NCBI RefSeq assembly: GCF_004010195.1
Contig: NC_057718.1
Location: forward strand, 78,604,935 to 78,668,934
Source: Chiloscyllium plagiosum
Taxonomy: Eukaryota
Reading direction: 5' to 3'
DNA: 64,000 nucleotides
Under the pieces are notes generated by a model. The model did not search any database, was not told the DNA's origin, and worked only from the letters and a program-made list of their open reading frames with translations. Made by a program: the position numbers and the translations under genes. This document shows positions 1 to 64,000 of this stretch, piece by piece. The stretch's first letter is position 1. Every line of letters begins with the position of its first letter.

Positions 1-590
1 AACCATGAGCTTGCTGGTGGGTTTGAGATCTTGGATATCAAATACTCTCTGTTCCCCAGGTGTCCAAAATATATTGGCACATTGGAGTCACTTTTGGATC
101 TCATTGTCAATGTCTGCTCACACTAAGAGGTTTAGGGAAATGATTCATGTTGCCAGGGTCTTGCTGGAGACATTGATGGTTAAGGTGTAGTGTTGTGTGG
201 CAGGAATGCACTATTAGAGAACCTTTGTTTTCTGAACAATTAGTATGAGACTCATCTTACCATCTTCCTCGGTGAACGTGGAGAAAAGCATTGGTGAGAT
301 GATACAGTCCTGCTTGACCCCAGTTTGCACTGGTATTGGATCTGTGATGGATACATTGGTGAGAATCACAGCTTGCATGTCATCACGAAGCAGGTGGAGA
401 ATAGCTACAAATTTCTGTGGGCAGACAAATTTAAGGAGGCTATTCCACAAACCCTCACAGTTGACAGATTCAAAGGCCTTTGTGTCTATCGAAGAAGGCC
501 ATATATGGAGGTTGGTGCTATTCTGCGCTTTTTCTTAGATTTGTCACGCATTGAAAACCATGCCTCTTGATGAACAGAAGCTGTATTGAG
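1..590 (-). mobile_element. RTE-clade LINE reverse transcriptase fragment (degenerate)
   Basis: ORF 214-450 LLKFVCPQKFVAILHLL..DMQAVIL...PIPVQTGVKQDCIISPMLFS resembles the RTE RT region (GCP.KF...GVKQGC.L.P.LF). Confidence 0.75.
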
Positions 591-654
591 AATCTGAGGT
601 GACAGTTGAAGAGGATTCTTGCAGTGACCTTCACTTTGGTGGACAGTCCAGAAA

Positions 655-970
655 TAGATTAGCTAGGTGACCCGATTGTGATGCAAAGTGATGCCAACAG
701 CGTGGGTTCAATTCCTGCATCAGCTGTGGTTACCATGTAGACCTTGCCTTCTCAACCTTACACCTTTTGCCTGAGGAGAAAGTGAGGTCTGCAGATGCTG
801 GAGATCAAAGTTGAAACTTTATTGCTGGAACAGCACAGCAGGTCAGGCAGCATCCAGGGAACAGGAGATTCGACGTTTCGGGCACAGGCCCTTCTTCAGG
901 GCCTTTTGCCTGAGGCATGGTGAGCCTCAAGCTAAACTCCCCAGCAGTCATCTCTCTCCAAATAGAGAAC
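655..970 (+). mobile_element. tRNA-derived SINE interrupted by a Penelope-like terminus
   Basis: B-box-like gggttcaattcc at about 704-714. The body is split by the insert at 777-901. Confidence 0.55.
777..901 (-). mobile_element. Penelope-like terminal fragment (family A) with hammerhead core; 14 bp TSD
   Basis: ccttttgcctgagg duplicated at 763-776 and 902-915. Minus strand reads CTGAAGA-A-GGGC-ctgt-GCCC-GAAA-cgtc. Confidence 0.8.
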
Positions 971-999
971 TACTTAGAAAAAGAGAGCGTCCCGAAGAC

Positions 1000-2150
1000 A
1001 GTCAGCACCTCTTAATCAATAGTCTGCTCAAAGACACCCTGTCTGGGTTGCCAGGGCCCCCCAATTCCTGACTTCATTGCAGCCTTGGTCAAACATGGAT
1101 GAAAGAAATGAATTCCAGAGGCGCTGTGACAGTGATTGTCCTTGACATCAAGGCTGCATTTGACCTCGTGTGGCATCAAGGACCCCGAGAAAAGTTGGAG
1201 TTAATGAGAATCAGGAGAAAATCTCTCCACTGGTTGAAGTCATACCTGGCATAAAGAAAGATGGTTTTGGTTGTTGGAGGTCGGCATCTCAGCTGCAGGA
1301 TATCGCTGAAGAAATCCCTCAGGATTATGTCCTAGGGCACAACCACCTTCAGCCACTTCAAAATGACTTTCCCTCCACAATAACGTCAAAAGTGGGGATG
1401 TCTTCTGATGTAGAGCATGTTTCATGACTCAGATACTGAAGCAGTTTGGGCCCAAATGCAATAAGACCATTAATAATATCCAAGGTTGGGCTGAAAAGTG
1501 ATAAGTAACATTTGCACCACACAAATACCTGACAATAATCATCTAACAAACTAACCATTGTACCTAACATTCAATGGCATAACCATCACTTAATCTCCCA
1601 TTATCAAATTTGTGGCTACCTTTGCACAAAAATTGAGCTGAACAAGTTATATAAATACAATATCTGCATGTTAATGAGATGTTAGGAATCTTGCAACAAG
1701 TAACTCACCTGACTCACCAAAGCCTGTCCACATCAACAAGGCACAAGTCAAGAGCGTGATGGAATACTCTCCATTGCTTGGATGAGTGCAACTCCAAGAA
1801 CACTCATGAAACTTGACACCATCCAGGATAAAAATGTTTGCATGATTGGCGCTGCATCCACAAACATCCAATCCTCCCACCATTTGGCGCTCAATCGTAG
1901 CAGCAGTGTATACCAGAAATTCACCAAAGGTCATTAAGCCGAACATTTTAAACACATAACCACCTGCTTCTAGAGGAACAAGGGCAGCAGATACATGGGA
2001 ACAAGTTTTCCCATCCCACTCCACCCTAACAAGCAACTAACCATCCAAAATCAGAAATATGATGCTTTCAGGTACATGGGCTGCAGAATATCAATAAGGT
2101 AGGTCATTACCATCTTTTAAAGGGCAACAAATGCTGGCTTAAATGAATAA
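1000..2150 (+). mobile_element. Old CR1/L2-group LINE, RT and 3' part
   Basis: Degenerate LDIKAAFD.VWHQG RT motif at about 1140-1180. Homologous to 33480-35160. Confidence 0.7.
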
Positions 2151-2929
2151 AAAAAGAAGTAATGGTAGTGTCTTTACCCTTGGTCCCAAAGACCTTTGAA
2201 ATATATATATATGCTGCTGTTGTGCTTTCAGGATAACTGGTCAAGCTTTGTCTGCCTTACAGTTGTTTTTATGTATTGAGAGTTCATTTTATATCTGTAG
2301 CAGGGGACCATATTTTCTTCTATTTTGTGAGAGCTCTTTGGTTTTGGGTACTAGCTTACTTTCATCAATATTTTCTGTTGCTGAGTGTTTTCGATGCTTC
2401 TTGCATCACTATATTCATGTGAAATCAGTCGGCTTATATAGACTTTGATGTTGGTCTGCTTTCAATAACACTGTTGTGATTTTGCAACTAAGCATGTCAG
2501 CTACTTGGTTACAAACTTGCAAGTTACTAAATTTCTGAGTTTATACTGATGAAAGTGATACGATCATCTACAGCTGCGTAGTCTCAACATATGATTTAGA
2601 TGAAATAAAAATAACCAAATGAAATATGAAAATGTCAATAATTGTGGCACTCCTTCTTGCAGTATACGGTCACGGTGGTTGTAATATATGAGTTGTGGCA
2701 GCACAGGCACAGTGGGAGAGCTGTGGGATCCCTGCTTGGAGGCTAAAGCATCTACTCAGAACATGACCTTTGATCCTATCTTCCCACCAAATTTAGGTGA
2801 GATAGGCCCAAATCCTCTGAGGCATTTGTCAAAAAAAACACACTGACTGACATTTTTCATGTGTGTCTGCAAATGCAAAAGTTTCAGCACTGTTTATAAT
2901 TTGAAACTTAATGCAGGAACCCAAATATC

Positions 2930-4600
2930 TATTGTAAAAAATATCAGAACACTTGGGAACAATTAATAGGATTATACAAGGTCAGCATGGATTTGTGAAA
3001 GGGAAATCATGCCTAACTAATCTACTGGCATTTTTAGAATGTAATTAGTAAAGTAGATGAGAGGTAATTGGTGGAAATGATGTGTTTAGATTTCAAGAAG
3101 GCTTTTGATAGGATCCCACATAAGAGGATATGGTAGTGGTCAAAATTAAAGTGCATGGCATTGAAAGTAATGTACTGGCAGGGATTGAAAATTGGTTGAT
3201 AGTTCGGAAACAGAGATGGTTCCTTTTCCGGGTGGCAACTGGTGACTAATGGTTTACCCCTGGGATCAGTGCTTGGGCCCCAGATATTCAAGATGTGTTT
3301 AAATGACTTGGATGAGGGAACCAAATGCTATATTTCCAAGTTTGCTGACAGTACAAAACTAAGATGCGCAATCTCAACATTTGAGTTAGATGAAACAAAA
3401 ACACAAAAATCCTAGAGGAAATATGTTGCAAATTTTACAAGGATGTAAATCTTTTACAAAGATTTACAAGGATGTTGCCAGGGTTGGAGGATTTGAGCCA
3501 TAGGGAGAGGTTGATTAGGCTAGGGCTGTTTTCCCTGCAATGTCAGAGGCTGAGGGGTGACATTATAAAGGCATATAAAATTATGAGAGGCATGGATAGG
3601 ATAAATATTCAAAGTCTTTTCCACGGGGTGGGGGAGACCAGAAGTAGAGGTTTAGGGTGAGAGGGGAAAGATATAAAAGAGACCTAAGGGGCAACTGTTT
3701 CATGCAGAGGGTGGTATGTGTATAGAATGAGCTGCCAGAGGAAGTGGTGGAGCCTGGTACAATTGCAGCATTTAAAAGGCATCTGGTTGAGTGTATGAAT
3801 AGGAAGGGTTTAGAGGGATATGGACCAAGTGTTGGCAAATGGGACTGGATTAGGTTGGGATGCCTGGTCAGCATGGATGAGTTGGATTGAAGGGTCTGTT
3901 TTCATGCTGTATATCTCTATGACTCAATGACTCTAAGTGGGACTGTACGTTGTGAGGAGGATGTAAGAAGGCTCCAGCATGACCTAGACAACTTTATTGG
4001 GTGCGCGAACACATAGAAGATACAATATAACATGGGTAAATGTGTGAAAAATAGAAAGGCAGTGTATAAGGAGCAACACTTATATCTGCAGAATTGTTTT
4101 CCATGGTTTCAGTTACCTGCGATTTACAGCAGCCTGAACATAATAGAGAGAATGTTCTGTAGCTGGGGACCGGGGGACTGTTGGGAAGGTAAAATTTCCC
4201 ATTAACTGAATGGGCTCATTTCTATCCTGCGAATTTGGGCTTCTGCAGTAGGTCTTAGATGGGTAAGGGGGGGTGGGGAATAATGTAATTTACATGGTAA
4301 TTGGTAACTATGGCTGCACAAAGGAATCTGTGTGTTCTTGTGTACTAGTCAATGAAAGTCAATAGGCAAGTGCTGCAAGCAATTAGGAAGGTAGATGGTA
4401 TGTTGGCCTTCATTGCAAGAAGATTTGAATTCAGAAGTAGGGATGCCTTACTGCTGTCATATAGTCTTCGTAAGACTGCATCTGGAGTATCGTGTCCACT
4501 TTTGATCTCCCTTATTTAAGTGAAGATACACTTGTCATAGGGGAATGTGGATAGGTTCAGGGGATGGCAGGACTGTCATGAGGAGAGTTTAGTTTGAATG
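2930..4600 (+). mobile_element. CR1 LINE RT fragment with a younger CR1 3' end nested at about 3455-3935
   Basis: QHGFVKGKSCLTNL, DFKKAFD, P.GSVLGP and KFAD motifs. The nested copy ends in a ctctatgact-type microsatellite tail. Confidence 0.85.
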
Positions 4601-5214
4601 GGCCTACAGAAACAGAAACAAAAGTATTTTATAAAATATTGGCTACATTTCCCATCATGCTTCATGTCTACATTTGTCTGTACTGAGCTTTCAACATGCA
4701 TTTACATTTCAGTATTAATCAATTGTCTAACCACACTGTTTAATCAACATTCCAAACTGTTGTTTAGTTTTTTAATGTAAAAGTTTGTAATAGTTCATAT
4801 TAGTTCATGTGCTTTTAAAACCAGTTCAAAGACGACAAAGAACTGAAAGTTTTTCCATTAAATTTTAAATGAATATATAGTGAAGAAAGGCAGTTAGTCA
4901 CTGTTCAATTGCTTCTAATTACAAGGCCATGAATGGCACGTTCAGTACACAGTGGAGGGACCATTGTATCTGACTAACTACTCCTGTTCTGTCTGTGCAC
5001 AGGTGTCCATGGAGAGGGAACATGTGAGTCCATTGGCATATTAGAGGCCTTTAGGGCCGGGAAATTATGTTTTGATTTCAATTTTGTTACAATTTTCAAT
5101 TTCTGCTAACCTCTTGACCTTTTGTAACAGTACCCCATCAGGGACTATCTAAACCATTACTGCGAATTTTCTCTGATCCTGAATGCACATTTATAACGGT
5201 CAGGATTAGTGATG

Positions 5215-5602
5215 ATTCGGAGATGCCGGTGTTGGACTGGGGTGCACAAAGTTAAAAATCACACAACACCAGGTTATAGTCCAACAGGTTTAATTGGAAG
5301 CACTAGCTTTCGGAGCGCCGCTCCTTCATCAGGTGATTGTGGAGGGCTCGATCGTAACACAGAATTTATAGCAAAAATTTTACATTGCACTTTGCTCAAA
5401 AACCACATAGATTCATGTCGAACTCTGAGCTCAAAAACTGCATCAATTTATGTAAAACTCCGTTATCTCACTTTTTAGATTGGAATCAATCTAAACATCA
5501 GGTCATAGACAGAGAACACAGGGGGCTAACACCTTCAACATAAAAGCTAGTGTGCTTCCAATTAAACCTGTTGGACTATAACCTGGTGTTGTGTGATTTT
5601 TA
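5215..5602. mobile_element. Penelope-like (family B) insertion with inverted termini; 13 bp TSD
   Basis: aggattagtgatg at 5202-5214 and 5603-5615. The stretch about 5255-5300 is the reverse complement of about 5555-5600. Confidence 0.8.
5301..5335 (-). ncRNA. Minimal type I hammerhead ribozyme motif (family B), intact
   Basis: cac-CUGAUGA-a-GGAGC-ggc-GCUCC-GAAA-gcUA-gug. Helix I cac/gug, 5 bp helix II, palindromic AGCU in place of helix III. Confidence 0.75.
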
Positions 5603-6181
5603 AGGATTAGTGATGTAATTGTTGAATGAACAAATCCCAACATAGATCTTTTTTGAGATATTGACAAGTTAGATGTCATTTTTATGCTAGTCAGCAAAAG
5701 GTATTAAAGTCTATTTAAAAGCAACTCTGAAACTGCATAAATACAGGTCAATAAGAGGGAACAACATGCTCAAGATAAGAATCCATGATGACCATAGCGC
5801 ACTGCTGATGCAGAAAGTAAAATAAGCTGAGAAAGTTTCTCTGCTGGAAAAGTCAACATCCACAACCTTGCATATCTGGAATTCACTGAACAATTTATGG
5901 AAGATCATGTCTCGCAAAAATAGTTCTTGTCAGTGACTAGACAGCTCACTGCAAACTAAAAGGTGATTGATATTGGAGACAGCCAGAATATAAAGGAGAA
6001 AAGATTTCCTGCAAAATATGAAAACATAGAAGCTATAAGAAGGCTTTGTTTAATAGTTCAAGATATTTAAATTGTCATTAGTAGATATTTAATCTATCAA
6101 AGGAAAATTTTGGGATTTTTCTTTGGGTACAATAATTTTAGAGGTAATTTTGTCAAGTTTTGATTGACCATTCAAAATGGA

Positions 6182-6379
6182 GAAAGTGAGGACTACAGAT
6201 GCTGGAGATCAGAGCTGAAAATGTGTTGCTGGAAAAGCGCAGCAGGTCAGGCAGCATCCAGGGAACAGGAGAATCGACGTTTCGGGCATAAGCCCTTCTT
6301 CAGGCTTATGCCCGAAACGTCGATTCTCCTGTTCCCTGGATGCTGCCTGACCTGCTGCACTTTTCCAGCAACACATTTT
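6182..6379. mobile_element. Penelope-like family A fold-back insertion; 13 bp TSD
   Basis: cattcaaaatgga at 6169-6181 and 6380-6392. 78 bp inverted arms at 6217-6294 and 6303-6380. Confidence 0.85.
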
Positions 6380-6619
6380 CATTCAAAATGGACTCTGATT
6401 GTCAGCTAGCCCCAACCACTATTCATGAAAGACTAAACGTATTCACTGAACCTTGCTGGGTGAAATAAAAAACAGTCTTATTATTAGGGCCGTGCCTTTA
6501 TTCACCAATTCAGAAAAGCAAGGATTGAGAAAAAAAGAGAGCAAAATTTGTATATTTATATATGTTCCTATGATTATGAACAATAACTTAGTGAACAACC
6601 CTCCATTTTGTGTTGCGTT

Positions 6620-7330
6620 ATGCAGCTGCACTTAATGAAATGCCATCTTCAAATGGCCAATTACCATCTTGATGGTGGTCCATACAACCCCTGCCATTTG
6701 ACTGTAGCCTCCTTTGCTTGTATGATAGGCTACAGACACTAGTCAGAAGCCATAACTTCAGTGAGTACCCCATAACTACCAACGTCCAGCCACAAAGGCC
6801 ATGAGTGATTTGAAGAACTGCCACAATTTGAATTATTTAAGATGTAGGAGTCTTCCCATAAACCTTATACACCATCTCTATGATTAACTTATAGGTAACA
6901 TGAGCACTGAAGAGGTGAAAACCCTGCCTGTTCTCAAAAGTGTCAGGCTGCTCTGAGGAAGCTTGATGGCCACATTATCATAATCAGTGATTCTTGCACC
7001 TGATGGAAATGCAGCTATGGCCCCAAAGTTAACCATCTTCTTTGCCTGAGTGGCCTGATCGGTGGTGGACTCATATATTGTTCAGCTAGCACTATGGCAT
7101 CTATAACTTTTATTAATGATGACACATTAACTGAGAGATGCCACGTAGATCTCCAGGTGATCCATGGAATAACCACAAACAAAAAGGCTGTTGTCAATGT
7201 CACTTTTAATGTTACAATTATTGGGTGTCACCTCCTGCTCCAGTATACCACACAGCTCTGCTACCACCTTCTTGGAGAGACACAGACATCACTGACATTG
7301 GTGCTAGGATATCTCAATTAAATTGAGCCT
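6620..7330 (-). mobile_element. Degenerate PIF/Harbinger (HARBI1-like) DDE transposase
   Basis: Frameshifted remnants CLSKKVVAELCGILEQE, LKVTL.TAF, IKVIDAI..A.QYM, GW.L..MGYSLKLWLLT.V and TIKMVIGHLKM, in the order expected for HARBI1-type transposases. Confidence 0.65.
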
Positions 7331-8015
7331 CTAATGGGACAGCATTTGAGTCAAGCAAAGCTTTAGGTTTCACCTTGCTCTCTCCCTGTCCACACTGAAT
7401 GGGTTTGTCAATTCACTGGAGTTCCCTGGCCACTGCATAGCCACTCATCATGTCTACATCCTCATTTCTTCTGTATCACTCTTCACTGGATGAGTTAAGG
7501 TCTGAAGTCACTGAGCCCATGGACAGATGAAGTCCCTTCTTTCTCCCCTAAACTTTGTCCTGCCTCTCATGGTTGTTGTGGACCTGGGAGACACCCTTCC
7601 ACTTTTGCTGCAGCCTTTGTCTTGTTCCAAGCTTGATCATGTCACTTTTTGAAAGCTCAAACAGTAGTTAGCTTCACGGTATGGCTGCTGGTTTTTTCCA
7701 TAACTCATCTGCCAACCAAATCTCACTTTATTTCAATAGCTCAGGTTGTGAATTTGCCATTGTGTTGTGGTAAAATTGACAAAAGGCTGGAATACACCTG
7801 ACAATTTCCTTTTGAATGGCCTTGTTAACCATCTGCCTCTGATTTGCCTAATGTCTGCATTCAGTCAAGTTGGTTACCACTGGCAAAGTTTTGCAATTTT
7901 GCAAATAATTTCAATGTTAACGGTTGAATGACAAAATAAATCATTGTTCACACAGCAGGAAAGATTAACAATTTAATTCAGCCTCTCGTGATGGTGTCAG
8001 CAACAATTTTTAAAG

Positions 8016-8154
8016 TTAAGTGACTATCATCTGATGAAGGAGCGACGCTCCGAAAGCGAGTGTGCTTCCAATTAAACCTGTTGGACTATAACCTGGTGTT
8101 GTGTGATTTTTAACTTTGTACACCCCAGTCCAACACCGGCATCTCCAAATCATG
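8016..8154 (+). mobile_element. Penelope-like family B terminus with mutated hammerhead, just downstream of the plg stop
   Basis: CTGATGA-a-GGAGC-gac-GCTCC-GAAA-gcGA at 8031-8059, with the cleavage triplet changed from CUA to CGA. Imperfect acaatttt.aaagt TSD. Confidence 0.75.
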
Positions 8155-8211
8155 ACAATTTTAAAAAGTCTTCTCAATGAAATGAAAACAATAATTGTGT
8201 CAGAGAAGGAA

Positions 8212-8217
8212 TTTAAT
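8212..8217 (-). terminator. Candidate polyadenylation signal (ATTAAA) of plg
   Basis: ATTAAA hexamer about 77 nt after the stop, followed by T-rich sequence on the minus strand. An AATAAA also occurs at 7727-7732. Confidence 0.4.
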
Positions 8218-8293
8218 CGTTCACAGGTGGAATTTACAATCAGAATGCACTGGAAACACGCAATTTTGATTATTGCAGTCAGCTAAGTGTATC

Positions 8294-8458
8294 TTAACCA
8301 CCTCCTATAACTTTTTGAATCCAGTTAACAAAATGCGAAACTCGAACGTAAACTCCTGGCTTCATTTGTCTTGCACAACCAAGCCCCCAAGATGTTACTC
8401 CTTGGAGAACATATTGGCCCTTGGAGTTTGGACATACCAAAGGACCTCCACTGTCACC
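8294..8458 (-). CDS. plg: Plasminogen last coding exon (19-equivalent), catalytic Ser ([54 protein letters not shown])
   Basis: GDSGGP and [22 protein letters not shown] motifs. ctttcag acceptor, TAA stop at 8296-8294. Confidence 0.97.
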
Positions 8459-8956
8459 CTGAAAGAAAAGCACAATCAAGGGATCAATGACAACAATGGA
8501 GACGTCCTCGTTTAAATCTATTTGTAGCACTAATACAGATAAATGGCTGATAGGCTTTTGGCTTGACGAATAAAAGTCATCTCTGTTTACAAATTTTTAA
8601 AAAGTTGAGTGTTGGGCAGTTATCAATTGATTTTTTTATTTTTGCACTGTGGGCATTATTACTTAACCCCTGCTTGCCCAGGCAAGTGCTGCCTTTATGC
8701 ATGACAACTGAGTAAATTACAACAGTAAAGAACCATACTTGTTGATGTGATTACAACAATCCAACAATTCCAGAGTTTTAAAAGTTAAATTCAAATTTTA
8801 AAACTGCCACAGTAAGATTGAAACCCCTATTTACTGGACTGTTGGGGACTCTGTTTCTAGCTTGCTGTGATCCCACCTTCCTATTATTGCATATCATTCT
8901 GACATATGTTTGGGGTAAGTGCTCATTGAGTCCGGATATTAAAGTTTTTCACACAA

Positions 8957-11346
8957 GGGCTGGTGAGTTTTCTCACTATATCTTACCACACTTGCCTTAT
9001 TAACTAACTGTCCCACCCTCTCTAGCAACCCCTTGTTTGATTCTAGCCCTACCTTACCAAGCATTGTTCCTTGAAGAATTTGCCACTGCCAGGATATTGT
9101 GGAATTGACTGACATCTCTGGTGCATCTTTAAAAGGCTGTAGTGCACCTAAACAGGTACTGTCAGTCAAAGCTGGCTTGCAATGTTCTTGACATAAATCC
9201 TGAACATGGCAGGCAAAGGAAATTTCACATACAGCTTTTTGGGCAGGGACCTGGAGGTTCTGTTGGATGAAGTGGTGCAAAGGTGGGACATTCTCTTCCC
9301 CCAGGACCAGCCGAGGAGCCATGATAACAACCAATGTGAGCTCTGGTCCAACTTTGCCACTCAGCTCAACGCAGTCTCAGCAATCTGAAGGAATGCACAG
9401 CAAGGTGAGAAGAAATGTAGTTACTTTCTCCACTCCTCCAGGAGAAGTACCTTCATTTTCTCTCTGACACCTTACACTGAATCTACCTTTCTACTCTACC
9501 CACCTCCCACCAAGCTCTTGTTCAACCACTCTCACAATTGTCTGCAATATCTTGCTTCACCAAACCTCAGCACCACTAACCCTACTTCTCACTGAGCTGC
9601 CTACTCACTTGCTTGGTACACCTCCTCACCTGCCGTAACAGTTGTAGCACATGCTTCTTTTTCATTTCAGGAGGAAAACAGCCCACATTTGGGCAAGAAG
9701 AGCCAAGGTAGGTAGTGGGCTGCCTGATATTTGGCTTCTCACAATGCGTGTGGAAAGCATCCTGACTCTGACCATACTGAATGGCTAATGGATCATGTCC
9801 AAGCCCCTGAACTGGTATTCGAGTCTGCCATTGACTTACTGAGCCTGAATTCCCTGAGAGCAGGCTACCACCCTTGACTTGATCGAGGACTACTGATAAC
9901 CATGTCAGGGTTTTCTGTCTTTATGTCTGTGTTCAGCTGCAAGGCAATACAGCAGTACTATGAGCCTACAATCTCTGGCTGAAGGGGTGAAGTGTACAAA
10001 GGCAAGGTAATATGAGACAGGAATGCTGTAATCACACAGATGATCATTCAGTGAAATGATAGCAAGTGAATAGCCTGCCATGCAGATTTGTCCAGTCCAT
10101 GAGATGGGTGAGTGTCCCTGAGCACTCATATCCATTGCAATTATACTTACTGATGCAGCTTTGAAGTACAGGCATGTACTGTAAGTGCATCAGAGATGGT
10201 CAATATGGACATCCTTTGGAGCATGTGGTAAGCTGAAGTCACCAGAAATCCATTCTGACTTACCTGTTGAGAGTTCTCAATGTCTATCTTGTTCGGTGTG
10301 TTTGGTAAGATAGGACGCTGAATGTTAATAAGGTGAACTGTGGTCTTAATAAAGTGTTCAACAATATAATAATCCTCCGTACTTAGCAACTGCCTAATGA
10401 AACAAATCACTATACTGCTCAGCAGATACACACAAGATGGAGTGAGTTTATGAGATAGACGTCACCAGACTTCTCATATAATTCTACCACAAATGTTTTC
10501 ATAGCCCAAGATGTTCATGCCCCGTAAGATTCTGCCTTGTTTTATAAACTGGAGTGTGCTAAGTAGCAACCACGCTAGCCCCACTGATAAGATATCTCTC
10601 CTGATCACCTGTCAATCAGTTCATGAAGAGCTGGAAGGAAGTCAGAATGACTATTGCAGGCCTTGTCACTGTGAAGCTGCCAGCCAATAACAGGTTGGCA
10701 GCTTCTGGGCCGTAAAGGGTGTTTGAGGCCTATTCCTTGGGTTCTATTGAGGTGAGAAGGTAAGTTTTCTTGTGGGAAGAGAAGGCTCAGTGGGGTTGGC
10801 GGGTAGGGCAAAGGATAACTTTCAGTGGATATCCTCACACCCCCACTACTTGTGCCTCAATTTGACGCCAGATTCAGGCAATTAGAGACCCCTCCTAAAC
10901 TGGCAGTTGGATCACCATGGTTTTCTGGTCAGGGAAATGAACCACCTTTCTCATCCATCTGGGAGGCCGATGAGAGAGACATATCAATTTGATGCCTTAA
11001 ATGACCACTTAAGGGCCTCAATGCCGGCGAGTCAAAGTCCTAGTTAGCTTTCTTATTCCAGCAGGTGGAAGTGAGGACTGCAGATGTTGGAGATTAGAGT
11101 CGAGAGTGTGGTGCTGGAAAAGCACAGCAGGTCAGGCAGCATCTGAGGAGCAAAAGCCCGAAATGTCGACTCTCCTGCTTCTCGGATGCTACCTGACCTG
11201 CTGTGCTTTTTCAGCACTACATTCTCATTTCTTATTCCAGCACTCAATTGCTGAGGGGCAAGAAGTAAATCAGGTCTAAATGGTCCCATTTATTCTCCTT
11301 TTTGACATCTCTCTTGCTACTTCTGAGGTAAGGGAAAATCATTGCC
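8957..11346 (+). mobile_element. Degenerate PIF/Harbinger-type element carrying a Myb/SANT-like gene remnant (9206-9440, second exon near 9671-9740)
   Basis: F..RDLEVLLDEVVQRWDILFP...W..FA..LNAVS...RNAQQ..KK resembles the Myb/SANT-like domain of Harbinger ORF2. Imperfect gggc...ttttc termini; ends uncertain. Confidence 0.55.
11064..11227. mobile_element. Penelope-like family A fold-back insertion; 15 bp TSD
   Basis: tttcttattccagca at 11049-11063 and 11228-11242. Inverted halves present; hammerhead partly deleted. Confidence 0.8.
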
Positions 11347-11819
11347 CTAGAATGGTTTCAACATGCAAGGAAGTTACAGCCTTTTGAGTTCATTGCAAGA
11401 AATGTTAACTAGTTCCACTTGCCTGATCTTTTCCTGCAGGCATGCAGTTTTTTTTTCCCTCTTCAGGCATTTATCCAAATCTTTATTGGTGACAATTCTG
11501 CTTAGGTCAAGCTGTTTTGAAACAGTGTCAAATAACATCTACACTGTAGCTGCACCTTCTTAAAAAGATTTGACAACCCCTTTGGTCATCCCTCTTCCCT
11601 CCCTCCCTCCTTTCCGTGCTTGCAGTCAGTTTTCTCTACATCCAGTTCTTAGAATTCTTAGGACATTATCAGATTATAACCAGTCTTTTTTTTAACTGCA
11701 CATGGTGGTAGTGACTGTTCTGTTCTTCTCCTCTAGAGCCACATTTCATTTCTTCTATCTGTCCCATTTGCATCCTTTTGTCTTGTACCAGCACCCCTCT
11801 TGCCATTCACCCCACCTCA

Positions 11820-14800
11820 GACTATAAGACATAGGAGCAGAAGTTAGGCCATTCAGCCCATCAAATCTTCTCCACCATTCAATTGTGGCTGATAAGTTTC
11901 TCATCGCCATTCTCCCGCCATATCCCCGTAACCCTTCATCCCCTTGACAATCAAGAACCTATCTATTTCAGTCTTAAATATACTCAATGACCTGGCCTCC
12001 ACAGCCTTCTGTGGCAGTGAATTCCATAGATTAACCACTCTCTGACTGAAGAAGTTTCTCCTTATTGCTATTCCATTCGTCCTTTTACTCTAACATTGTG
12101 CCCTTCGGTCCTCGTCTCTATTACAAATGGAAACATTTTCCCAACATCCACTCTGTCCAGACATTCAATATTCTGTAAGTTTCAATTAGATCTCTCCTCA
12201 ACCTTCTGGATTCCATTGAATATAAACCCAGAATCATCAAAAATTGCTCATGTGTTAAGTTTTCATTCCTGGGACCATTCTTGTGAACCTCCTCTGAACA
12301 CGCTCCAGGGCTAATACATCCTTCCTGAGATATGGGGCCCAAAACTGTGCACTACACTGCAAATGTGGTCTGACCAGAGCCTCAGAAGTACATCCCTGCT
12401 TTTATATTCAAGTCCTCTCAAAATAAATGCCATCATTGCATTTGCCTTCCCAACTACTGACTCAACCTTTAAGTTTACTTTGAAAAAATCCTGGACGAGA
12501 ACTCCCAAGTCTCTTCAGATGTTTGAATTTTCTCCCTGTTTAGAAAATAGTCCACGCCTCTATCCTTCCTGCCAAAGTGCATGACCTCATACTCTCCCAC
12601 ATTGTACTCCATGTGATACCTCTTTGCCCACTCTCCGAACCTGTCCAAATCCTTCTGCAGCCTCCCGCCTCCTCAATGCTATCTGTCCCTCTACCTATCT
12701 TTGTATCATCTGCAAACATCACCAGGATGCCCTCCATTCCTTCATCTAGATTGTTAATGCATAAAGTCAAAAATTGTGGTCCCAACACTGACCCTTGCGG
12801 AACACCACTTGTCACCAGCTGCCATTCTGAGATGGACCCTTTTATCCCCACCCTCTGCTTTCTTCCAGACAGCCAAGCTTCTATCCATGCTAGCACCTTG
12901 CCTCTAACACCATGGGCCCTTATCTTATTCAGTAGCCTACTGTGTGGCATCTTGTCAAAGACCTTCTTGAAATCCGGATAGATAGAGTCATAGAGTCATA
13001 GAGATGTACAGCATGGAAACAGACCCTTCGGTCCAACCTGTCCATGCCGACCAGATATCCCAACCCAATCTAGTCCTACTTGCCAGCACCCGACCCATAT
13101 CGCTCCAAACCCTTCCTATTCATATACCCATCCAAATGCCTCTTAAATATTGCAATTGTATCAGCTTCCACCACTTCCTCTGGCAGCTCATTCCATACAC
13201 GTACCACCCTCTGTGTGAAAAAGTTGCCCCTTAGGTCTCTTTTATATCTTAACCTACTCCTTACCTTCTCAAAAAATTCTAGCAGATTTGTCAGGCATGG
13301 CCTCCCCTTGATGAAACCCATACGCTTTCAAGTATTCAGGAATCTCATCCTTCACAATGAACTCCAAAATCTTACCCACAACTGAGTTTAGCCTAATTGG
13401 TCTGTAATTTTCCATCTTTTGCCTTACTCCCTTTTTAAACAGGAGTGTCACATTAGCGATTTTCCAGTCCTCTGGGACCCTCTCTGATTCTAGTGGTTCC
13501 TGAAAGATTACCACTAACGCCTCCACTATCTCTTCAGCCATATCCCTTTGAACTCTGGGGTGTAGTCCATCTGGTCCAGGCGATTTATCCAACTTCAGGC
13601 CATTCAGTGTTTCTAGCGCCTTTTCCTTGGTGATAGCCACTATACTCAGCTCTGCCCCCTCACTCACTTAAACTTTTGGGATACTATTCATGTCTTCCAC
13701 TGTGAAGACTGATGTAAAGTAATTGTTCAGTTCCTCAGCCATTTCTTTGCTCCCTACTACTTTCTTTCCAGCATCATTTTCCAGTGGTCCATTGCCCATT
13801 TTTGCCTCTTTTTTGCCCTTTATATATCAGAAAAAACTCTTACAGTCTTCCTTTATATTACTGGCTAGCTTACCCTCATATTCAGTCTTCTCCCTTCTTT
13901 TATTTTTGTACTCTGGTGGTCTTTGTAAGCTTCCCAATCCTCTGGTGTCCCATTGCCCTCTGCCATATTATGTGCTTTCTCTTTTGCTTTTACACTATCC
14001 CTGACTTCCCTAGTCAGCCAGGGCTGCCTCATCCCCCCGTACCAGGCTTCTTTTTCCTCAGGATGAGTCTCTGCTGTGTCTCCTGAATTACTCCCAGAAA
14101 CTCATGTCATTTGCTGTTCCACTGTCTTTCCTGCTAGGCTCCTCTCCCAGTCAGTTCCACCCAGCTCTACCCCCATGCATCTGTAGTTGTCTTTATTCAG
14201 ATATAATACTGTTACCTCTGATTCTATCTTCCCCCTCTCAAATTGCGGAGTAAATTTAATCATGTGATGATCACTGCCTCCTAAGGGTCCCTTCACCTTA
14301 AGCTCCTTTATCAAGTCTGCCCCATTACACAACACTAAATCCAGTGTTGCCTGTTCCCTACGGGCTCCACCACAAGCTGCTCCAAAAAGTCATCTGGTAG
14401 ACATTGCACAATTTCCTTTTCTTGTCATCCATCACCAGCCGATTTTCCCAGTCCACCTGCATATTGAAATCCCCCATGATCACTGTGACTTTGCTTTTCC
14501 TACACATCTTTTCTATCTCCTGGTGTATCTTGCACCCCAGCTCCTAACTACTGTTTGAAGGCCTGGACAGAACTCCAACTATGGGTTTTTTTTCACCTTT
14601 GCAGTTCCTCAATTTTACCGACACAGATTCTACACCATCTGACCCTGTAGATGATTTAATTGAATTAATTTCATTCCTTACTAATAAGGCAAACCCACCC
14701 CCTCTGCCCACCTGCCTATCTTTTGGATAGGATGTATATCCTTGAATATTCAGCTCCTAATCTTGATCCCCCCTTGCAGCCCTGTCTCTGTCTTGCCCAG

Positions 14801-15530
14801 CATGTCACACCTTCCAATTTTGAACTGCACCACAAGCTCATTTACCTTATTTCTTATCCTGCGTGCATTCACATATAACTTTAAGTCCTGTATTAACCAT
14901 CCTTCTTCTCATCGTCATTTGCTTGTCCAGTGTGCTTGACGTTTGCTTGCTAATCCTTTCCAAACACTGTCCTATTTGTGTCTGTGGTGGAGATTTTAAT
15001 AACCTTTCCTGAGTTCTGCACTCTTACCTTCTCCTGTAATTCGGATTTTCTAATCTCCCCTATAAGTGAACCACCCACCCCCTCCCCTATCTAGTTTAAA
15101 GCCCTGTCTGCAGCCCTAATTATGCTATTCACTCAGACTCCGATCCCTGCACAGTTCAGATGAAGACCGTCCCACCAGAACAGGTCCCTTTTTCCCCAGT
15201 ACTGGTGCCAGTGTCCATGAAATTAAAACCATTTCTCCTACACCAATCTTTGAGCCATGCATTTACCTGCTTAATCTTATTGACCCTGTGCCAATTAGCT
15301 CATGGCTCAGGTAGTAATCCAGAGACTATTACCTTTTTTGGTTCTGCTTTTCAATTTAGCTCTGAGGTGTTCATACTCGCTTGGCAGAACCTCTGCCCTA
15401 GTTTTATCTATGTCATTAGTACCTACGTGTACCACGACCACTGGATCTTTACCCTCCCACTCCAAGTTTCTCTGCAACCCAGATGAGATATCCCGAACCG
15501 AGCATCAGCAGGCAACAAGCAGGGACTCTC
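11820..15530 (-). mobile_element. Long degenerate CR1 LINE (ORF1 esterase remnant, endonuclease, RT) with a second CR1 3' end nested at about 12983-13250
   Basis: [40 protein letters not shown] and FADDTK motifs. 3' tail near 11822. Confidence 0.9.
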
Positions 15531-16125
15531 GATCCTATCACACAGAACAATGTCTATGCCTCTAACTATATCATCCCCAACTACAACCCAGATTTTGCCT
15601 TTGGCTCTTTCCTCTTCTCCACTCTTTTCCTACTTCTGTACGGGTTTCTAGCTTTTCCTAGCACTGATGAATGGTGGCAGACCTGAAATCTGTTAACTTT
15701 TATTTCTTTTCCCAAAATATTACCAGAACTGCAGAATATTTCCAAATTTTTTTAAACTTGTATTTCAACTTTCCAACATCTGCAATATTTTGCATTTGTC
15801 TCTTTGTAATGTAAGGGTATCAATGGAAATGGAGCAAAGGTAGTTAATGGAGTTGAAATACAAATTTCCCAAATTCTTCTCAAACAGCAGAGACTTAATG
15901 ACCACCTCTTGTTCCTATATTTCTAATTTGGAGCTACAGGTCAGAACACAATTGTGAAATTATGGACACCTTATTCTGAAGATAATTTTAGCATTAAAAC
16001 AGTATGATTATTTCTCCATCTCTATTCCCATTTGAGGAGTGTCCAAAGAAATTGCATGTTATTGACTTACCCATTCAGTGCTTTTAACCATTCTATATTT
16101 TTTACCCAGCTGAATGATCACATAC

Positions 16126-16271
16126 CTGGCAGCTGTCCACTGCACCTTCAATATTACCAGCACACAGTTCACTGGATTTCACTCTTCCATTCAAATATTC
16201 AGGTCGATTGCAAACTTTATTATCTATCACTGGAAAACCTGCTTCTTTTAAAAACCCGGAGCCTCCAGTTC
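16126..16271 (-). CDS. plg: Plasminogen exon 18-equivalent ([48 protein letters not shown])
   Basis: NKVCNR.E.LNGRV.S.ELCAG...DSCQ with the S1 Asp. gcttttag acceptor, gtatgt donor, 146 nt. Hand translated. Confidence 0.97.
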
Positions 16272-16814
16272 CTAAAAGCAAATGTGATACGCAGAAAAAA
16301 AAGTTAATGTCCAGAAATGATCACAACAATTTATGTAATTATGTCATACTTTTTAGCATTTTAAAATATTCTACGATGCATCATTGGAGCATTATGAAAT
16401 AAAATTGAACACCAAATACACATAATGAGATATTAGAATAGGTGACAAAAGCTCGGTCAAAGAATTGGGCATAAAGCAGAAGAGATAGGTTGTGGTATGC
16501 AATGGCTTAGAGATAAACTTCCGTTGCTCAAGATCTATGAAAATTGGATTTCGTTTTCATAAGGACCATTGTTTCTTCCCCTTTCAAATTTCCACATCAG
16601 AAAAATGCAGAAATTAATGGGATAGCATCTTGCGCTTATTTCTGCTCCTTTTTCATTGACAGACCATTACATCCACCCACTACAAAGATTGATTCTGATC
16701 CTAGCTGACTTTCCAGCAGTTTGAATACAGAAGCACTATGAGCTCTATAGCCAATGGCAGGGACAACTTATAGTTGTGTTGACTGATGATTTTGAAAGGT
16801 GTTACTGTGCATAA

Positions 16815-16908
16815 TTTAGATTACATTACAGTGTGGAAACAGGCCCTTCGGCCCAACAAGTCCACACCGACCCGCCGAAGTGTAACCCACCGACCCGCCG
16901 AAGCGTAA
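16815..16908 (-). mobile_element. HE1-like SINE 3' end with a short internal tandem duplication
   Basis: Minus-strand tail ggccgaagggcctgtttccacactgtaatgtaatctaa, shared with 32895-32994. caccgacccgccgaag repeated twice. Confidence 0.6.
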
Positions 16909-17731
16909 TATTCTTTTTTTAATGTACGCCACAACTATTACACATACAGCCTACAATTTAACTGCTGCAGCAAAATGTGAATCAAAATCTTAGCATTACA
17001 TTCTCAATGTTAAAATGTGATGAGTATAATGCAATAAGCAACTTCAAAGATGCCAGACAAAGTTAGGGGTCCGAAATATTTGTGTTTTTTAAAATATTTT
17101 AGCTAAAGTAGTCAAGTGTCACAGACTAGTTGATTATAAATTGACAAAAATAAAATGTTGTTTCATTTTTCAAGAAAATTGGAGAGAGTATATTTATCAA
17201 TACCAACTAATTAATCTATAGTTTCTTGCTTTCTGTCTCCCCCCACTCTTGAACAAGAATGTCATCTTAGAGGTTTCCAAACCTCTGGAACCCTCCTGGA
17301 ATCCAACAAATTCTGAAATATTTCAACCAATGTCTATATTTCTTTTAAAACCCTTGCCACTCATCTGCCTTTCAGTCCCATTAGTTTGTCCAATATTTTG
17401 TCCCTTGTGATAGAGACTGATATGAAAACTTCTCTTGTTACTTTGTTCATCTGCTATCTTTGAGTATTTGTTAGTATCCTTCAGCAGGAAGGTTTAAGTT
17501 ATCTGCCATTTCCCTGCTCTCATTGTTAATCCCACAGTTGCATCTCCGAATGTGTTTTAGGGTTAGGGATTCTTGAACTATTCTCTTTCCGTTTGTTTTT
17601 ATGGCAGTAAATTGCCAAGAAATATAATCAGTTTTCTCCCTTTATTTGTGTTTTAGTCATCCACTGCTGATTTTAGAGAAAATTCAAAATCTTCTAGCCA
17701 ACTATTAGGTTTCACCACTTCATACACTTAA

Positions 17732-18117
17732 TTTTTGTTTTAATACTCTCCTTCACTGCCTTTTTTAACCAGATTAAAAATTACACAACACCAGGTTATT
17801 GTCCTGGTGCTGTGTGACTTTTAACTTTTTTCCACCCCAGTCCAACACCGGTTCCTCCACATCTTTGTTAACCAGGAGTGGTTCATCTTTCCCATCAAAT
17901 TCCTTTTTGATCATCATAGTTTTTTTTTTGTTTTAATACTCTCCTTCACTGCCTTTTTTAACCAGATCAAAAATTACACAACACCAGGTTATTGTCCTGG
18001 TGCTGTGTGACTTTTAACTTTTTTCCACCCCAATCCAACACCGGTTCCTCCACATCTTTGTTAACCAGGAGTGGTTCATCTTTCCCATCAAATTCCTTTT
18101 TGATCATCATAGTTTTT
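17732..18117. repeat. Tandem duplication with a 193 bp period inside an old CR1 fragment
   Basis: gttttaatactctcc at 17737 and 17930. The two copies are nearly identical. Confidence 0.9.
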
Positions 18118-19384
18118 TGCTGAGTGTAATAGATTATCTGTTTAAGTATCTGCCACTGCTCTTCCACTGACTTCATTCTACCTGCTATAACAATCTTTTA
18201 TTCATGCCTCTGTAATTGGTCTTATTTAAGTTGAGGACATTAATGTGAGAACCATTTTGCTCTCCCTCGAGCTGAATTTGAAATTCTACCATGTTGTGAT
18301 AGTTAAGGACCCTTTAGGAGATAACAATGAGATGTCTTGATAAATGTACCTCATTACACATTACCAAATCTAAAGTAAGTCTGTTTCTGGGTAGGTTCTG
18401 CAAACTACTACTCTGAGAAACAATCTCTGATGCACTCTACAAGTTGTACTCTGTGTTACCCTTTCCCATTTAATTTGTCCAGCTAATATACAAATTAAAA
18501 TCGACCATGACAATTGGAGTGCTTTTCTTACATGTCTCCATTGTTTCCTGATTTACACTTTGTATAGATTTTTACATGTTAATACTTGTTGCAGTATCTG
18601 CAGCTCAGACAGAAGTCATTGATGTACTGTCTAACAATCAGTTGGGCTTTACTTGGGACAAAATATACGGAAAGCTTGGGTTGCACAAATGTCAGGGTTC
18701 ACTTCTTGACTTACTTATTTGAGTCCAAAGATATGAAAAGTGTGATGATTGACACCAGCTTGGTTGCAGGAACAATGGCATACTTCGATATTACTCTGCC
18801 TTTGGACTCCACCACAGAAATGTTTTTGACTAAGGTTTACTCCCAAGATATCCACAAGACTGTGGAGGAATTTAGCTCTTGCTCGGAGTTTCATTCATGA
18901 CTGCTGGATCTGTCAATGCAGCAGTGGATGTACATATTACCTGTCTGAGAGCCAGCCTTCCTCTGAGTATTTTGAAAATTTAGCCTAGGATACAAAATAT
19001 CCAGTTTCCATGTATTCGGCATGAGAATATACAACAGAGAATGTGCTGCAGGAGGGGATCTATACATTTGCCTCCTTTTCACATGGCTGATAGACAACAG
19101 TGCTAGCTGAAAATTAGAGGCAAGCTAACCCTTAAGAAGTGGGAAATATACTAACTCTCTTTGTTCTCATTCTAGATGCATCCCATCATCCTGTTTGACA
19201 CTTAGGCTCATACAAGCTAACCATGTTATCAGCATCCGTGGAACAATAAACAACTGCAAAATCAATGCCTACAGGAAAAGATGGATGAGTCTGGAGACAA
19301 ATTAGCGGAGAAGAGAGGAGAGGGAAAACCAAATAATTAAGGACGTCTAACTTTACTTTGAGAAACGATTGCTTTAATGTGTAC

Positions 19385-19491
19385 CTTGTGTATCACCCCA
19401 GCCTGTAACGTAGCACTCAGCTCCACTTGATACTATGTAGCCTTTTGTTGGTAAACAGATCAAAGAAACTTTGTCAGAAAGAACTGCTGAC
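19385..19491 (-). CDS. plg: Plasminogen exon 17-equivalent (SAVLSDKVSLICLPTKGYIVSSGAECYVTGWGDTQ)
   Basis: CLP...C.VTGWG motif. cattttag acceptor, gtacac donor, 107 nt. Hand translated. Confidence 0.96.
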
Positions 19492-20697
19492 CTAAAATGA
19501 AAAATGTGTTTCAAATAATTTTGTTTTAACTTAATTTGCATAAAATAGTTTTTTTAATGATACATTTTTAATTCAGCTTGCAACCTAAGGATAATTCATC
19601 AATAGGCAACGCTATATTGAATAGCTTTATTCAGTTAACATTGTCATGTATGTTTTTAAAGGTACTAGATTAGCTGCAGCGGAGAGGACCTTAAAAAAAG
19701 TTTCAAATACAGCCCTATTATGCATTATGTTGAGTGCTTTATAAGTATTACGCTAAGGGATGGAGAAAGTCAGTCTTATGAAAGAGAGACTGGACCTGTG
19801 AGATGGATGACAATAATTGACTTTTCAAGATGAGCTTTGTTTCAGTCACAAGTTCCAGACAGCTGTGCCAAAATTTCTCCATTTTGTTTGTTATGTAGCT
19901 GTTCTGTGAAGAAATTGGTTCAGATTTTGTATCCTTAGCAGAGCTGTAGGAAGGGTTTGTGTGCATAACACCTCTAAGGGGTGCTCTGGTGCTAGCTAAT
20001 TGAAAAGGTGATGAGCTCTGCTCCCTTGTTGATATCCATCAGAATTATATGCTTCATAACATAATGGCTGTCCAGACACCAGTATCAGTATGCCACTCAA
20101 CAATAATTGCAGTGGATATTGTGCTTGATTTAAAGCTTTCATACCAAAAGGGAAAGATAATGAAAATAGAATGTTTAACAGGCATTCTGTTACCATCCTG
20201 CCACCACTTCCCACTGCAATTTTATCAGCAGCAGGAGAGGCACCAGCTGGCTACTTAAGGGACCAGTGCCAAGTGAAACCTGGTGGTTTAGTGGGAAGGA
20301 GGGGAGATGCCCCATTGGGACTTCTGTCTTCATTGTGGTTCCTTTATACACCCCTGATCCCATCCACTTTTGTGGCCCCAGCAAGATTCTGGAATCATCT
20401 CAGTTTGGATTACATCACTGAACACTCTTTTTTTGGTGACTGCTGTATCGTCCCAGCTGGTGGTTTTCTGAGATGGGCAAAAAACCTATTCAAACCAATC
20501 AAAGGCCCAATGATAATTACTTTGCTACTCAACTAGCTGTCCAAGTGAAGGCATATTTATTCATTTGTGGGATGTTGGCTTCACTGGCTGGCCAGCATTT
20601 ATTGCCTATCCCGTGTTACCCTTGTGAAAGTAGTGGTGAGCTGTCTTCTTGGACTGCTACAGTCCATCTGTTGTGGGTTGATTCACAATGTTATTAG

Positions 20698-20858
20698 TCG
20701 AGAGTGTGCTGCTGGGAAAGCACAGTGGAAGGGCATGACGAAGGCCATTTGCCCGAAACATAGATACTCCTGCTCCTCGGATGCTGCCTGACCTGCTGTG
20801 CTTTCCCAGCAACACACTCTCAACTCTGATCTTCATCATCTGGTGTCCTCACTTCCTC
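20698..20858. mobile_element. Penelope-like family A fold-back insertion into an older LINE 3' end; 14 bp TSD
   Basis: cacaatgttattag at 20684-20697 and 20859-20872. Confidence 0.8.
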
Positions 20859-21250
20859 CACAATGTTATTAGGAAGGGAATTCCAGGATTACGACTCAGC
20901 AACAGTGGAGCAATGGTAATATATTTCCAAGTCAAGATGGTGAGTGGCTTGCAGGGGAACTTGCAGGTGTTGGTGCTTATTCCCTCCACTGGTGTAAAAT
21001 TCAAATCTAGATTTCTTGATGTTCCATTTTGCTCATGTTGAGTGGTTGAGAGGGTCAATTCAGGGCAAATTAAGATGGCTTCAATTCCATGTACCATACT
21101 TTAGAAGCAAGGGTGTTAATCTTACAAGATTGCAAAGACTCTTAATGCATTGAGGGGACATTCTTCAAAACAACTGCATGAACACAAATGCAAGAGGAAT
21201 TGACTCATTACAAGTAAAGGCAAATATAAAAAAGAATTGAAAATGAATAC

Positions 21251-21391
21251 CTCTGAAGCTTTAATAAAGCAATATCATTACGATTGGGTTCAATAACAAT
21301 TTTGTCAATATCAATTATCTGCCTTGATAATTCAGATGCAGATTCTCTGTGTATTCCAATGTAAACTTTGTAGTATGAAGGTCTGGGGTTT
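21251..21391 (-). CDS. plg: Plasminogen exon 16-equivalent, catalytic Asp (NPRPSYYKVYIGIHRESASELSRQIIDIDKIVIEPNRNDIALLKLQ)
   Basis: DIALLKL motif. ttacag acceptor, gtattc donor, 141 nt. Confidence 0.96.
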
Positions 21392-21859
21392 CTGTAATGG
21401 ATGCAATGAATAAATTGAAAATCTGTATTTTTCACAATTATCTTTACAAGGATAATATTTATGTATTGTCTTTAACATAACAAATTTCAAATTGCTGCAG
21501 TGCATTTTTGAAAAATATACACTATCATGCCCTATCGATTGTTGAAGGATTGCAGAAATTTGTAACTGAGTAAATGATGTTAAGACACTTCACCAAAAGC
21601 TTGGTCAAAGGTAGATTTTAAGGAGCATTTTAAAGGAAGAGAAAACAGTAGTTGGGTGAAGAGGTTTTGGAAGGAAATTCAGGAGTCTAGGCAATACACA
21701 ACTGTTACTGAAGGTGGTAATGGAGTGAGGTTAGAGTATGGAGGGATGTGGAAAAAGACTGAGAAATTTTAAAACTAAGATGTTGTTAAACAAGGATTCA
21801 ATGTACGTCAGTAAAAATGAGAGTTAAGATTATAAGCAGCCAATGGATCATTCTCTTAC

Positions 21860-21934
21860 TTTTCTATGCAGTGTTTGGCTGTGAGCACCCAATTGATATC
21901 GATAAGAGTTCCTCCACAAAAGTGAGAACCAAAA
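21860..21934 (-). CDS. plg: Plasminogen exon 15-equivalent, catalytic His ([24 protein letters not shown])
   Basis: HFCGGTLI..WVLTAxHC motif. tcacag acceptor, gtaaga donor, 75 nt. Confidence 0.96.
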
Positions 21935-22349
21935 CTGTGATAAACAAGACAATTTAATATGATAATATTAATTGATTGGAAAACTTGTAATGATAACATT
22001 CAGAGGTAACGTTAATATTAATAAAAATATCGCAATGCGTAAAAAATGCCTTTTCACATTTCCAGTGTTTTTGCCAAATATTAAAAAAATGCTGTGATCT
22101 TTCTTCACCTGATCTTCCTGCAAGTTGAACCAATTCATCTGTTCTTTCAACATTTTCATTTTGAATAAATTTATTATTTCTCCTTGTAACATCCTTTTAT
22201 CCAAAGAAAACAAACTTAGCTTCTCACGTTTCTCCCTCTAACACAAGTCCCACATGCAGGTTATCGTTTTTGTATTTCTTCTCTGACCCCACTTCAAGTT
22301 TCTAAGTATTTACATACTTTTCTCTGCCATTTCAATGTTTGTTTATACT

Positions 22350-22940
22350 TGCTTATGGAATGTGGGGATCACTGACACGGACAGCACATATTGCCATTCC
22401 TAAATGTCTTTGAGAAGGTGGACATGAGGTACCTTCCTAAACTGGTGAATATATTCCCAAAGTTGCTAGTTTGATAAGGAGTTTCAGGACTTTGGCCCAA
22501 CAACATTGAAGAAGTGGTCATTTAGTTCCAAATCAGGATGATATGTTGCATGAAGGGGAATTTGCACATGGTGGTATTTCAATGAATCTGCTGCTTTTGG
22601 CCTTCCAGGCAGTGGAGGTCAGGTGTTCAGGAGGTATTGTTGAAGAAGTTTTTTCCAGTTTTTGTATCTTTTAGAAAATACACACTATTGCCACACTGTC
22701 AGTTGTAGAAGGTTTGTATGATGGGGTGCCAGTCAAGTGGCTCTTTGACCCCGAATGATGTCAAGCATTTTGAGTATTGTTGAAGCAGCACTCATTTGGG
22801 CAAGTAAGGAGCACTCCATCTCATTCCTAACCTGTGCCTTACAAAAGGCTTTGAAGATTCAGGGAGATATTCACAGCAAATGCCCAGACCTATTCTTGTA
22901 GCCACAGTATTTACATGCTTACCCTGCTTTTAAGTTTGTA
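22350..22940 (-). mobile_element. Old CR1/L2-group LINE 3' region
   Basis: Reverse-complement similarity to the 3' parts of 1000-2150 and 33480-35160. Confidence 0.6.
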
Positions 22941-23010
22941 GCATATAAAACTAGCTGGCAGTGTGACTTCATTTATAAGAAAGTTACGCTCTCTGAGGCA
23001 AATCACTTAC

Positions 23011-23131
23011 TGGGTGCGAAGACTAACTTGCCAAGGCCAGGAATGTGGTTTGGATACGCAGCCACCAATAATTCTTCCAAAACATTTCTTGGGCTCAACA
23101 CTAGATATTCCACACTCATTAGTTTGTTGTC
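23011..23131 (-). CDS. plg: Plasminogen exon 14-equivalent, activation loop ([39 protein letters not shown])
   Basis: VEPKKC-x-GR|xxGGCV disulfide-constrained activation loop, diagnostic of plasminogen. tgctag acceptor, gtaagt donor, 121 nt. Confidence 0.97.
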
Positions 23132-25317
23132 CTAGCATCATAAAAAAGATCAATTAGTTGCAATCCCTTGCAATCCCTGCCACCATTTTCAGGGTCCGAG
23201 TGCTAACTCAATCGACTTGATCTCATATAATTTTGGAAGTCAAATAAAGCCATATGACATTGGAACAGAATTAGGTCCCACTCTTCTTACTCTTTATTAT
23301 TTTTTGATCATCTTTTGTTGGTTTTTAAAACTTTCTTAGTCTTCTTGTTGACCACTAATGTTTGTCAAGTTGTACATTGTTTTCTTTCAATTTGATGCTA
23401 TTAACTTTCCTGGCTAAGCGTGGTTGGCTTAAACCCTTGTTAGAATCCTTCTTTCTCACTTGGATATATCTTCATTCGACCATAAGAGGTAAGACCATAA
23501 GAAATGGGAACAGAAGTAGGCCCTCTAGCTTGCTCCATCATTCAACAGGTTCATGGCAGATCCATCATTCCTCATGTCCTCTTCCCTGAGTTTCCCCCAT
23601 AATCCTTGATTCCCCTAACAAGACCTGTTGTAAGGCATGAATTATTTTCTTAAAAGTCTACCATTGTTCCTCAACTGTTTTTGCTGCTAAACAAACTCCT
23701 TTCCCAGTCCATTCCATCTAGTTCTGCCCTCTTTGGTTTGCCATTACCCTCATTTAAGTTGGAATAGTTGTTTCCAATCCCAAGTTTGTACTCTCAAGTT
23801 TGAATATTAAATTCTACCATGGTCACCTTTAATACTTTTCTTGAATCAAGAGACAGATGATGTAAGATGCATACACTGGTTATTGTGGCAAAAAGTTTCT
23901 TATTCCCTAGTGAGATGCAACATTTAACTGTTCCATGTTTGTACAGCTTGGGACCTCTGGGAAGGTTCCACAGTTTTGAACAGCTGGTAATGGGGGAATT
24001 ATATTCTCTGGCCAATTAATGGCCAATTAACTCCTTTGAGAAGGTAAGGGCCTGTCTGATAGCAAATGCAATTTTTAAACTCTTTACTGCATAGATGAAC
24101 TGTGTCCTGCATGGCAGTATACAGCTGTCAAGTTCACCACAGGACCCAAATAAATCTCTGCTGTTGCCTTGGAAGTTAACCTATGGGGCCAACAATTGCT
24201 GGTAGGAGTGCTGGTCCTTACCTTGGTCATGAAAGACTGCTGTGTGCCTTGTTCCACACACATCTTCTACCATTTCTGAACTGCAATACACCCCAACATG
24301 ATTAGTTATCCTGGCGACCTGCAATCTAAAGCTCCCCCAACTATGATTCAACCTCAACAACCCTCAATAGCTCCCAAACCTGTAGTTTTTCCTGACATCA
24401 TTAGCCTCCTATGACCTGTGATTTCCATCCAATCTATGGTTTCTCTGTGACTGTGGGATTTCTCCCTCAAAACTGACATTTCCTCATCGTATATATTCCC
24501 CTCACCCCTATCCTGTTCATAATCCATTCATGACCTTGCAAATTCCCCACAGCCTTCAATTTTCCATCTGATCCACAATTTTCCTACATTCTATGATTAT
24601 TTTGTTCCCTGGACCCTACCAACTCTGTAGACACTCTCCCCATGGTCCTGGCATCTTCCCTTTGACCCGATCATCTATTTTCTACACATCTCCTTGCTCT
24701 CCAACCATCATGACAAATCATGGCCCAGTCAGCTCATTTCTCATGACTATTTTGCCTCTTGCTCAATGATTTCCTTTCCTGGAATCTTGTCACAGTTCTC
24801 ACCCTGCCACTGTCTGGGAAATGGAAGAAAAAAAACTCCAACTGTGGTTCTGGTGTTAAATGTCACGGAGCGTCCATAAACCATTATCCCTGCCCCCCGT
24901 TTGCTCTGTTCGCCCACCACTGCCAGAAGATTATACGATCATAAATGAGGCAAGAATGGGCCTTTGAGCTTCTTGCACCTGCTGTGTCATTCATTAAGGT
25001 CATAGCTGATCTAATTGTAATTAATTGCATTTCCTGCCAGCCCCTATAACTCTTTCCTTCCTTGTAGATCAAACATCTGTCTAATTTGGCCTTACTTCCT
25101 ACCTTCATTCCAGTATTTCTCAGGCCAATGTGAATAAAGAGTGAAACCATCTACCTTGAAATCAGGAAGGGCAATGGCCTGAAGTAGATTTATAAATAGA
25201 TTTAAATATGTTGAGCAAATAAATAGTTATAGGCTATTAATCTGTAACAGAAAGTACATCAAAATAATTAAGTATTTAATGTTTCAATAATTGATTTTGT
25301 ACCTTACTATTCCCTTA

Positions 25318-25485
<168 letters not shown>

Positions 25486-25757
25486 CTACAATTTAACAAG
25501 AATATATTGCACCAGTGACAACATATTGTATTTATTCAGCCAGTAACAACATCCCAGGTGCTTCACAGGAGCAGAATCTGTCTAGATTTGGCCACATAAC
25601 CAATGAAATAGACATTAAAATGTGCCTTAAATGATATGGGAAAGGTGAAGTGGTTAGAGAGAGTTTGACAAAGATTAGGGCCCGTGCACTCTGTTGAGGA
25701 TAACAAACTTCATATTGTTTGTCAGGTTATTGATTGTTGGCAGTGCATTGTAATATT

Positions 25758-26950
25758 GGGTGGAATTTTCCAGAAATTGACTAAGTTTCAATTTTGGTGT
25801 GTTTCATAGAGGGTTTCTCCCATTCTATCTTCCTAAACTTGCCTGATTACCTACATGCCACACTCTTTTAATGCCCTGCTCATTGTATTCTTCACTTGCC
25901 TGAGGTGGAAGTAATCTGCACTGCCAGAATGTCCTGGTAATCCTGGTACCATCGTCATACTTAAAATATAATTGTACACCAGATCGAGTGCTCTCAGTCC
26001 TGCATTGCACCACATGGTTTCTGTCTTTTTGCACAATGGTGTCATATAAAATACAATTGGTACCTGACTTTGTGGACCTGAATGTCCTGGTGGATGGGGT
26101 GATGCAACAGAGAGGTCGCCCTCTTCCCTGAGGACCAGCAGAGGAGATCATGACACCAGCACTCGTTAGCCTGTTTTGAGATTGCCTGGTCAGTGCTGTT
26201 TTAGTGGTCCAGAGAAATGCTCAGCAATTCTGCAACAAGGTCAATTACCTTCTCCATAGTGAATCTAATGAGGTCAGCCTGATGGACCTTACAGAATATG
26301 ACTTGCCTGATTGGAACTGTTAATCTGGTCCAATCAAAGAGCCTTGGCTGACGGATGAAAAGAGTGTCAGACATTCTGACACTCTAAGAGCTGGCTCTGA
26401 GACAGCTGAACCAGTGTCAAAGACTTTCCACATGTAAATAAAGGGTGATTTGGTGACGGAATACTGGCCTCTGTGGAATTATTTCATTCTCCACTCAATT
26501 AGGATAAATGCCACCATATTTTCTCTTGTTATTGTCATACTCTATCTCCGATACTGCACACAACTCTGACTAAAGTGCATGGGCTATCACTCTCACTGTT
26601 GCATCCAACATCTTCCCTCATTTGCTCCATACACCCAGCTCTCCAGACTAAACATTGGATGGCTTCTGTGCTGCCTACTGTCAATTGAAACACCTCACCA
26701 CCATTTTTCCCCTACCTGTACCAGTCCTGAATAGCTGTGTGAAACACTTTCATCTCATTCAATCCCTCATTTTGTCTCATTCCAATAGCAAGTATCAACA
26801 ATAGGACAGGGAGAGCCAGTAGAGCTGACATGACTGACATTCATCTACTCATGCCTGACAAAAAACGGATCTTTGCTTTGACAGGGTGAGGACCAAAACC
26901 ATTTATGTTGTTATGCTGAAACCTCCATGTCCCAGCAACAAACCAAGAAG
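25758..26950 (+). mobile_element. Second Harbinger-type Myb/SANT remnant, interrupted by a solo LTR
   Basis: Begins gggtggaattttcc. DLNVLVDGVMQQ..LFPEDQ and RNAQQ.CNKVN.LLH remnants are homologous to 9206-9440. Confidence 0.5.
26255..26486 (+). mobile_element. Probable solo LTR (about 232 bp)
   Basis: Flanked by ttctc/ttctc. Contains CCAAT and AATAAA and ends in CA; the 5' TG is not intact. Confidence 0.5.
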
Positions 26951-27389
26951 CATTGCCCATTGCTATGCTGTTCTTGCATAATCGCCATTGTGAGTGCACT
27001 CTTAACATTCCTGATCTTCGATTCCTTGTTCATGGTGCATTCACTCTCTTGTCTCCTGCAAGTATAAGTGGCATCTGCATGGTCTTGATGGCCAAGAAGT
27101 TGGCGTCACATACACCTTTCTCCACTTCTGAGGAAGGTTTCATGTTCCTGGCATCTCTTAATGATGAATGTTCAAAGTACAATGCTCCATTTGTAGTATT
27201 TTAAATGCTTTGTTTGTCCAAATATATCTTTCTCCTTGGGATTTTTCATAGCTTTAGTGGACTGTAATTTTTCAAGACTGGCATCTGGCCTTGTTTGGAT
27301 GCCCAGCCAATTCAGCTGTCCAATTAGACTTCACAGTTCCTTTGTTTCAGATTTTGAAGTCACTGTGTCTTTTTGTGAAGTTCTAATTT

Positions 27390-30300
27390 AGAGTCCTAGA
27401 GTCATGGAGATGTACAGCACAGAAACAGTCCAACTCATCCATGCCGACCAGATAGCCCAACCTAATCTAGTCCCACCTGCCAGCACCTGACTCATATCCT
27501 TTCAAACCCTTCCTATTCATATACCCATACAGATGCCTTTTAAATGTTGCATTTGTACTAGCCTCCACCACTTCCTCTGGCAGCTCATTCCACACAAGTA
27601 CCACCCTCTGTGTGAAAACGTTGCCCCTTAGGTCTCTTTTATATCTTTTTCCTCTCACCCTAAACCTATGCTGCCTAGTTCTGGACTCCCACACCCTAGA
27701 GAAGAGACTTTGTCTATTTATCCTATCTATACCCCTCATGATTTTATAAACCTCGAGCAGGTCACCCCTCAGCCTCCAATGCTCCAGGGAAAACAGCCTT
27801 AGCTTATTCAACCTCTTCCTATAGCACATATCCCCCAACCCTGGCAACATCCTCGTAAATCTTTTCTGAATCCTTTCAAGTTTCACAATGTCTTTCTGAT
27901 AGGAAGGAGACCAGAAATACATGAATATTCCAAAAGTGGCCTAATGAATATCCTGTACATCCGCAACATGACCTCCCAACTCCTGTACTCAATACTCTGA
28001 ACAATAAAGGAGAGTATACCAAACGTCGCCTTCACTATCCTATCTACCTGCGACTCTACTTTCAAGGAGCTATGAACCTGCACTCCAAGATCTCTTTGTT
28101 CAGCAACACTCTCTAGGACCTTACCATTAAGTGTACACGTCCTGCTAAGATTTGCTTTCCCAAAATGCAGCACCTCGCATTTATCTAAATTAAACTCCAT
28201 CTGCCACTTCTCAGACTATTGGCCCACCTGATCAAGATCCTGTTATAATCTGAGGTAGCCTACTTCACTGACCACTATACCTCCAATTTTTGTGTCATCT
28301 GCAAACTTACTAACTGTACCTCTTATGCTCACATCCAAATCATTTATGTAAATGACAAAAAGTAGTGGACCTAGCACTGATCCTTGTGGCATTCCACTGT
28401 CACAAGCCTCCAGTCTGAAAAACAACCCTCCACCACCACCCTCTGTCATCTACCTTTGAGACAGTTCGCATCCAAATGGTTAGTTCTCCCCGTCTTCCAT
28501 GAGATATAACCTTGCTAACCAGTCTCCCATGGGGAACCTTGTCGAATACATTACTGAAATCCATATAGATCACGTCCAATGCTCTGCCCTCATCAATCCT
28601 CTTTGTTACTTCTTCAAAAAACTCAATCAAGTTTGTGAGACATGATTTCCCACGCACAAAGCCACGTTGACTATCCCTAATCAGTCCTTGCCTTTCCAAA
28701 TACAAGTATATCCTGTCCCTCAGGATTCCCTCCAACAACTTGCCCACCACTGACATCAGGCTCACTGGTCTATATTTCCCTGGCTTGTCCTCACCACCTC
28801 TCTTAAATCGTGACACTATGTCAGCCAACCTCCAGTCTTCTGGCACATCACCTGTGAATATTGATGACACAAATATCTCAGCAAAGGGCTCAGCAATCAC
28901 TTCCTTAGTTTCCCACAGCGTTCGAGGGTACACCTGATCAGGTCCTGGGAATTGATCCATTTTTATGTGTTTGAAGACATCCAGCACTTCTTCCTCTGTA
29001 ACATGGACATTTTTTTAAGATGTCACCATCTATATCCCTATATTCTATATCTTCCATATCCTTTTCCACAGTAAATACTGATGAAAAATACTCATTTAGT
29101 ATCTCCCCATCTCCTGTAGCTCCACACAAAATCCACCTTGCTGATCTTTGAGGGGCCCTATTCTCTCCCTAGTTACCCTTTTGTCCTTAATGTATTTGTA
29201 AAAACCCTTTGGATTCTCCTCAACACTATTTGCCAAAGCTATCTCATGTCCCCCTTTCACCCTCTTGATTTCCCTCTTAAGTATACTCCTACTGCCTTTA
29301 TACTCTTGTAAGGATTCATTCAATTTATCTAGTCTATACCTGACATATGCTTCCTTCCTTTTCTTATCCAACTCCTCAATTTCTTTAGTCATCCAGCATT
29401 CCCTACACCTATCAGCCTTTCCTTTCACCCTAACAGGAATATATCGTCTCTGGACTCTCGTTAGCTCATTTCTGAAATCTTCCCATTTTCCAGCTGTCCC
29501 TTTACCTGCAAATATCTGCCCCCAATCAGCTTTTGAAAGGTATTGCCTAATACTGTCAAAATTAACCTTCCTCCAATTTAGACCTTCAACTTTTAGGTCT
29601 GGTCTATCCATTTCCATTACTTTTTTAAACCTAATAGAATTAGTTTTAGGCTCCAAAGTGCTCCCCCTCTGACACCTCAGTCACCTGCTGTGCCTTATTT
29701 CCCAAGAGTAGATCAAGGTTTGCACCTTCTCTCATAGGGACATTCACATATTGAATCAAAAATTTTCTTGTACACACTTAACAAATTCCTCTCCATCTAA
29801 ACCCTTAACACTATGGCAGTCCCAGTCTATGTTTGGAAAGTTAAAATCCTCTACCATAACCACCCTATTATTCTTACAGATAACTGACATATCCTTACAA
29901 ATCTGTTTCTCAATTTCCTTCTGACTATAAAGGGGGTCTATAATACAATCCTAAAAAGGTGATCATCCTTTTCTTATTTCTCAGTTCCACCCAAATAACT
30001 TCCCTGGATGTATTCCCAGGAATATCCTCCCTCAGTACAGCTGTAATGCTATCTTTTATTAAAAACACCACTCCCACTCCTCTCTTGCCTCCCTTTCTGT
30101 CATTCCTGTAGCATTTGTATTCTGGAACATTAAGCTACCAGTCCTGTCCATCCCTGAGCCATGTTTCTGTAATTGCTATGATAGCCCAGTCCTACGTTCC
30201 TAGCCATGCCCTGAGTTCATCTGCCTTCCCTGTTTGGCCTCTTGCATTGAAATTAATGCAGTTTAATTTATTAGTCCTACCTTGTTCTCTGCTTTGTCCC

Positions 30301-31570
30301 TGCCTGCCATAATTGTTTGACTCGCTTCTGTTCTCAACTGTACCACTATCTCCCTGGGTCCCAGGCCCTCTCCCAACACCTTACTAGCTTAAATCCTCCC
30401 GAGCAGCTCTATCAAATCTCCCTACCAGTATATTAGTCCCCTTCCAATTTAGATGCAATCCGTCCTTTTTGTACAGGTTACTTCTACCCCAAAAGAGATT
30501 CTAACAATCCAAAAATGTGAATCCTTCTCCCGTATACCAGCTCCATGGTATTCATCTGCTCTACGCTCCTATTCCTATCCTCACTAGCTCGCAGCACCGT
30601 AAGTAATCCAAATATTACTACTCTTAAGGATCTCCTTTTTAAATTCCTGCCTAACTCTCTATATTGTCCCTTCAGAATCTCATCCTTTTCCCTTCCAATG
30701 TCATTGGTTCCAATGTGGACAATGACCTTGAGAACATTCTGTACCCTCTCTGAGACATCCTTGATCCTGGCACGAGGGAGGCAACACACCATTCTGATTT
30801 TTCATTGCTGGCCACAGAAACATCTGTTTGTATCTCAGACTAGAGAGTCCCCTAACACAATTGGTCTCTTGGAACCCGATATACCCCTCATTGCATTAGA
30901 GCCAGTCTCAATACCAGAAACTTGGCTGTTCATGCTACATTCCCCATAGAATCCATCACCCTCTCCATTTTCCAAAACAACATACTTGTTTGAAATGGGG
31001 ATAGCCACAGAAGACTCCTGCACTAGCTGCCTACCTCTCTTACCCTTCCTGGAGTTAACCCATCTATGTGACTATATCTGTGACTTTTCTCCCATTCTAT
31101 AACTGCCATCCATCACATCCCCTTGCTCTTGTAAATTCCTCATTGCCTCTAACTGTCGCTCCAACCATTCCATTCGATCTGATAGGATTCAATGACCAAC
31201 ATGTAAACTCTCACTAAACTCCCACGTTCGACAAGAAGAGCATATCATTCTACTAAGGACCATTTTTGCTTCTTTCAATCTACAGACCCAGAAATTAGCA
31301 CTGTCTTAATCCTATACAAAATACTGCTCCAGGCTAACTTAATTCTTGTGGCTTATATTTTTAAGTTTAATCAAGAGACATATCTCAATAAAACATATAA
31401 TCAAGAAAGAATCCACTCTACTCACTACTGCAGACTTACTGTAAGGCCACACTTAAAAATATTCACTTATCTATCTCTGTGCTATGACCTCTCCCAAACA
31501 GGTTCCTCCAAGATCAGTTGTGTATTTCACTGTTTGTTAATCTTCCCAGACGCACTCCGATGTCCGAAAT
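27390..31570 (-). mobile_element. Near full-length (about 4.2 kb) CR1 LINE: ORF1 SGNH esterase, ORF2 endonuclease and RT; frameshifted
   Basis: VLGDSLV, VCCLP.ARIKDV..HIGTND (ORF1). [49 protein letters not shown] (ORF2). 3' microsatellite tail near 27390. Confidence 0.93.
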
Positions 31571-32504
31571 TCAATCAATTTCTAAATAAAATTGCTAATG
31601 AAAAGTGATACTTGATCCATCCTTCCTTATTTCCAGTCCAAGGTACTTAAAACACCAGAAGCTTGACTTCTAATTTCAAATTCTGCTTTAAGCCTATTTA
31701 TGACAATGTTTTTAAATTCACTGCTCTGATCCACAAAAAAAATCTATGTGCACCATAAAGATGCTTGAATGCTGCCTCTCATGTCAGTAAAACATAGCAG
31801 AGTCTGTTTTCAACTGAAGACAGTCCAATTTTAAGAAGACAGACTTACTTTAGATACTCTAAAGTTATCACTTAGGCCAAATTCACATTTAACTTAGAAA
31901 GTTGTAGAGTTCTCAAATTACTTAAATTTGTCCTGATTCTAAAATTTGTCTTAGTAGTATTTTAGCCAACCTTTTCCACACATAGTGAATCCATTGTCTG
32001 AACCGACACAACTGAAAGACTCTGCCAGCAACACATTCATCATTAGGCGAAAACTTCTTGTGACCAATACAATATCTTGTGACCTCTGTATCTCCATTAC
32101 TTTCCTCTGAATTTTCCATTTCATGTTTAGTTTTGAATAGTTTATTATAACGTTTAGGGCAGGGCATGGTGTAACGATATTTTGAATCATTCCTGAAACA
32201 TTGATTAACTATATCCTAAGCATTTTGATGTTCATTCTTTTATTGTACATCCCAAATTATCTTTCCTTCTCAAAATTATTAATAGCACTTTACAGTTACA
32301 GTCCCCTTTTGCTCTTTTGAAATCTGTATCTAGACAGTGTTGCCAGTTTGATAACATTATGTCCTGCACTATGTATCACTAATTGCCCCATTTGTACTAT
32401 GAATGCTTTCCTGGGAACTTTTAATGTAACAAAATGATACTTTCATCATACTAGCCTCAATCTTCCTAAATTTGTAAAAGTCTGACAATGACCCATCGGC
32501 AATT

Positions 32505-33400
32505 AGTACAATCAGTACATCCCCTCCCCACCTTTTTGTGTCTGAGAAGAAGGCCAGCCCTTTTCGCTGGAAAGCTTCCTGAGGCGTTTTATCACTGGAA
32601 CAGGTTCCTCTGACTCAGCACTCAGCATTGGCGGAGTGTAATGTGCGGGAGCTTGCCTCTTGCGCCAGGTGTGCCTCAGTGGAATTTTGTTCTTCTGCCT
32701 GCAAAGGTGTTGAGGTGGGTGCATAATACATGTCCATTTCTGATTCTGAGGAATCATCAATGCTTGACAGAGAGGGTGAACCCACGGGTTCCGGCAGCCT
32801 CTCTGACTGTTCCGAGAGTTGGGACACATTTGCTGCCACGTCTGGTGAATTGGCCATGCTAAATTGCCCATAGTGTTTGATGTATTAGTCAGAGGCAAAT
32901 GGGTCTGGGTGGGTTACTCTTTGGAGGGTCGGTTTGGACTGGCTGGGCCGAAGGGCCTGTTTCCACACAGTAGGTAATCTAATCTAATCTAATCTTTTGT
33001 GATTATGTGGTTTTCATATGGTCTACATGCTTGTTCAGCACCATTGCACTGAATTGAATTTAATATGGCATTGGTCCTGACCTCATGTTGACCATGCCTC
33101 TTACCAATGTGGGATCATTTCTGCGGTTCTCACACCAAACTTTGTCTCCTGTATTAAACTGACTCTCTTGCTTGGTGGAGTCTTGTATCCAGCATTGGTG
33201 TTCCTGACGCTGTTTCACCCTCCCCACCTCATGTTCGGGAAGATCAGACTTAGCCTGGTGCGCAGTCTTCTACCCATTAACAGCCCTGTTGGTGTTATCC
33301 CTATAGTTGCATGTAGGGTGGTCCTACAATCAAATAAGAAACATGACAGCTTGGTATTTAGCAAGGCTGTTGACTGTTTCTTCAAGCCAGCTATAAAACA
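32505..33400 (-). mobile_element. Gypsy-type LTR retrotransposon integrase C-terminus and polypurine tract, with an HE1-like SINE tail inserted at about 32895-32994
   Basis: KLSCFLF.CRTT.HAT.GITP.GLLMGRRLRTRLSL integrase motif. Minus-strand ggtggggagggga followed by TG at about 32518-32532. Confidence 0.75.
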
Positions 33401-33479
33401 GGACACTTGCATGCTATTCAGCAAAAAGCAGCAAATGATAGACAGAGCTTAGTGATCCCACAAGTAAGAAATCAGATCT

Positions 33480-35160
33480 AAGCTCTGCAGTCCTATCATA
33501 CCCAGCCATATGTTGTGGTGGACAATTAAACAATTCACTGGAGGAGGAGGCTCAAAAAATTCCCCGACCTTCAATGATACTGGAGTTAATATATCAGTGC
33601 AAAAGGTAAGGCTGAATCATTCACAACAATCTTCTGTCAGGAGTGCAAAGTGGATGATCCATCTTGGACTCCTTCAGAGGTCCCACCTTACAGATGCCAG
33701 TCTTCAGCCAATTTAATTCACTTCACATGATATCAAGAAACATTTGGAAGCACTGGATGCTGTAAAGGCTGTGGGCTGTGACAACTTTTGAACAATAGTA
33801 CTTAAGACTTATGCTCCAAACCACATAGCCACTCCCATAGCCAAGCTGTTCTGGTACATCTATAACACTGGCATCTACCCTACAATGTGGAAAATTGCGC
33901 AGGTATATCCTGTACACAGAAAGCAAGACATATGCATCCCAGCCAATTACTGCTGCATCTGTCTATTCTCAATCATCACTAAAGCGATGAAAGATGTCAT
34001 CAAGCATCACCTGCTCAGCAATAACCTGCTCAGAGATGCCCAAGTTGGGATCCACCAGGGCCACCCAGCTCCTGACCTCATTGCAGTTTTAGTTCAAATG
34101 TTGACAAAACATCTGAATTTCAGGGGTGAGGTGAGAGTGGCTGTCATTGACATCAAGGCTGTATTTAACCCTGTGTGACATCAAGGAGCCCTAGCAAAAC
34201 TGGATTCAGTGAGAAACTCCCCACTGATTGCAGTCATACTGGTGCATAGGAAGATAGCTGTTGTTGATGGGAGTCAGGCCTCTCATCTCAACCATCTTCC
34301 ACCGCTTCTTCAATGACCTCCATTTCAATATAATGAAAGAAGTGGCGATGTTTGTCAATAATTGCAGAATGTTCAATGCCATTTGTGACTCTTTAGATAC
34401 TGAAGAAGTCCACATCCAAGTGGTGCAAGACCTGAACAATATCCAGGTTTTGGTTGAAAAGTGGCAAGTAATATTAAATACAGGTAATGACCATCTCCAA
34501 TAAATGGCAATCTAAACATTGTCTCTTGACATTTAATGGCATAATCATCACTGAATTTCCCATTATTAACATCCTGAGAGTTACCATTGACCAGATACTG
34601 AATTGAACTAGCCATATAAACACAAGGGCTATAAGAGCAGATCAGAAAATAGGAATTGTGCATTGAGTAACATATTTCTTGATTCCTCAAATCCTGTCCA
34701 CCATCTACAAAGCACAACTCAGGAGTGTGATGGTATACTCCCCACTTGTCTGAATGAATACAGCTCCAAAAGCACTCAAGAAGCTTGACACCATTCAGGA
34801 CAAAGCAGCCTGCTTGGTTAGCACCACATCCAATCCCTCCACCATTGACACTGTGTTGAATTTCTGCAGTGTATCTTGTAGATAGTACACATGGCTGCTA
34901 CTGCATGTCAATCCTTAAACAGCATCTTCCAAACACATGACCACTTCCATCTAGAAGAACAAGGGCAGCAGATGCAGAGGAACACTACCACCTGCAATTC
35001 AACCTCCATCCCAAAAGAAGCCATTCACCATCCTGACTTAGAATCCTGGAATTCCCTCCCTAACAGCATTACAGCACATGGATTGCAGCAGTTCAAGAAG
35101 GCAGTTCATCATCACCTTCTGAAGGAGAATCATGGGTGAAGAAATGCTGGTTTAATGAAT
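33480..35160 (+). mobile_element. Old CR1/L2-group LINE ORF2 and 3' end
   Basis: WKIAQVYPVH.KQD...ANY and DIKAVF RT motifs. Confidence 0.8.
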
Positions 35161-35419
35161 CAAACATTTGCACTAACATGGATCTAATATTGAGACAATG
35201 GGTTGAATGTGTCAGCTTTTAGTCTCCTATAAGATCTACACTTTCTTCTTTGTGTCCCCTTGTCCCTTTGTAAAATTCTCCTAAATAGAGAATGTTTAAC
35301 AAGTCCAAGGACATGTGATGAAAAGTATAGATGAATTTTGAATAATTTAAAAGCAATCTCTGTAACATTGTACTTTGTAAACTGAATGTTTGTTTCTGTA
35401 GCTTATGCAGTCAACTTAC

Positions 35420-35568
35420 ATTTCCATCAAGTCCAGCGTTAGGATGTGTTTCTGGAGTGAAGTTACTATGTTCATGAGGGGTCATTGCTGACCAATTTTG
35501 GCAAGTCCTGCCACTGGCTGTGGTTGATATTGTCCCGCGATATGTCTCTCCAATACCTGACTGGCAAT
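35420..35568 (-). CDS. plg: Plasminogen exon 12-equivalent, first part of kringle 5 ([49 protein letters not shown])
   Basis: K5-typical FTPET..AGL. ttgccag acceptor, gtaagt donor, 149 nt, with the phase-0 3' junction typical of K5. Confidence 0.96.
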
Positions 35569-36099
35569 CTGGCAAAACACAGTTGCAAAGGAGACAACTG
35601 ACTTGCATTTCTTTTGTTATTATGCTGAGAAACCAAGTCACATTTAATGCAACTATTATTTCACTTAAAAGAATATGAATGAGAACAGTGGATTGTACAT
35701 GGATGCCAAGCTAGTTTGCTATAAAGAAGAAAGCAAAAACCAGTGTATAATTCATACTCAAGATAATGAGAGAGGCTCAGGAGCAGGATATATGCTTTCA
35801 CTTGTAGCTGGAAATGAAGAGTAGTGTTGGGGAAACTAACAGGAACGAGTAGATTATAAATCAACACAGTTAAGAAAAGGACAAATATATCAATATGTGT
35901 TAAGCAGGATCAGTGTTATTTTGTGTTTTGCTTGTAAACATTATGGAATTCCAATATAACAGTCTGCTATGACCAAGATGAGAAGAGTGCACTCTCTTTC
36001 TCTGGTCCCAGAACTCCATGAGTCACAACATAAATTGAATTGTTTTCACTGGTTCCCAACATGGTCAATCACATACTTTGTTTATTTTACACTGAAGCA

Positions 36100-36790
36100 A
36101 AAAAATCTTATACTTTCTTGATACTTAATTAAGACAAGGTTACTTTCTTGATAAAAACATCAGTAGTAGCATTATTTTTCTGTGAAATGCAAACAATATT
36201 TAACTGATAAAGATATACTTGCAAACTCCAATGAAGCTCTGGCACTTCTGTTTTTTTAAATTCTTTTTTCACAATGACTAAGTAGAAATCAGCATTTCCT
36301 TGTATCTGTTATGGACATATATGTCAAAATGTTGATAAGCCAGTAAAGTTTCCAATTTCTTTCTCCACCCCAGAGTATCTTTTTTGGTGTCAATTTAGCT
36401 TTTTAGTTAACTATCTTACTGGTGTCTCTGCGCCAACTGATTTACTTGTAACAGAACTACTCCTACCTAAATCCTTCAGGTCAGTATTATTGTTTGCTAC
36501 CTTAAAGGGTTTAGTGAAATCAGAGGCAGCAAGTACTGGTGCATTAACAATGACGTTTTCAAAAGATGTCTGGTACTCCATTGACCACTAACCTAAATTT
36601 CTTTCGGAGAAAATCTGTTAATAGAGTAGCTACAGTGCAGACATTTGATACAAACGTGCAATAGAAACCAAAGATCCACACAAATCTTCTAATTTAGGGA
36701 TATGGAGTCCATTAAAGTTTTTACTTGGCCACACTTGGTTTTGCCCTACTACATGCATACTACATATTACATACTACATGTCAATCCTGC
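36100..36790 (-). mobile_element. Highly degenerate Gypsy RT/RNase H linker
   Basis: Remnants RFV...GFYCTFVSNVCTVATLLTDFL and NAPVLAASDFTKPFKV. Confidence 0.55.
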
Positions 36791-36834
36791 TAAGAAGTGT
36801 AACATGTTTCAGTATAATGAAACCTGCATTAACC

Positions 36835-37282
36835 ATCCCCGCTGCCCCATGGCTCAACACTTTAACTTCCCCTCCCACTCCGCCAAGGATAAGCAGGTCC
36901 TGGGCCTCCTCCATTGTCTAATGCTAACCACCTGACACCTGGAGAAAGAACGCCTCATCTTCCACCTTGGGACCCTCCAACCACATGGGATCAAAATGGA
37001 TTTCACCAGTTTTCCCATTTCCCCTCCCAGTCTTATCCCAGTCCCAACCTTCCATCTTGGCATCACCCTCTTGAATGGTCCTACCTGTCCATCTTCCTTC
37101 CCACTTATCTGCTCCACCCTCCTCTCCGACCTATCACTTTCACCCTCGCCTTCATTTGCCTATCGCTTTCCCAGCTACCTTCCCCCCAGCCTAATTTCTG
37201 ATGAAGGGCTTTTTCACAAAATGTTGATTCTCCTGCTCCTCAGATTCTGCCTGACCTGCTGTGCTTTTGCAGCACCACACTA
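36835..37282 (+). mobile_element. Penelope-like family A 3' region (endonuclease C-terminus and decayed hammerhead)
   Basis: AQHFN.PSHS.KD..VLGLLHC...LEKERLIFHLGTLQPHG. CTGATGAAGGG at about 37198. Confidence 0.75.
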
Positions 37283-37624
37283 ATCCTCAAAGTATATCAC
37301 ACAATTAAGAATGCTGTTTATCACTTCATTCCTTAGTATCTGGAAAATGGGTGGAGATTTTTAGCTCAAATGGCATCACTCAACATTAGAAGAGAATGTC
37401 TGGTATAACAAAGGATGATATCTCTTCATTTGGGAGATAATCAAATCTACCACTCGGCCTTTAACAAAAATATTTTAGTAATTTAACTTTATTATTTTTA
37501 ATTTTAGTTTAATTTATTTAATATATCTGTTTTAATTCACATCTATCAATATAGTCTTCCAAGCAAGGATTTGGATAGGAACCTACTTTTGTTTCTGTGC
37601 TGACCTTTCTCTAATCTATGCAAG

Positions 37625-38240
37625 AATATCTTACATCAAAGACATATCAGAAATGATTTCCAGACCCCTTGGCATCATAGTAGCCCACAAACCTACCAAC
37701 ACACTTAAACAGCGACTTATGAAACTAAAGGATCCATTAGATACTACCAGCATATCTAACATCATTTACAAGATATCATACAAGAACTGTAAGAAAACAG
37801 CACTAGATCGGACAAGCAAGCAGGAAACATGCCACCAGGATACATGAACACCAACTAGCCACCAAAAGACACGACCCACTATAACTATCAGAGGACACCA
37901 CTTTGACTAGTACAATATACATCGTAGGACAGGCGAAACAAAGATATGCACAAAGAATTCTTAGAGGCATGGCATTCTAACCAGAACTCCAATAATAAAC
38001 ATATCGATTTAGATCCTATCTACCTTCCCTGGATAAAAAGAACTGGAAATGACATGACCCACCTTAAGAAATCAAGACTTATAAATAGAGAGGCAGGACA
38101 TACCACCAGCACTTCAAGAAGACTCTCGCTGATGATGTTACCTAGCATGGTGATGAAATGTATGAAAACACATCTCCCAGCTCAGCAAATTAATTTACAT
38201 ACTTATCATCAACCTGAGCTACAAATCTTCTCAAAAATCA
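37625..38240 (+). mobile_element. Penelope-like family C: GIY-YIG endonuclease remnant and 3' terminus with hammerhead motif at 38129-38162
   Basis: VAHKPTNTLK..L..LKDP...IIYKI..KNC...RI.EH and EFLEAWHS. CTGATGA-t-GTTACC-tagcat-GGTGAT-GAAA-tgta. Confidence 0.75.
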
Positions 38241-38561
38241 CTATGCAAGATCTGCTTAAACCATCAGGTTCTGGCAATGATCCAATTGGAGAACTAAAGC
38301 TGCTTTTCACTGGATTCAATCAGTTGGTTTTACAACATGTTTTGGACTTCCATTTTCACTTCGTCCTGATTATCTGGAACTGAACAATAAAGATTCTGTT
38401 TTATAGCAGAGGATCTTCCTACATCACATATGGCTAAACTTATATTACCTTATTTGTCCTTACAGACTCCTTTAAGTACTATGAGTAGCATTATGAAGTC
38501 TCTTCATTATGAAGACATGATGTCTCACTGCCCTAGCAGTTGACTGTTAGCCAACTGGATA

Positions 38562-38900
38562 ATAAGACCATAAGATATAGGAGCGGAAGTAAGGCCATTC
38601 GGCCCATCGAGTCCACTCAATCATGGTTGATGGGCATTTCAACTCCACTTACCCGCATTCTCCCCGTAGCCCTTAATTCCTTGTGACATCAAGAATTTAT
38701 CAATTTCTGCCTTGAAGACATTTAGCGTCCCAGCCTCCACTGCACTCTGTGGCAATGAATTCCACAGGCCCACCACTCTCTGGCTGAAGAAATGTCTCCG
38801 CATTTCTGTTCTGAATTTACCCCCTCTAATTCTAAGGCTGTGTCGACGGGTCCTAGTCTCCTCGCCTAACGGAAACAATTTCCTAGCATCCACCCTTTGT
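38562..38900 (-). mobile_element. Young CR1 3' end
   Basis: FRTEMRRHFFSQRVVGLWNSLP. (tcttatgg)-type tail near 38565. Confidence 0.85.
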
Positions 38901-40585
38901 AAGGGTGGAAGCATGGAAGGAGGCATGAGGGCGCGATGGGGCATATAAACATGAGGAGTATGGAGAGTGCAAGGAGATATGAATAAAATGGGCAAATGAG
39001 AGCCTATGGCAAGACTGTTTAAGAGGCTTTGGCATGACTGTTAAAATTTAAATGTTCAAAGATTTCTTACTTCAGAGAAGGCTTCCCTCAAGGTTTTCAA
39101 ACTGATTTATCTGGCAGGGTTCACTCAGCATTCAGGAACCTAACCACCTCCACTAAAATGGGAAGAGAATTTGAATTTCAAACAAGAATTTAAATTGTGA
39201 ACTCAATGGCACTTCAGTGAGTGTTGGGTCGCAAGCCGCCATGATTCCTGACCCACAGAGTCTGTCCCTCCACACAGTGAGATCATCGCTGATCATCCTC
39301 AACTCCATTACCTTTTTCCACCTAGTCCTTGATTCCTTTACTGATTAAAACTCTGTCCCTGTCAGCCTTGAACATTCTTAATGACCTAGCCTCTACAGTC
39401 CTCTGTGGTAAAAAAATTCCATCGATTCACTATAGAGAAGAAATGCCTTCTCATCTATTTAAAAGGTGACCCCTACTCTGAGATTATGTCACCTGGTCCC
39501 AGAATCTCATACTAAAGGATCTAATGTGTCAATCCTACTAAGAATTGTTTCAGTAAGGTTGCCTCTTTTTCTTCTAAACGCTAATGATTGCAGATGCTTA
39601 ACTTCTCCTCATAAGAAAATCCCTCCATTTTTGTGATCAATTTTGTGAACCTTTTCTGGACTGCCTCTAATGCTCATACATCTTTCCTTAGCCACGGGGA
39701 CCAAAAGTGTTCACAATATTCTGGGTGTGGTCTATTTGCTAGTGCCTCATATAGTTTTAACAAGACTTCCCTATTTTATTACTTTCAAATCAAAACTACT
39801 GTTCCATTTGCCTTGCCTGCACTTGCTGAATTTATATTTTAGCTTTTTGCAATTTATGCATGAGGATCCCCACATCCTCTGCCCTGCTGCTTTCTGTAGT
39901 TTTTCTTCATTGACGCTGTTTTAAAATTCATTCATGGGATGAATAAACTAGCATTTATTGCTCATCCCAGAAGGCAATTGAGAGTTAACACATTGATGTG
40001 AGTCTGGAGTCACACATAATCCAGACCACATAAGGACAGCAGTTTTTCCTAAAGGGAGTTAGTGACATTTTCCTGACAATTGGCAATGAATTCCCAGACT
40101 CTTAATTCCAGAATTTTATTGAAGTCAAATTCTACTAACTGCCATGGGAGGATTTGTACACAGGTCCCCAGAACATTACCTGATTAACACTCCAGCAGTA
40201 ATACCACTTGGTCAACATCTCCCCTATTCCTAATTGGTTCTTAATTAACTGAGCAGGTTGGCACTGAAAACAAATGATAAAAGCACAGACACACATAGAA
40301 AGAAAGACACAGCAGAGTGTTCTGTTGTTCTCCCAAGTAGAAGCTGCCTGTTCTCTACATTAAAAAATATCTTTCTTTAAACCTAAAAAATACTAGTTCG
40401 CTTTCCTGCAACCATTGCTGTGAGCTGTGACTTTTGAACTGATAAATCAGAGACAATTTCCAAGTGAAGTAGTCTCTGTGCTTCTTACAAACCAGTGGAA
40501 GCTTCTAAAGAAAGACAATTGAACACCAAAGGCCTAGCAGCTGAAGACAGACAACAGCAACATCAGAATTGGAAAGCAAAGGGCT

Positions 40586-40716
40586 TTCCTGAAGAAGGGC
40601 TTATGCCCGAAACGTCGATTCTCCTGCTCCTCGGATGCTGCCTGTCCTGCTGTGTTTTTCCAGCACTACATTTTTCAACTCTGATCTCCAGCATCTGGAG
40701 TTCCTCACTTTCTCCT
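40586..40716 (+). mobile_element. Penelope-like family A terminus with intact hammerhead core (antisense to plg)
   Basis: CTGAAGA-a-GGGC-ttat-GCCC-GAAA-cgTC at 40589-40616. Confidence 0.8.
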
Positions 40717-41099
40717 AACCACTGAGCCACCATGCCACCTACTTGCAGCTTGACCATGCTTTCTATCACCTCTGGTCTGAAAGTCAAATAAATTGCAACC
40801 TTAAAAAATTTCAATATTTAGTCTAAATCTGGGAATAGTGGGGCTACTCCAGTGGATGTAACAAAACTATGTCACCAAAAATGGCTAGATCATGCCTAGA
40901 AACCTTAATGTGTTCCTTTAACTCATTTATTTTGTTCTGAATACGATAAGCATTTAAGTAAAAAGTTTTTTTCTGTCTTTCTATCATTCTCCTCCTCTTG
41001 TGACCATGTTTGCTGCTGTTTTTCTATGTTTGTACATTCTGTTTCTTCCTGTCCCTCTCTGGGTATTATTATTCATATAGTTGCCCTGCAATGCTGCCA

Positions 41100-42070
41100 T
41101 ATCCTTTTGATTTGTAGGCCTAAGTTGCCTTGCTCATAAACCCTTACCATTTTTATTTAGTTTGAAATTCTCTCTTCAGCCATAGTTATTCAATTCAGCA
41201 GGCCACTGGTCCCATCGCAGTTCAAGGGGAGCCCTCAACAGCTCTCTTCTACATTAGTGTTGGTGTCTATGCCCCATGAACTGAAATCCATTGCTCCTAT
41301 ACCATTTCTGTATTTAACTCCTTCACTTTATATATCCTATGCCAGTTATTCTATGGCGAGGTAGTAATCCCAAGATTATGGTCTTGGATGTTCCGCTACT
41401 AAATTTAGCTCCTAATTGCTCAAATTCTTTCATTAGGACCTCCTTTCCAGTCCTATCAATATTGTTGGTAGCAAGATAAATTCTAACAAATAGATCCCTC
41501 TCCCATTCCAATTTCCTCTTCAGCACTGAGGCTATGCCCTTAAAGGTGAGACGAGGCTAGTGATACAGTCTTTAGGACTCATGGTCACTGCTACAGATGG
41601 CAGCATCTATCCTCCTAATTATACTTAGCCCTATCACTACTACATTCTTACTCTGTTGCCCCCGGTTGAATTGCTCTTGGTACTGTAGTGCCATGGTCAA
41701 TTCATTCAATATCCCGGCAACACTCACTCTCATCCGCACAGCTTTAAGAATCTCATATCTGTTGAACAATTGCAGGGATTATGGCTCCTCAAACATCATT
41801 CTTTGGGGCTCTATAAGTGCTTGACTTGCAGACACACCCTCAAACCGTATTTGAAATACCTAGCCTGAGGGGTATAACTGCCTTTTGGAACAAAGTGTCC
41901 AGGTAACTTTCCCTCTCACCAATTTGGCACAATGTTCACAGCTCAGACTCCAGTTACTCAACTTGGACCTGAAGTTCCTCAAGCTGCGAAAACTTACTTT
42001 GGATGAGTCCGCCCTGGATCATCTTGGTGTCTAGCAGCTCCCATATGCTGCAGCAGCCATCACTATCATA
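41100..42070 (-). mobile_element. CR1 ORF1 (esterase) remnant
   Basis: NRYEIL, VVVIG.SIIRRID..IC and ATNNI.R..KEVL motifs. Confidence 0.7.
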
Positions 42071-42720
42071 TTTTACTATACTTGTTAATTAGTTCCTCTA
42101 AAAGCCCTTCCTTTTCTGCTTTATTATATATTTTTTAAACAAACACCAGTAGCAATCTTATATTTAAAAACTACTTTTTAAGAAATATGAGGGAGTAAAA
42201 AGACTACCAAGCTCAACACAAACTGAAGACTTTACTTTGACTTTAAAAATTAGAAATATTCACCAATACTGCTCATCAATCAGATATTTTCCCAGCACTT
42301 GTGTGGTTTATGACGCCACTCTGCTGCCAGTCTCATAGTATATAGATCTCTCAGTTTTACTCTTCTATCTTCTCCCACTCACCTCTTTCTCTGGAGACTC
42401 TATTTCTTACAATAAAGCTCACCTAAAGTATCTTATTCAACTTCTGTCCCAAGTTCCTACTGTGAACCAAATTCCCTAATTTATTTCATTTATAGGCTTT
42501 TCTTTCACTCACATTCTCCACTCACAAAGACCATGCTGTTTAAAAATCCATTATTATATGGAGTTGAGATGAACCATTTTATATACAGAAATTCAACCAT
42601 TTAAGTTAATTCGTTGGTCAGTTTAAAAATGTTGAGATTTTCTTTTTAACAAAAACTGCAATGCTTTTGTTTTTGTTGTGACTTGATATATTCCTTCCAA
42701 ATGAACTTACTTCTATTTAC

Positions 42721-42887
42721 CTGTTTGAGCGTTAGGTGCTCGAGATGGAATTACAGTGGGGGACTGAGGTGATGCTGTTTGGCACTTTGAAATCCTGCAG
42801 TATTCCCATCGGACTGAAGGATCAGTTGTGAAGCACCAAGGTGCCCTGTCGTTGTCAGGATTTCTACAATTGTTGTCAACCAGTCCC
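42721..42887 (-). CDS. plg: Plasminogen exon 11-equivalent, second half of kringle 4 and K4-K5 linker ([55 protein letters not shown])
   Basis: [12 protein letters not shown] as in human K4. tttacag acceptor, gtaaat donor, 167 nt, phase 2 to 1. Confidence 0.95.
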
Positions 42888-43080
42888 CTGTAAATCAAAA
42901 GTTAAAAGAAAAATAGTCACATGGTGCTAGATTTTTGCCAAATCTAATTCCATTCTTTTTCTTGCCCTGGTTAGCAACCTTTCAATTTTGTAATACAGCT
43001 TATCTCAAAAGTGTTTGAATGGGTGTCACCTGCTTTACCAAAGATATTTGGTTTTGAGGCATATTTGTCAAATCTAATAA

Positions 43081-43720
43081 GGAGAAAGTGAGGACTGCAG
43101 ATGCTGGAGATCAGAGTTCAAAAGTGTGGCACTGGAAAAGCACAGCTGGTCAGGCAGCATCCGTGGTACTGGAGAGTCGATGTTTTGAGCATAAGCTCTT
43201 CATCAGGAATGTATGTGTGTGTGTGTGTGTGGAGGTTGGAGTGAATAGGTAAGACAGTTCAAGAAGGCAGTGCTGAGTTGGAGGGTTGTATCTGGTACAA
43301 GGTGAGGGACGGGAGAAGAAGAAATTGACATTGATTCTGTGTGATTGGAGGGTCCCAGGCGGAAGATGAGGTGTTCTTCCTCCAATCGTTGGGTAGCTAA
43401 GATTTAGCATTGGAGGATGCCCAGGACCTGCATGTCCTTGGTGGAGTGTGAGGAGGAGTTGAAGTGATTGGCCACAGGCGGTGTGGTTGTTTACTGCGTG
43501 TGTCCCAGAGATGTTCTCTGAAATGTTCCACAAGTTGGCGTCCTGTCTCTACAATGTAGGAGGAGACCACATCAAAACCAACGGACGCAGAAGATGAGAT
43601 GTTTAGAGGCGCAGGAAAATCCATGCCAGATGTGGAAGGAGCTGAGATGTAAAACCTGCATCCATACCTCCCCTCTCACTTCCATCCAAGGCCCCAAAGG
43701 ATCCTTCGTTATGCTACAGA
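43081..43720 (-). mobile_element. Penelope-like family A 3' region with a short 5' inversion; includes (GT)n near 43210-43230
   Basis: YIVETGRQL.EHFREHL (GIY-YIG second motif) and EEEHLIFRLG. The hammerhead GAAA is mutated to AAAA. Confidence 0.8.
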
Positions 43721-44849
43721 GACTTGCCCACTGAAACATGGAATCTATTTCATGTCAATCAAGATGATACATCCATAAATATACCAATGAGTCATCACTT
43801 GCTTGGCAATTTCAGAGGTTAGAAACAATTCTAGTTTCTGTTTCCAAATCTATAGGGAAATTTGGCTCATTTGATAAGCAAACATTACCCATTCCTAGAA
43901 AATGATGTCGCCCCACAATTTCCCCCCAAATGCTTATTCACCAAGTATTATCACTTCATGAGGCCATTTAATGAGTCACTGATACAAAACTCTTGCTTTA
44001 TGATGTAGTCTACAGTAAAATTGTCAGTGGTCTTGTGGTGTAGTGTCCCTACCTCTATGTCAGGAGGTCCAGGTTCAAGTCTCACCTGCCTCAGTGGTGT
44101 CTTGTAACATGTCTCAACAGGTTGATTAATTATATTATGTTTAACATTAAATTGTCTGTTGTTAATTATATTTTGCACTGGTCATTTATGGGGATCTGTG
44201 CATTAATGATCAGGCCAGCATTTATTGCAGGTGCACTTGATTGTGATAAACTGGTTGCCTTCTTCAACCATTTCAGCTCATCTGATGAAGGCCCTCCACA
44301 GTTCTGTTAAAGTAATAAACTCCTGGAATATGACCCAGTGGAAATGAAAGAATGGCAATTTATGTCCAAGTTAGAATGACTGAGCCAAAACTCAAGTGGA
44401 GGTGATACAACTGCCATGCATCCGTTCCCTTTGTCCTTCTCGGTCGTGAGCATTATACGTTTAAAATGTGCTATCTAATTCAGTTATGATGAAATCCAGT
44501 CAGACAGCTTGATCATGGAAACATTGCAAATTGTACAAACATCCTGCAACAATAAAAACTCAGCTTTTGTATTCCTGATGTTTGCATGACTCAATGATTA
44601 ATCTTAGAACAATAAAGAGATACTGAAAAATAATGAGCATTCAAAGGGAATTATGGCACTATTAATAAGAAATTATGGTTTCAGATATTTGGTACAGTGG
44701 TATTAATAGAATCTTGTCACAATATCTTTTTGTTTCCTTTGAGGACTGTTTTAACTAAAGTTTTAATATACGGTGCATGATTTATTGATTTTGCCTTGTT
44801 AATAATCAAATACTTTTAAAAATAAACATGTACCTTCATCACATTCTCA

Positions 44850-45250
44850 TTTCTAACTCAGCAGGTCATGGGTTCAAATCTCAATTCAAGCATTTGTATG
44901 TGTTACTTGGGTGCACCCTCCACTGATGTACTGAGAAAGTTCTACACAGTCAGAGATAGAAATTTTTGGGATGGGAGATAAAACCGAGGCTGTTTTTCTC
45001 TTGCCGGCAGATGTAAAACATCCAATAGCAACATGTTGCAGAAAAAGAGAGGAGGCCTCCATATTAAGCTGACCAATATTTATCCCTTCACCAAAATTAT
45101 AATGCCATATAATGTTATTGTGGGACCTCTCTGCAAAAACTAGCTGGTCTCTTCACATTAAGGCAGTGACAACATTTCAAAAATACATTATCGACTCTAT
45201 GCACTTTTAAAGTGTCCTGAGTGAAAGTGGTTTTAAAAATGCAACTCCAT
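44850..45250 (+). mobile_element. Deu-domain SINE (SacSINE1/AmnSINE1-like); related copies near 46180-46560 and 59420-59640
   Basis: gggttcaaatc B-box, taaaaccgagg, gatgtaaaa.atcc, ccaatatttatccct and tgtgggacct motifs recalled from Deu-SINE consensus sequences. Confidence 0.6.
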
Positions 45251-45298
45251 TCTTTGGGACTGTGATCAGCTAGGTACAAAATTGGCCAATGTACATAC

Positions 45299-45455
45299 GC
45301 TTCAGGATAATTGAGTGATGTTTTGCCATGTCTGTGTGGTGTCATGGAATCCCATTCCTGGCATCTTCTTCCTGACACTGTCACGGATGTAGTCCCACGA
45401 TAGTCATAACCATTTTGAGTAAAGCAATCAGTAGGTCCACCTTCGTACGTCGGCA
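45299..45455 (-). CDS. plg: Plasminogen exon 10-equivalent, first half of kringle 4 ([51 protein letters not shown])
   Basis: C-x6-YRG...CQxW...TPH pattern. ttttttag acceptor, gtatgt donor, 157 nt. Confidence 0.96.
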
Positions 45456-46733
45456 CTAAAAAATAAACAACATAGAAGATTTTGTAGAATGTTTGACATA
45501 AAATTTCACAATGTTGAATAATTTACAAATACTTCACAAAGCGTAAGAATGCCTCTACTTCCTCATGAGGCTAAGGGAATTTAGCATGCCCACAAAGATG
45601 CTTACCAATTTGTATAGATGCACCACAGAAAGCATCCTGTCTGAATGCTTCACAGTGTGGAATGGCCCAAAACCCCAAGAAACAACAGGGAGTTGTGGAA
45701 CCCAAGTTAATTTGTATACACTGATTATACATTAAATGATAGCAATTATGTCATTTATTCACAATTAACTGATCAGTTATTATACTTTGTCCATTCTCCT
45801 AATCTTGCCCTGGGTAGTAAATATGCCCAATGTGTTTCAGTTGCAAAATTCAGCCTTTTTAAATTTGTTCAGCATTAATGTATTAACATTTTACTCCAGA
45901 TGAATTTAATTCCTATGTTGGATGTGTTCCTCCATTTGAAGTTTTATGAAAACACTGACATTTGCAGAGCTGAAGATGTGGGCTGAAAGACAGGAATTTC
46001 AGTGGGTCTTGCATCAATTGTTTTTAATCATAAATACCCTGGAGTGACAACAACAAAGCAATAAGTACAGAGTCTAGGAAGTGAGAAAACTACAAAGTAG
46101 ATATGACAACATCTGAAAACCTAGGCTGATATGAAGGCAGTTGAAACTCTGGACTAAACTGTCAGTCTTTATCCAGTAGTAGTGTGCTTGCCTCAATTTA
46201 CTTCAGATGGTTTGGGGTTTATATTTCAATAAATCCAGGCCAACAGTGCAGTGCAGTAATAGGGACTGCTGCACTGATGGAAGTGGCTCCCTTTAGCAGG
46301 AGTATTAAAACAAGACTCTATCTCCTTTCTTAGGTTGATGTAAAAGATACTGTGGTTCTATGGGAGAAAAAGCAAGGACGTTCTCCCTTGTGTCCTGATT
46401 AATGCTTAGGCTCTCATTGTGGCCAATGTCACCTGCAGGTGGTAAACTGCACATGCAACATTGAAGCAACACTTGGTGTCTTATCGGAAAAAAATGTGCT
46501 GTCAATATCATGCCAGAACAGTTTCAAGTACACACATATAAACATATAATTAAGGAGCAGATGCATGCCATTTGCCCCTTGAACCTTCTCTGCTTTTCAA
46601 TAAGAGAATGGCTGGTTTATTATAATGAAAACGGAAATAGCTGGAAAAACTCAGCAGGTCTGGCAGCATCTGTGGAGAGAAATCAGAGTTAATATTTTGG
46701 GTTCTGAAGAAGTGTCATTGAGCCCAAAACATT

Positions 46734-47409
46734 TGTTATGGACAGTCCAGACACCCTCAAAACATTTCAAGAAAGTAGCCCAGCCCCTAACTTTGCTCGT
46801 TGTCTGAAGCAGATATAAGGTGGGATATTCCAGGAGTGATGCAGCTGGCCCAACTACTCAGCTTTAAACAAAACAGAATTTATCTGCAATGTTACCAAAT
46901 GAAACACAAACAGAATACTAAATAACTTAACCTATCTGAAAACCCAACAGAATATCCTAACTTAATGATGTTGTTCCGAATTCCTACAACAATCCCCATA
47001 AAGGTACCCCAAAAAAGGCAAAATCAAATACAGGGTCTTACAGGAGAGAGAGCGAGAGAGATGGCAGAGAGATTCAGCATGAACAACTTCTTCCATGGAG
47101 TTGCCTCTTGGACCAGCAACTACACACTGATTGACTGCTTTCAGTGAACAGCCAGACTGCTAAAAAAAACAAACTAAACCAAACCAAAGAAAGGCTGAGC
47201 TGGAAGAACTGACCACTCCCCTTTCATTGTACAAGTATTTTTTATTAAAACCTGAAAGCCTTTTGCCTGAGGCAGTATATGTTTGTTGTAATCAAATGGG
47301 CCCTAAAACCCTTCAAACCTAGACTTTTTGGAATCATTGCTTTTACGACTTCTCTGGGAAAAAAAAGCCAAAAACAGCATGACCTTGTTAAAGGAGATGC
47401 ATTGTCACA
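46734..47409. mobile_element. Solo LTR (676 bp) inserted into a Penelope-like fold-back terminus
   Basis: TGT...ACA ends with a 4 bp TSD catt (46730-46733 and 47410-47413). Flanks 46630-46690 and 47410-47480 are inverted relatives. Confidence 0.75.
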
Positions 47410-47589
47410 CATTAACTCTGATCTTTCTCCACAAATGCTGCCAGATTTACTGAGTTTTTCCAACAATTGCTGTTTTTATACCTGATGAAGGTACAACAAT
47501 TAAACTTGTTGGACTATAACCTGGAGTTGTGTGATTTTTATCTTTGTCCACCCCAGTCCAACACTGGCTCCTCCACATCATAATCTAAT

Positions 47590-48762
47590 CAAGCAGAGCC
47601 ATCATGGAAAAGGAAATTGTGTCTGACTAATTTATTAGACTTTTGCAAACAAGTCTCAGCCAGAGTGGATACGGGGAACCAGTTGATGTGTTATATTTGG
47701 ACTTCCAGAGGTGTTTGACAAGATATCTCACAAAAGGTTAAGTCATAAGATAACAGCCCACAGATTTGGAAGTGGTATATTGGACTGGTTAGAGAATTGC
47801 CTCATGGATAGGAAACCATGAGTGAAGACAGAGGTCTTTTCTAGGTTGGTGAACCACGATCAGTGGGGTTCCCCTGGGACGGCAAGTGTTTACAATATCT
47901 ATCAATGACTTGGAGGGAGGAAGTAAATGTTCTTTAGCCAATTTTACAGATTATACTAAATATGGTGGAAAAGCATGTTGTGAAAGGGATACAAATGGTT
48001 TACAGAGAGATAGGTTGAGTGAGTGGACAAAAACAAATTGACAAAGAACGTATGGTGCAGTAAAGTTTAGAAGGAAGAACAAAAGAATAATATCATTTAA
48101 ATGCAGACAAACTGTGAAAGCAATTGATGAGGAAACCCAATGGAATGTTGATGCTTATTTCAAAAGAGTTGTAGTATATGAGTAGGGAATTCTTACTGTA
48201 ACTGGGCAAGGTACTGGTGAGACCATATCTAAAGTATTGTGTGAAGTTTTGGTCTTCTTAGTTAAGGAACGATATCATTTCAGTGTAGGTAGTTCAGAGC
48301 ACTAGGGTGATCTGTGGTATGAAGGGATATTCTTCTGAACAAAGGGTTCAGAGGGTTATTACTCTACTCACTCGAATTTAGAAAAATGTGAGGTGACCTC
48401 ATGAAAACATATAAGACTCTTAATGGGCTAAATGCTGAGAGGATGTATCCCTTCATGGGAGCATCTAGGACCAGAGGGCATAGTTTCAATGTAAAGGGTA
48501 TCAAATTAATACTGAAATATGGATGAGTTTCTTCTGTCAGAGGATTCTGTGTCTTTGGAACTCTTTGCCCAGAGAGCTGTGTGGACCAGAGTCCTTGCGT
48601 ATATTTAAGGCTGAGAGAGGTAGATTCTTGATTAGTACAGAACTCGAAGGCACAGGGAAAATGCAGGAAAATGGACGTGAGGAATGTTGGATCAGCCATG
48701 ATATTACTGAATGGTGGATCAGGCTCTGGGGGCTTACTCTTCTTCCTTTTTCATATCTTATG
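47590..48762 (+). mobile_element. Degenerate CR1 RT and 3' end
   Basis: KGKLCLTNLL, YLDFQ, LVRPYL and FFCQR..CLWNSLP motifs. Confidence 0.8.
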
Positions 48763-49127
48763 GACCTCACTTCTATCACCTTCTCTGGCAGAGTTCCAAG
48801 TCTCCAAAGCAAGATTAATTGACAAGAGAGGAGGAAGGGACAAGAACATCCAAGGAGACAAGCCACATTATCTCTCTAGGGGAAGATCAGGTTTCCTTAC
48901 ATCGGCCTAAGGGAAGAACAAAGGCAGTTGACCAGCAGCGACCATCATAAAAGGGCACAGGACCACTATGACGTGGTACTGCTCCATACTATACAGTAAC
49001 ACTCAGATGGGTAGAGTGGTCTCATCTATCGTGGGTTGTATATTTCTTTTCTTTGCCTAATTAGGTAGTGTTGAAACTTTATTGCTGGAACAGCACAGCA
49101 GGTCAGGCAGCATCCAAGGAACAGGAG

Positions 49128-49163
49128 ATTCGACGTTTCGGGCACAGGCCCTTCTTCAGGAAT
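49128..49163 (-). ncRNA. Intact minimal type I hammerhead motif (family A), sense to the plg pre-mRNA, in a TSD-flanked insertion at 49072-49181
   Basis: auuc-CUGAAGA-a-GGGC-cugu-GCCC-GAAA-cgUC-gaau. 4 bp helix I, 4 bp helix II, ACGU palindrome. TSD aattaggtagtgt at 49059-49071 and 49182-49194. Confidence 0.75.
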
Positions 49164-50189
49164 GTTCAAGAATTCTTCAAGAATTAGGTAGTGTACCATA
49201 TCTAAATTGCTGACTCTCAATTAGGAAAGTATGATGATACACCCCCTAATTCAAATGTCAAATCAAGGTCTAATTAGGTCAGATTGATTGCCAGATTCTA
49301 TCTTACATGAGAATAAGGGTAAGTACTTTCCACAGAGGTCACAGGTTTGGTTAAAAGTGCCTGTTCAGAACTTTGCTACAAAGGTTTTTTTTTTCTTTTC
49401 CTCTAATGGTATGATATCATGAGTGCAATTATACATACACAGATTGATAGTGGCCAGATTTTATGACAGCATCCTAACTCTTGCATTGGGAACACACACA
49501 CACACAGTAACATTTATTCCTATATCAATATTATTAAAGTGGATGTTTAGGTCAATATTGTTGTATAATTGCTTTAACAGTCGTGTTACTTTAAGAACTG
49601 GAAATGCAGAGAGGCCAAGAACCAGAATGAAACTGCATACATAGTTACGTGCTACTAAAAGTTGCAGTCTAAGTTGTCAAAGAAATCTGTGTTACTTATG
49701 AATAAACAAGAATATACAAAATTACCAACAGTGCTGGGAATCTTTCTTCCAAAAAAAACAAGTGGTGTCATCTTGAAACTGGCTTGAACCTTGCCAATTC
49801 ACCCCTGATACCATGTGACTTCACCTTTTGTACCAGTCTGCCATGAAGGACCTTCACTGCCTGAATGAGCGATGTAAACTGATTCAATGATAACTTGCAA
49901 AAGGGAAATGGAAATGTACATGAACAGAAAGAAAATTAAAGGGCTGTGGGGAAAGACTAGGAAAGTGGAATCAGTTGAATAATTTTTTCAGAGATTACTC
50001 AAGTACAATTGACTGAATGATCTTCTTTTATGTTGAATGATGATATGATTCTATATTTGACAGATGAAAACATTCTTTGTGACACCAGGAGCTTATCTAA
50101 ACAATTGGTGTATGGTATTTGGAGCACAAACTAACATGCTAATGTCACACAGTTACTAAAGCAATCCAAAAGACAAAGCAAATTTGCCA

Positions 50190-51152
50190 CAAGGAACTGT
50201 TTTGGGAGCACTGCTGTTTGTCATTTTTATAAATGATTTAGGCGCAGGCATAGGTGGATAGATTAGTAAATTTGCAGACGACACTAAAGTCAGTGGAGTA
50301 GTGGACAGTTTGGAAGAATGTTACAGGTTGCAGGGGGACTTGGATAAACTGCAGAATTAGGCTGAGAGGTGGCAAATGGAGTTCAATGCTGCTAAATGTG
50401 AGATGATGCACTTTGGGAGGAATAACAGGAAGGCAGAGTACTGGGTCAATGGAAAGATTCTTGGTAGTGTGGATGTGCAGAGGGATCTTGGAGTCCATGT
50501 GCATAGATCCCTGAAAGTTGCCACCCAGGTGGATAGTGATGTTAAGAAGGCATACAGTGTGTCAGGTTTCATTGGTAGAGGGATTGAGTTCTGGAACCGC
50601 AATATCATGCTGTAACTATACAAAATGCTGGTGCGGCCACACTTGGAATATTGTGTACAGTTCTGGTCGCCCCATTACAGAAAGGATGTGGAAGCATTGC
50701 AAAATGTGCAGAGGAGATTTACCAGGATGCTGCCTGGTCTAGAGGGAAGGCTGAGGGACTTGGTCTGTTCTCATTGGAGAGACGGCATCTAAGGGGGGAT
50801 TTGATAGAGACATACAAGATGATCAGAGGATTAGATAGGGTAGACAGTGAAAGACTTTTTCCTAGGATGATGACGTGAGCTTGTACGAGAGCACACAACT
50901 ACAAATTGAGGGGTGATAGATTTAAGATAGATGTCAGAGGCAGGTTCTTTACGCAGAGAGTGGTAAGGGCGTGGAATGCCCTACCTGCTAATGTAGTCAA
51001 CTCAGCCACATTAGGGAGATTTACACAATCCTTAGATAAGCACATGGATGATTTTGGGATAGTATAGGGGGATGAGCTGAGAATAGTTCACAGGTTGGCG
51101 CAACATCGAGGGCCGAAGGGCCTGTTCTGTGCTGTATTGTTCTATGTTCTAT
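50190..51152 (+). mobile_element. Relatively young 5'-truncated CR1
   Basis: KFADDTK, WQMEFN..KC.MMHFG and [13 protein letters not shown] motifs. ttctatgttctat tail. Confidence 0.9.
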
Positions 51153-51499
51153 CTTCTAAATTGAAGAGAAGAAATAGACAACAGTGAAAAGATTGTGTCA
51201 TGACCATACGGGAGTTAGGGTGAGATAGCTGTATATGAAGTTAAACACAGAAAGAGATACATTTACAGAAGCAGAATTAAGTCTACGTTTTATCATTAAT
51301 CATGTCCTGGGAGATCAATTGCATATTGTAATGCTCTTGTATAAGAAAGCTGCAACTCAGCTGATACATCAACAAGCAATATAATTGCAGATCAGCTAGT
51401 GACAATCATACAAATGACAGAACAACAAACAGTTTAGTGGAGATGATATTTATCAATAAAAAGAAACAAACCACCATCTCGGAATGGTACAATTCTTAC

Positions 51500-51621
51500 C
51501 TGCAGGTTGAAGGCCACACTTTCGTACTTGACAGTATTCCCATCTTGTTTCTGGGTCAGTGGTGTAACACCAGGGCTCCTTTTCATTATCTGGATTTCTG
51601 CAATAATTACGTTCTAGTCCT
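51500..51621 (-). CDS. plg: Plasminogen exon 9-equivalent, second half of kringle 3 ([40 protein letters not shown])
   Basis: Kringle signature. tttttcag acceptor, gtaaga donor, 122 nt, phase 2 to 1. Confidence 0.96.
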
Positions 51622-51877
51622 CTGAAAAACAGTAGTTTTGTTATCAATCAGAAAGAAATATTATACTGTTTTGAGTGTGTGACAAACTTCATCTCATGTA
51701 CAGAATATATGAAAGTCTGGAGTGTCAAATCCTGATTGGAATTGGCAAAGTTGCACAGATTGAGAACAAATCATCAATCAATCTCAGATGGTCCATACAA
51801 ATGAATTAAAACTTAATCCCACATCAGGGAGTAGGGCAGAAAACACTTTAAGCCAAGGGCTACTGACATTTACTTAC

Positions 51878-52040
51878 TTGCAGGGGTAGTTCTCTGGAGT
51901 TCTTGAATGCACGTGTGGTGTCTGAGTATCCCATCTTTGACAGATTCTACCAGAAACAGTTGTCCTTTCAGTCCCACGATACTTCTGACCCTTGCCTGTG
52001 TAACAGACTGTCTCTTCTTCAACAGCAGGAGGCTCTTCAT
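51878..52040 (-). CDS. plg: Plasminogen exon 8-equivalent, K2-K3 linker and first half of kringle 3 (EEPPAVEEETVCYTGKGQKYRGTERTTVSGRICQRWDTQTPHVHSRTPENYPC)
   Basis: Not in the ORF track frame; hand translated. ttttgaag acceptor, gtaagt donor, 163 nt. Ends in PENYPC-K, the plasminogen K3 inter-kringle Cys. Confidence 0.95.
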
Positions 52041-53375
52041 CTTCAAAAGGCATAAAACAATTATCTTAATATTGAGGGCATGTACAGTTATGTTAATGTG
52101 CATGTAAGATGGTAGGATAACATGGGTAAACGAGTTTCTAGCTTTCTGAAAAAGGACATGGAGCATGAGAAGGGAAAGGTGGCTGGCTGAAGTGGGAATG
52201 AGTGAGCAGTACTGAGGCATTCTGGGTTATAAATTCCAATATCAATTCCACAATGAGCCTCACCCACACCCCTGAGCACAGAAAAATAGATTACCCAATC
52301 AGATGCCTGACTGTGGCCAATCCCCTAAACTAATATGGGAGGCAGCTCTTGACATACTGTGCCAGGACACCTTAACAGATACGTGCCTCCATGGACTTCA
52401 GTGAAATACGTGCCCCTAAGACTTTGACACAAGGCTACTCGCTCTCTGCATGTCTTGTGCATTTGCCATGTAAGCTGCTGGCACATAGTGCAAGTGTAAG
52501 ACTGGTGCAGCACACTGGATACACCAAGACGTACACCTCCTTGACTAATGACTACTGAACTTAGAGCACTCTGTCAGCGTATTGGAAAGCTGTCATGATG
52601 GTCATGAGGAGTTGGCGAATGACAGATGCCCATGCCCACAGCTGAAGAGTGCACGTGGCTGGTGCCTATGGGTCATGTCCTGTGATGCTGTTTTGTTATA
52701 CACAGCATGGAAATCCATCAGAGCAAGTGGCAAGCTGAATCTGCCAGGTCCCTGCTCTTTGGTTTCAAATTTTCTTGACTATAACTTGTTTACTGTGTTT
52801 AGTAACATGTACAGCTGAGATGAGTTGGAACGTCAACAAAGTCTTTATCAAGCCACTTAATTGGGAACGTATTGAGTCATATAGAATGGAAACAGACCTT
52901 TGGTCCAACCAATCCATGCTGACCATAATCCCAAAATAAACGAGTCTCACCTGCCTGTGCTTAGCCTCCAAACATTTCCTCATTGTGTACTTATCGACAA
53001 ATCTTTTAAACATTGTAATTCATCCACTACTGCCTCAGGAGGTTCATTACACACATAAACCACTCTCTGTGGAAAAAATGTTGCCCCTCACGTCTTTTAA
53101 AATCTTTCTTCTCTCACCTTAAAAATATGCCGCCGTAGTCTTGAAATCCCCTAACCTAGAGAAAGGACACCTGCCATTCACCATATCTATACCCTCATGA
53201 TTTTATAAACCCCTATAAGGTTACCCCTCAACCTCCTAGAGGTGAGGGCAGAACTGCCCAAAAAAAAATCCAGCTTAAAAATAACACATGACAGACTTGC
53301 TGCTGCCTAGCAAGAAACTTGTCACATCACTTATCAAAACCTTAAAAGTTGGAGTGAGAGTCTTCTGATGTTGAG

Positions 53376-53718
53376 CTGAAAATGTGTTGCTGGAAAAGCG
53401 CAGCCTGTCAGGCAGCATCCAAGGAGCAGGAGAATCGACATTTCGGGCATGAACCCTTCTTCAGGAATGAGGAAGGTGTGCCAAGCAGGCTAAGATAAAA
53501 GGTAGGGAGGAGGGACTTGGGGGAGGGGCATTGGAAATGCGATAGGTAAGAGCTTCTGGTCAGAGGAGATGACCTGGGGTGTGCAGTGAGAGAGGGACTC
53601 ACTGAAATCCTTGTAGAGGGAGGAAGAGAGCTTCTTCAAGGAAGGCATCCTTGTAAGAGGATTCGCAGTAGGTTAAAATCTTCTAGGAGAAAGTGAGGAC
53701 TCCAGATGTTGGAGATCC
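53376..53718 (-). mobile_element. Internally deleted, circularly permuted Penelope-like family A unit; 15 bp TSD
   Basis: tcttctgatgttgag at 53361-53375 and 53719-53733. Hammerhead at 53433-53468. ORF start MPSLKKLSSSLYKDFSESLSHCTPQ from 53648. Confidence 0.8.
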
Positions 53719-55149
53719 TCTTCTGATGTTGAGATGGGGTTTGCCAAACTTCTCATCTGATTCTCCCAAGAGGGGAGGACAAAGAACAGCATGGCTATAA
53801 ATGGCAGAGGAATCAATTAGAAGGGTAACAGATAGGCACTTCTGCAAACGCAAAGGACACCCCAGGGTGGTATGTTGCTCCCTGGTGCCACGGTCAGGGA
53901 TGAATGTTGGCCCTTTGCTGTTTGTGATATTTAGAAACAATCTAGACTTGAATGTAGGAGGATTGATCAATAAATTCAAGGTGAGGTGGTAATTACAGCC
54001 CTAGATTACAGAATGATATAAATGGTCTGGTCTGAAGAGCTGCTCAGTGACGAATGGAATTTGATCCTGAAAGGTGTGAGGTAATGCAGTTTGAGAGGAT
54101 GTACAAGGCAAGGGACTGCATATTGAATGATGGAATCCTAGGAAGCACCAAGGATTGAAGGACTTCGGTGTGAGTTCTTCATATCCGAGAATGTTGAGCC
54201 TGAAGTCTTAACTGCTACAGAAGGTGCTTGAGGCCAAAACATTATGTGTTTTTAAGAAGGCAATGTATATAGTCTTGTGGCTAAAGGAATCAATGGATAT
54301 TGGGATGGCACTGAGCTTGATGATTAGCCATGATCATAATGAATGGAAAGCAGGCTTGAGGGGATGAATAGTCTATTCATGCTCCAATCTTTTATGTTTC
54401 TATATTTCTATTCATGTCCACAGGTCCTTTAAGGTAGTGGGACAGGTAGATAAAACGATTAAGAAAACATTTCCAATATTTCCTTTTATTAGCCGAGACA
54501 CAGTGTTTAAGAGTAGCGAGGTGATGTTAGAACTACATAAAGTGTTGGTTAGACCAAAGCTAGGGTATTGTGTGAAAATCTGGAATCTACATAATCGGAG
54601 AAGTGTGACTGCATTGGAGATACTGCAGAGAATCCCACACAGGCTGTTAGTGGAACAAACCAGCTGAGGCCACAGGAAACTAAAGTCACACAGATCAGGA
54701 AGAAAAGACACATCCTTCAGCAGAGATGTTAGAAAGTTTAAAATAGAATTTTAAAGGGATAGGTCACAATATATGATGTGTCATTTGGAGTATTTATGAG
54801 CCATGTGGCATCTTTGCATGTTCTTTGTTTCATTTCTAGAAGAGAGCAGTAAATAAAATCAAGTCCTGGTCAAGGACAACGGATATATAAGATAATGAAT
54901 AAGCACACAGACAGATAATCATGCATAAATAGTTTCTATGGAAACAACAAGTTTAAAAATGGAAATTTAAATTTAATGAAAACCTGATAGTCCAACAACA
55001 TTTATTTTATAGAGTCATAGAGATGTACAGTATGGAAACAGACCCTTCAGTCCAACCTATCCATGCTGACCAGATATCTTAATTTGGAATTGTTTGAGAT
55101 GTGCAATGTCTATAGAAATTTCACAAGTTACTTTATGCTGAGTGTAAAT

Positions 55150-56340
55150 AAATGTGCAAGAAATGTTAATGCCTGAAATCGAATAGAAATGTTTGATTTC
55201 TGCTTTAAGGGTACTGCAAGAATACTTGTTTGGAAAGTAAAGGTTCCCCATAAGTTTCGAAATGAGATAGAACAGTAATAGTGTAGTGCCCCAGTTAGAA
55301 GAGAAGTTAGAAATAATTTTTAAGAAGTTATTTTGAGAGCCTGAGATAATTTATCACAGCTTAATTTGATTGAATATGTCAGTTTTGTATTTATGTAGAT
55401 TATAGTGAAAGGAAAGTGCAGATGAGACCAGTATGTTTAGGATAAAGTTTGGCTTGCTGTAATTAAAAGTTTGAGAATGATAATCGGAATAGAAAGGAAT
55501 ATCTAGCTTGAATACAGTTTAAAAAAAAGAGAACTGCATGATCTTTTAAGTCCATTTTATTTGGTAGTAAAGCATTTATACTAAATGCTAGTAACAATTT
55601 TGCAAGAGAATGTGATTCAGTGAAGCAACCTGTAGATGGGCAATACCATAAAGTTAACCAGTGACCATCCACTCTTCAGGAGTGTGAAATGAAGAAATAG
55701 AAACTTGAAAACAAATTAAAATGTTTATTGCAGATACCACACTCAATATACGACCGCACTTAGTAGGCTAACACTTATAATATACGTCCTTAGACAAGTA
55801 CATGATTATATGGTAGCATGGAGTCCACAGTGGATGTATCATCTTAGGGAGGGGGACATGTACAGCAATTAAGAAATGAGCAGAAGCTGCTAGATTATAA
55901 TTATAGGCAGTGGCCATAAAGGTAAAAATGCTCCAGAAGGGAACAGATCTCATTCAAGTAGATAACCATGAACAGATGGGGTAGGTAAGAGGCAGTACAG
56001 GACATCAGCATTGTCAATTGTGCTAGAGGAGCTGAATATGGTAGATTTACACAGATATACTGAAGAGGAGGAAGAATTGCTTTGAGAAGAACAATGTGTA
56101 CTAAAAGGCACCAGCGGTGTCTAGCAGAAAGAGAAAAGGGTGATATCACCACACTCATTCAGCATAACTTCATGAAAATATACCATGGAAATTCACACCA
56201 GGGGAGGGAAGCCATGTTGGTAAGTTGTTAAGGATAAGCAGATGCTGTGGTGACAAGGAATGGGAAGAGACATAATAAAACATTGTTAGAGCTGTTGCTA
56301 TGTGTCCAGCCTAATCCAGGAAGACGAGTCAAAGTCCACA
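55150..56340 (+). mobile_element. Highly decayed endogenous-retrovirus-like pol (RNase H and integrase zinc finger)
   Basis: Remnants YVLRQVHDYMVAW, AVAIKVK..QKGTD and MKIYHGNSHQGREAM, followed by a degenerate C..C..NPG segment. Confidence 0.5.
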
Positions 56341-57209
56341 TCTTGTATCATAGATTCATAAAGCATGGAAACAGATCATTCCATTGAACTCATCTGCACT
56401 GACCAGATATCCCAATCTGACCTAGTCCCACTTGTCAGCATTTAAACCATAACCCTCAAAACTCTTCCTATTCATGTACTCATCCAGTTGCCTTTTCAAT
56501 ATTCCCTTTACCACATCCTGTGGCTTACATGTGCCATCCTCTGCATGAAAAAGTTACTCCTCAGGTCCTTTTTAATTGTTGCCCCCCTTTCCTTAAACCT
56601 ATGCCCTCTAGTTTTGGACTTCCCCCCTAGGAAAAAGATCTTAGTTATTCATCCGATCTGTGCCCCTCATGATAATATAAACTTTGATATGGCTACTTCT
56701 CAGCCTCTGATACTCCCGGGAACAAAAGCCCCTGCCTATTTAGCGTCCCTAGATAATTCAAATCCTCCAGTCCTGGCAACATCCTTGTGAATCTTTTCTG
56801 CACCCCTTTAAATTTAACCACATCCTTCCTAAAGAAGGGCAATCACTAAATGACATTAGAAAGCAATATCAATTCTGTCTGGTCCTTTGGGAAAAAATTC
56901 AATCATGTTTGTCCAATATGAGTTTCGCTACATAAAATCATACAGACTGGTAATCATATATTTTCAAAATGGCAGTTAATTTTATTTCAGATTAGTGTCT
57001 CCACAATATTCCCAATCATTGTCAGTTGACAGGCTGGTCTGTATTTGCATGGTGCTTCTTCTCTTTGGAGAGGATGTGAGGGAAATTAGCTTTGTGTTGA
57101 AACTGCCAACTACTTCTTAACTGTAAGTAGGGAAGGTGTGAGGATCAGAATACCTGATAAGAACAAAGAGCAAAGCAGGTGCCGATTGCAAGAGCAGATG
57201 CTTGTAGGC

Positions 57210-59095
57210 AGTTTCTCCTACAAGGATCCTTTGAGCCATGGATAGAGGTAAAGGGGGAGGTGTGGGTGCTGGTTTTACACCTCATCTGGTGGCGAGGGAT
57301 GATGCAGGGAGTGGAGGGTGGGTTGATGGGGGAGTATGGACATAACAGGGGAGTCACGGAGGGAATGGTCTCTGCTGAATGCTGATAGGGGTGAGGAGGG
57401 AAATATATTTCTGGTGGTGGGGTCTGACGGTAGGTAGTGGAAATTCCAGAGGATGGTGCATTGTATCCGGAGATTGGTGCACTGGAAGGTGAGAACCGGG
57501 GGACTCTATCCGTGTTGCAGTTGGAGGGGTGGAGTTCAAGGGCGGAGGTGCAGGAAGTGGAGGAGATGCACTGGAGGGCATCTTTGACCTTGTGGGAGGG
57601 GAAAGAAGTAGGAGGCCATCTGGGATGTTCAGGTACTGCTCCTGGGAGACAGAGGATTTGGGAGTATGAGGTCATGTTTTTACAATGACGAGGATGTGGG
57701 GGTTGGTGTAGTCCAGGTAGCTGTGGGAGCGGGTGGGTTTAAGGTAGATGTCCGTGTTGAGTCGGTTGCCTGAAATAGAGACGGAGAGGTCCAGGTAGAG
57801 GAGGGAGGTGTCCGAGATGGTCCAGGTGAATTTGAGATCAGGGTGGAAGGTGTTTGTGAATTCAATAAATTGTCCAACCTCCTTGTGGAATCATTGATGT
57901 AATGGAGGAAAAGGTTGGGAATGGTGCCAATGTAACTACGGAAGTTGAACTGTTCCACGTATCCAATAAAAACACAGGCATAGCTGGGACCCATGCGTGT
58001 GCGCATGGCTGCCACTTTGGTCTGAAAGAAGTGGCAGGTTTTGAAGAAGCAGTTGTTCAGAGTGAGGAGCAGTCCAGGCGATTGGATGAGCGTGTCAGTG
58101 GAGGGGTATTGGTTGGGTCGATCAGGGTGGAAGGTGTTTGTGAAGTCGATGAATTGTCCAACCTCCTTGTGGAGGCATGAGGTGGCGCCGATACAATCAT
58201 TGACGTAATGGAGGAAAAGGTTGGGAATGGTGCCAATGTAACTACGGAAGTTGAACTGTTCCACGTATCCAACAAAAACACAGGCATAGCTGGGACCCAT
58301 GCGTGTGCGCATGGCTGTCACTTTGGTCTGAAAGAAGTGGCAGGTTTTGAAGAAGAAGTTGTTCAGAGTGAGGAGCAGTCCAGGCGATTGGATGAGCGTG
58401 TCAGTGGAGGGGTATTGGTTGGGTCGGTGAGTGAGGAAGAAACAGAGGATCAGGAGGCCTTCGCCATGGTGGATGGACATGTACAGCGATTAGATGCCAT
58501 GGTGAAGATGAAGTGTTGGGTGCTGGGGAAATGAAATTCATGGAGGAGGTGGAGGGTATGGGCGGTATTCTGAATATATGTTTCAGAGAAAATCTCTGGG
58601 ACACATCACCAAACAATCCCACTGCCCTGTGACCGACTACTTCAACTCCCCCTCCCACACTGCCAAGGACATGCAAGTCCTGGGCCTCCTCCACTGCCAA
58701 ACTCGAGCCACCCGACGCCTGGAGGAAAAATGCCTCAGCTTCCACCTTCTAACCACATGGCATCAACGTTGATTTCACCAGTTTCCTCATCTCCCCTCCC
58801 CCCATCTCATCTCAGATCCAACCCTTCAACTCAGCGCCACCCTCTTGAGCAGTCCCACCTGTCCATCTTCCTTCCCATCTATCTGCTGCAACTTGTCACC
58901 ATCACCCCCCACCTTTATCTGCCTATGGCATTCCAAGCAATCTCTCCCCCAGCCCCACCCCCTCTCCTATTTATCTCTCAGCTCATCCACTCCTAAACAT
59001 TCCCGATGAAGGGCTTATGCCCGAACCATCGACTCTGCTGCTCCTGGGTTACTGCCTCTCCTGCTGTGCTTTTCCAAAGTCACACTTTCCATCTT
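57210..59095. mobile_element. Penelope-like family A element: RT on the minus strand (57210-58575), then an inverted plus-strand endonuclease end and terminus (58580-59095)
   Basis: LTLNNF.F...F.Q...AM.TRMGPSYAC.F.GYVE...FL.Y..DC (Penelope RT core). Decayed hammerhead at about 59004-59031. Confidence 0.85.
57837..58426. repeat. Tandem duplication (306 bp unit; left copy carries a 22 bp deletion) of the Penelope RT core
   Basis: atcagggtggaaggtgtttgtgaa at 57837 and 58121. ORFs 57902 and 58208 translate almost identically. Confidence 0.9.
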
Positions 59096-60293
59096 TGATT
59101 GGAAAGTGACACACAGCACAGGGAAACAATTTTAAAAATTGGCCACAAATCAGGATTTTCTGCTTGTCTCCACAGGACCAAGTCATAGGTCTCTAAATTT
59201 GTTTCCTTTGAACCAGAAAGATTGAAACACGCTAAGCTATGTGTTCTCACCAACAACCACTGGTCCCAGCTGATGTATTAAGTGAAGGCTTGGGTGCAGT
59301 CAGCAACTGCAAAAAATCACACAGAAATAAAATTTCTCAGTGAACATCTTCCTAGCAAGAGGATCAAGGTTTCTGGTAGAGTAAAGGAGACGAGAGTGTT
59401 GGTGGTAGTGAGCTCCAGCATCAGTTTTGGCTCAAGGATAATGTTCTCACCTCTGAGTCAGGTGTTTGAAAGAATACCTCCAAATCTAGGCTGACATAAA
59501 ATACAGTAATGAGGGAGTGCTGCATTTGAGATGGTTCCTTTATTTCAAAGTGACATTAAATTACACCAGAGTTGTGTTCTGGTGGATCCTTCAGTCAACA
59601 CCAGTGAAACAGTTTAATTATTCATGCACCTTATTTGTAGATCTGGATGGGTACATGAATAGGAAGGGCTTAGACGGATATGGTTCAAATGTTGACGAAT
59701 GGAATATCTGGTTGATGCAGATGAGTTTGATCAAAGGACCTGTTTCCATGCTTTATGAATCTATGACTTTTATTTTGATTTGGTCCTGGGATTTGGGCAT
59801 GGCTAGCTAGGTATTTTTAATTAACGTGGTCAGCAATATTGTTACACACCTCTGGAGTAAGGTGAGACTTGAACCTGGGTTTCCTGGCCCAAAGGTAGGG
59901 ACACTGTCACTGTGCCACAAGGACAGAGAGGTCAGTGATTGATCATTACTGGACCACAATATTGGAGCAAACAGGAGATAAGAATTGAAACCTTTTAACG
60001 AGATGACGTACTTGTCATTTTTCCTACAGTGCTTCTGACTAGAGCTATCTTGGACTTTTAAAAATATTACTATAGACTCCTTTATGGAAATCTGACAGGG
60101 CTGACGTCTAATATCTCATCTGATAGTATCTCCAATAGCATTTCCTCCAAGGTGTGAATGTAACATATTTTAGGTTACCAGAAAGTGATTTCCACACATT
60201 GGATTGATTCAGTCAAGCACCGGTTCCTAAAAGTGAAATAGCATTGTTTGAACAGACACTAAAGGACATGTGTGATGACATGGAGAAACTTAC

Positions 60294-60412
60294 CACAACG
60301 TGGAATATTGCAGAATGCCCATCGCTTTTGGATGTCAGTTGTAAAACACCATGGTCTGGGTTCTCCATCAGGATTGCGACAGTAGTTCTCCTCGAGATAT
60401 TTATCTGGAAAA
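60294..60412 (-). CDS. plg: Plasminogen exon 7-equivalent, second half of kringle 2 ([39 protein letters not shown])
   Basis: NYCRNPD/PWC kringle signature. ccttcag acceptor, gtaagt donor, 119 nt, phase 2 to 1. Confidence 0.97.
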
Positions 60413-63400
60413 CTGAAGGTCATTAGTTTTACATTGGGCTCAAAAATTTTGATAGTAAATAGTTGATGTGCTTGTAAGTCTTGCAAGGTGCATTCAGGAG
60501 AATACTGTTGACAGAAATGTCTTTATTTTCCAATATTGCTTAGGTACAACAACCACATTTTGGATTTTACAGGGCATTTTGTATGGTTAGGGGTTTCATA
60601 AGTGTGTTATCAGAAAAGAATCAACATCAAGTCACAAGGAAATACAAAACTAGGTTATGTGGTCAATACCTTGGTCAAACTGGTAAGTCTTAAAGGAAGG
60701 CAGAAAAGGAAATATAGGTAGAGAAGTTTTAAGATGAAAGGTATGAATCTAGGCTGTTGAAGGCATAGCTGTTTAAGAAAGATAAAATTAATGTGCAAGA
60801 GACCAGAATTTCTTCATTTGGAATTCATTCATAATTATTTTAGTTTATGGCTCCCCCACAGGGTTTGAAGCAAAATCTTGCCTTAAACTTCTTTCTTAAA
60901 CTTCTAATTTCAAAATGAGAATATGATGAAGGCTCTTTAACAGTAGACTAAAATAACTTAGATTGATGCTGTTTTTAGGAATGGGGCTGAGTTAGCGGGC
61001 AGTCAATGAAAGCATTTTCAACACCCCCACAACCACCTCATCTCCAATTCCTGATGCAACCATTTTGAATTGAAGGAAGAGGCTTAGTGACATAACAGCA
61101 GCAAAACTCTAGCATCAGCATGCTCCTCGCATTCTTAATGTTGCTACAACATTCCCATTTCAGTCTTATTGCTACAAAAGACCTGCTCCAACCTGCTCCA
61201 ACTGTGATGGAAATCCATTCCTACCTCGATTGCTGGCAAACTGGTCTCCAGAAACTTCCACACACCCCACCCTCCCTAGCACAACCCGAGCAAAATCATT
61301 TTCTGCTGCTTCTACTACTTCTACTTTGGTGTAGTGGAAAAATATTTAATGGGATATCTGGTTTAACTATCTATTTAATGGTCTGATGAGTTAAACAGAG
61401 AAATTAGGTTCCTCTCACAATAGTTCTTAGGGACAGGTTGATGTAATGTATTCCATACTCTGGAACACATAGCCACAATGCACATCCAAGCATCCCTCAT
61501 TTTGCATTTGTGGAGCAGGTGGCAACATCTGGTGTGTTTCAACACATTTGGTGAGTCTACTGTGTGAGCCAGGGGCTGTCCACACATAAAAACAGCAAAC
61601 TTGTGAATTGCAGTTATCTAAACCCAGCCAATATCTTGGGTTGGCTTGAATCAGATCAGCTCCAAGGGATGGTATAAGGTGCAATTCCTTATTTACAAGA
61701 AGAATAATGAGGTCATTCTAACAGCGTCCTTGAAGTGAGCCTATCGTGGAAAGACACTGGCTTGTCAGACGAGCTAAAAACCAAAAGAACATTGCACCAC
61801 ATTTTGGGAAGATAAGGAAAAAGGATAAAAATGAAGGATTTCGGCTTGCCAGCTGCAAAATGTCTGGAGACCAACCTTCACAGAGTTGAGGACTCTACGC
61901 TTGGAAGTGTGGAGATAACCGCAAGACCTGGGAGAAATCTCCTGGCCTGCATGAGCTTCCATTTTTGGATATTAGCCTTTATTTTTGTTAACTGTTCAGG
62001 AGGGGATGTCATAGAAACCAGTAAGGGTGTACTTAGTTTCTTGTATAAACTGCATACCTGCTGTTAAACTTTTCCTAACCAAACAGTGTGAATTTTATTC
62101 TGTTTTTAACTAGACTAATAAAGCTGGTGGTTAGCTGATACAGTTTTGACTGTTATCCTCTTTGTGCCAACTCAATAACTGTTGTGGTAACCAGACAACA
62201 ACTGTATCTGAGCAGTTGAAACTAGGTGACTTTGCTATTGAAGTCTTGGCTCTTTTATGTTGTCCTGTACAATTTTAACCACTTGCTCGATTTTTCAAAA
62301 TCTTTGAGAATGGAAGGGTTAGTATTGCTCATGACTTTTTCCATCACGATGGTTCCACTTTACGAACATTACATTGCATCTAAAGCACAGAAACAGACTG
62401 TTTGACCTTACTGTTCTGTACAAGAGTTTATGCTCCAAGCCAGCCTTTTTCAACTCTCTTCCATCTAACCATAGTAATATATCCTTCTCTTCTTTTGTTC
62501 CTTATTTTATCTAGCTTCATCTTAAACATGTCAACACTATTCGCTTCAAGCACTCCTTGTGGTTGTGTATTGGTGCCATTGTTAAAGTAGAGATATTCGC
62601 TCCTGAATTCCTATTAGTTATTACTAGATGTTATATGACCCCTTGCTCTGGTGCACAACACAAACAGAAGCATTTTGCCTATATATCTCCCTGTCAATTA
62701 TTTTTAACGAAACTTAAAGATGTCTACAGTGTCATCCCTCTTAAGTAAAGCATGATAGCTTATCTATCTTTTCCTGAGACATATGACCTCTTATTTCTGG
62801 TATCATTCTTTGAATTTTGATTGCACCTTCTCTAGTGCTTTCATATTGTTTATTATATGGTGACCAGGACTGTCTCAGTATTTCAAGTGTAGCCTAAACA
62901 AGACTCTACAAGTTCAGTATTCTTCTCTGCTTTTCAATTCTGTCCACCTAGAACTGAACACTAGCACTTGGTTTTCCTTTTTTTCCTGGCATGCATCACT
63001 ACTTTATTGATGTGAGTATTTGTACACTTGGCTAACATTGGCGCTGTACTCTCATTTAGGCTTCTGCTTTTCAAACACATGGCTTCTTTCTTGTCCCTCG
63101 CATAACCCAACATGCTCTGCTTACTATTTTGCAATTAATTTGATAATTATTTGCCTTTTCTGGATGTTTGAATGCCTTCATGGTATTTATTTTATTGCTC
63201 CTTTGTATTAACCAAACAATTTGTTGCCACCTAAAAATTTACAGTTTGTACTGACTTCCAATTCCATGTTCATTACATAACTAATGAATAATAGTAACTT
63301 CTGCACCGGTCTTTGTGGAATACCACTATACTTTCTCAATCTGAGTAGCTACTCTTAACTTTGTTTCCCATTTTATAAGGGGAATGGGATTCCTTTCCAT

Positions 63401-63851
63401 GCACAACTCCTCCATGTATAGCTAAAGAGGAGAACGAGCTAGGTATTACGATAAATAGGAGAAGAAAGAAGAGGCATTAGAGAAAAAAGCTAGATAAAGA
63501 AAAAGAGAGGCAGAGTGCAAACCAAATTAAGAGAGAAAAATGAAGTGAACAATTGCTGAGAGTAGGACCATTGATATTTGGACCTACATAAACCTTTAGG
63601 ACAAGGAACCATTCAACAGAGTTAAGAGGTGCAAGAAGTTCATCGCAATTTTATTAAATCACCTTCATGTTCCACAGTTTTAGCATTCTATTCAATCCTT
63701 TCTCCCTCAAGTGTCAACATTACCAAATTAATGATCGAAGTTTAATATCAGAACCAAACTTCACAGACAAAATATATTTGTTTTTTACTCCAAATGGAAA
63801 TTAATTAAAGAACAATGAAAGAAAATACAGATAGTGAATTCTCTTACTTAC

Positions 63852-63972
63852 ATGCTTGGGCTGTATCCATGAAGATGAGGTGTTTGTAAATCCCAGCGCT
63901 GACATGTGGTACCATCCTCTGTTTGGGAAATTTTGCCACGATAATTCTCGCCACTGCAGAACATACACTCCT
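63852..63972 (-). CDS. plg: Plasminogen exon 6-equivalent, first half of kringle 2 ([39 protein letters not shown])
   Basis: Hand translation of the minus strand. ttgcag acceptor, gtaagt donor, 121 nt, phase 1 to 2. Resembles human K2 start (ECMHCSGENYDGKISK) and keeps the extra Cys for the K2-K3 disulfide. Confidence 0.96.
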
Positions 63973-64000
63973 CTGCAATCAAAATTTCACATATCCCATG

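Follow-up and report, generated by a model that had tools for sequence, protein, structure and literature searches.

Penelope-like copies in the window

The window, a 64,000-bp stretch of the Chiloscyllium plagiosum genome (NC_057718.1, positions 78,604,935 to 78,668,934), includes short termini and longer remnants of Penelope-like elements with hammerhead ribozyme motifs, which were assigned to families A, B, C and D. Single termini of family A are located at 775-900 on the minus strand (intact core at 899-872, start 1-2 nt before C3, full tail, 14-bp target duplication), at 20696-20864 on the plus strand (decayed core, short inverted arm, 14-bp target duplication), at 40586-40716 on the plus strand (fully intact ribozyme motif at 40589-40616, full tail) and at 49067-49163 on the minus strand. 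The last of these has a fully intact ribozyme motif (49159-49132) with a 4-bp helix I, no tail and a 13-bp target duplication, and lies in sense orientation in an intron of the host gene. Head-to-head insertions of the same family are found at 6177-6381, where the minus arm consists of an intact core (6303-6276) and the tail, the plus arm begins inside helix II and lacks a tail, and the target duplication is 12-13 bp, and at 11060-11223, where both arms lack the core and the target duplication is 15 bp. Longer family A copies include coding remnants. The copy at 36831-37286 (plus strand) consists of the end of a GIY-YIG remnant, a 3′ UTR and a decayed ribozyme (37198-37225), and that at 43080-43600 (minus strand) of a GIY-YIG remnant and a ribozyme (43206-43179) in which helix II is compensated (A-U for G-C) and G12 is lost. 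An internally deleted unit-length copy with a 15-bp target duplication occupies 53374-53717 on the minus strand in the order tail, leader and ORF start, deletion, 3′ UTR and ribozyme motif (53464-53437), while the long head-to-head copy at 57145-59097 has a broken reverse transcriptase (RT) on the minus strand and, on the plus side, a GIY-YIG end, a 3′ UTR and a decayed ribozyme (59003-59030).

Family B is present as a head-to-head insertion at 5209-5603, with an intact ribozyme motif (5332-5304) and tail in the minus arm and no core in the plus arm (5543-5603), and as a plus-strand terminus at 8026-8153 that is broken at U16.1 of the core and lies in antisense orientation in what is probably the host gene's 3′ UTR. 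The family C copy (Poseidon-type, 37640-38245, plus strand) includes a GIY-YIG remnant, a TATA box and a ribozyme motif (38129-38162) with an intact core, which harbors the ORF start, and a decayed palindrome. Family D contributes a head-to-head remnant at 46628-46733, with a decayed ribozyme at 46704-46733 on the plus strand, and a plus-strand piece fused to a family B piece at 47409-47581 without a complete ribozyme. The pieces at 17773-18044 and 53684-53717, together with 5543-5603, 11060-11223, 20696-20864 and 47409-47581, had been overlooked in the initial annotation of this DNA.

Intactness of the hammerhead motifs

That annotation had listed about a dozen motifs of the form CUGAnGA-N-helix II-GAAA-NNUH. 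All 12 listed places are indeed minimal type I hammerhead motifs or remnants of them, but the core and the full pattern are kept in only seven, at 899, 5332, 6303, 38129, 40589, 49159 and 53464 (C3 of the minus-strand copies is at 899, 5332, 6303, 43206, 49159 and 53464). The pattern fails at 8031 by a change of U16.1 to G, at 37198 by the loss of helix II and G12, at 43206 by a change of G12 to A, at 46704 by the loss of G12, and at 59003 by a change of U4 to C and further changes. The core described as constant is therefore constant across families and not across copies. Only the copies at 40589, 49159 and 5332 in the window combine an intact core with the palindrome, helix II and a helix I of 2 bp or more; truncation has removed the 5′ strand of helix I at 899 and 6303, and CpG decay the palindrome at 38129 and 53464. 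A structural descriptor matched 8 times in the window, compared with an average of 0.3 matches in dinucleotide-shuffled versions (30 shuffles, maximum 1). Seven of these are the family motifs, and the eighth, at 37243 on the minus strand, is not a family motif. An Rfam search of the window returned 11 weak matches, none of them to a hammerhead.

The extra base noted after A9 is present, as A in families A, B, D, E and H and as U in family C. The tentative fourth family near 46704 was confirmed as family D, with 1,852 copies in the genome by a pattern tolerant of CpG decay, although it is related to A as a subfamily.

Fold and covariation of the ribozyme

The core elements CUGANGA, GAAA and UH, found in 7 of the 12 window copies, have 105,290 exact matches in the genome. 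Both helices I and II covary between subfamilies, in a count made without family B, whose rows were misaligned and which has little helix variation of its own. Helix II shows compensatory change together with G10.1-C11.1 and the extra base after A9; its paired percentage is inflated, as the alignment rows were picked for an intact helix II. Intactness of helix I was no criterion in picking the rows, and around the cut site three of its four pairs are changed on both sides in the A group, while one pair of family C helix I occurs in three forms. The palindrome that replaces helix III is ACGU in A, C, D, E and H and AGCU in B. In family H, C3-G8 has given way to U3-A8 in 93 of the first 100 listed among 2,210 copies, and none of those has G8. 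The swap of C3-G8 for U3-A8 and the covariation of both helices across subfamilies indicate that the fold was selected in the source elements; the inserted copies decay neutrally.

A very improbable alternative is that protein binding or a promoter function preserves the fold and that cutting has been lost. Helix I of the largest subfamily has 2-4 pairs with a U-U mismatch, the predicted minimum-energy dimers differ from the active fold, insertion in vitro was unaffected by catalytic mutants in the experiments of PMC11167929, and RNA reads pass the cut site without a drop or an end, in a library poorly suited to show cut ends. Against it, the U3-A8 swap restores a pair with a known role in the catalytic core (PMC4209133, PMC11167929), the majority base at N17 is not G in any subfamily, and the palindrome has been preserved, in two versions. 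Whole termini folded no better than shuffled sequences (z from -1.5 to +0.4); neither this folding nor that of dimers speaks for or against the ribozyme.

The minimal hammerhead (min-HHR) was described by Cervera and De la Pena in 2014 in the pseudo-LTRs of metazoan Penelope-like elements (PMC4209133), and the motif type, the extra base, the palindrome and the Penelope location are already known. Both sets of motifs share the type I topology with no real helix III, the palindrome at 15.2-16.2, G10.1-C11.1, an additional base between 9 and 10.1, the occurrence of several covarying families in one genome, a predominance of single truncated copies with nearby pairs on opposite strands, and the U3-A8 variant, there in Schistosoma. 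The shark motifs differ in a helix II of 4-6 bp and in number, and the available part of that paper makes no mention of cartilaginous fish.

Lineages of the host elements

The Penelope-like origin proposed initially agrees with the RT and GIY-YIG coding sequences found upstream of the termini in longer copies. Families A and B are preceded by RT, a Cys-rich linker and GIY-YIG, and family C by GIY-YIG without a linker. RT followed by GIY-YIG was found for family A in copies L071 and L068 (Pfam RVT_1 match with E 1.7e-6, just under the curated cutoff); for family B, GIY-YIG and the linker are present in L104, where the sequence covered stops short of RT; family C has only a GIY-YIG remnant. GIY-YIG was identified by motif reading, with no Pfam match. 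The linker is present in L068, L074 and L104, and none was seen in family C. By this feature (PMC8557442), A and B are classed on sequence grounds as Neptune-type and C as Poseidon-type, so that the claim of at least three families stands as two Neptune-type lineages and one Poseidon-type lineage, with termini that consist of a pseudo-LTR plus tail. In L266 and at 53717-53374 in the window, the terminus passes directly into the leader that precedes the ORF of the following unit. The ORF of family A starts about 165 nt after C3, beyond the tail, and that of family C inside the core. An intact full-length element was not found, the longest reading frames ending in assembly gaps.

The Neptune-clade EN+ elements (PMC8557442, PMC3846280) likewise have a Cys-rich linker that separates RT from GIY-YIG, truncation at the 5′ end, head-to-head arms, a 30-40 bp tail at one end, target duplications and, in a rotifer pseudo-LTR, a putative TATA plus initiator. 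They differ in target duplications of 8-10 bp in the rotifer cases, as opposed to 13-16 bp here, and in a copy number that is far higher here.

Abundance and decay of the copies in the genome

Exact patterns matched 86,254 times for family A, 17,454 for B and 1,582 for C, while control patterns gave 0 matches. Sampling suggests a genome total of about 240,000 intact motifs and about 700,000 remnants. One core-covering remnant per 4.9 kb was found genome-wide (168 in 815 kb sampled), which matches the density of the window and makes the window average; both the figure of about one motif per 5 kb and the very large population postulated initially (more than 100,000 intact copies by exact pattern) were thus borne out. 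The highest counts in PMC4209133 are about 9,000 in Xenopus and about 4,000 in coelacanth; the exact matches in the shark number at least 105,290, so that minimal motifs are about ten times as numerous as in the richest of those genomes. Non-LTR retrozymes, non-coding repeats that also have type I hammerheads, reach up to 120,000 copies in axolotl (PMC7229834; bioRxiv 10.64898/2026.07.22.740005), about the same number in a genome far larger than that of the shark.

Family A copies keep the core in 64 of 115 cases and all features in 26 of 115. At the copy level the core is no more conserved than its flanks (7.7% vs 6.2%), an outcome that the initial annotation had considered contrary to a ribozyme; these figures reflect neutral decay of the inserted copies and not the absence of a ribozyme.

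Ends of the insertions

The 3′ ends of family A lie at +81 to +96 or +123 to +129 in 158 of 185 pieces, and those of family B at +78 to +93 or +119 to +129 in 63 of 71. These two fixed ends match the pair of internal priming sites that mark out the tail of the Anolis Poseidon element PAc (Frangieh et al. 2024, PMC11167929). In PAc, too, the next unit begins with the ribozyme, RNA that has not been cut is the main template, and the ORF starts in the core, as in family C; family A differs in its ORF start past the tail, and the available part of that paper describes no 5′ pile-up, TATA box or poly(A) site. Target duplications of at least 10 bp flank 43 of 144 insertions as compared with 2 in the control, 30 of the 43 being 13-16 bp long. 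The insertions are often head-to-head, and the optional tail, the 5′-truncated inverted arm and the partial tandem were all observed.

The 5′ ends of the arms pile up no more than 12 nt from C3 in 61 of 107 family A arms, 28 of 50 of B (10 of 25 short by eye), 43 of 47 of D, 14 of 20 of H and 7 of 10 of E, within a zone of 10-20 nt and at no single base. D, E, H and B were judged against 2-4 long references, so some of their "short" arms may be subfamilies that have no reference, and family G, which has no long reference and a pattern that overlaps D, was left out of these counts. Family C arms start within 12 nt of C3 in 1 of 30 cases and at 13-25 nt in 3 of 30, despite a TATA box at -47 to -50.

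It is rather unlikely, if worth serious attention, that the pile-up marks the point where cDNAs from both target strands anneal, or where RT stalls, at near-palindromic sequence in the region of helix I and the core, in which case it would be silent on the transcript start. This explanation would account for the fact that 33 of 61 short A arms have an inverted partner, forming the inner ends of head-to-head pairs, as compared with none of the 35 long arms when partners up to 120 nt away are counted, and for junctions at helix I or short palindromes; palindromes at inverted junctions were noted in PMC3846280, and cutting and extension of both target strands are reported in PMC11167929. Against it stand the remaining 28 short A arms without an inverted partner, several with clean target duplications, family C, which has a ribozyme and a similar near-palindrome and shows no pile-up, and a TATA spacing that agrees with the pile-up in A, B, D, E and H.

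Starts at the cut site numbered 503 as compared with 431 at a control site, a raw comparison that conceals a 2-fold cut-site excess, since the two patterns pass about 0.18 and 0.34 of random flanks, respectively. One junction is common to 74 of the first 100 listed cut-site starts, and of 16 inspected in sequence context, 14 are inversions with a join through helix I; they may have arisen by microhomology or by cleavage. A splice acceptor at the AG in helix I of D, E, G and H was weighed and set aside: the AG is absent in family A, and target duplications abut the stubs.

The copies were initially thought to spread mainly as non-autonomous termini. Most are short 5′-truncated termini, but the short copies of family A mix with the long ones and form no separate lineage (a long nearest neighbor for 24 of 61, 22.5 being expected). 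This bears on the possibility, which we judge improbable, that the short units are independent SINE- or retrozyme-like families with master copies of their own, spread via cleaved, circularised RNA. Family D is almost entirely short, non-LTR retrozymes have been proposed to be pseudo-LTR derivatives (bioRxiv 10.64898/2026.07.22.740005), and solo termini that retain the promoter could be copied in trans. Retrozymes, however, are tandem, with canonical ribozymes and circles, whereas the shark units are dispersed and minimal: only 3 same-strand pairs less than 1 kb apart were found among 92 motifs, and no permutation at the cut site was seen, the units running across it. Short and long A copies also have subfamily alleles in common, and the ends of the short units coincide with the tail sites of autonomous elements.

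Putative promoter, transcripts and proposed origin of the short copies

TATA-like matches cluster at -35 to -38 in family A, at -38/-40 in B and at -35 to -37 in D, E and H, and the TATA-like box stands about 31 nt upstream of the pile-up point. In family B, RNA reads of a related species show polyadenylation 30 nt past the cut site, whereas for the family A stretch no RNA was listed on record. No RNA 5′ ends of the element were seen in the RNA reads, the library being poorly suited to show ends. Loose read ends at 1580 were considered as a sign of cleavage and are explained by a 2-nt length variant.

The minimal type I hammerhead folds thus described lie in Penelope-like 3′ ends, and we consider it probable, if well short of certain, that most copies in the window are decayed, 5′-truncated by-products copied from the uncut RNA of autonomous elements. 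The TATA-like box would start transcription at the first strand of helix I, and as a consequence the element RNA would open with the ribozyme. The element RT would prime at the tail, and priming at the tail copy near the RNA 5′ end would lead to run-off after about 95-135 nt, yielding the commonest stub, a ribozyme plus tail. Cleavage, predicted to proceed via a palindromic dimer or an element protein, would happen rarely or late and would strip the capped first 30-40 nt or free unit-length RNA.

More tentatively, and with somewhat less than even confidence, the shark Neptune pseudo-LTR might be built like a retroviral LTR: a TATA box would direct transcription to begin with the ribozyme's first base, polyadenylation would take place 30 nt beyond the cut site (family B), and the priming tail would follow. 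The ribozyme might then act as a switch that removes the cap from the mRNA of the element itself, the run-off stubs, in their hundreds of thousands, would record the transcript start, and sharks would have the densest known hammerhead genomes. If this is true, sharks would be the best place to settle the purpose of the Penelope ribozyme. The copies can be considered a fossil record of the template RNA, of where copying started and stopped and of its usual passage through the cut site, and this record bears on the question of the role of the hammerhead in Penelope-like elements. In cleavage assays, the natural U3-A8 subfamily offers a ready-made rescue control. Transcripts also appear to obtain poly(A) sites from family B termini, and an intact copy that lies in sense orientation in an intron, such as that at 49159, could matter if an element protein or a partner RNA activates it.

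Hammerhead motifs in the window

To judge by its repeats, the window appears to come from a shark. A motif copy was present at all 12 places listed in the initial annotation, as established by a core scan, a family-by-family BLAST against the window, and a structural descriptor that gave 8 window matches (7 of them family motifs) against 0.3 in shuffles. The constant core claimed for these copies stood in seven; in the other five a core base or helix II is gone, mostly at CpG sites. An Rfam search of the window returned no matching model. The window copies sit within introns and downstream of a minus-strand plasminogen-like gene (8297-60522; kringle exons 60262-60522, 45118-45522 and 35414-35710, last protease exon 8297-8596), a reading based on 77 of 167 candidate frames scanned.

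The observation is real, correctly identified, and already known in kind: the motif class, the extra base, the palindrome, and the dimer model are described in the available sections of PMC4209133 and of the review PMC6765202. Points that deserve follow-up are its scale, its U3-A8 subfamily, the reading of the start site and the poly(A) site of family B. In the portions available of the literature on Penelope in sharks and elasmobranchs, and on hammerheads or retrozymes in Chondrichthyes, no description of the shark population was found; a 2026 preprint (bioRxiv 10.64898/2026.07.22.740005), in its accessible part, includes one chondrichthyan genome with retrozymes, and its supplements may hold counts.

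Copy number

In the 3.56-Gb genome, exact patterns matched 86,254 times for family A, 17,454 for B and 1,582 for C, with 0 matches in the reversed control for each; patterns tolerating CpG decay add 1,852 matches for family D, the former possible fourth family, and 2,210 for the related subfamily H. In a sample of 125 stretches placed at round coordinates (1,207,570 called bases), a strict descriptor found 85 motifs, the reversed control giving 1; the 85 extrapolate to about 240,000 motifs genome-wide (Poisson range about 190,000-300,000). Among 317 terminus pieces in 815,074 bases, 168 include the core, or one per 4.9 kb, in agreement with the proposed density of roughly one per 5 kb and scaling to about 700,000 core-covering pieces; the window, with 13, is exactly at the genome average. 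The highest count of minimal motifs for any one genome in the available text of PMC4209133 is about 9,000; family A alone has 86,254 exact matches here. Axolotl retrozymes reach up to 120,000 hammerheads according to the part of PMC7229834 consulted, of the canonical and not the minimal type, so the copy number here is high yet has parallels.

Element identity and anatomy

The proposed Penelope-like origin is borne out by coding sequence upstream of the termini in longer copies. Family A encodes a reverse transcriptase, a Cys-rich linker and a GIY-YIG nuclease (stretches L071 and L068; window 57145-59097), family B has the linker and GIY-YIG (L104), and family C has a GIY-YIG remnant with the linker absent. 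By the linker criterion of PMC8557442 alone, which in the text available separates Neptune from Poseidon, A and B class as Neptune-type and C as Poseidon-type. Random sampling turned up the further A-related subfamilies D, E, F, G and H.

The pieces have two preferred 3′ end sites, separated by about 35 nt and used by 158 of 185 pieces in A and 63 of 71 in B. Target duplications of at least 10 bp, mostly 13-16 bp, accompany 43 of 144 A insertions versus 2 controls, and head-to-head arrangement is frequent; this anatomy is typical of the element class. The terminus doubles as the beginning of the following unit: tail sequence in L266 continues into the ORF, and a deleted unit at window 53717-53374 opens with tail and ORF start and closes after the ribozyme. 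Head-to-head chimeras with arms from two families, A with B and D with B (L332 around 335, minus strand; window 47409-47581), suggest template mixing inside a single insertion event.

A 193-bp unit containing head-to-head family B tail pieces is tandemly duplicated at window 17732-18117 (99% identical), and the reverse transcriptase of a long family A copy has a 306-bp internal duplication (57889-58439). The window also has many LINE fragments of CR1/L2 type with reverse transcriptase remnants (12540-14100, 27393-29680, 3458-3935, 56343-56710). For copies of A, D and H (window 40627-40700 and homologues), folding predicts a long hairpin 3′ of the ribozyme that closes close to the tail; it does not exceed shuffles and may be the priming structure.

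Selection on the fold

The alignments indicate that the fold is selected between subfamilies and not between inserted copies. The covarying helices that had been predicted were recovered as double-sided changes between subfamilies: the A group, with 16 rows, has 95.4% of its cells paired and both sides altered in 6 of 10 pairs, slid controls reaching at most 46.5%, and in family C (21 rows) 96.8% pair, one helix I pair occurring as C-G, U-A and G-C; rows were chosen for intact helix II and palindrome, helix I not being a requirement, and kinship among them raises the counts. With positions 3 and 8 unconstrained, the first 100 of the 2,210 family H matches (L193, L195, L184:4820-4860) had U3-A8 in 93, C3 with A8 in 7 and G8 in 0. 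This is a compensatory swap within the catalytic core, the same as that known from Schistosoma in the available part of PMC4209133.

Among 115 A copies, departure from the majority was 7.7% at non-CpG core positions, 6.2% downstream, at positions that had served to find the copies, and 13-26% at CpG; at copy level the core is no better conserved than its flanks, a sign of neutral decay and not of a missing ribozyme. The core is kept in 64 of these copies and everything in 26. Dimer-capable same-strand neighbours are scarce (3 pairs within 1 kb among 92 motifs); Lunse et al. are reportedly in print on the dimer model.

Where copies begin

Arms reaching the core start no more than 12 nt upstream of C3 in 61 of 107 cases for A, 28 of 50 for B, 43 of 47 for D, 14 of 20 for H and 7 of 10 for E, counts that leave out G and had few references for B, D, E and H; by eye, 10 of 25 family B arms had a near-core start. 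A TATA or TATA-like box, about 31 nt ahead of the 5′ pile-up, stands at -35 to -40 in long copies of A, B, D, E and H and at -47 to -50 in those of C; helix I in A, D and E has a first strand that matches the initiator consensus. Short and long A copies interleave, a long one being nearest neighbour to 24 of 61 short ones (22.5 expected). From the pile-up, the box and this mixing we infer that the ribozyme would form the start of element RNA, and that run-off stubs would result from priming at a tail copy close to it. Speaking against run-off, the start points spread over a zone (0-10 nt kept in A, 0-13 in B), half of the short A arms form the inner side of head-to-head pairs, and the pile-up is absent from family C (1 of 30 arms). 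Promoters in pseudo-LTRs have precedents, a TATA-less one in Drosophila (PMC2377424) and, in a rotifer, one with a putative TATA and initiator (PMC3846280).

Whether the template was cut

Nearly every copy runs across the cut site. Pattern searches counted 503 copies starting at the cut site and 431 starting 4 nt upstream, which, as the two patterns have different filters, is a 2-fold excess at the cut site given random flanks. One common junction accounts for 74 of the first 100 cut-site starts; microhomology can account for these, 14 of 16 fetched copies being inversions joined via both helix I strands, and ribozyme cleavage may have produced them. Under either reading cut-site starts make up no more than a few percent of family A, in agreement with the element of PMC11167929, for which the available text gives uncut RNA as main substrate and the element's protein as required for cleavage.

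RNA reads and the family B poly(A) site

Families A and B are both covered by reads from X23, one raw poly(A) run made from a related species; 2 in 100 of the run was sampled, and the reads are 88-99% alike. Family A reads lie on both strands, with no prominent start or end in X23. In family B a poly(A) run follows +57 in 377 reads and +60 in 458, at points that lack an A run in the DNA, and coverage passes the cut site undiminished. The signal alternates between ATTAAA and AATAAA (L104:1586-1625; window 8069-8115), lies 17-20 nt before the poly(A) point in 84 of 104 B copies, is followed by a GU-rich tract, and is absent from A, D, E and H. Since the reads may derive mostly from few loci and a cut 30-nt product is lost from a poly(A) library, they show a poly(A) site and not absence of cleavage. 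The family B terminus thus holds a functional poly(A) site, per these related-species reads, which the available portions of the literature on Penelope pLTR polyadenylation do not describe. Host transcripts may end at family B stubs.

What the first reader, a model, noticed from the sequence alone, without database searches (positions are those of the whole stretch)
53361..53733. Circularly permuted ~343 bp ribozyme-bearing unit (retrozyme-like)
Seen: other family A copies read ...ttttcagctctgatctccagcatctgcagtcctcactttctcc as one run on the element strand. Here the insert, between perfect 15 bp TSDs, starts at gatctcc...ctttctcctag. It continues into an ORF start (MPSLKKL...), jumps across a large deletion to the 3' UTR and hammerhead, and stops at ...ttttcag(ctc), within about 1 nt of where it began. 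Inference: one almost exact unit length opened at an internal point fits reverse transcription of a circular or tandem RNA, as proposed for non-LTR retrozymes. The alternative is ordinary Penelope pseudo-LTR formation plus a deletion.
Basis: partly seen in the sequence, partly recalled or inferred. Interest (0 to 1): 0.7.

Follow-up and report, generated by a model that had tools for sequence, protein, structure and literature searches.

The report
Permuted Penelope-element fragment in shark intron
This 343-base insert is a real, oddly reordered scrap of a common shark jumping gene that starts and ends at the same point of its parent; it could be the imprint of a circular RNA, but it more likely arose once, during a single faulty insertion at a site that resembles the element's own end.

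Summary
A 343-bp insert (53376-53718, minus strand) lies between exact 15-bp TSDs in an intron of a plasminogen-like gene. It reads: tail, 33 codons of a Penelope-like (PLE) ORF start, a blunt junction (53548/53547), 3' UTR, minimal hammerhead. It closes on a 346-nt family unit to within one base. The retrozyme reading is weakened three ways. (1) The opening point is not random: it is the family's usual tail-less 3' end, seen at 6 of 12 other ends in the window. (2) The junction shows no sign of being common: 0 of 24 listed contig pieces cross it (a weak test), roughly 2-9 of about 60 RNA reads could, and 12 other junctions of the same build appear. (3) New: the inferred pre-insertion site resembles the tail (20-21 of 26 columns; at most 0.4% of background tiles; 0 of 5 other sites), which could itself fix the 5' end. 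Best reading: a one-off chimeric PLE insertion made by target-primed reverse transcription with a template jump. A circular template stays open (about 0.3). Junction copy number was not measured directly: no shark genome was available.

The parts
53719..53733 (-). Upstream target-site duplication (15 bp)
   Evidence: Exact copy of 53361-53375; junction present with 0 differences in contig 8 of run X1, depth 4.8 (X1 may be the source sample)
53718..53718 (-). One non-family base at the 5' junction (non-templated addition or later substitution)
   Evidence: Family has A at this place on the + strand in X1 and X21 (table 5c); window has C
53685..53717 (-). PLE 'tail' (about 33 nt), normally the 3'-most part of tail-bearing copies, here at the 5' end
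   Evidence: 87-94% matches to the 3' ends of six window copies
53649..53684 (-). Leader between tail and ATG
   Evidence: Sequence; covered by family contigs in 4 of 4 runs
53548..53648 (-). First 101 nt (33 codons + 2 nt) of the PLE ORF
   Evidence: P0002 97% identical over 33 aa; relatives P0003, P0004; N-terminal domain linked to RT-like motifs through P0006
53547..53548 (-). Blunt ORF-start to 3' UTR junction (J1)
   Evidence: Loose ends at 53547 in 132, 139 and 23 contigs of X1, X13, X16; 5' pieces start at 53548. Not a canonical splice: next ORF base is the third base of a Phe codon in P0002 and the 3' side is preceded by CC
53470..53547 (-). Pyrimidine-rich 3' UTR of the element
   Evidence: Family contigs cover it; similar by eye to the stretch between the endonuclease remnant and hammerhead at 37.1 kb and 58.9 kb
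53433..53469 (-). Minimal type I hammerhead motif (core 53464-53441; predicted cut 53437/53436; helix III palindrome altered by a C-to-T change at 53440)
   Evidence: Pattern match; stem II 90.7% paired over 12 window ends, no covariation above shuffles; no Rfam hit at gathering score; cut site placed from recalled hammerhead numbering
53376..53432 (-). Segment from hammerhead to the tail-less 3' end (site A)
   Evidence: 76-92% identity to 11 other window segments; five of them stop at the equivalent of 53377-53383 without a tail
53361..53375 (-). Downstream target-site duplication; its first 3 nt (53375-53373) also match the element (priming microhomology)
53350..53375 (-). Tail-like host sequence at the target (TSD plus about 11 nt of flank; match starts 2 nt before the TSD, at 53735)
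   Evidence: Inferred pre-insertion site aligns to window tails at 20-21 of 26 columns; 0-36 of 9,404 tiles and 0-146 of 40,988 tiles score as high

Best explanation
A dead, probably one-off chimeric insertion made by the machinery of an abundant shark Penelope-like element. Steps: (1) the GIY-YIG endonuclease made a 15-nt staggered cut in a host intron at a site that resembles the element's tail (TSD shown; tail likeness shown; that the likeness guided the cut is inferred). (2) Reverse transcription was primed on the nicked strand with 3 nt of microhomology at the family's tail-less internal start site (junction shown; mechanism inferred from PMC11167929). (3) After 172 nt (hammerhead, 3' UTR) the enzyme jumped, without microhomology, to ORF nucleotide 101 of the same or another element RNA (inferred). 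(4) It copied ORF start and tail, and stopped at the tail's first bases because the new cDNA could pair there with the tail-like target overhang, or by chance; one extra base was added and the ends were joined (inferred). No circle and no pre-existing 346-nt family are needed.
For: 3' end equals the tail-less end class: 6 of 12 other window ends. TSD length is the family norm, 6 of 9 tested. Twelve other tail/ORF-start-to-hammerhead joints among the 15 joints shown of 215, each in 1-5 contigs per run, 9 of 12 landing at 53466-53472, the same place where four window copies are 5'-truncated: such chimeras arise repeatedly. J1 is not prominent: loose ends at 53547 continue into undeleted UTR in 132/139/23 contigs; 0 of 24 listed pieces cross it; in raw RNA run X21 depth is about 60 at 53540 and about 2-9 (3.4 if flat at 60) just across. 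Pre-insertion site is tail-like and the match starts where the insert starts; 0 of 5 other TSD sites are. Single copy in the window, no tandem.
Against: Capture by homology should usually merge target and tail into one copy; here TSD and tail are both kept whole with one extra base, which looks more like run-off from a template end or block. Exact closure is predicted to the base by same-molecule models and has about 1% chance otherwise. J1 lands 80 nt upstream of the truncation hot spot, unlike most other joints. 10 of the 12 joints are marked 'between: not known' with only 20-28 letters on the short side. The contig table shows 24 of about 104,300 pieces, longest first, so a roughly 60-nt junction contig could be hidden. 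Some other joints have depth 170-270 against 5-27 in the flanks of X1, so mini-units can be multi-copy.
Confidence: 0.45

Rival explanations
1. Same-molecule closure with a one-off jump: the template was a full-length circular PLE RNA (hammerhead-cut and ligated) or a linear tandem RNA. The enzyme started at site A, jumped to the protein-bound ORF start on the same molecule, and stopped on meeting its own primer duplex at site A.
For: Closure within 1 nt on a 346-nt unit. PAc needs RNA downstream of its start sites and is proposed to use multi-copy mRNA (PMC11167929); circular PLE templates were proposed in PMC4209133. One joint in X1 (53436 to 53683, one contig, depth 171) begins exactly at the predicted hammerhead cut. 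One extra base and no 5' microhomology fit a hard stop.
Against: Does not explain the tail-like target (at most 0.4% of tiles). The published circle models predict more-than-unit cDNAs. Hammerhead cleavage was not needed for PAc insertion in vitro and no reads ended at the cut site. No look-alike among earlier scan notes.
Confidence: 0.2
2. One reading: a source locus with J1 between two hammerheads gives a 346-nt monomer, ligated to a circle and copied once round by the PLE enzyme; a newborn non-autonomous, retrozyme-like unit.
For: Size within the 150-450 nt range and long TSD described for non-LTR retrozymes; a preprint gives a mean consensus of 363 bp for its one chondrichthyan and derives retrozymes from pLTRs. 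The unit keeps hammerhead, both start sites and downstream ORF start. Joint 53466 to 53569 occurs in two organisms (depth 193 and 21).
Against: No second copy or tandem seen; hammerhead is the minimal PLE type with a damaged helix III palindrome; circular fold only z = -1.9, 50% paired; GC 0.504; tail-like target unexplained.
Confidence: 0.17
3. A long or full-length copy (tail start to site A) inserted first; the ORF interior was removed later by a blunt DNA deletion.
For: J1 is blunt and off the truncation hot spot; internally deleted PLE copies are described (PMC3846280).
Against: Most window copies are about 75-130 nt stubs, so full-length copying is rare; the deletions described there are microhomology-mediated; the exact 5' end still needs one of the other causes.
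Confidence: 0.15

Closest known systems
Endonuclease-bearing Penelope-like element insertions with pLTR, partial tandems and 30-40 bp tail (PMC3846280 passages; PMC8557442 passages; PMC11167929 first two of four parts)
   Same: Two 3' end classes about 33 nt apart, inverted tail-less partners, TSDs, 5' truncation, minimal hammerhead upstream of the tail, ORF start downstream of the tail.
   Different: Here the tail sits at the 5' end in direct orientation, followed by ORF start and then the 3' UTR, closing on site A with no terminal redundancy; target resembles the tail, whereas PAc primes at non-homologous sites.
Minimal hammerheads of metazoan PLEs (Cervera and De la Pena 2014, PMC4209133, first two of four parts read)
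   Same: Core boxes, bulged base before stem II, no helix III, solo motif in a truncated copy.
   Different: Palindrome at 15.2-16.2 is altered in this copy; stem II is 4 bp; activity untested.
Non-LTR retrozymes (PMC7229834 part 2 and passages; PMC7761336 passages; bioRxiv 10.64898/2026.07.22.740005 first three of five parts, supplements not seen)
   Same: Few hundred nt, type I hammerhead, long TSD, likely moved by PLE enzymes, derived from PLE ends.
   Different: No tandem array, one minimal rather than canonical hammerhead, keeps 33 PLE codons, no evidence of copy family or circular RNA.

Membership tests
Non-LTR retrozyme | Tandem repeat with a hammerhead in at least two consecutive units | tested here: not met
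   No tandem repeat in 50000-58600; one family motif at this locus; ORF-start piece occurs once in the window. A tandem source elsewhere could not be searched.
Non-LTR retrozyme | Canonical type I hammerhead with helix III (Cervera 2020 usage; the 2026 preprint also admits minimal ones) | tested here: not met
   Minimal motif, no helix III; no Rfam gathering hit
Non-LTR retrozyme | Unit of about 150-450 nt, TSD longer than 4 bp | tested here: met
   346-nt unit, 15-bp TSD
Non-LTR retrozyme | No protein-coding region; GC under 50% | tested here: not met
   33 codons of PLE ORF kept; GC 0.504, borderline
Non-LTR retrozyme | Multi-copy family sharing the unit | tested here: inconclusive
   0 of 24 listed pieces cross J1, of about 104,300; about 2-9 of 60 RNA reads could; scans of collections that lack the family say nothing
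Non-LTR retrozyme | Expressed as self-cleaved monomer and circular RNA; highly self-paired circle | not testable with these tools
   Only a poly(A) single-cell raw run was laid; predicted circular fold is modest, z = -1.9
Penelope-like element (EN+), fragment | Minimal hammerhead in the pLTR | tested here: met
Penelope-like element (EN+), fragment | 30-40 bp optional tail; inverted tail-less partner copies | tested here: met
   Six tail-bearing and six tail-less other ends; inverted pairs at 6.2, 11.1 and 20.7 kb
Penelope-like element (EN+), fragment | Parent ORF with RT and C-terminal GIY-YIG endonuclease | tested here: inconclusive
   ORF start links to P0002, P0002 to P0006 (59% over 70 aa), P0006 to the window RT remnant (46%); endonuclease remnants precede the hammerhead at 43 and 59 kb. 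RT and GIY-YIG motifs were recognised from memory; Pfam gave no RT or GIY-YIG hit; no intact ORF was retrieved
Neptune clade | CX2-5CxxC motif in the RT-EN linker (PMC8557442) | tested here: inconclusive
   A decayed look-alike in the 57 kb remnant lacks the last Cys, and that remnant is not shown to be this subfamily

The most novel reading that the evidence does not exclude
The insert is a genomic cast of a circular Penelope-like RNA (a 346-nt mini-circle or a full-length circle with one jump) copied exactly once round from the tail-less start site, with the tail pairing to a tail-like target; it would be direct genomic evidence for the circular-template model of PLE transposition and a snapshot of a retrozyme being born from a PLE, with a predicted rule that such copies open only at the two tail-flanking start sites.
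Probability: 0.3. Interest if true: 0.65.

Novelty: new variant of a known kind. Interest (0 to 1): 0.4.

Why it matters
How PLEs form their pseudo-LTRs and what their hammerheads do is still open. TSD-bounded inserts that begin at the tail and end at the tail-less start site are a countable genomic signature: if they are common and independent of target sequence, the template is circular or tandem and the enzyme halts at its own primer; if they occur mainly at tail-like targets, RNA or cDNA pairing with the target shapes PLE junctions. A shark genome with a very large number of copies could decide this by computation alone. As a single locus it is a curiosity with no sign of host function.

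Tried and rejected
No whole genome is held, so the decisive junction search could not be run. Pattern scans for J1, ORF start and tail found 0 matches in metagenome, viral and prokaryote collections; the family itself is absent there, so these say nothing. No RNA holder was listed on record. Rfam: 0 hits at gathering score. Pfam: no RT or endonuclease hit on five window frames or five homologues. ESM Atlas: best score 0.78, uninformative. Longer-protein search gave no full-length ORF. Co-folding two motif copies did not give the dimeric hammerhead for any of three copies, intact ones included: uninformative. Covariation of stems I and II did not exceed shuffles. Splicing as the origin of J1 rejected (no GT, no AG). 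A conserved splice acceptor after the tail rejected as a claim: 53684 varies in over half of X1 depth. The 'goes back 345' joint is not evidence of a circle, since every tail-bearing copy produces it. Depth arithmetic on contigs could not bound J1. An empty-site allele was not seen in the joints shown. Earlier scan notes gave no look-alike. Seven literature searches listed no paper describing this exact insert architecture; most subscription papers are not covered, and the preprint's supplementary retrozyme consensus tables could not be seen and may include this unit.

Full report
Observation. The window is animal DNA; the insert lies on the minus strand in an intron of a plasminogen-like gene, between kringle exons near 60.4 kb and 52.0 kb and in the gene's sense (gene named from recalled kringle and protease motifs, Kringle Pfam hit). 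Exact 15-bp repeats at 53361-53375 and 53719-53733 bound 343 bp. TSDs of 13-15 bp mark 6 of 9 family insertions tested, against 1 of 3000 random placements. The right junction is present without differences in a low-depth contig of run X1 (that run may be the source sample). A contig of organism B (X13, record 16) runs from the right flank through the TSD and ends 5 letters inside the insert, if its coordinates are read as for the other minus-strand records; this suggests, on 5 letters only, that the insertion is shared.

Anatomy. On the element strand the insert reads tail (53717-53685), leader, 101 nt of ORF (53648-53548), a junction, 3' UTR (53547-53470), minimal hammerhead (53469-53433) and the segment to 53376. 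The peptide is 97% identical to the start of P0002 from Hemiscyllium ocellatum, which points to a carpet shark host (inference). That N-terminal domain is linked through P0006 to RT-like sequence, and endonuclease-like remnants precede the same hammerhead at 43 and 59 kb; these motifs were recognised from memory, Pfam did not call them. Reads show the family running straight from the 53373 side into the tail with one base between, in 4 of 4 runs, so the unit is 346 nt and the insert closes on it with 3 nt shared with the TSD and one non-family base.

The opening point is not arbitrary. The 12 other family ends in the window fall in two classes: six with the tail and six without (the 20.7 kb inverted end judged by eye, and two old copies end less sharply). 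The insert's 3' end is the tail-less class. This is the known PLE tail: in Anolis PAc the tail lies between two internal reverse-transcription start sites, and RNA downstream of them is required (PMC11167929, first two of four parts read); the tail is described for other PLEs in passages of PMC3846280 and PMC8557442.

The junction. Loose ends at 53547 continue into undeleted 3' UTR in 132, 139 and 23 contigs of X1, X13 and X16, and 5' pieces begin at 53548. It is blunt and is not a splice: the next ORF base is the third base of a Phe codon and the 3' side is preceded by CC. None of the 24 listed pieces crosses it, but about 104,300 were not shown and a junction contig would be short, so this is weak. 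In the raw poly(A) run X21 depth is about 60 at 53540 and leaves about 2-9 for the 12 bases beyond, close to the 3.3 of the next bin. Of the 15 joints shown (200 more hidden), 12 join tail or ORF start to the hammerhead region at other positions; 9 land at 53466-53472, where four window copies are also truncated; 4 leave from the tail end and 8 from further in; implied units are 100-247 nt. Ten are marked 'between: not known' and rest on 20-28 letters. Read together, chimeras of this build arise repeatedly, and some may be multi-copy (depth 170-270 against 5-27 in the flanks; the tool warns that depth is no copy number).

A second coincidence. The inferred pre-insertion site aligns to window tails at 20-21 of 26 columns, in the sense orientation, starting 2 nt before the TSD. 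Depending on the tail used, 0-36 of 9,404 background tiles and 0-146 of 40,988 score as high; five other TSD sites score 10-14 against a background mean of 12.6. Two rare features at one site suggest one cause: a tail-like target may attract the endonuclease (Frangieh et al. report earlier work in which the tail was required for recognition) and its overhang can pair with the tail part of the cDNA exactly where copying stopped. Against this, homology-based joining should merge the two copies, whereas both are kept with one extra base, which resembles run-off followed by an end-to-end jump as in R2-type enzymes (recalled; seen as a listing only).

Mechanism. Most likely (0.45): target-primed reverse transcription from the tail-less site, one template jump to the ORF start, and a stop at the tail start set by the target or by chance. 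Rivals: a jump on one circular or tandem RNA with a stop at the enzyme's own primer (0.2); a pre-existing 346-nt hammerhead-cut circle (0.17); a long copy deleted later (0.15). The insert is equally a permutation of a contiguous UTR-hammerhead-tail-ORF-start stretch, with halves of 172 and 171 nt, so 'deletion' cannot be told from a backward jump. These odds are judgement, not computation.

Comparison. It works like an ordinary PLE insertion with an unusual order. It is not a member of the non-LTR retrozymes as defined: no tandem, one minimal hammerhead, ORF remnant, modest circular fold (definitions from PMC7229834 part 2 and passages, PMC7761336 passages, and the first three parts of bioRxiv 10.64898/2026.07.22.740005). 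That preprint reports retrozymes in one chondrichthyan with mean consensus 363 bp and derives them from pLTRs; its supplements were not seen. Circular PLE templates were proposed in PMC4209133. Seven searches listed no description of this exact architecture.

Verdict. Real feature, new variant of a known kind, interest 0.4. The copy number of the junction and the genome-wide distribution of 5' ends remain unmeasured and would settle the matter.

Noticed in passing
joint 53436 to 53683 (run X1) and 53434 to 53670 (run X16): One joint starts exactly at the predicted hammerhead cut site and another 2 nt inside it; possible trace of in vivo cleavage in some copies. One contig each.
   Followed up: partly
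joint 53466 to 53569: A 244-nt mini-unit junction with 4 nt of microhomology, present in organisms A and B (depth 193 and 21); a better candidate for an amplified mini-PLE than this insert.
   Followed up: no
window 900, 6304, 40586, 49164: Four family copies are 5'-truncated at the front edge of the hammerhead (equivalent to 53465-53469).
   Followed up: partly
window 6179-6381, 11063-11228, 20696-20860: Inverted PLE insertions with a tail-bearing main copy and a tail-less inverted partner, each with a 13-15 bp TSD.
   Followed up: partly
window 57145-59099: Large decayed PLE remnant in inverted arrangement with RT on the minus strand, an internal duplication of about 300 bp (57836-58439) and endonuclease end plus hammerhead on the plus strand.
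   Followed up: partly
window 5204-5340, 8023-8156: A second hammerhead-bearing repeat family with a different stem II (motifs at 5308-5332 and 8031-8055).
   Followed up: no
window 17732-18118: Near-perfect tandem duplication of about 193 bp that includes part of that second family.
   Followed up: no
window 8458-63943, minus strand: Exons of a plasminogen-like gene (several kringles and a serine protease domain); two HFCGG-type exons at 21.9 and 18.8 kb suggest a duplicated or decayed exon.
   Followed up: no
P0002, P0005: Database names 'mucin-2-like' and 'prostatic acid phosphatase-like' cover proteins that contain this PLE N-terminal domain; probable mis-annotation or chimeric gene models.
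   Followed up: no
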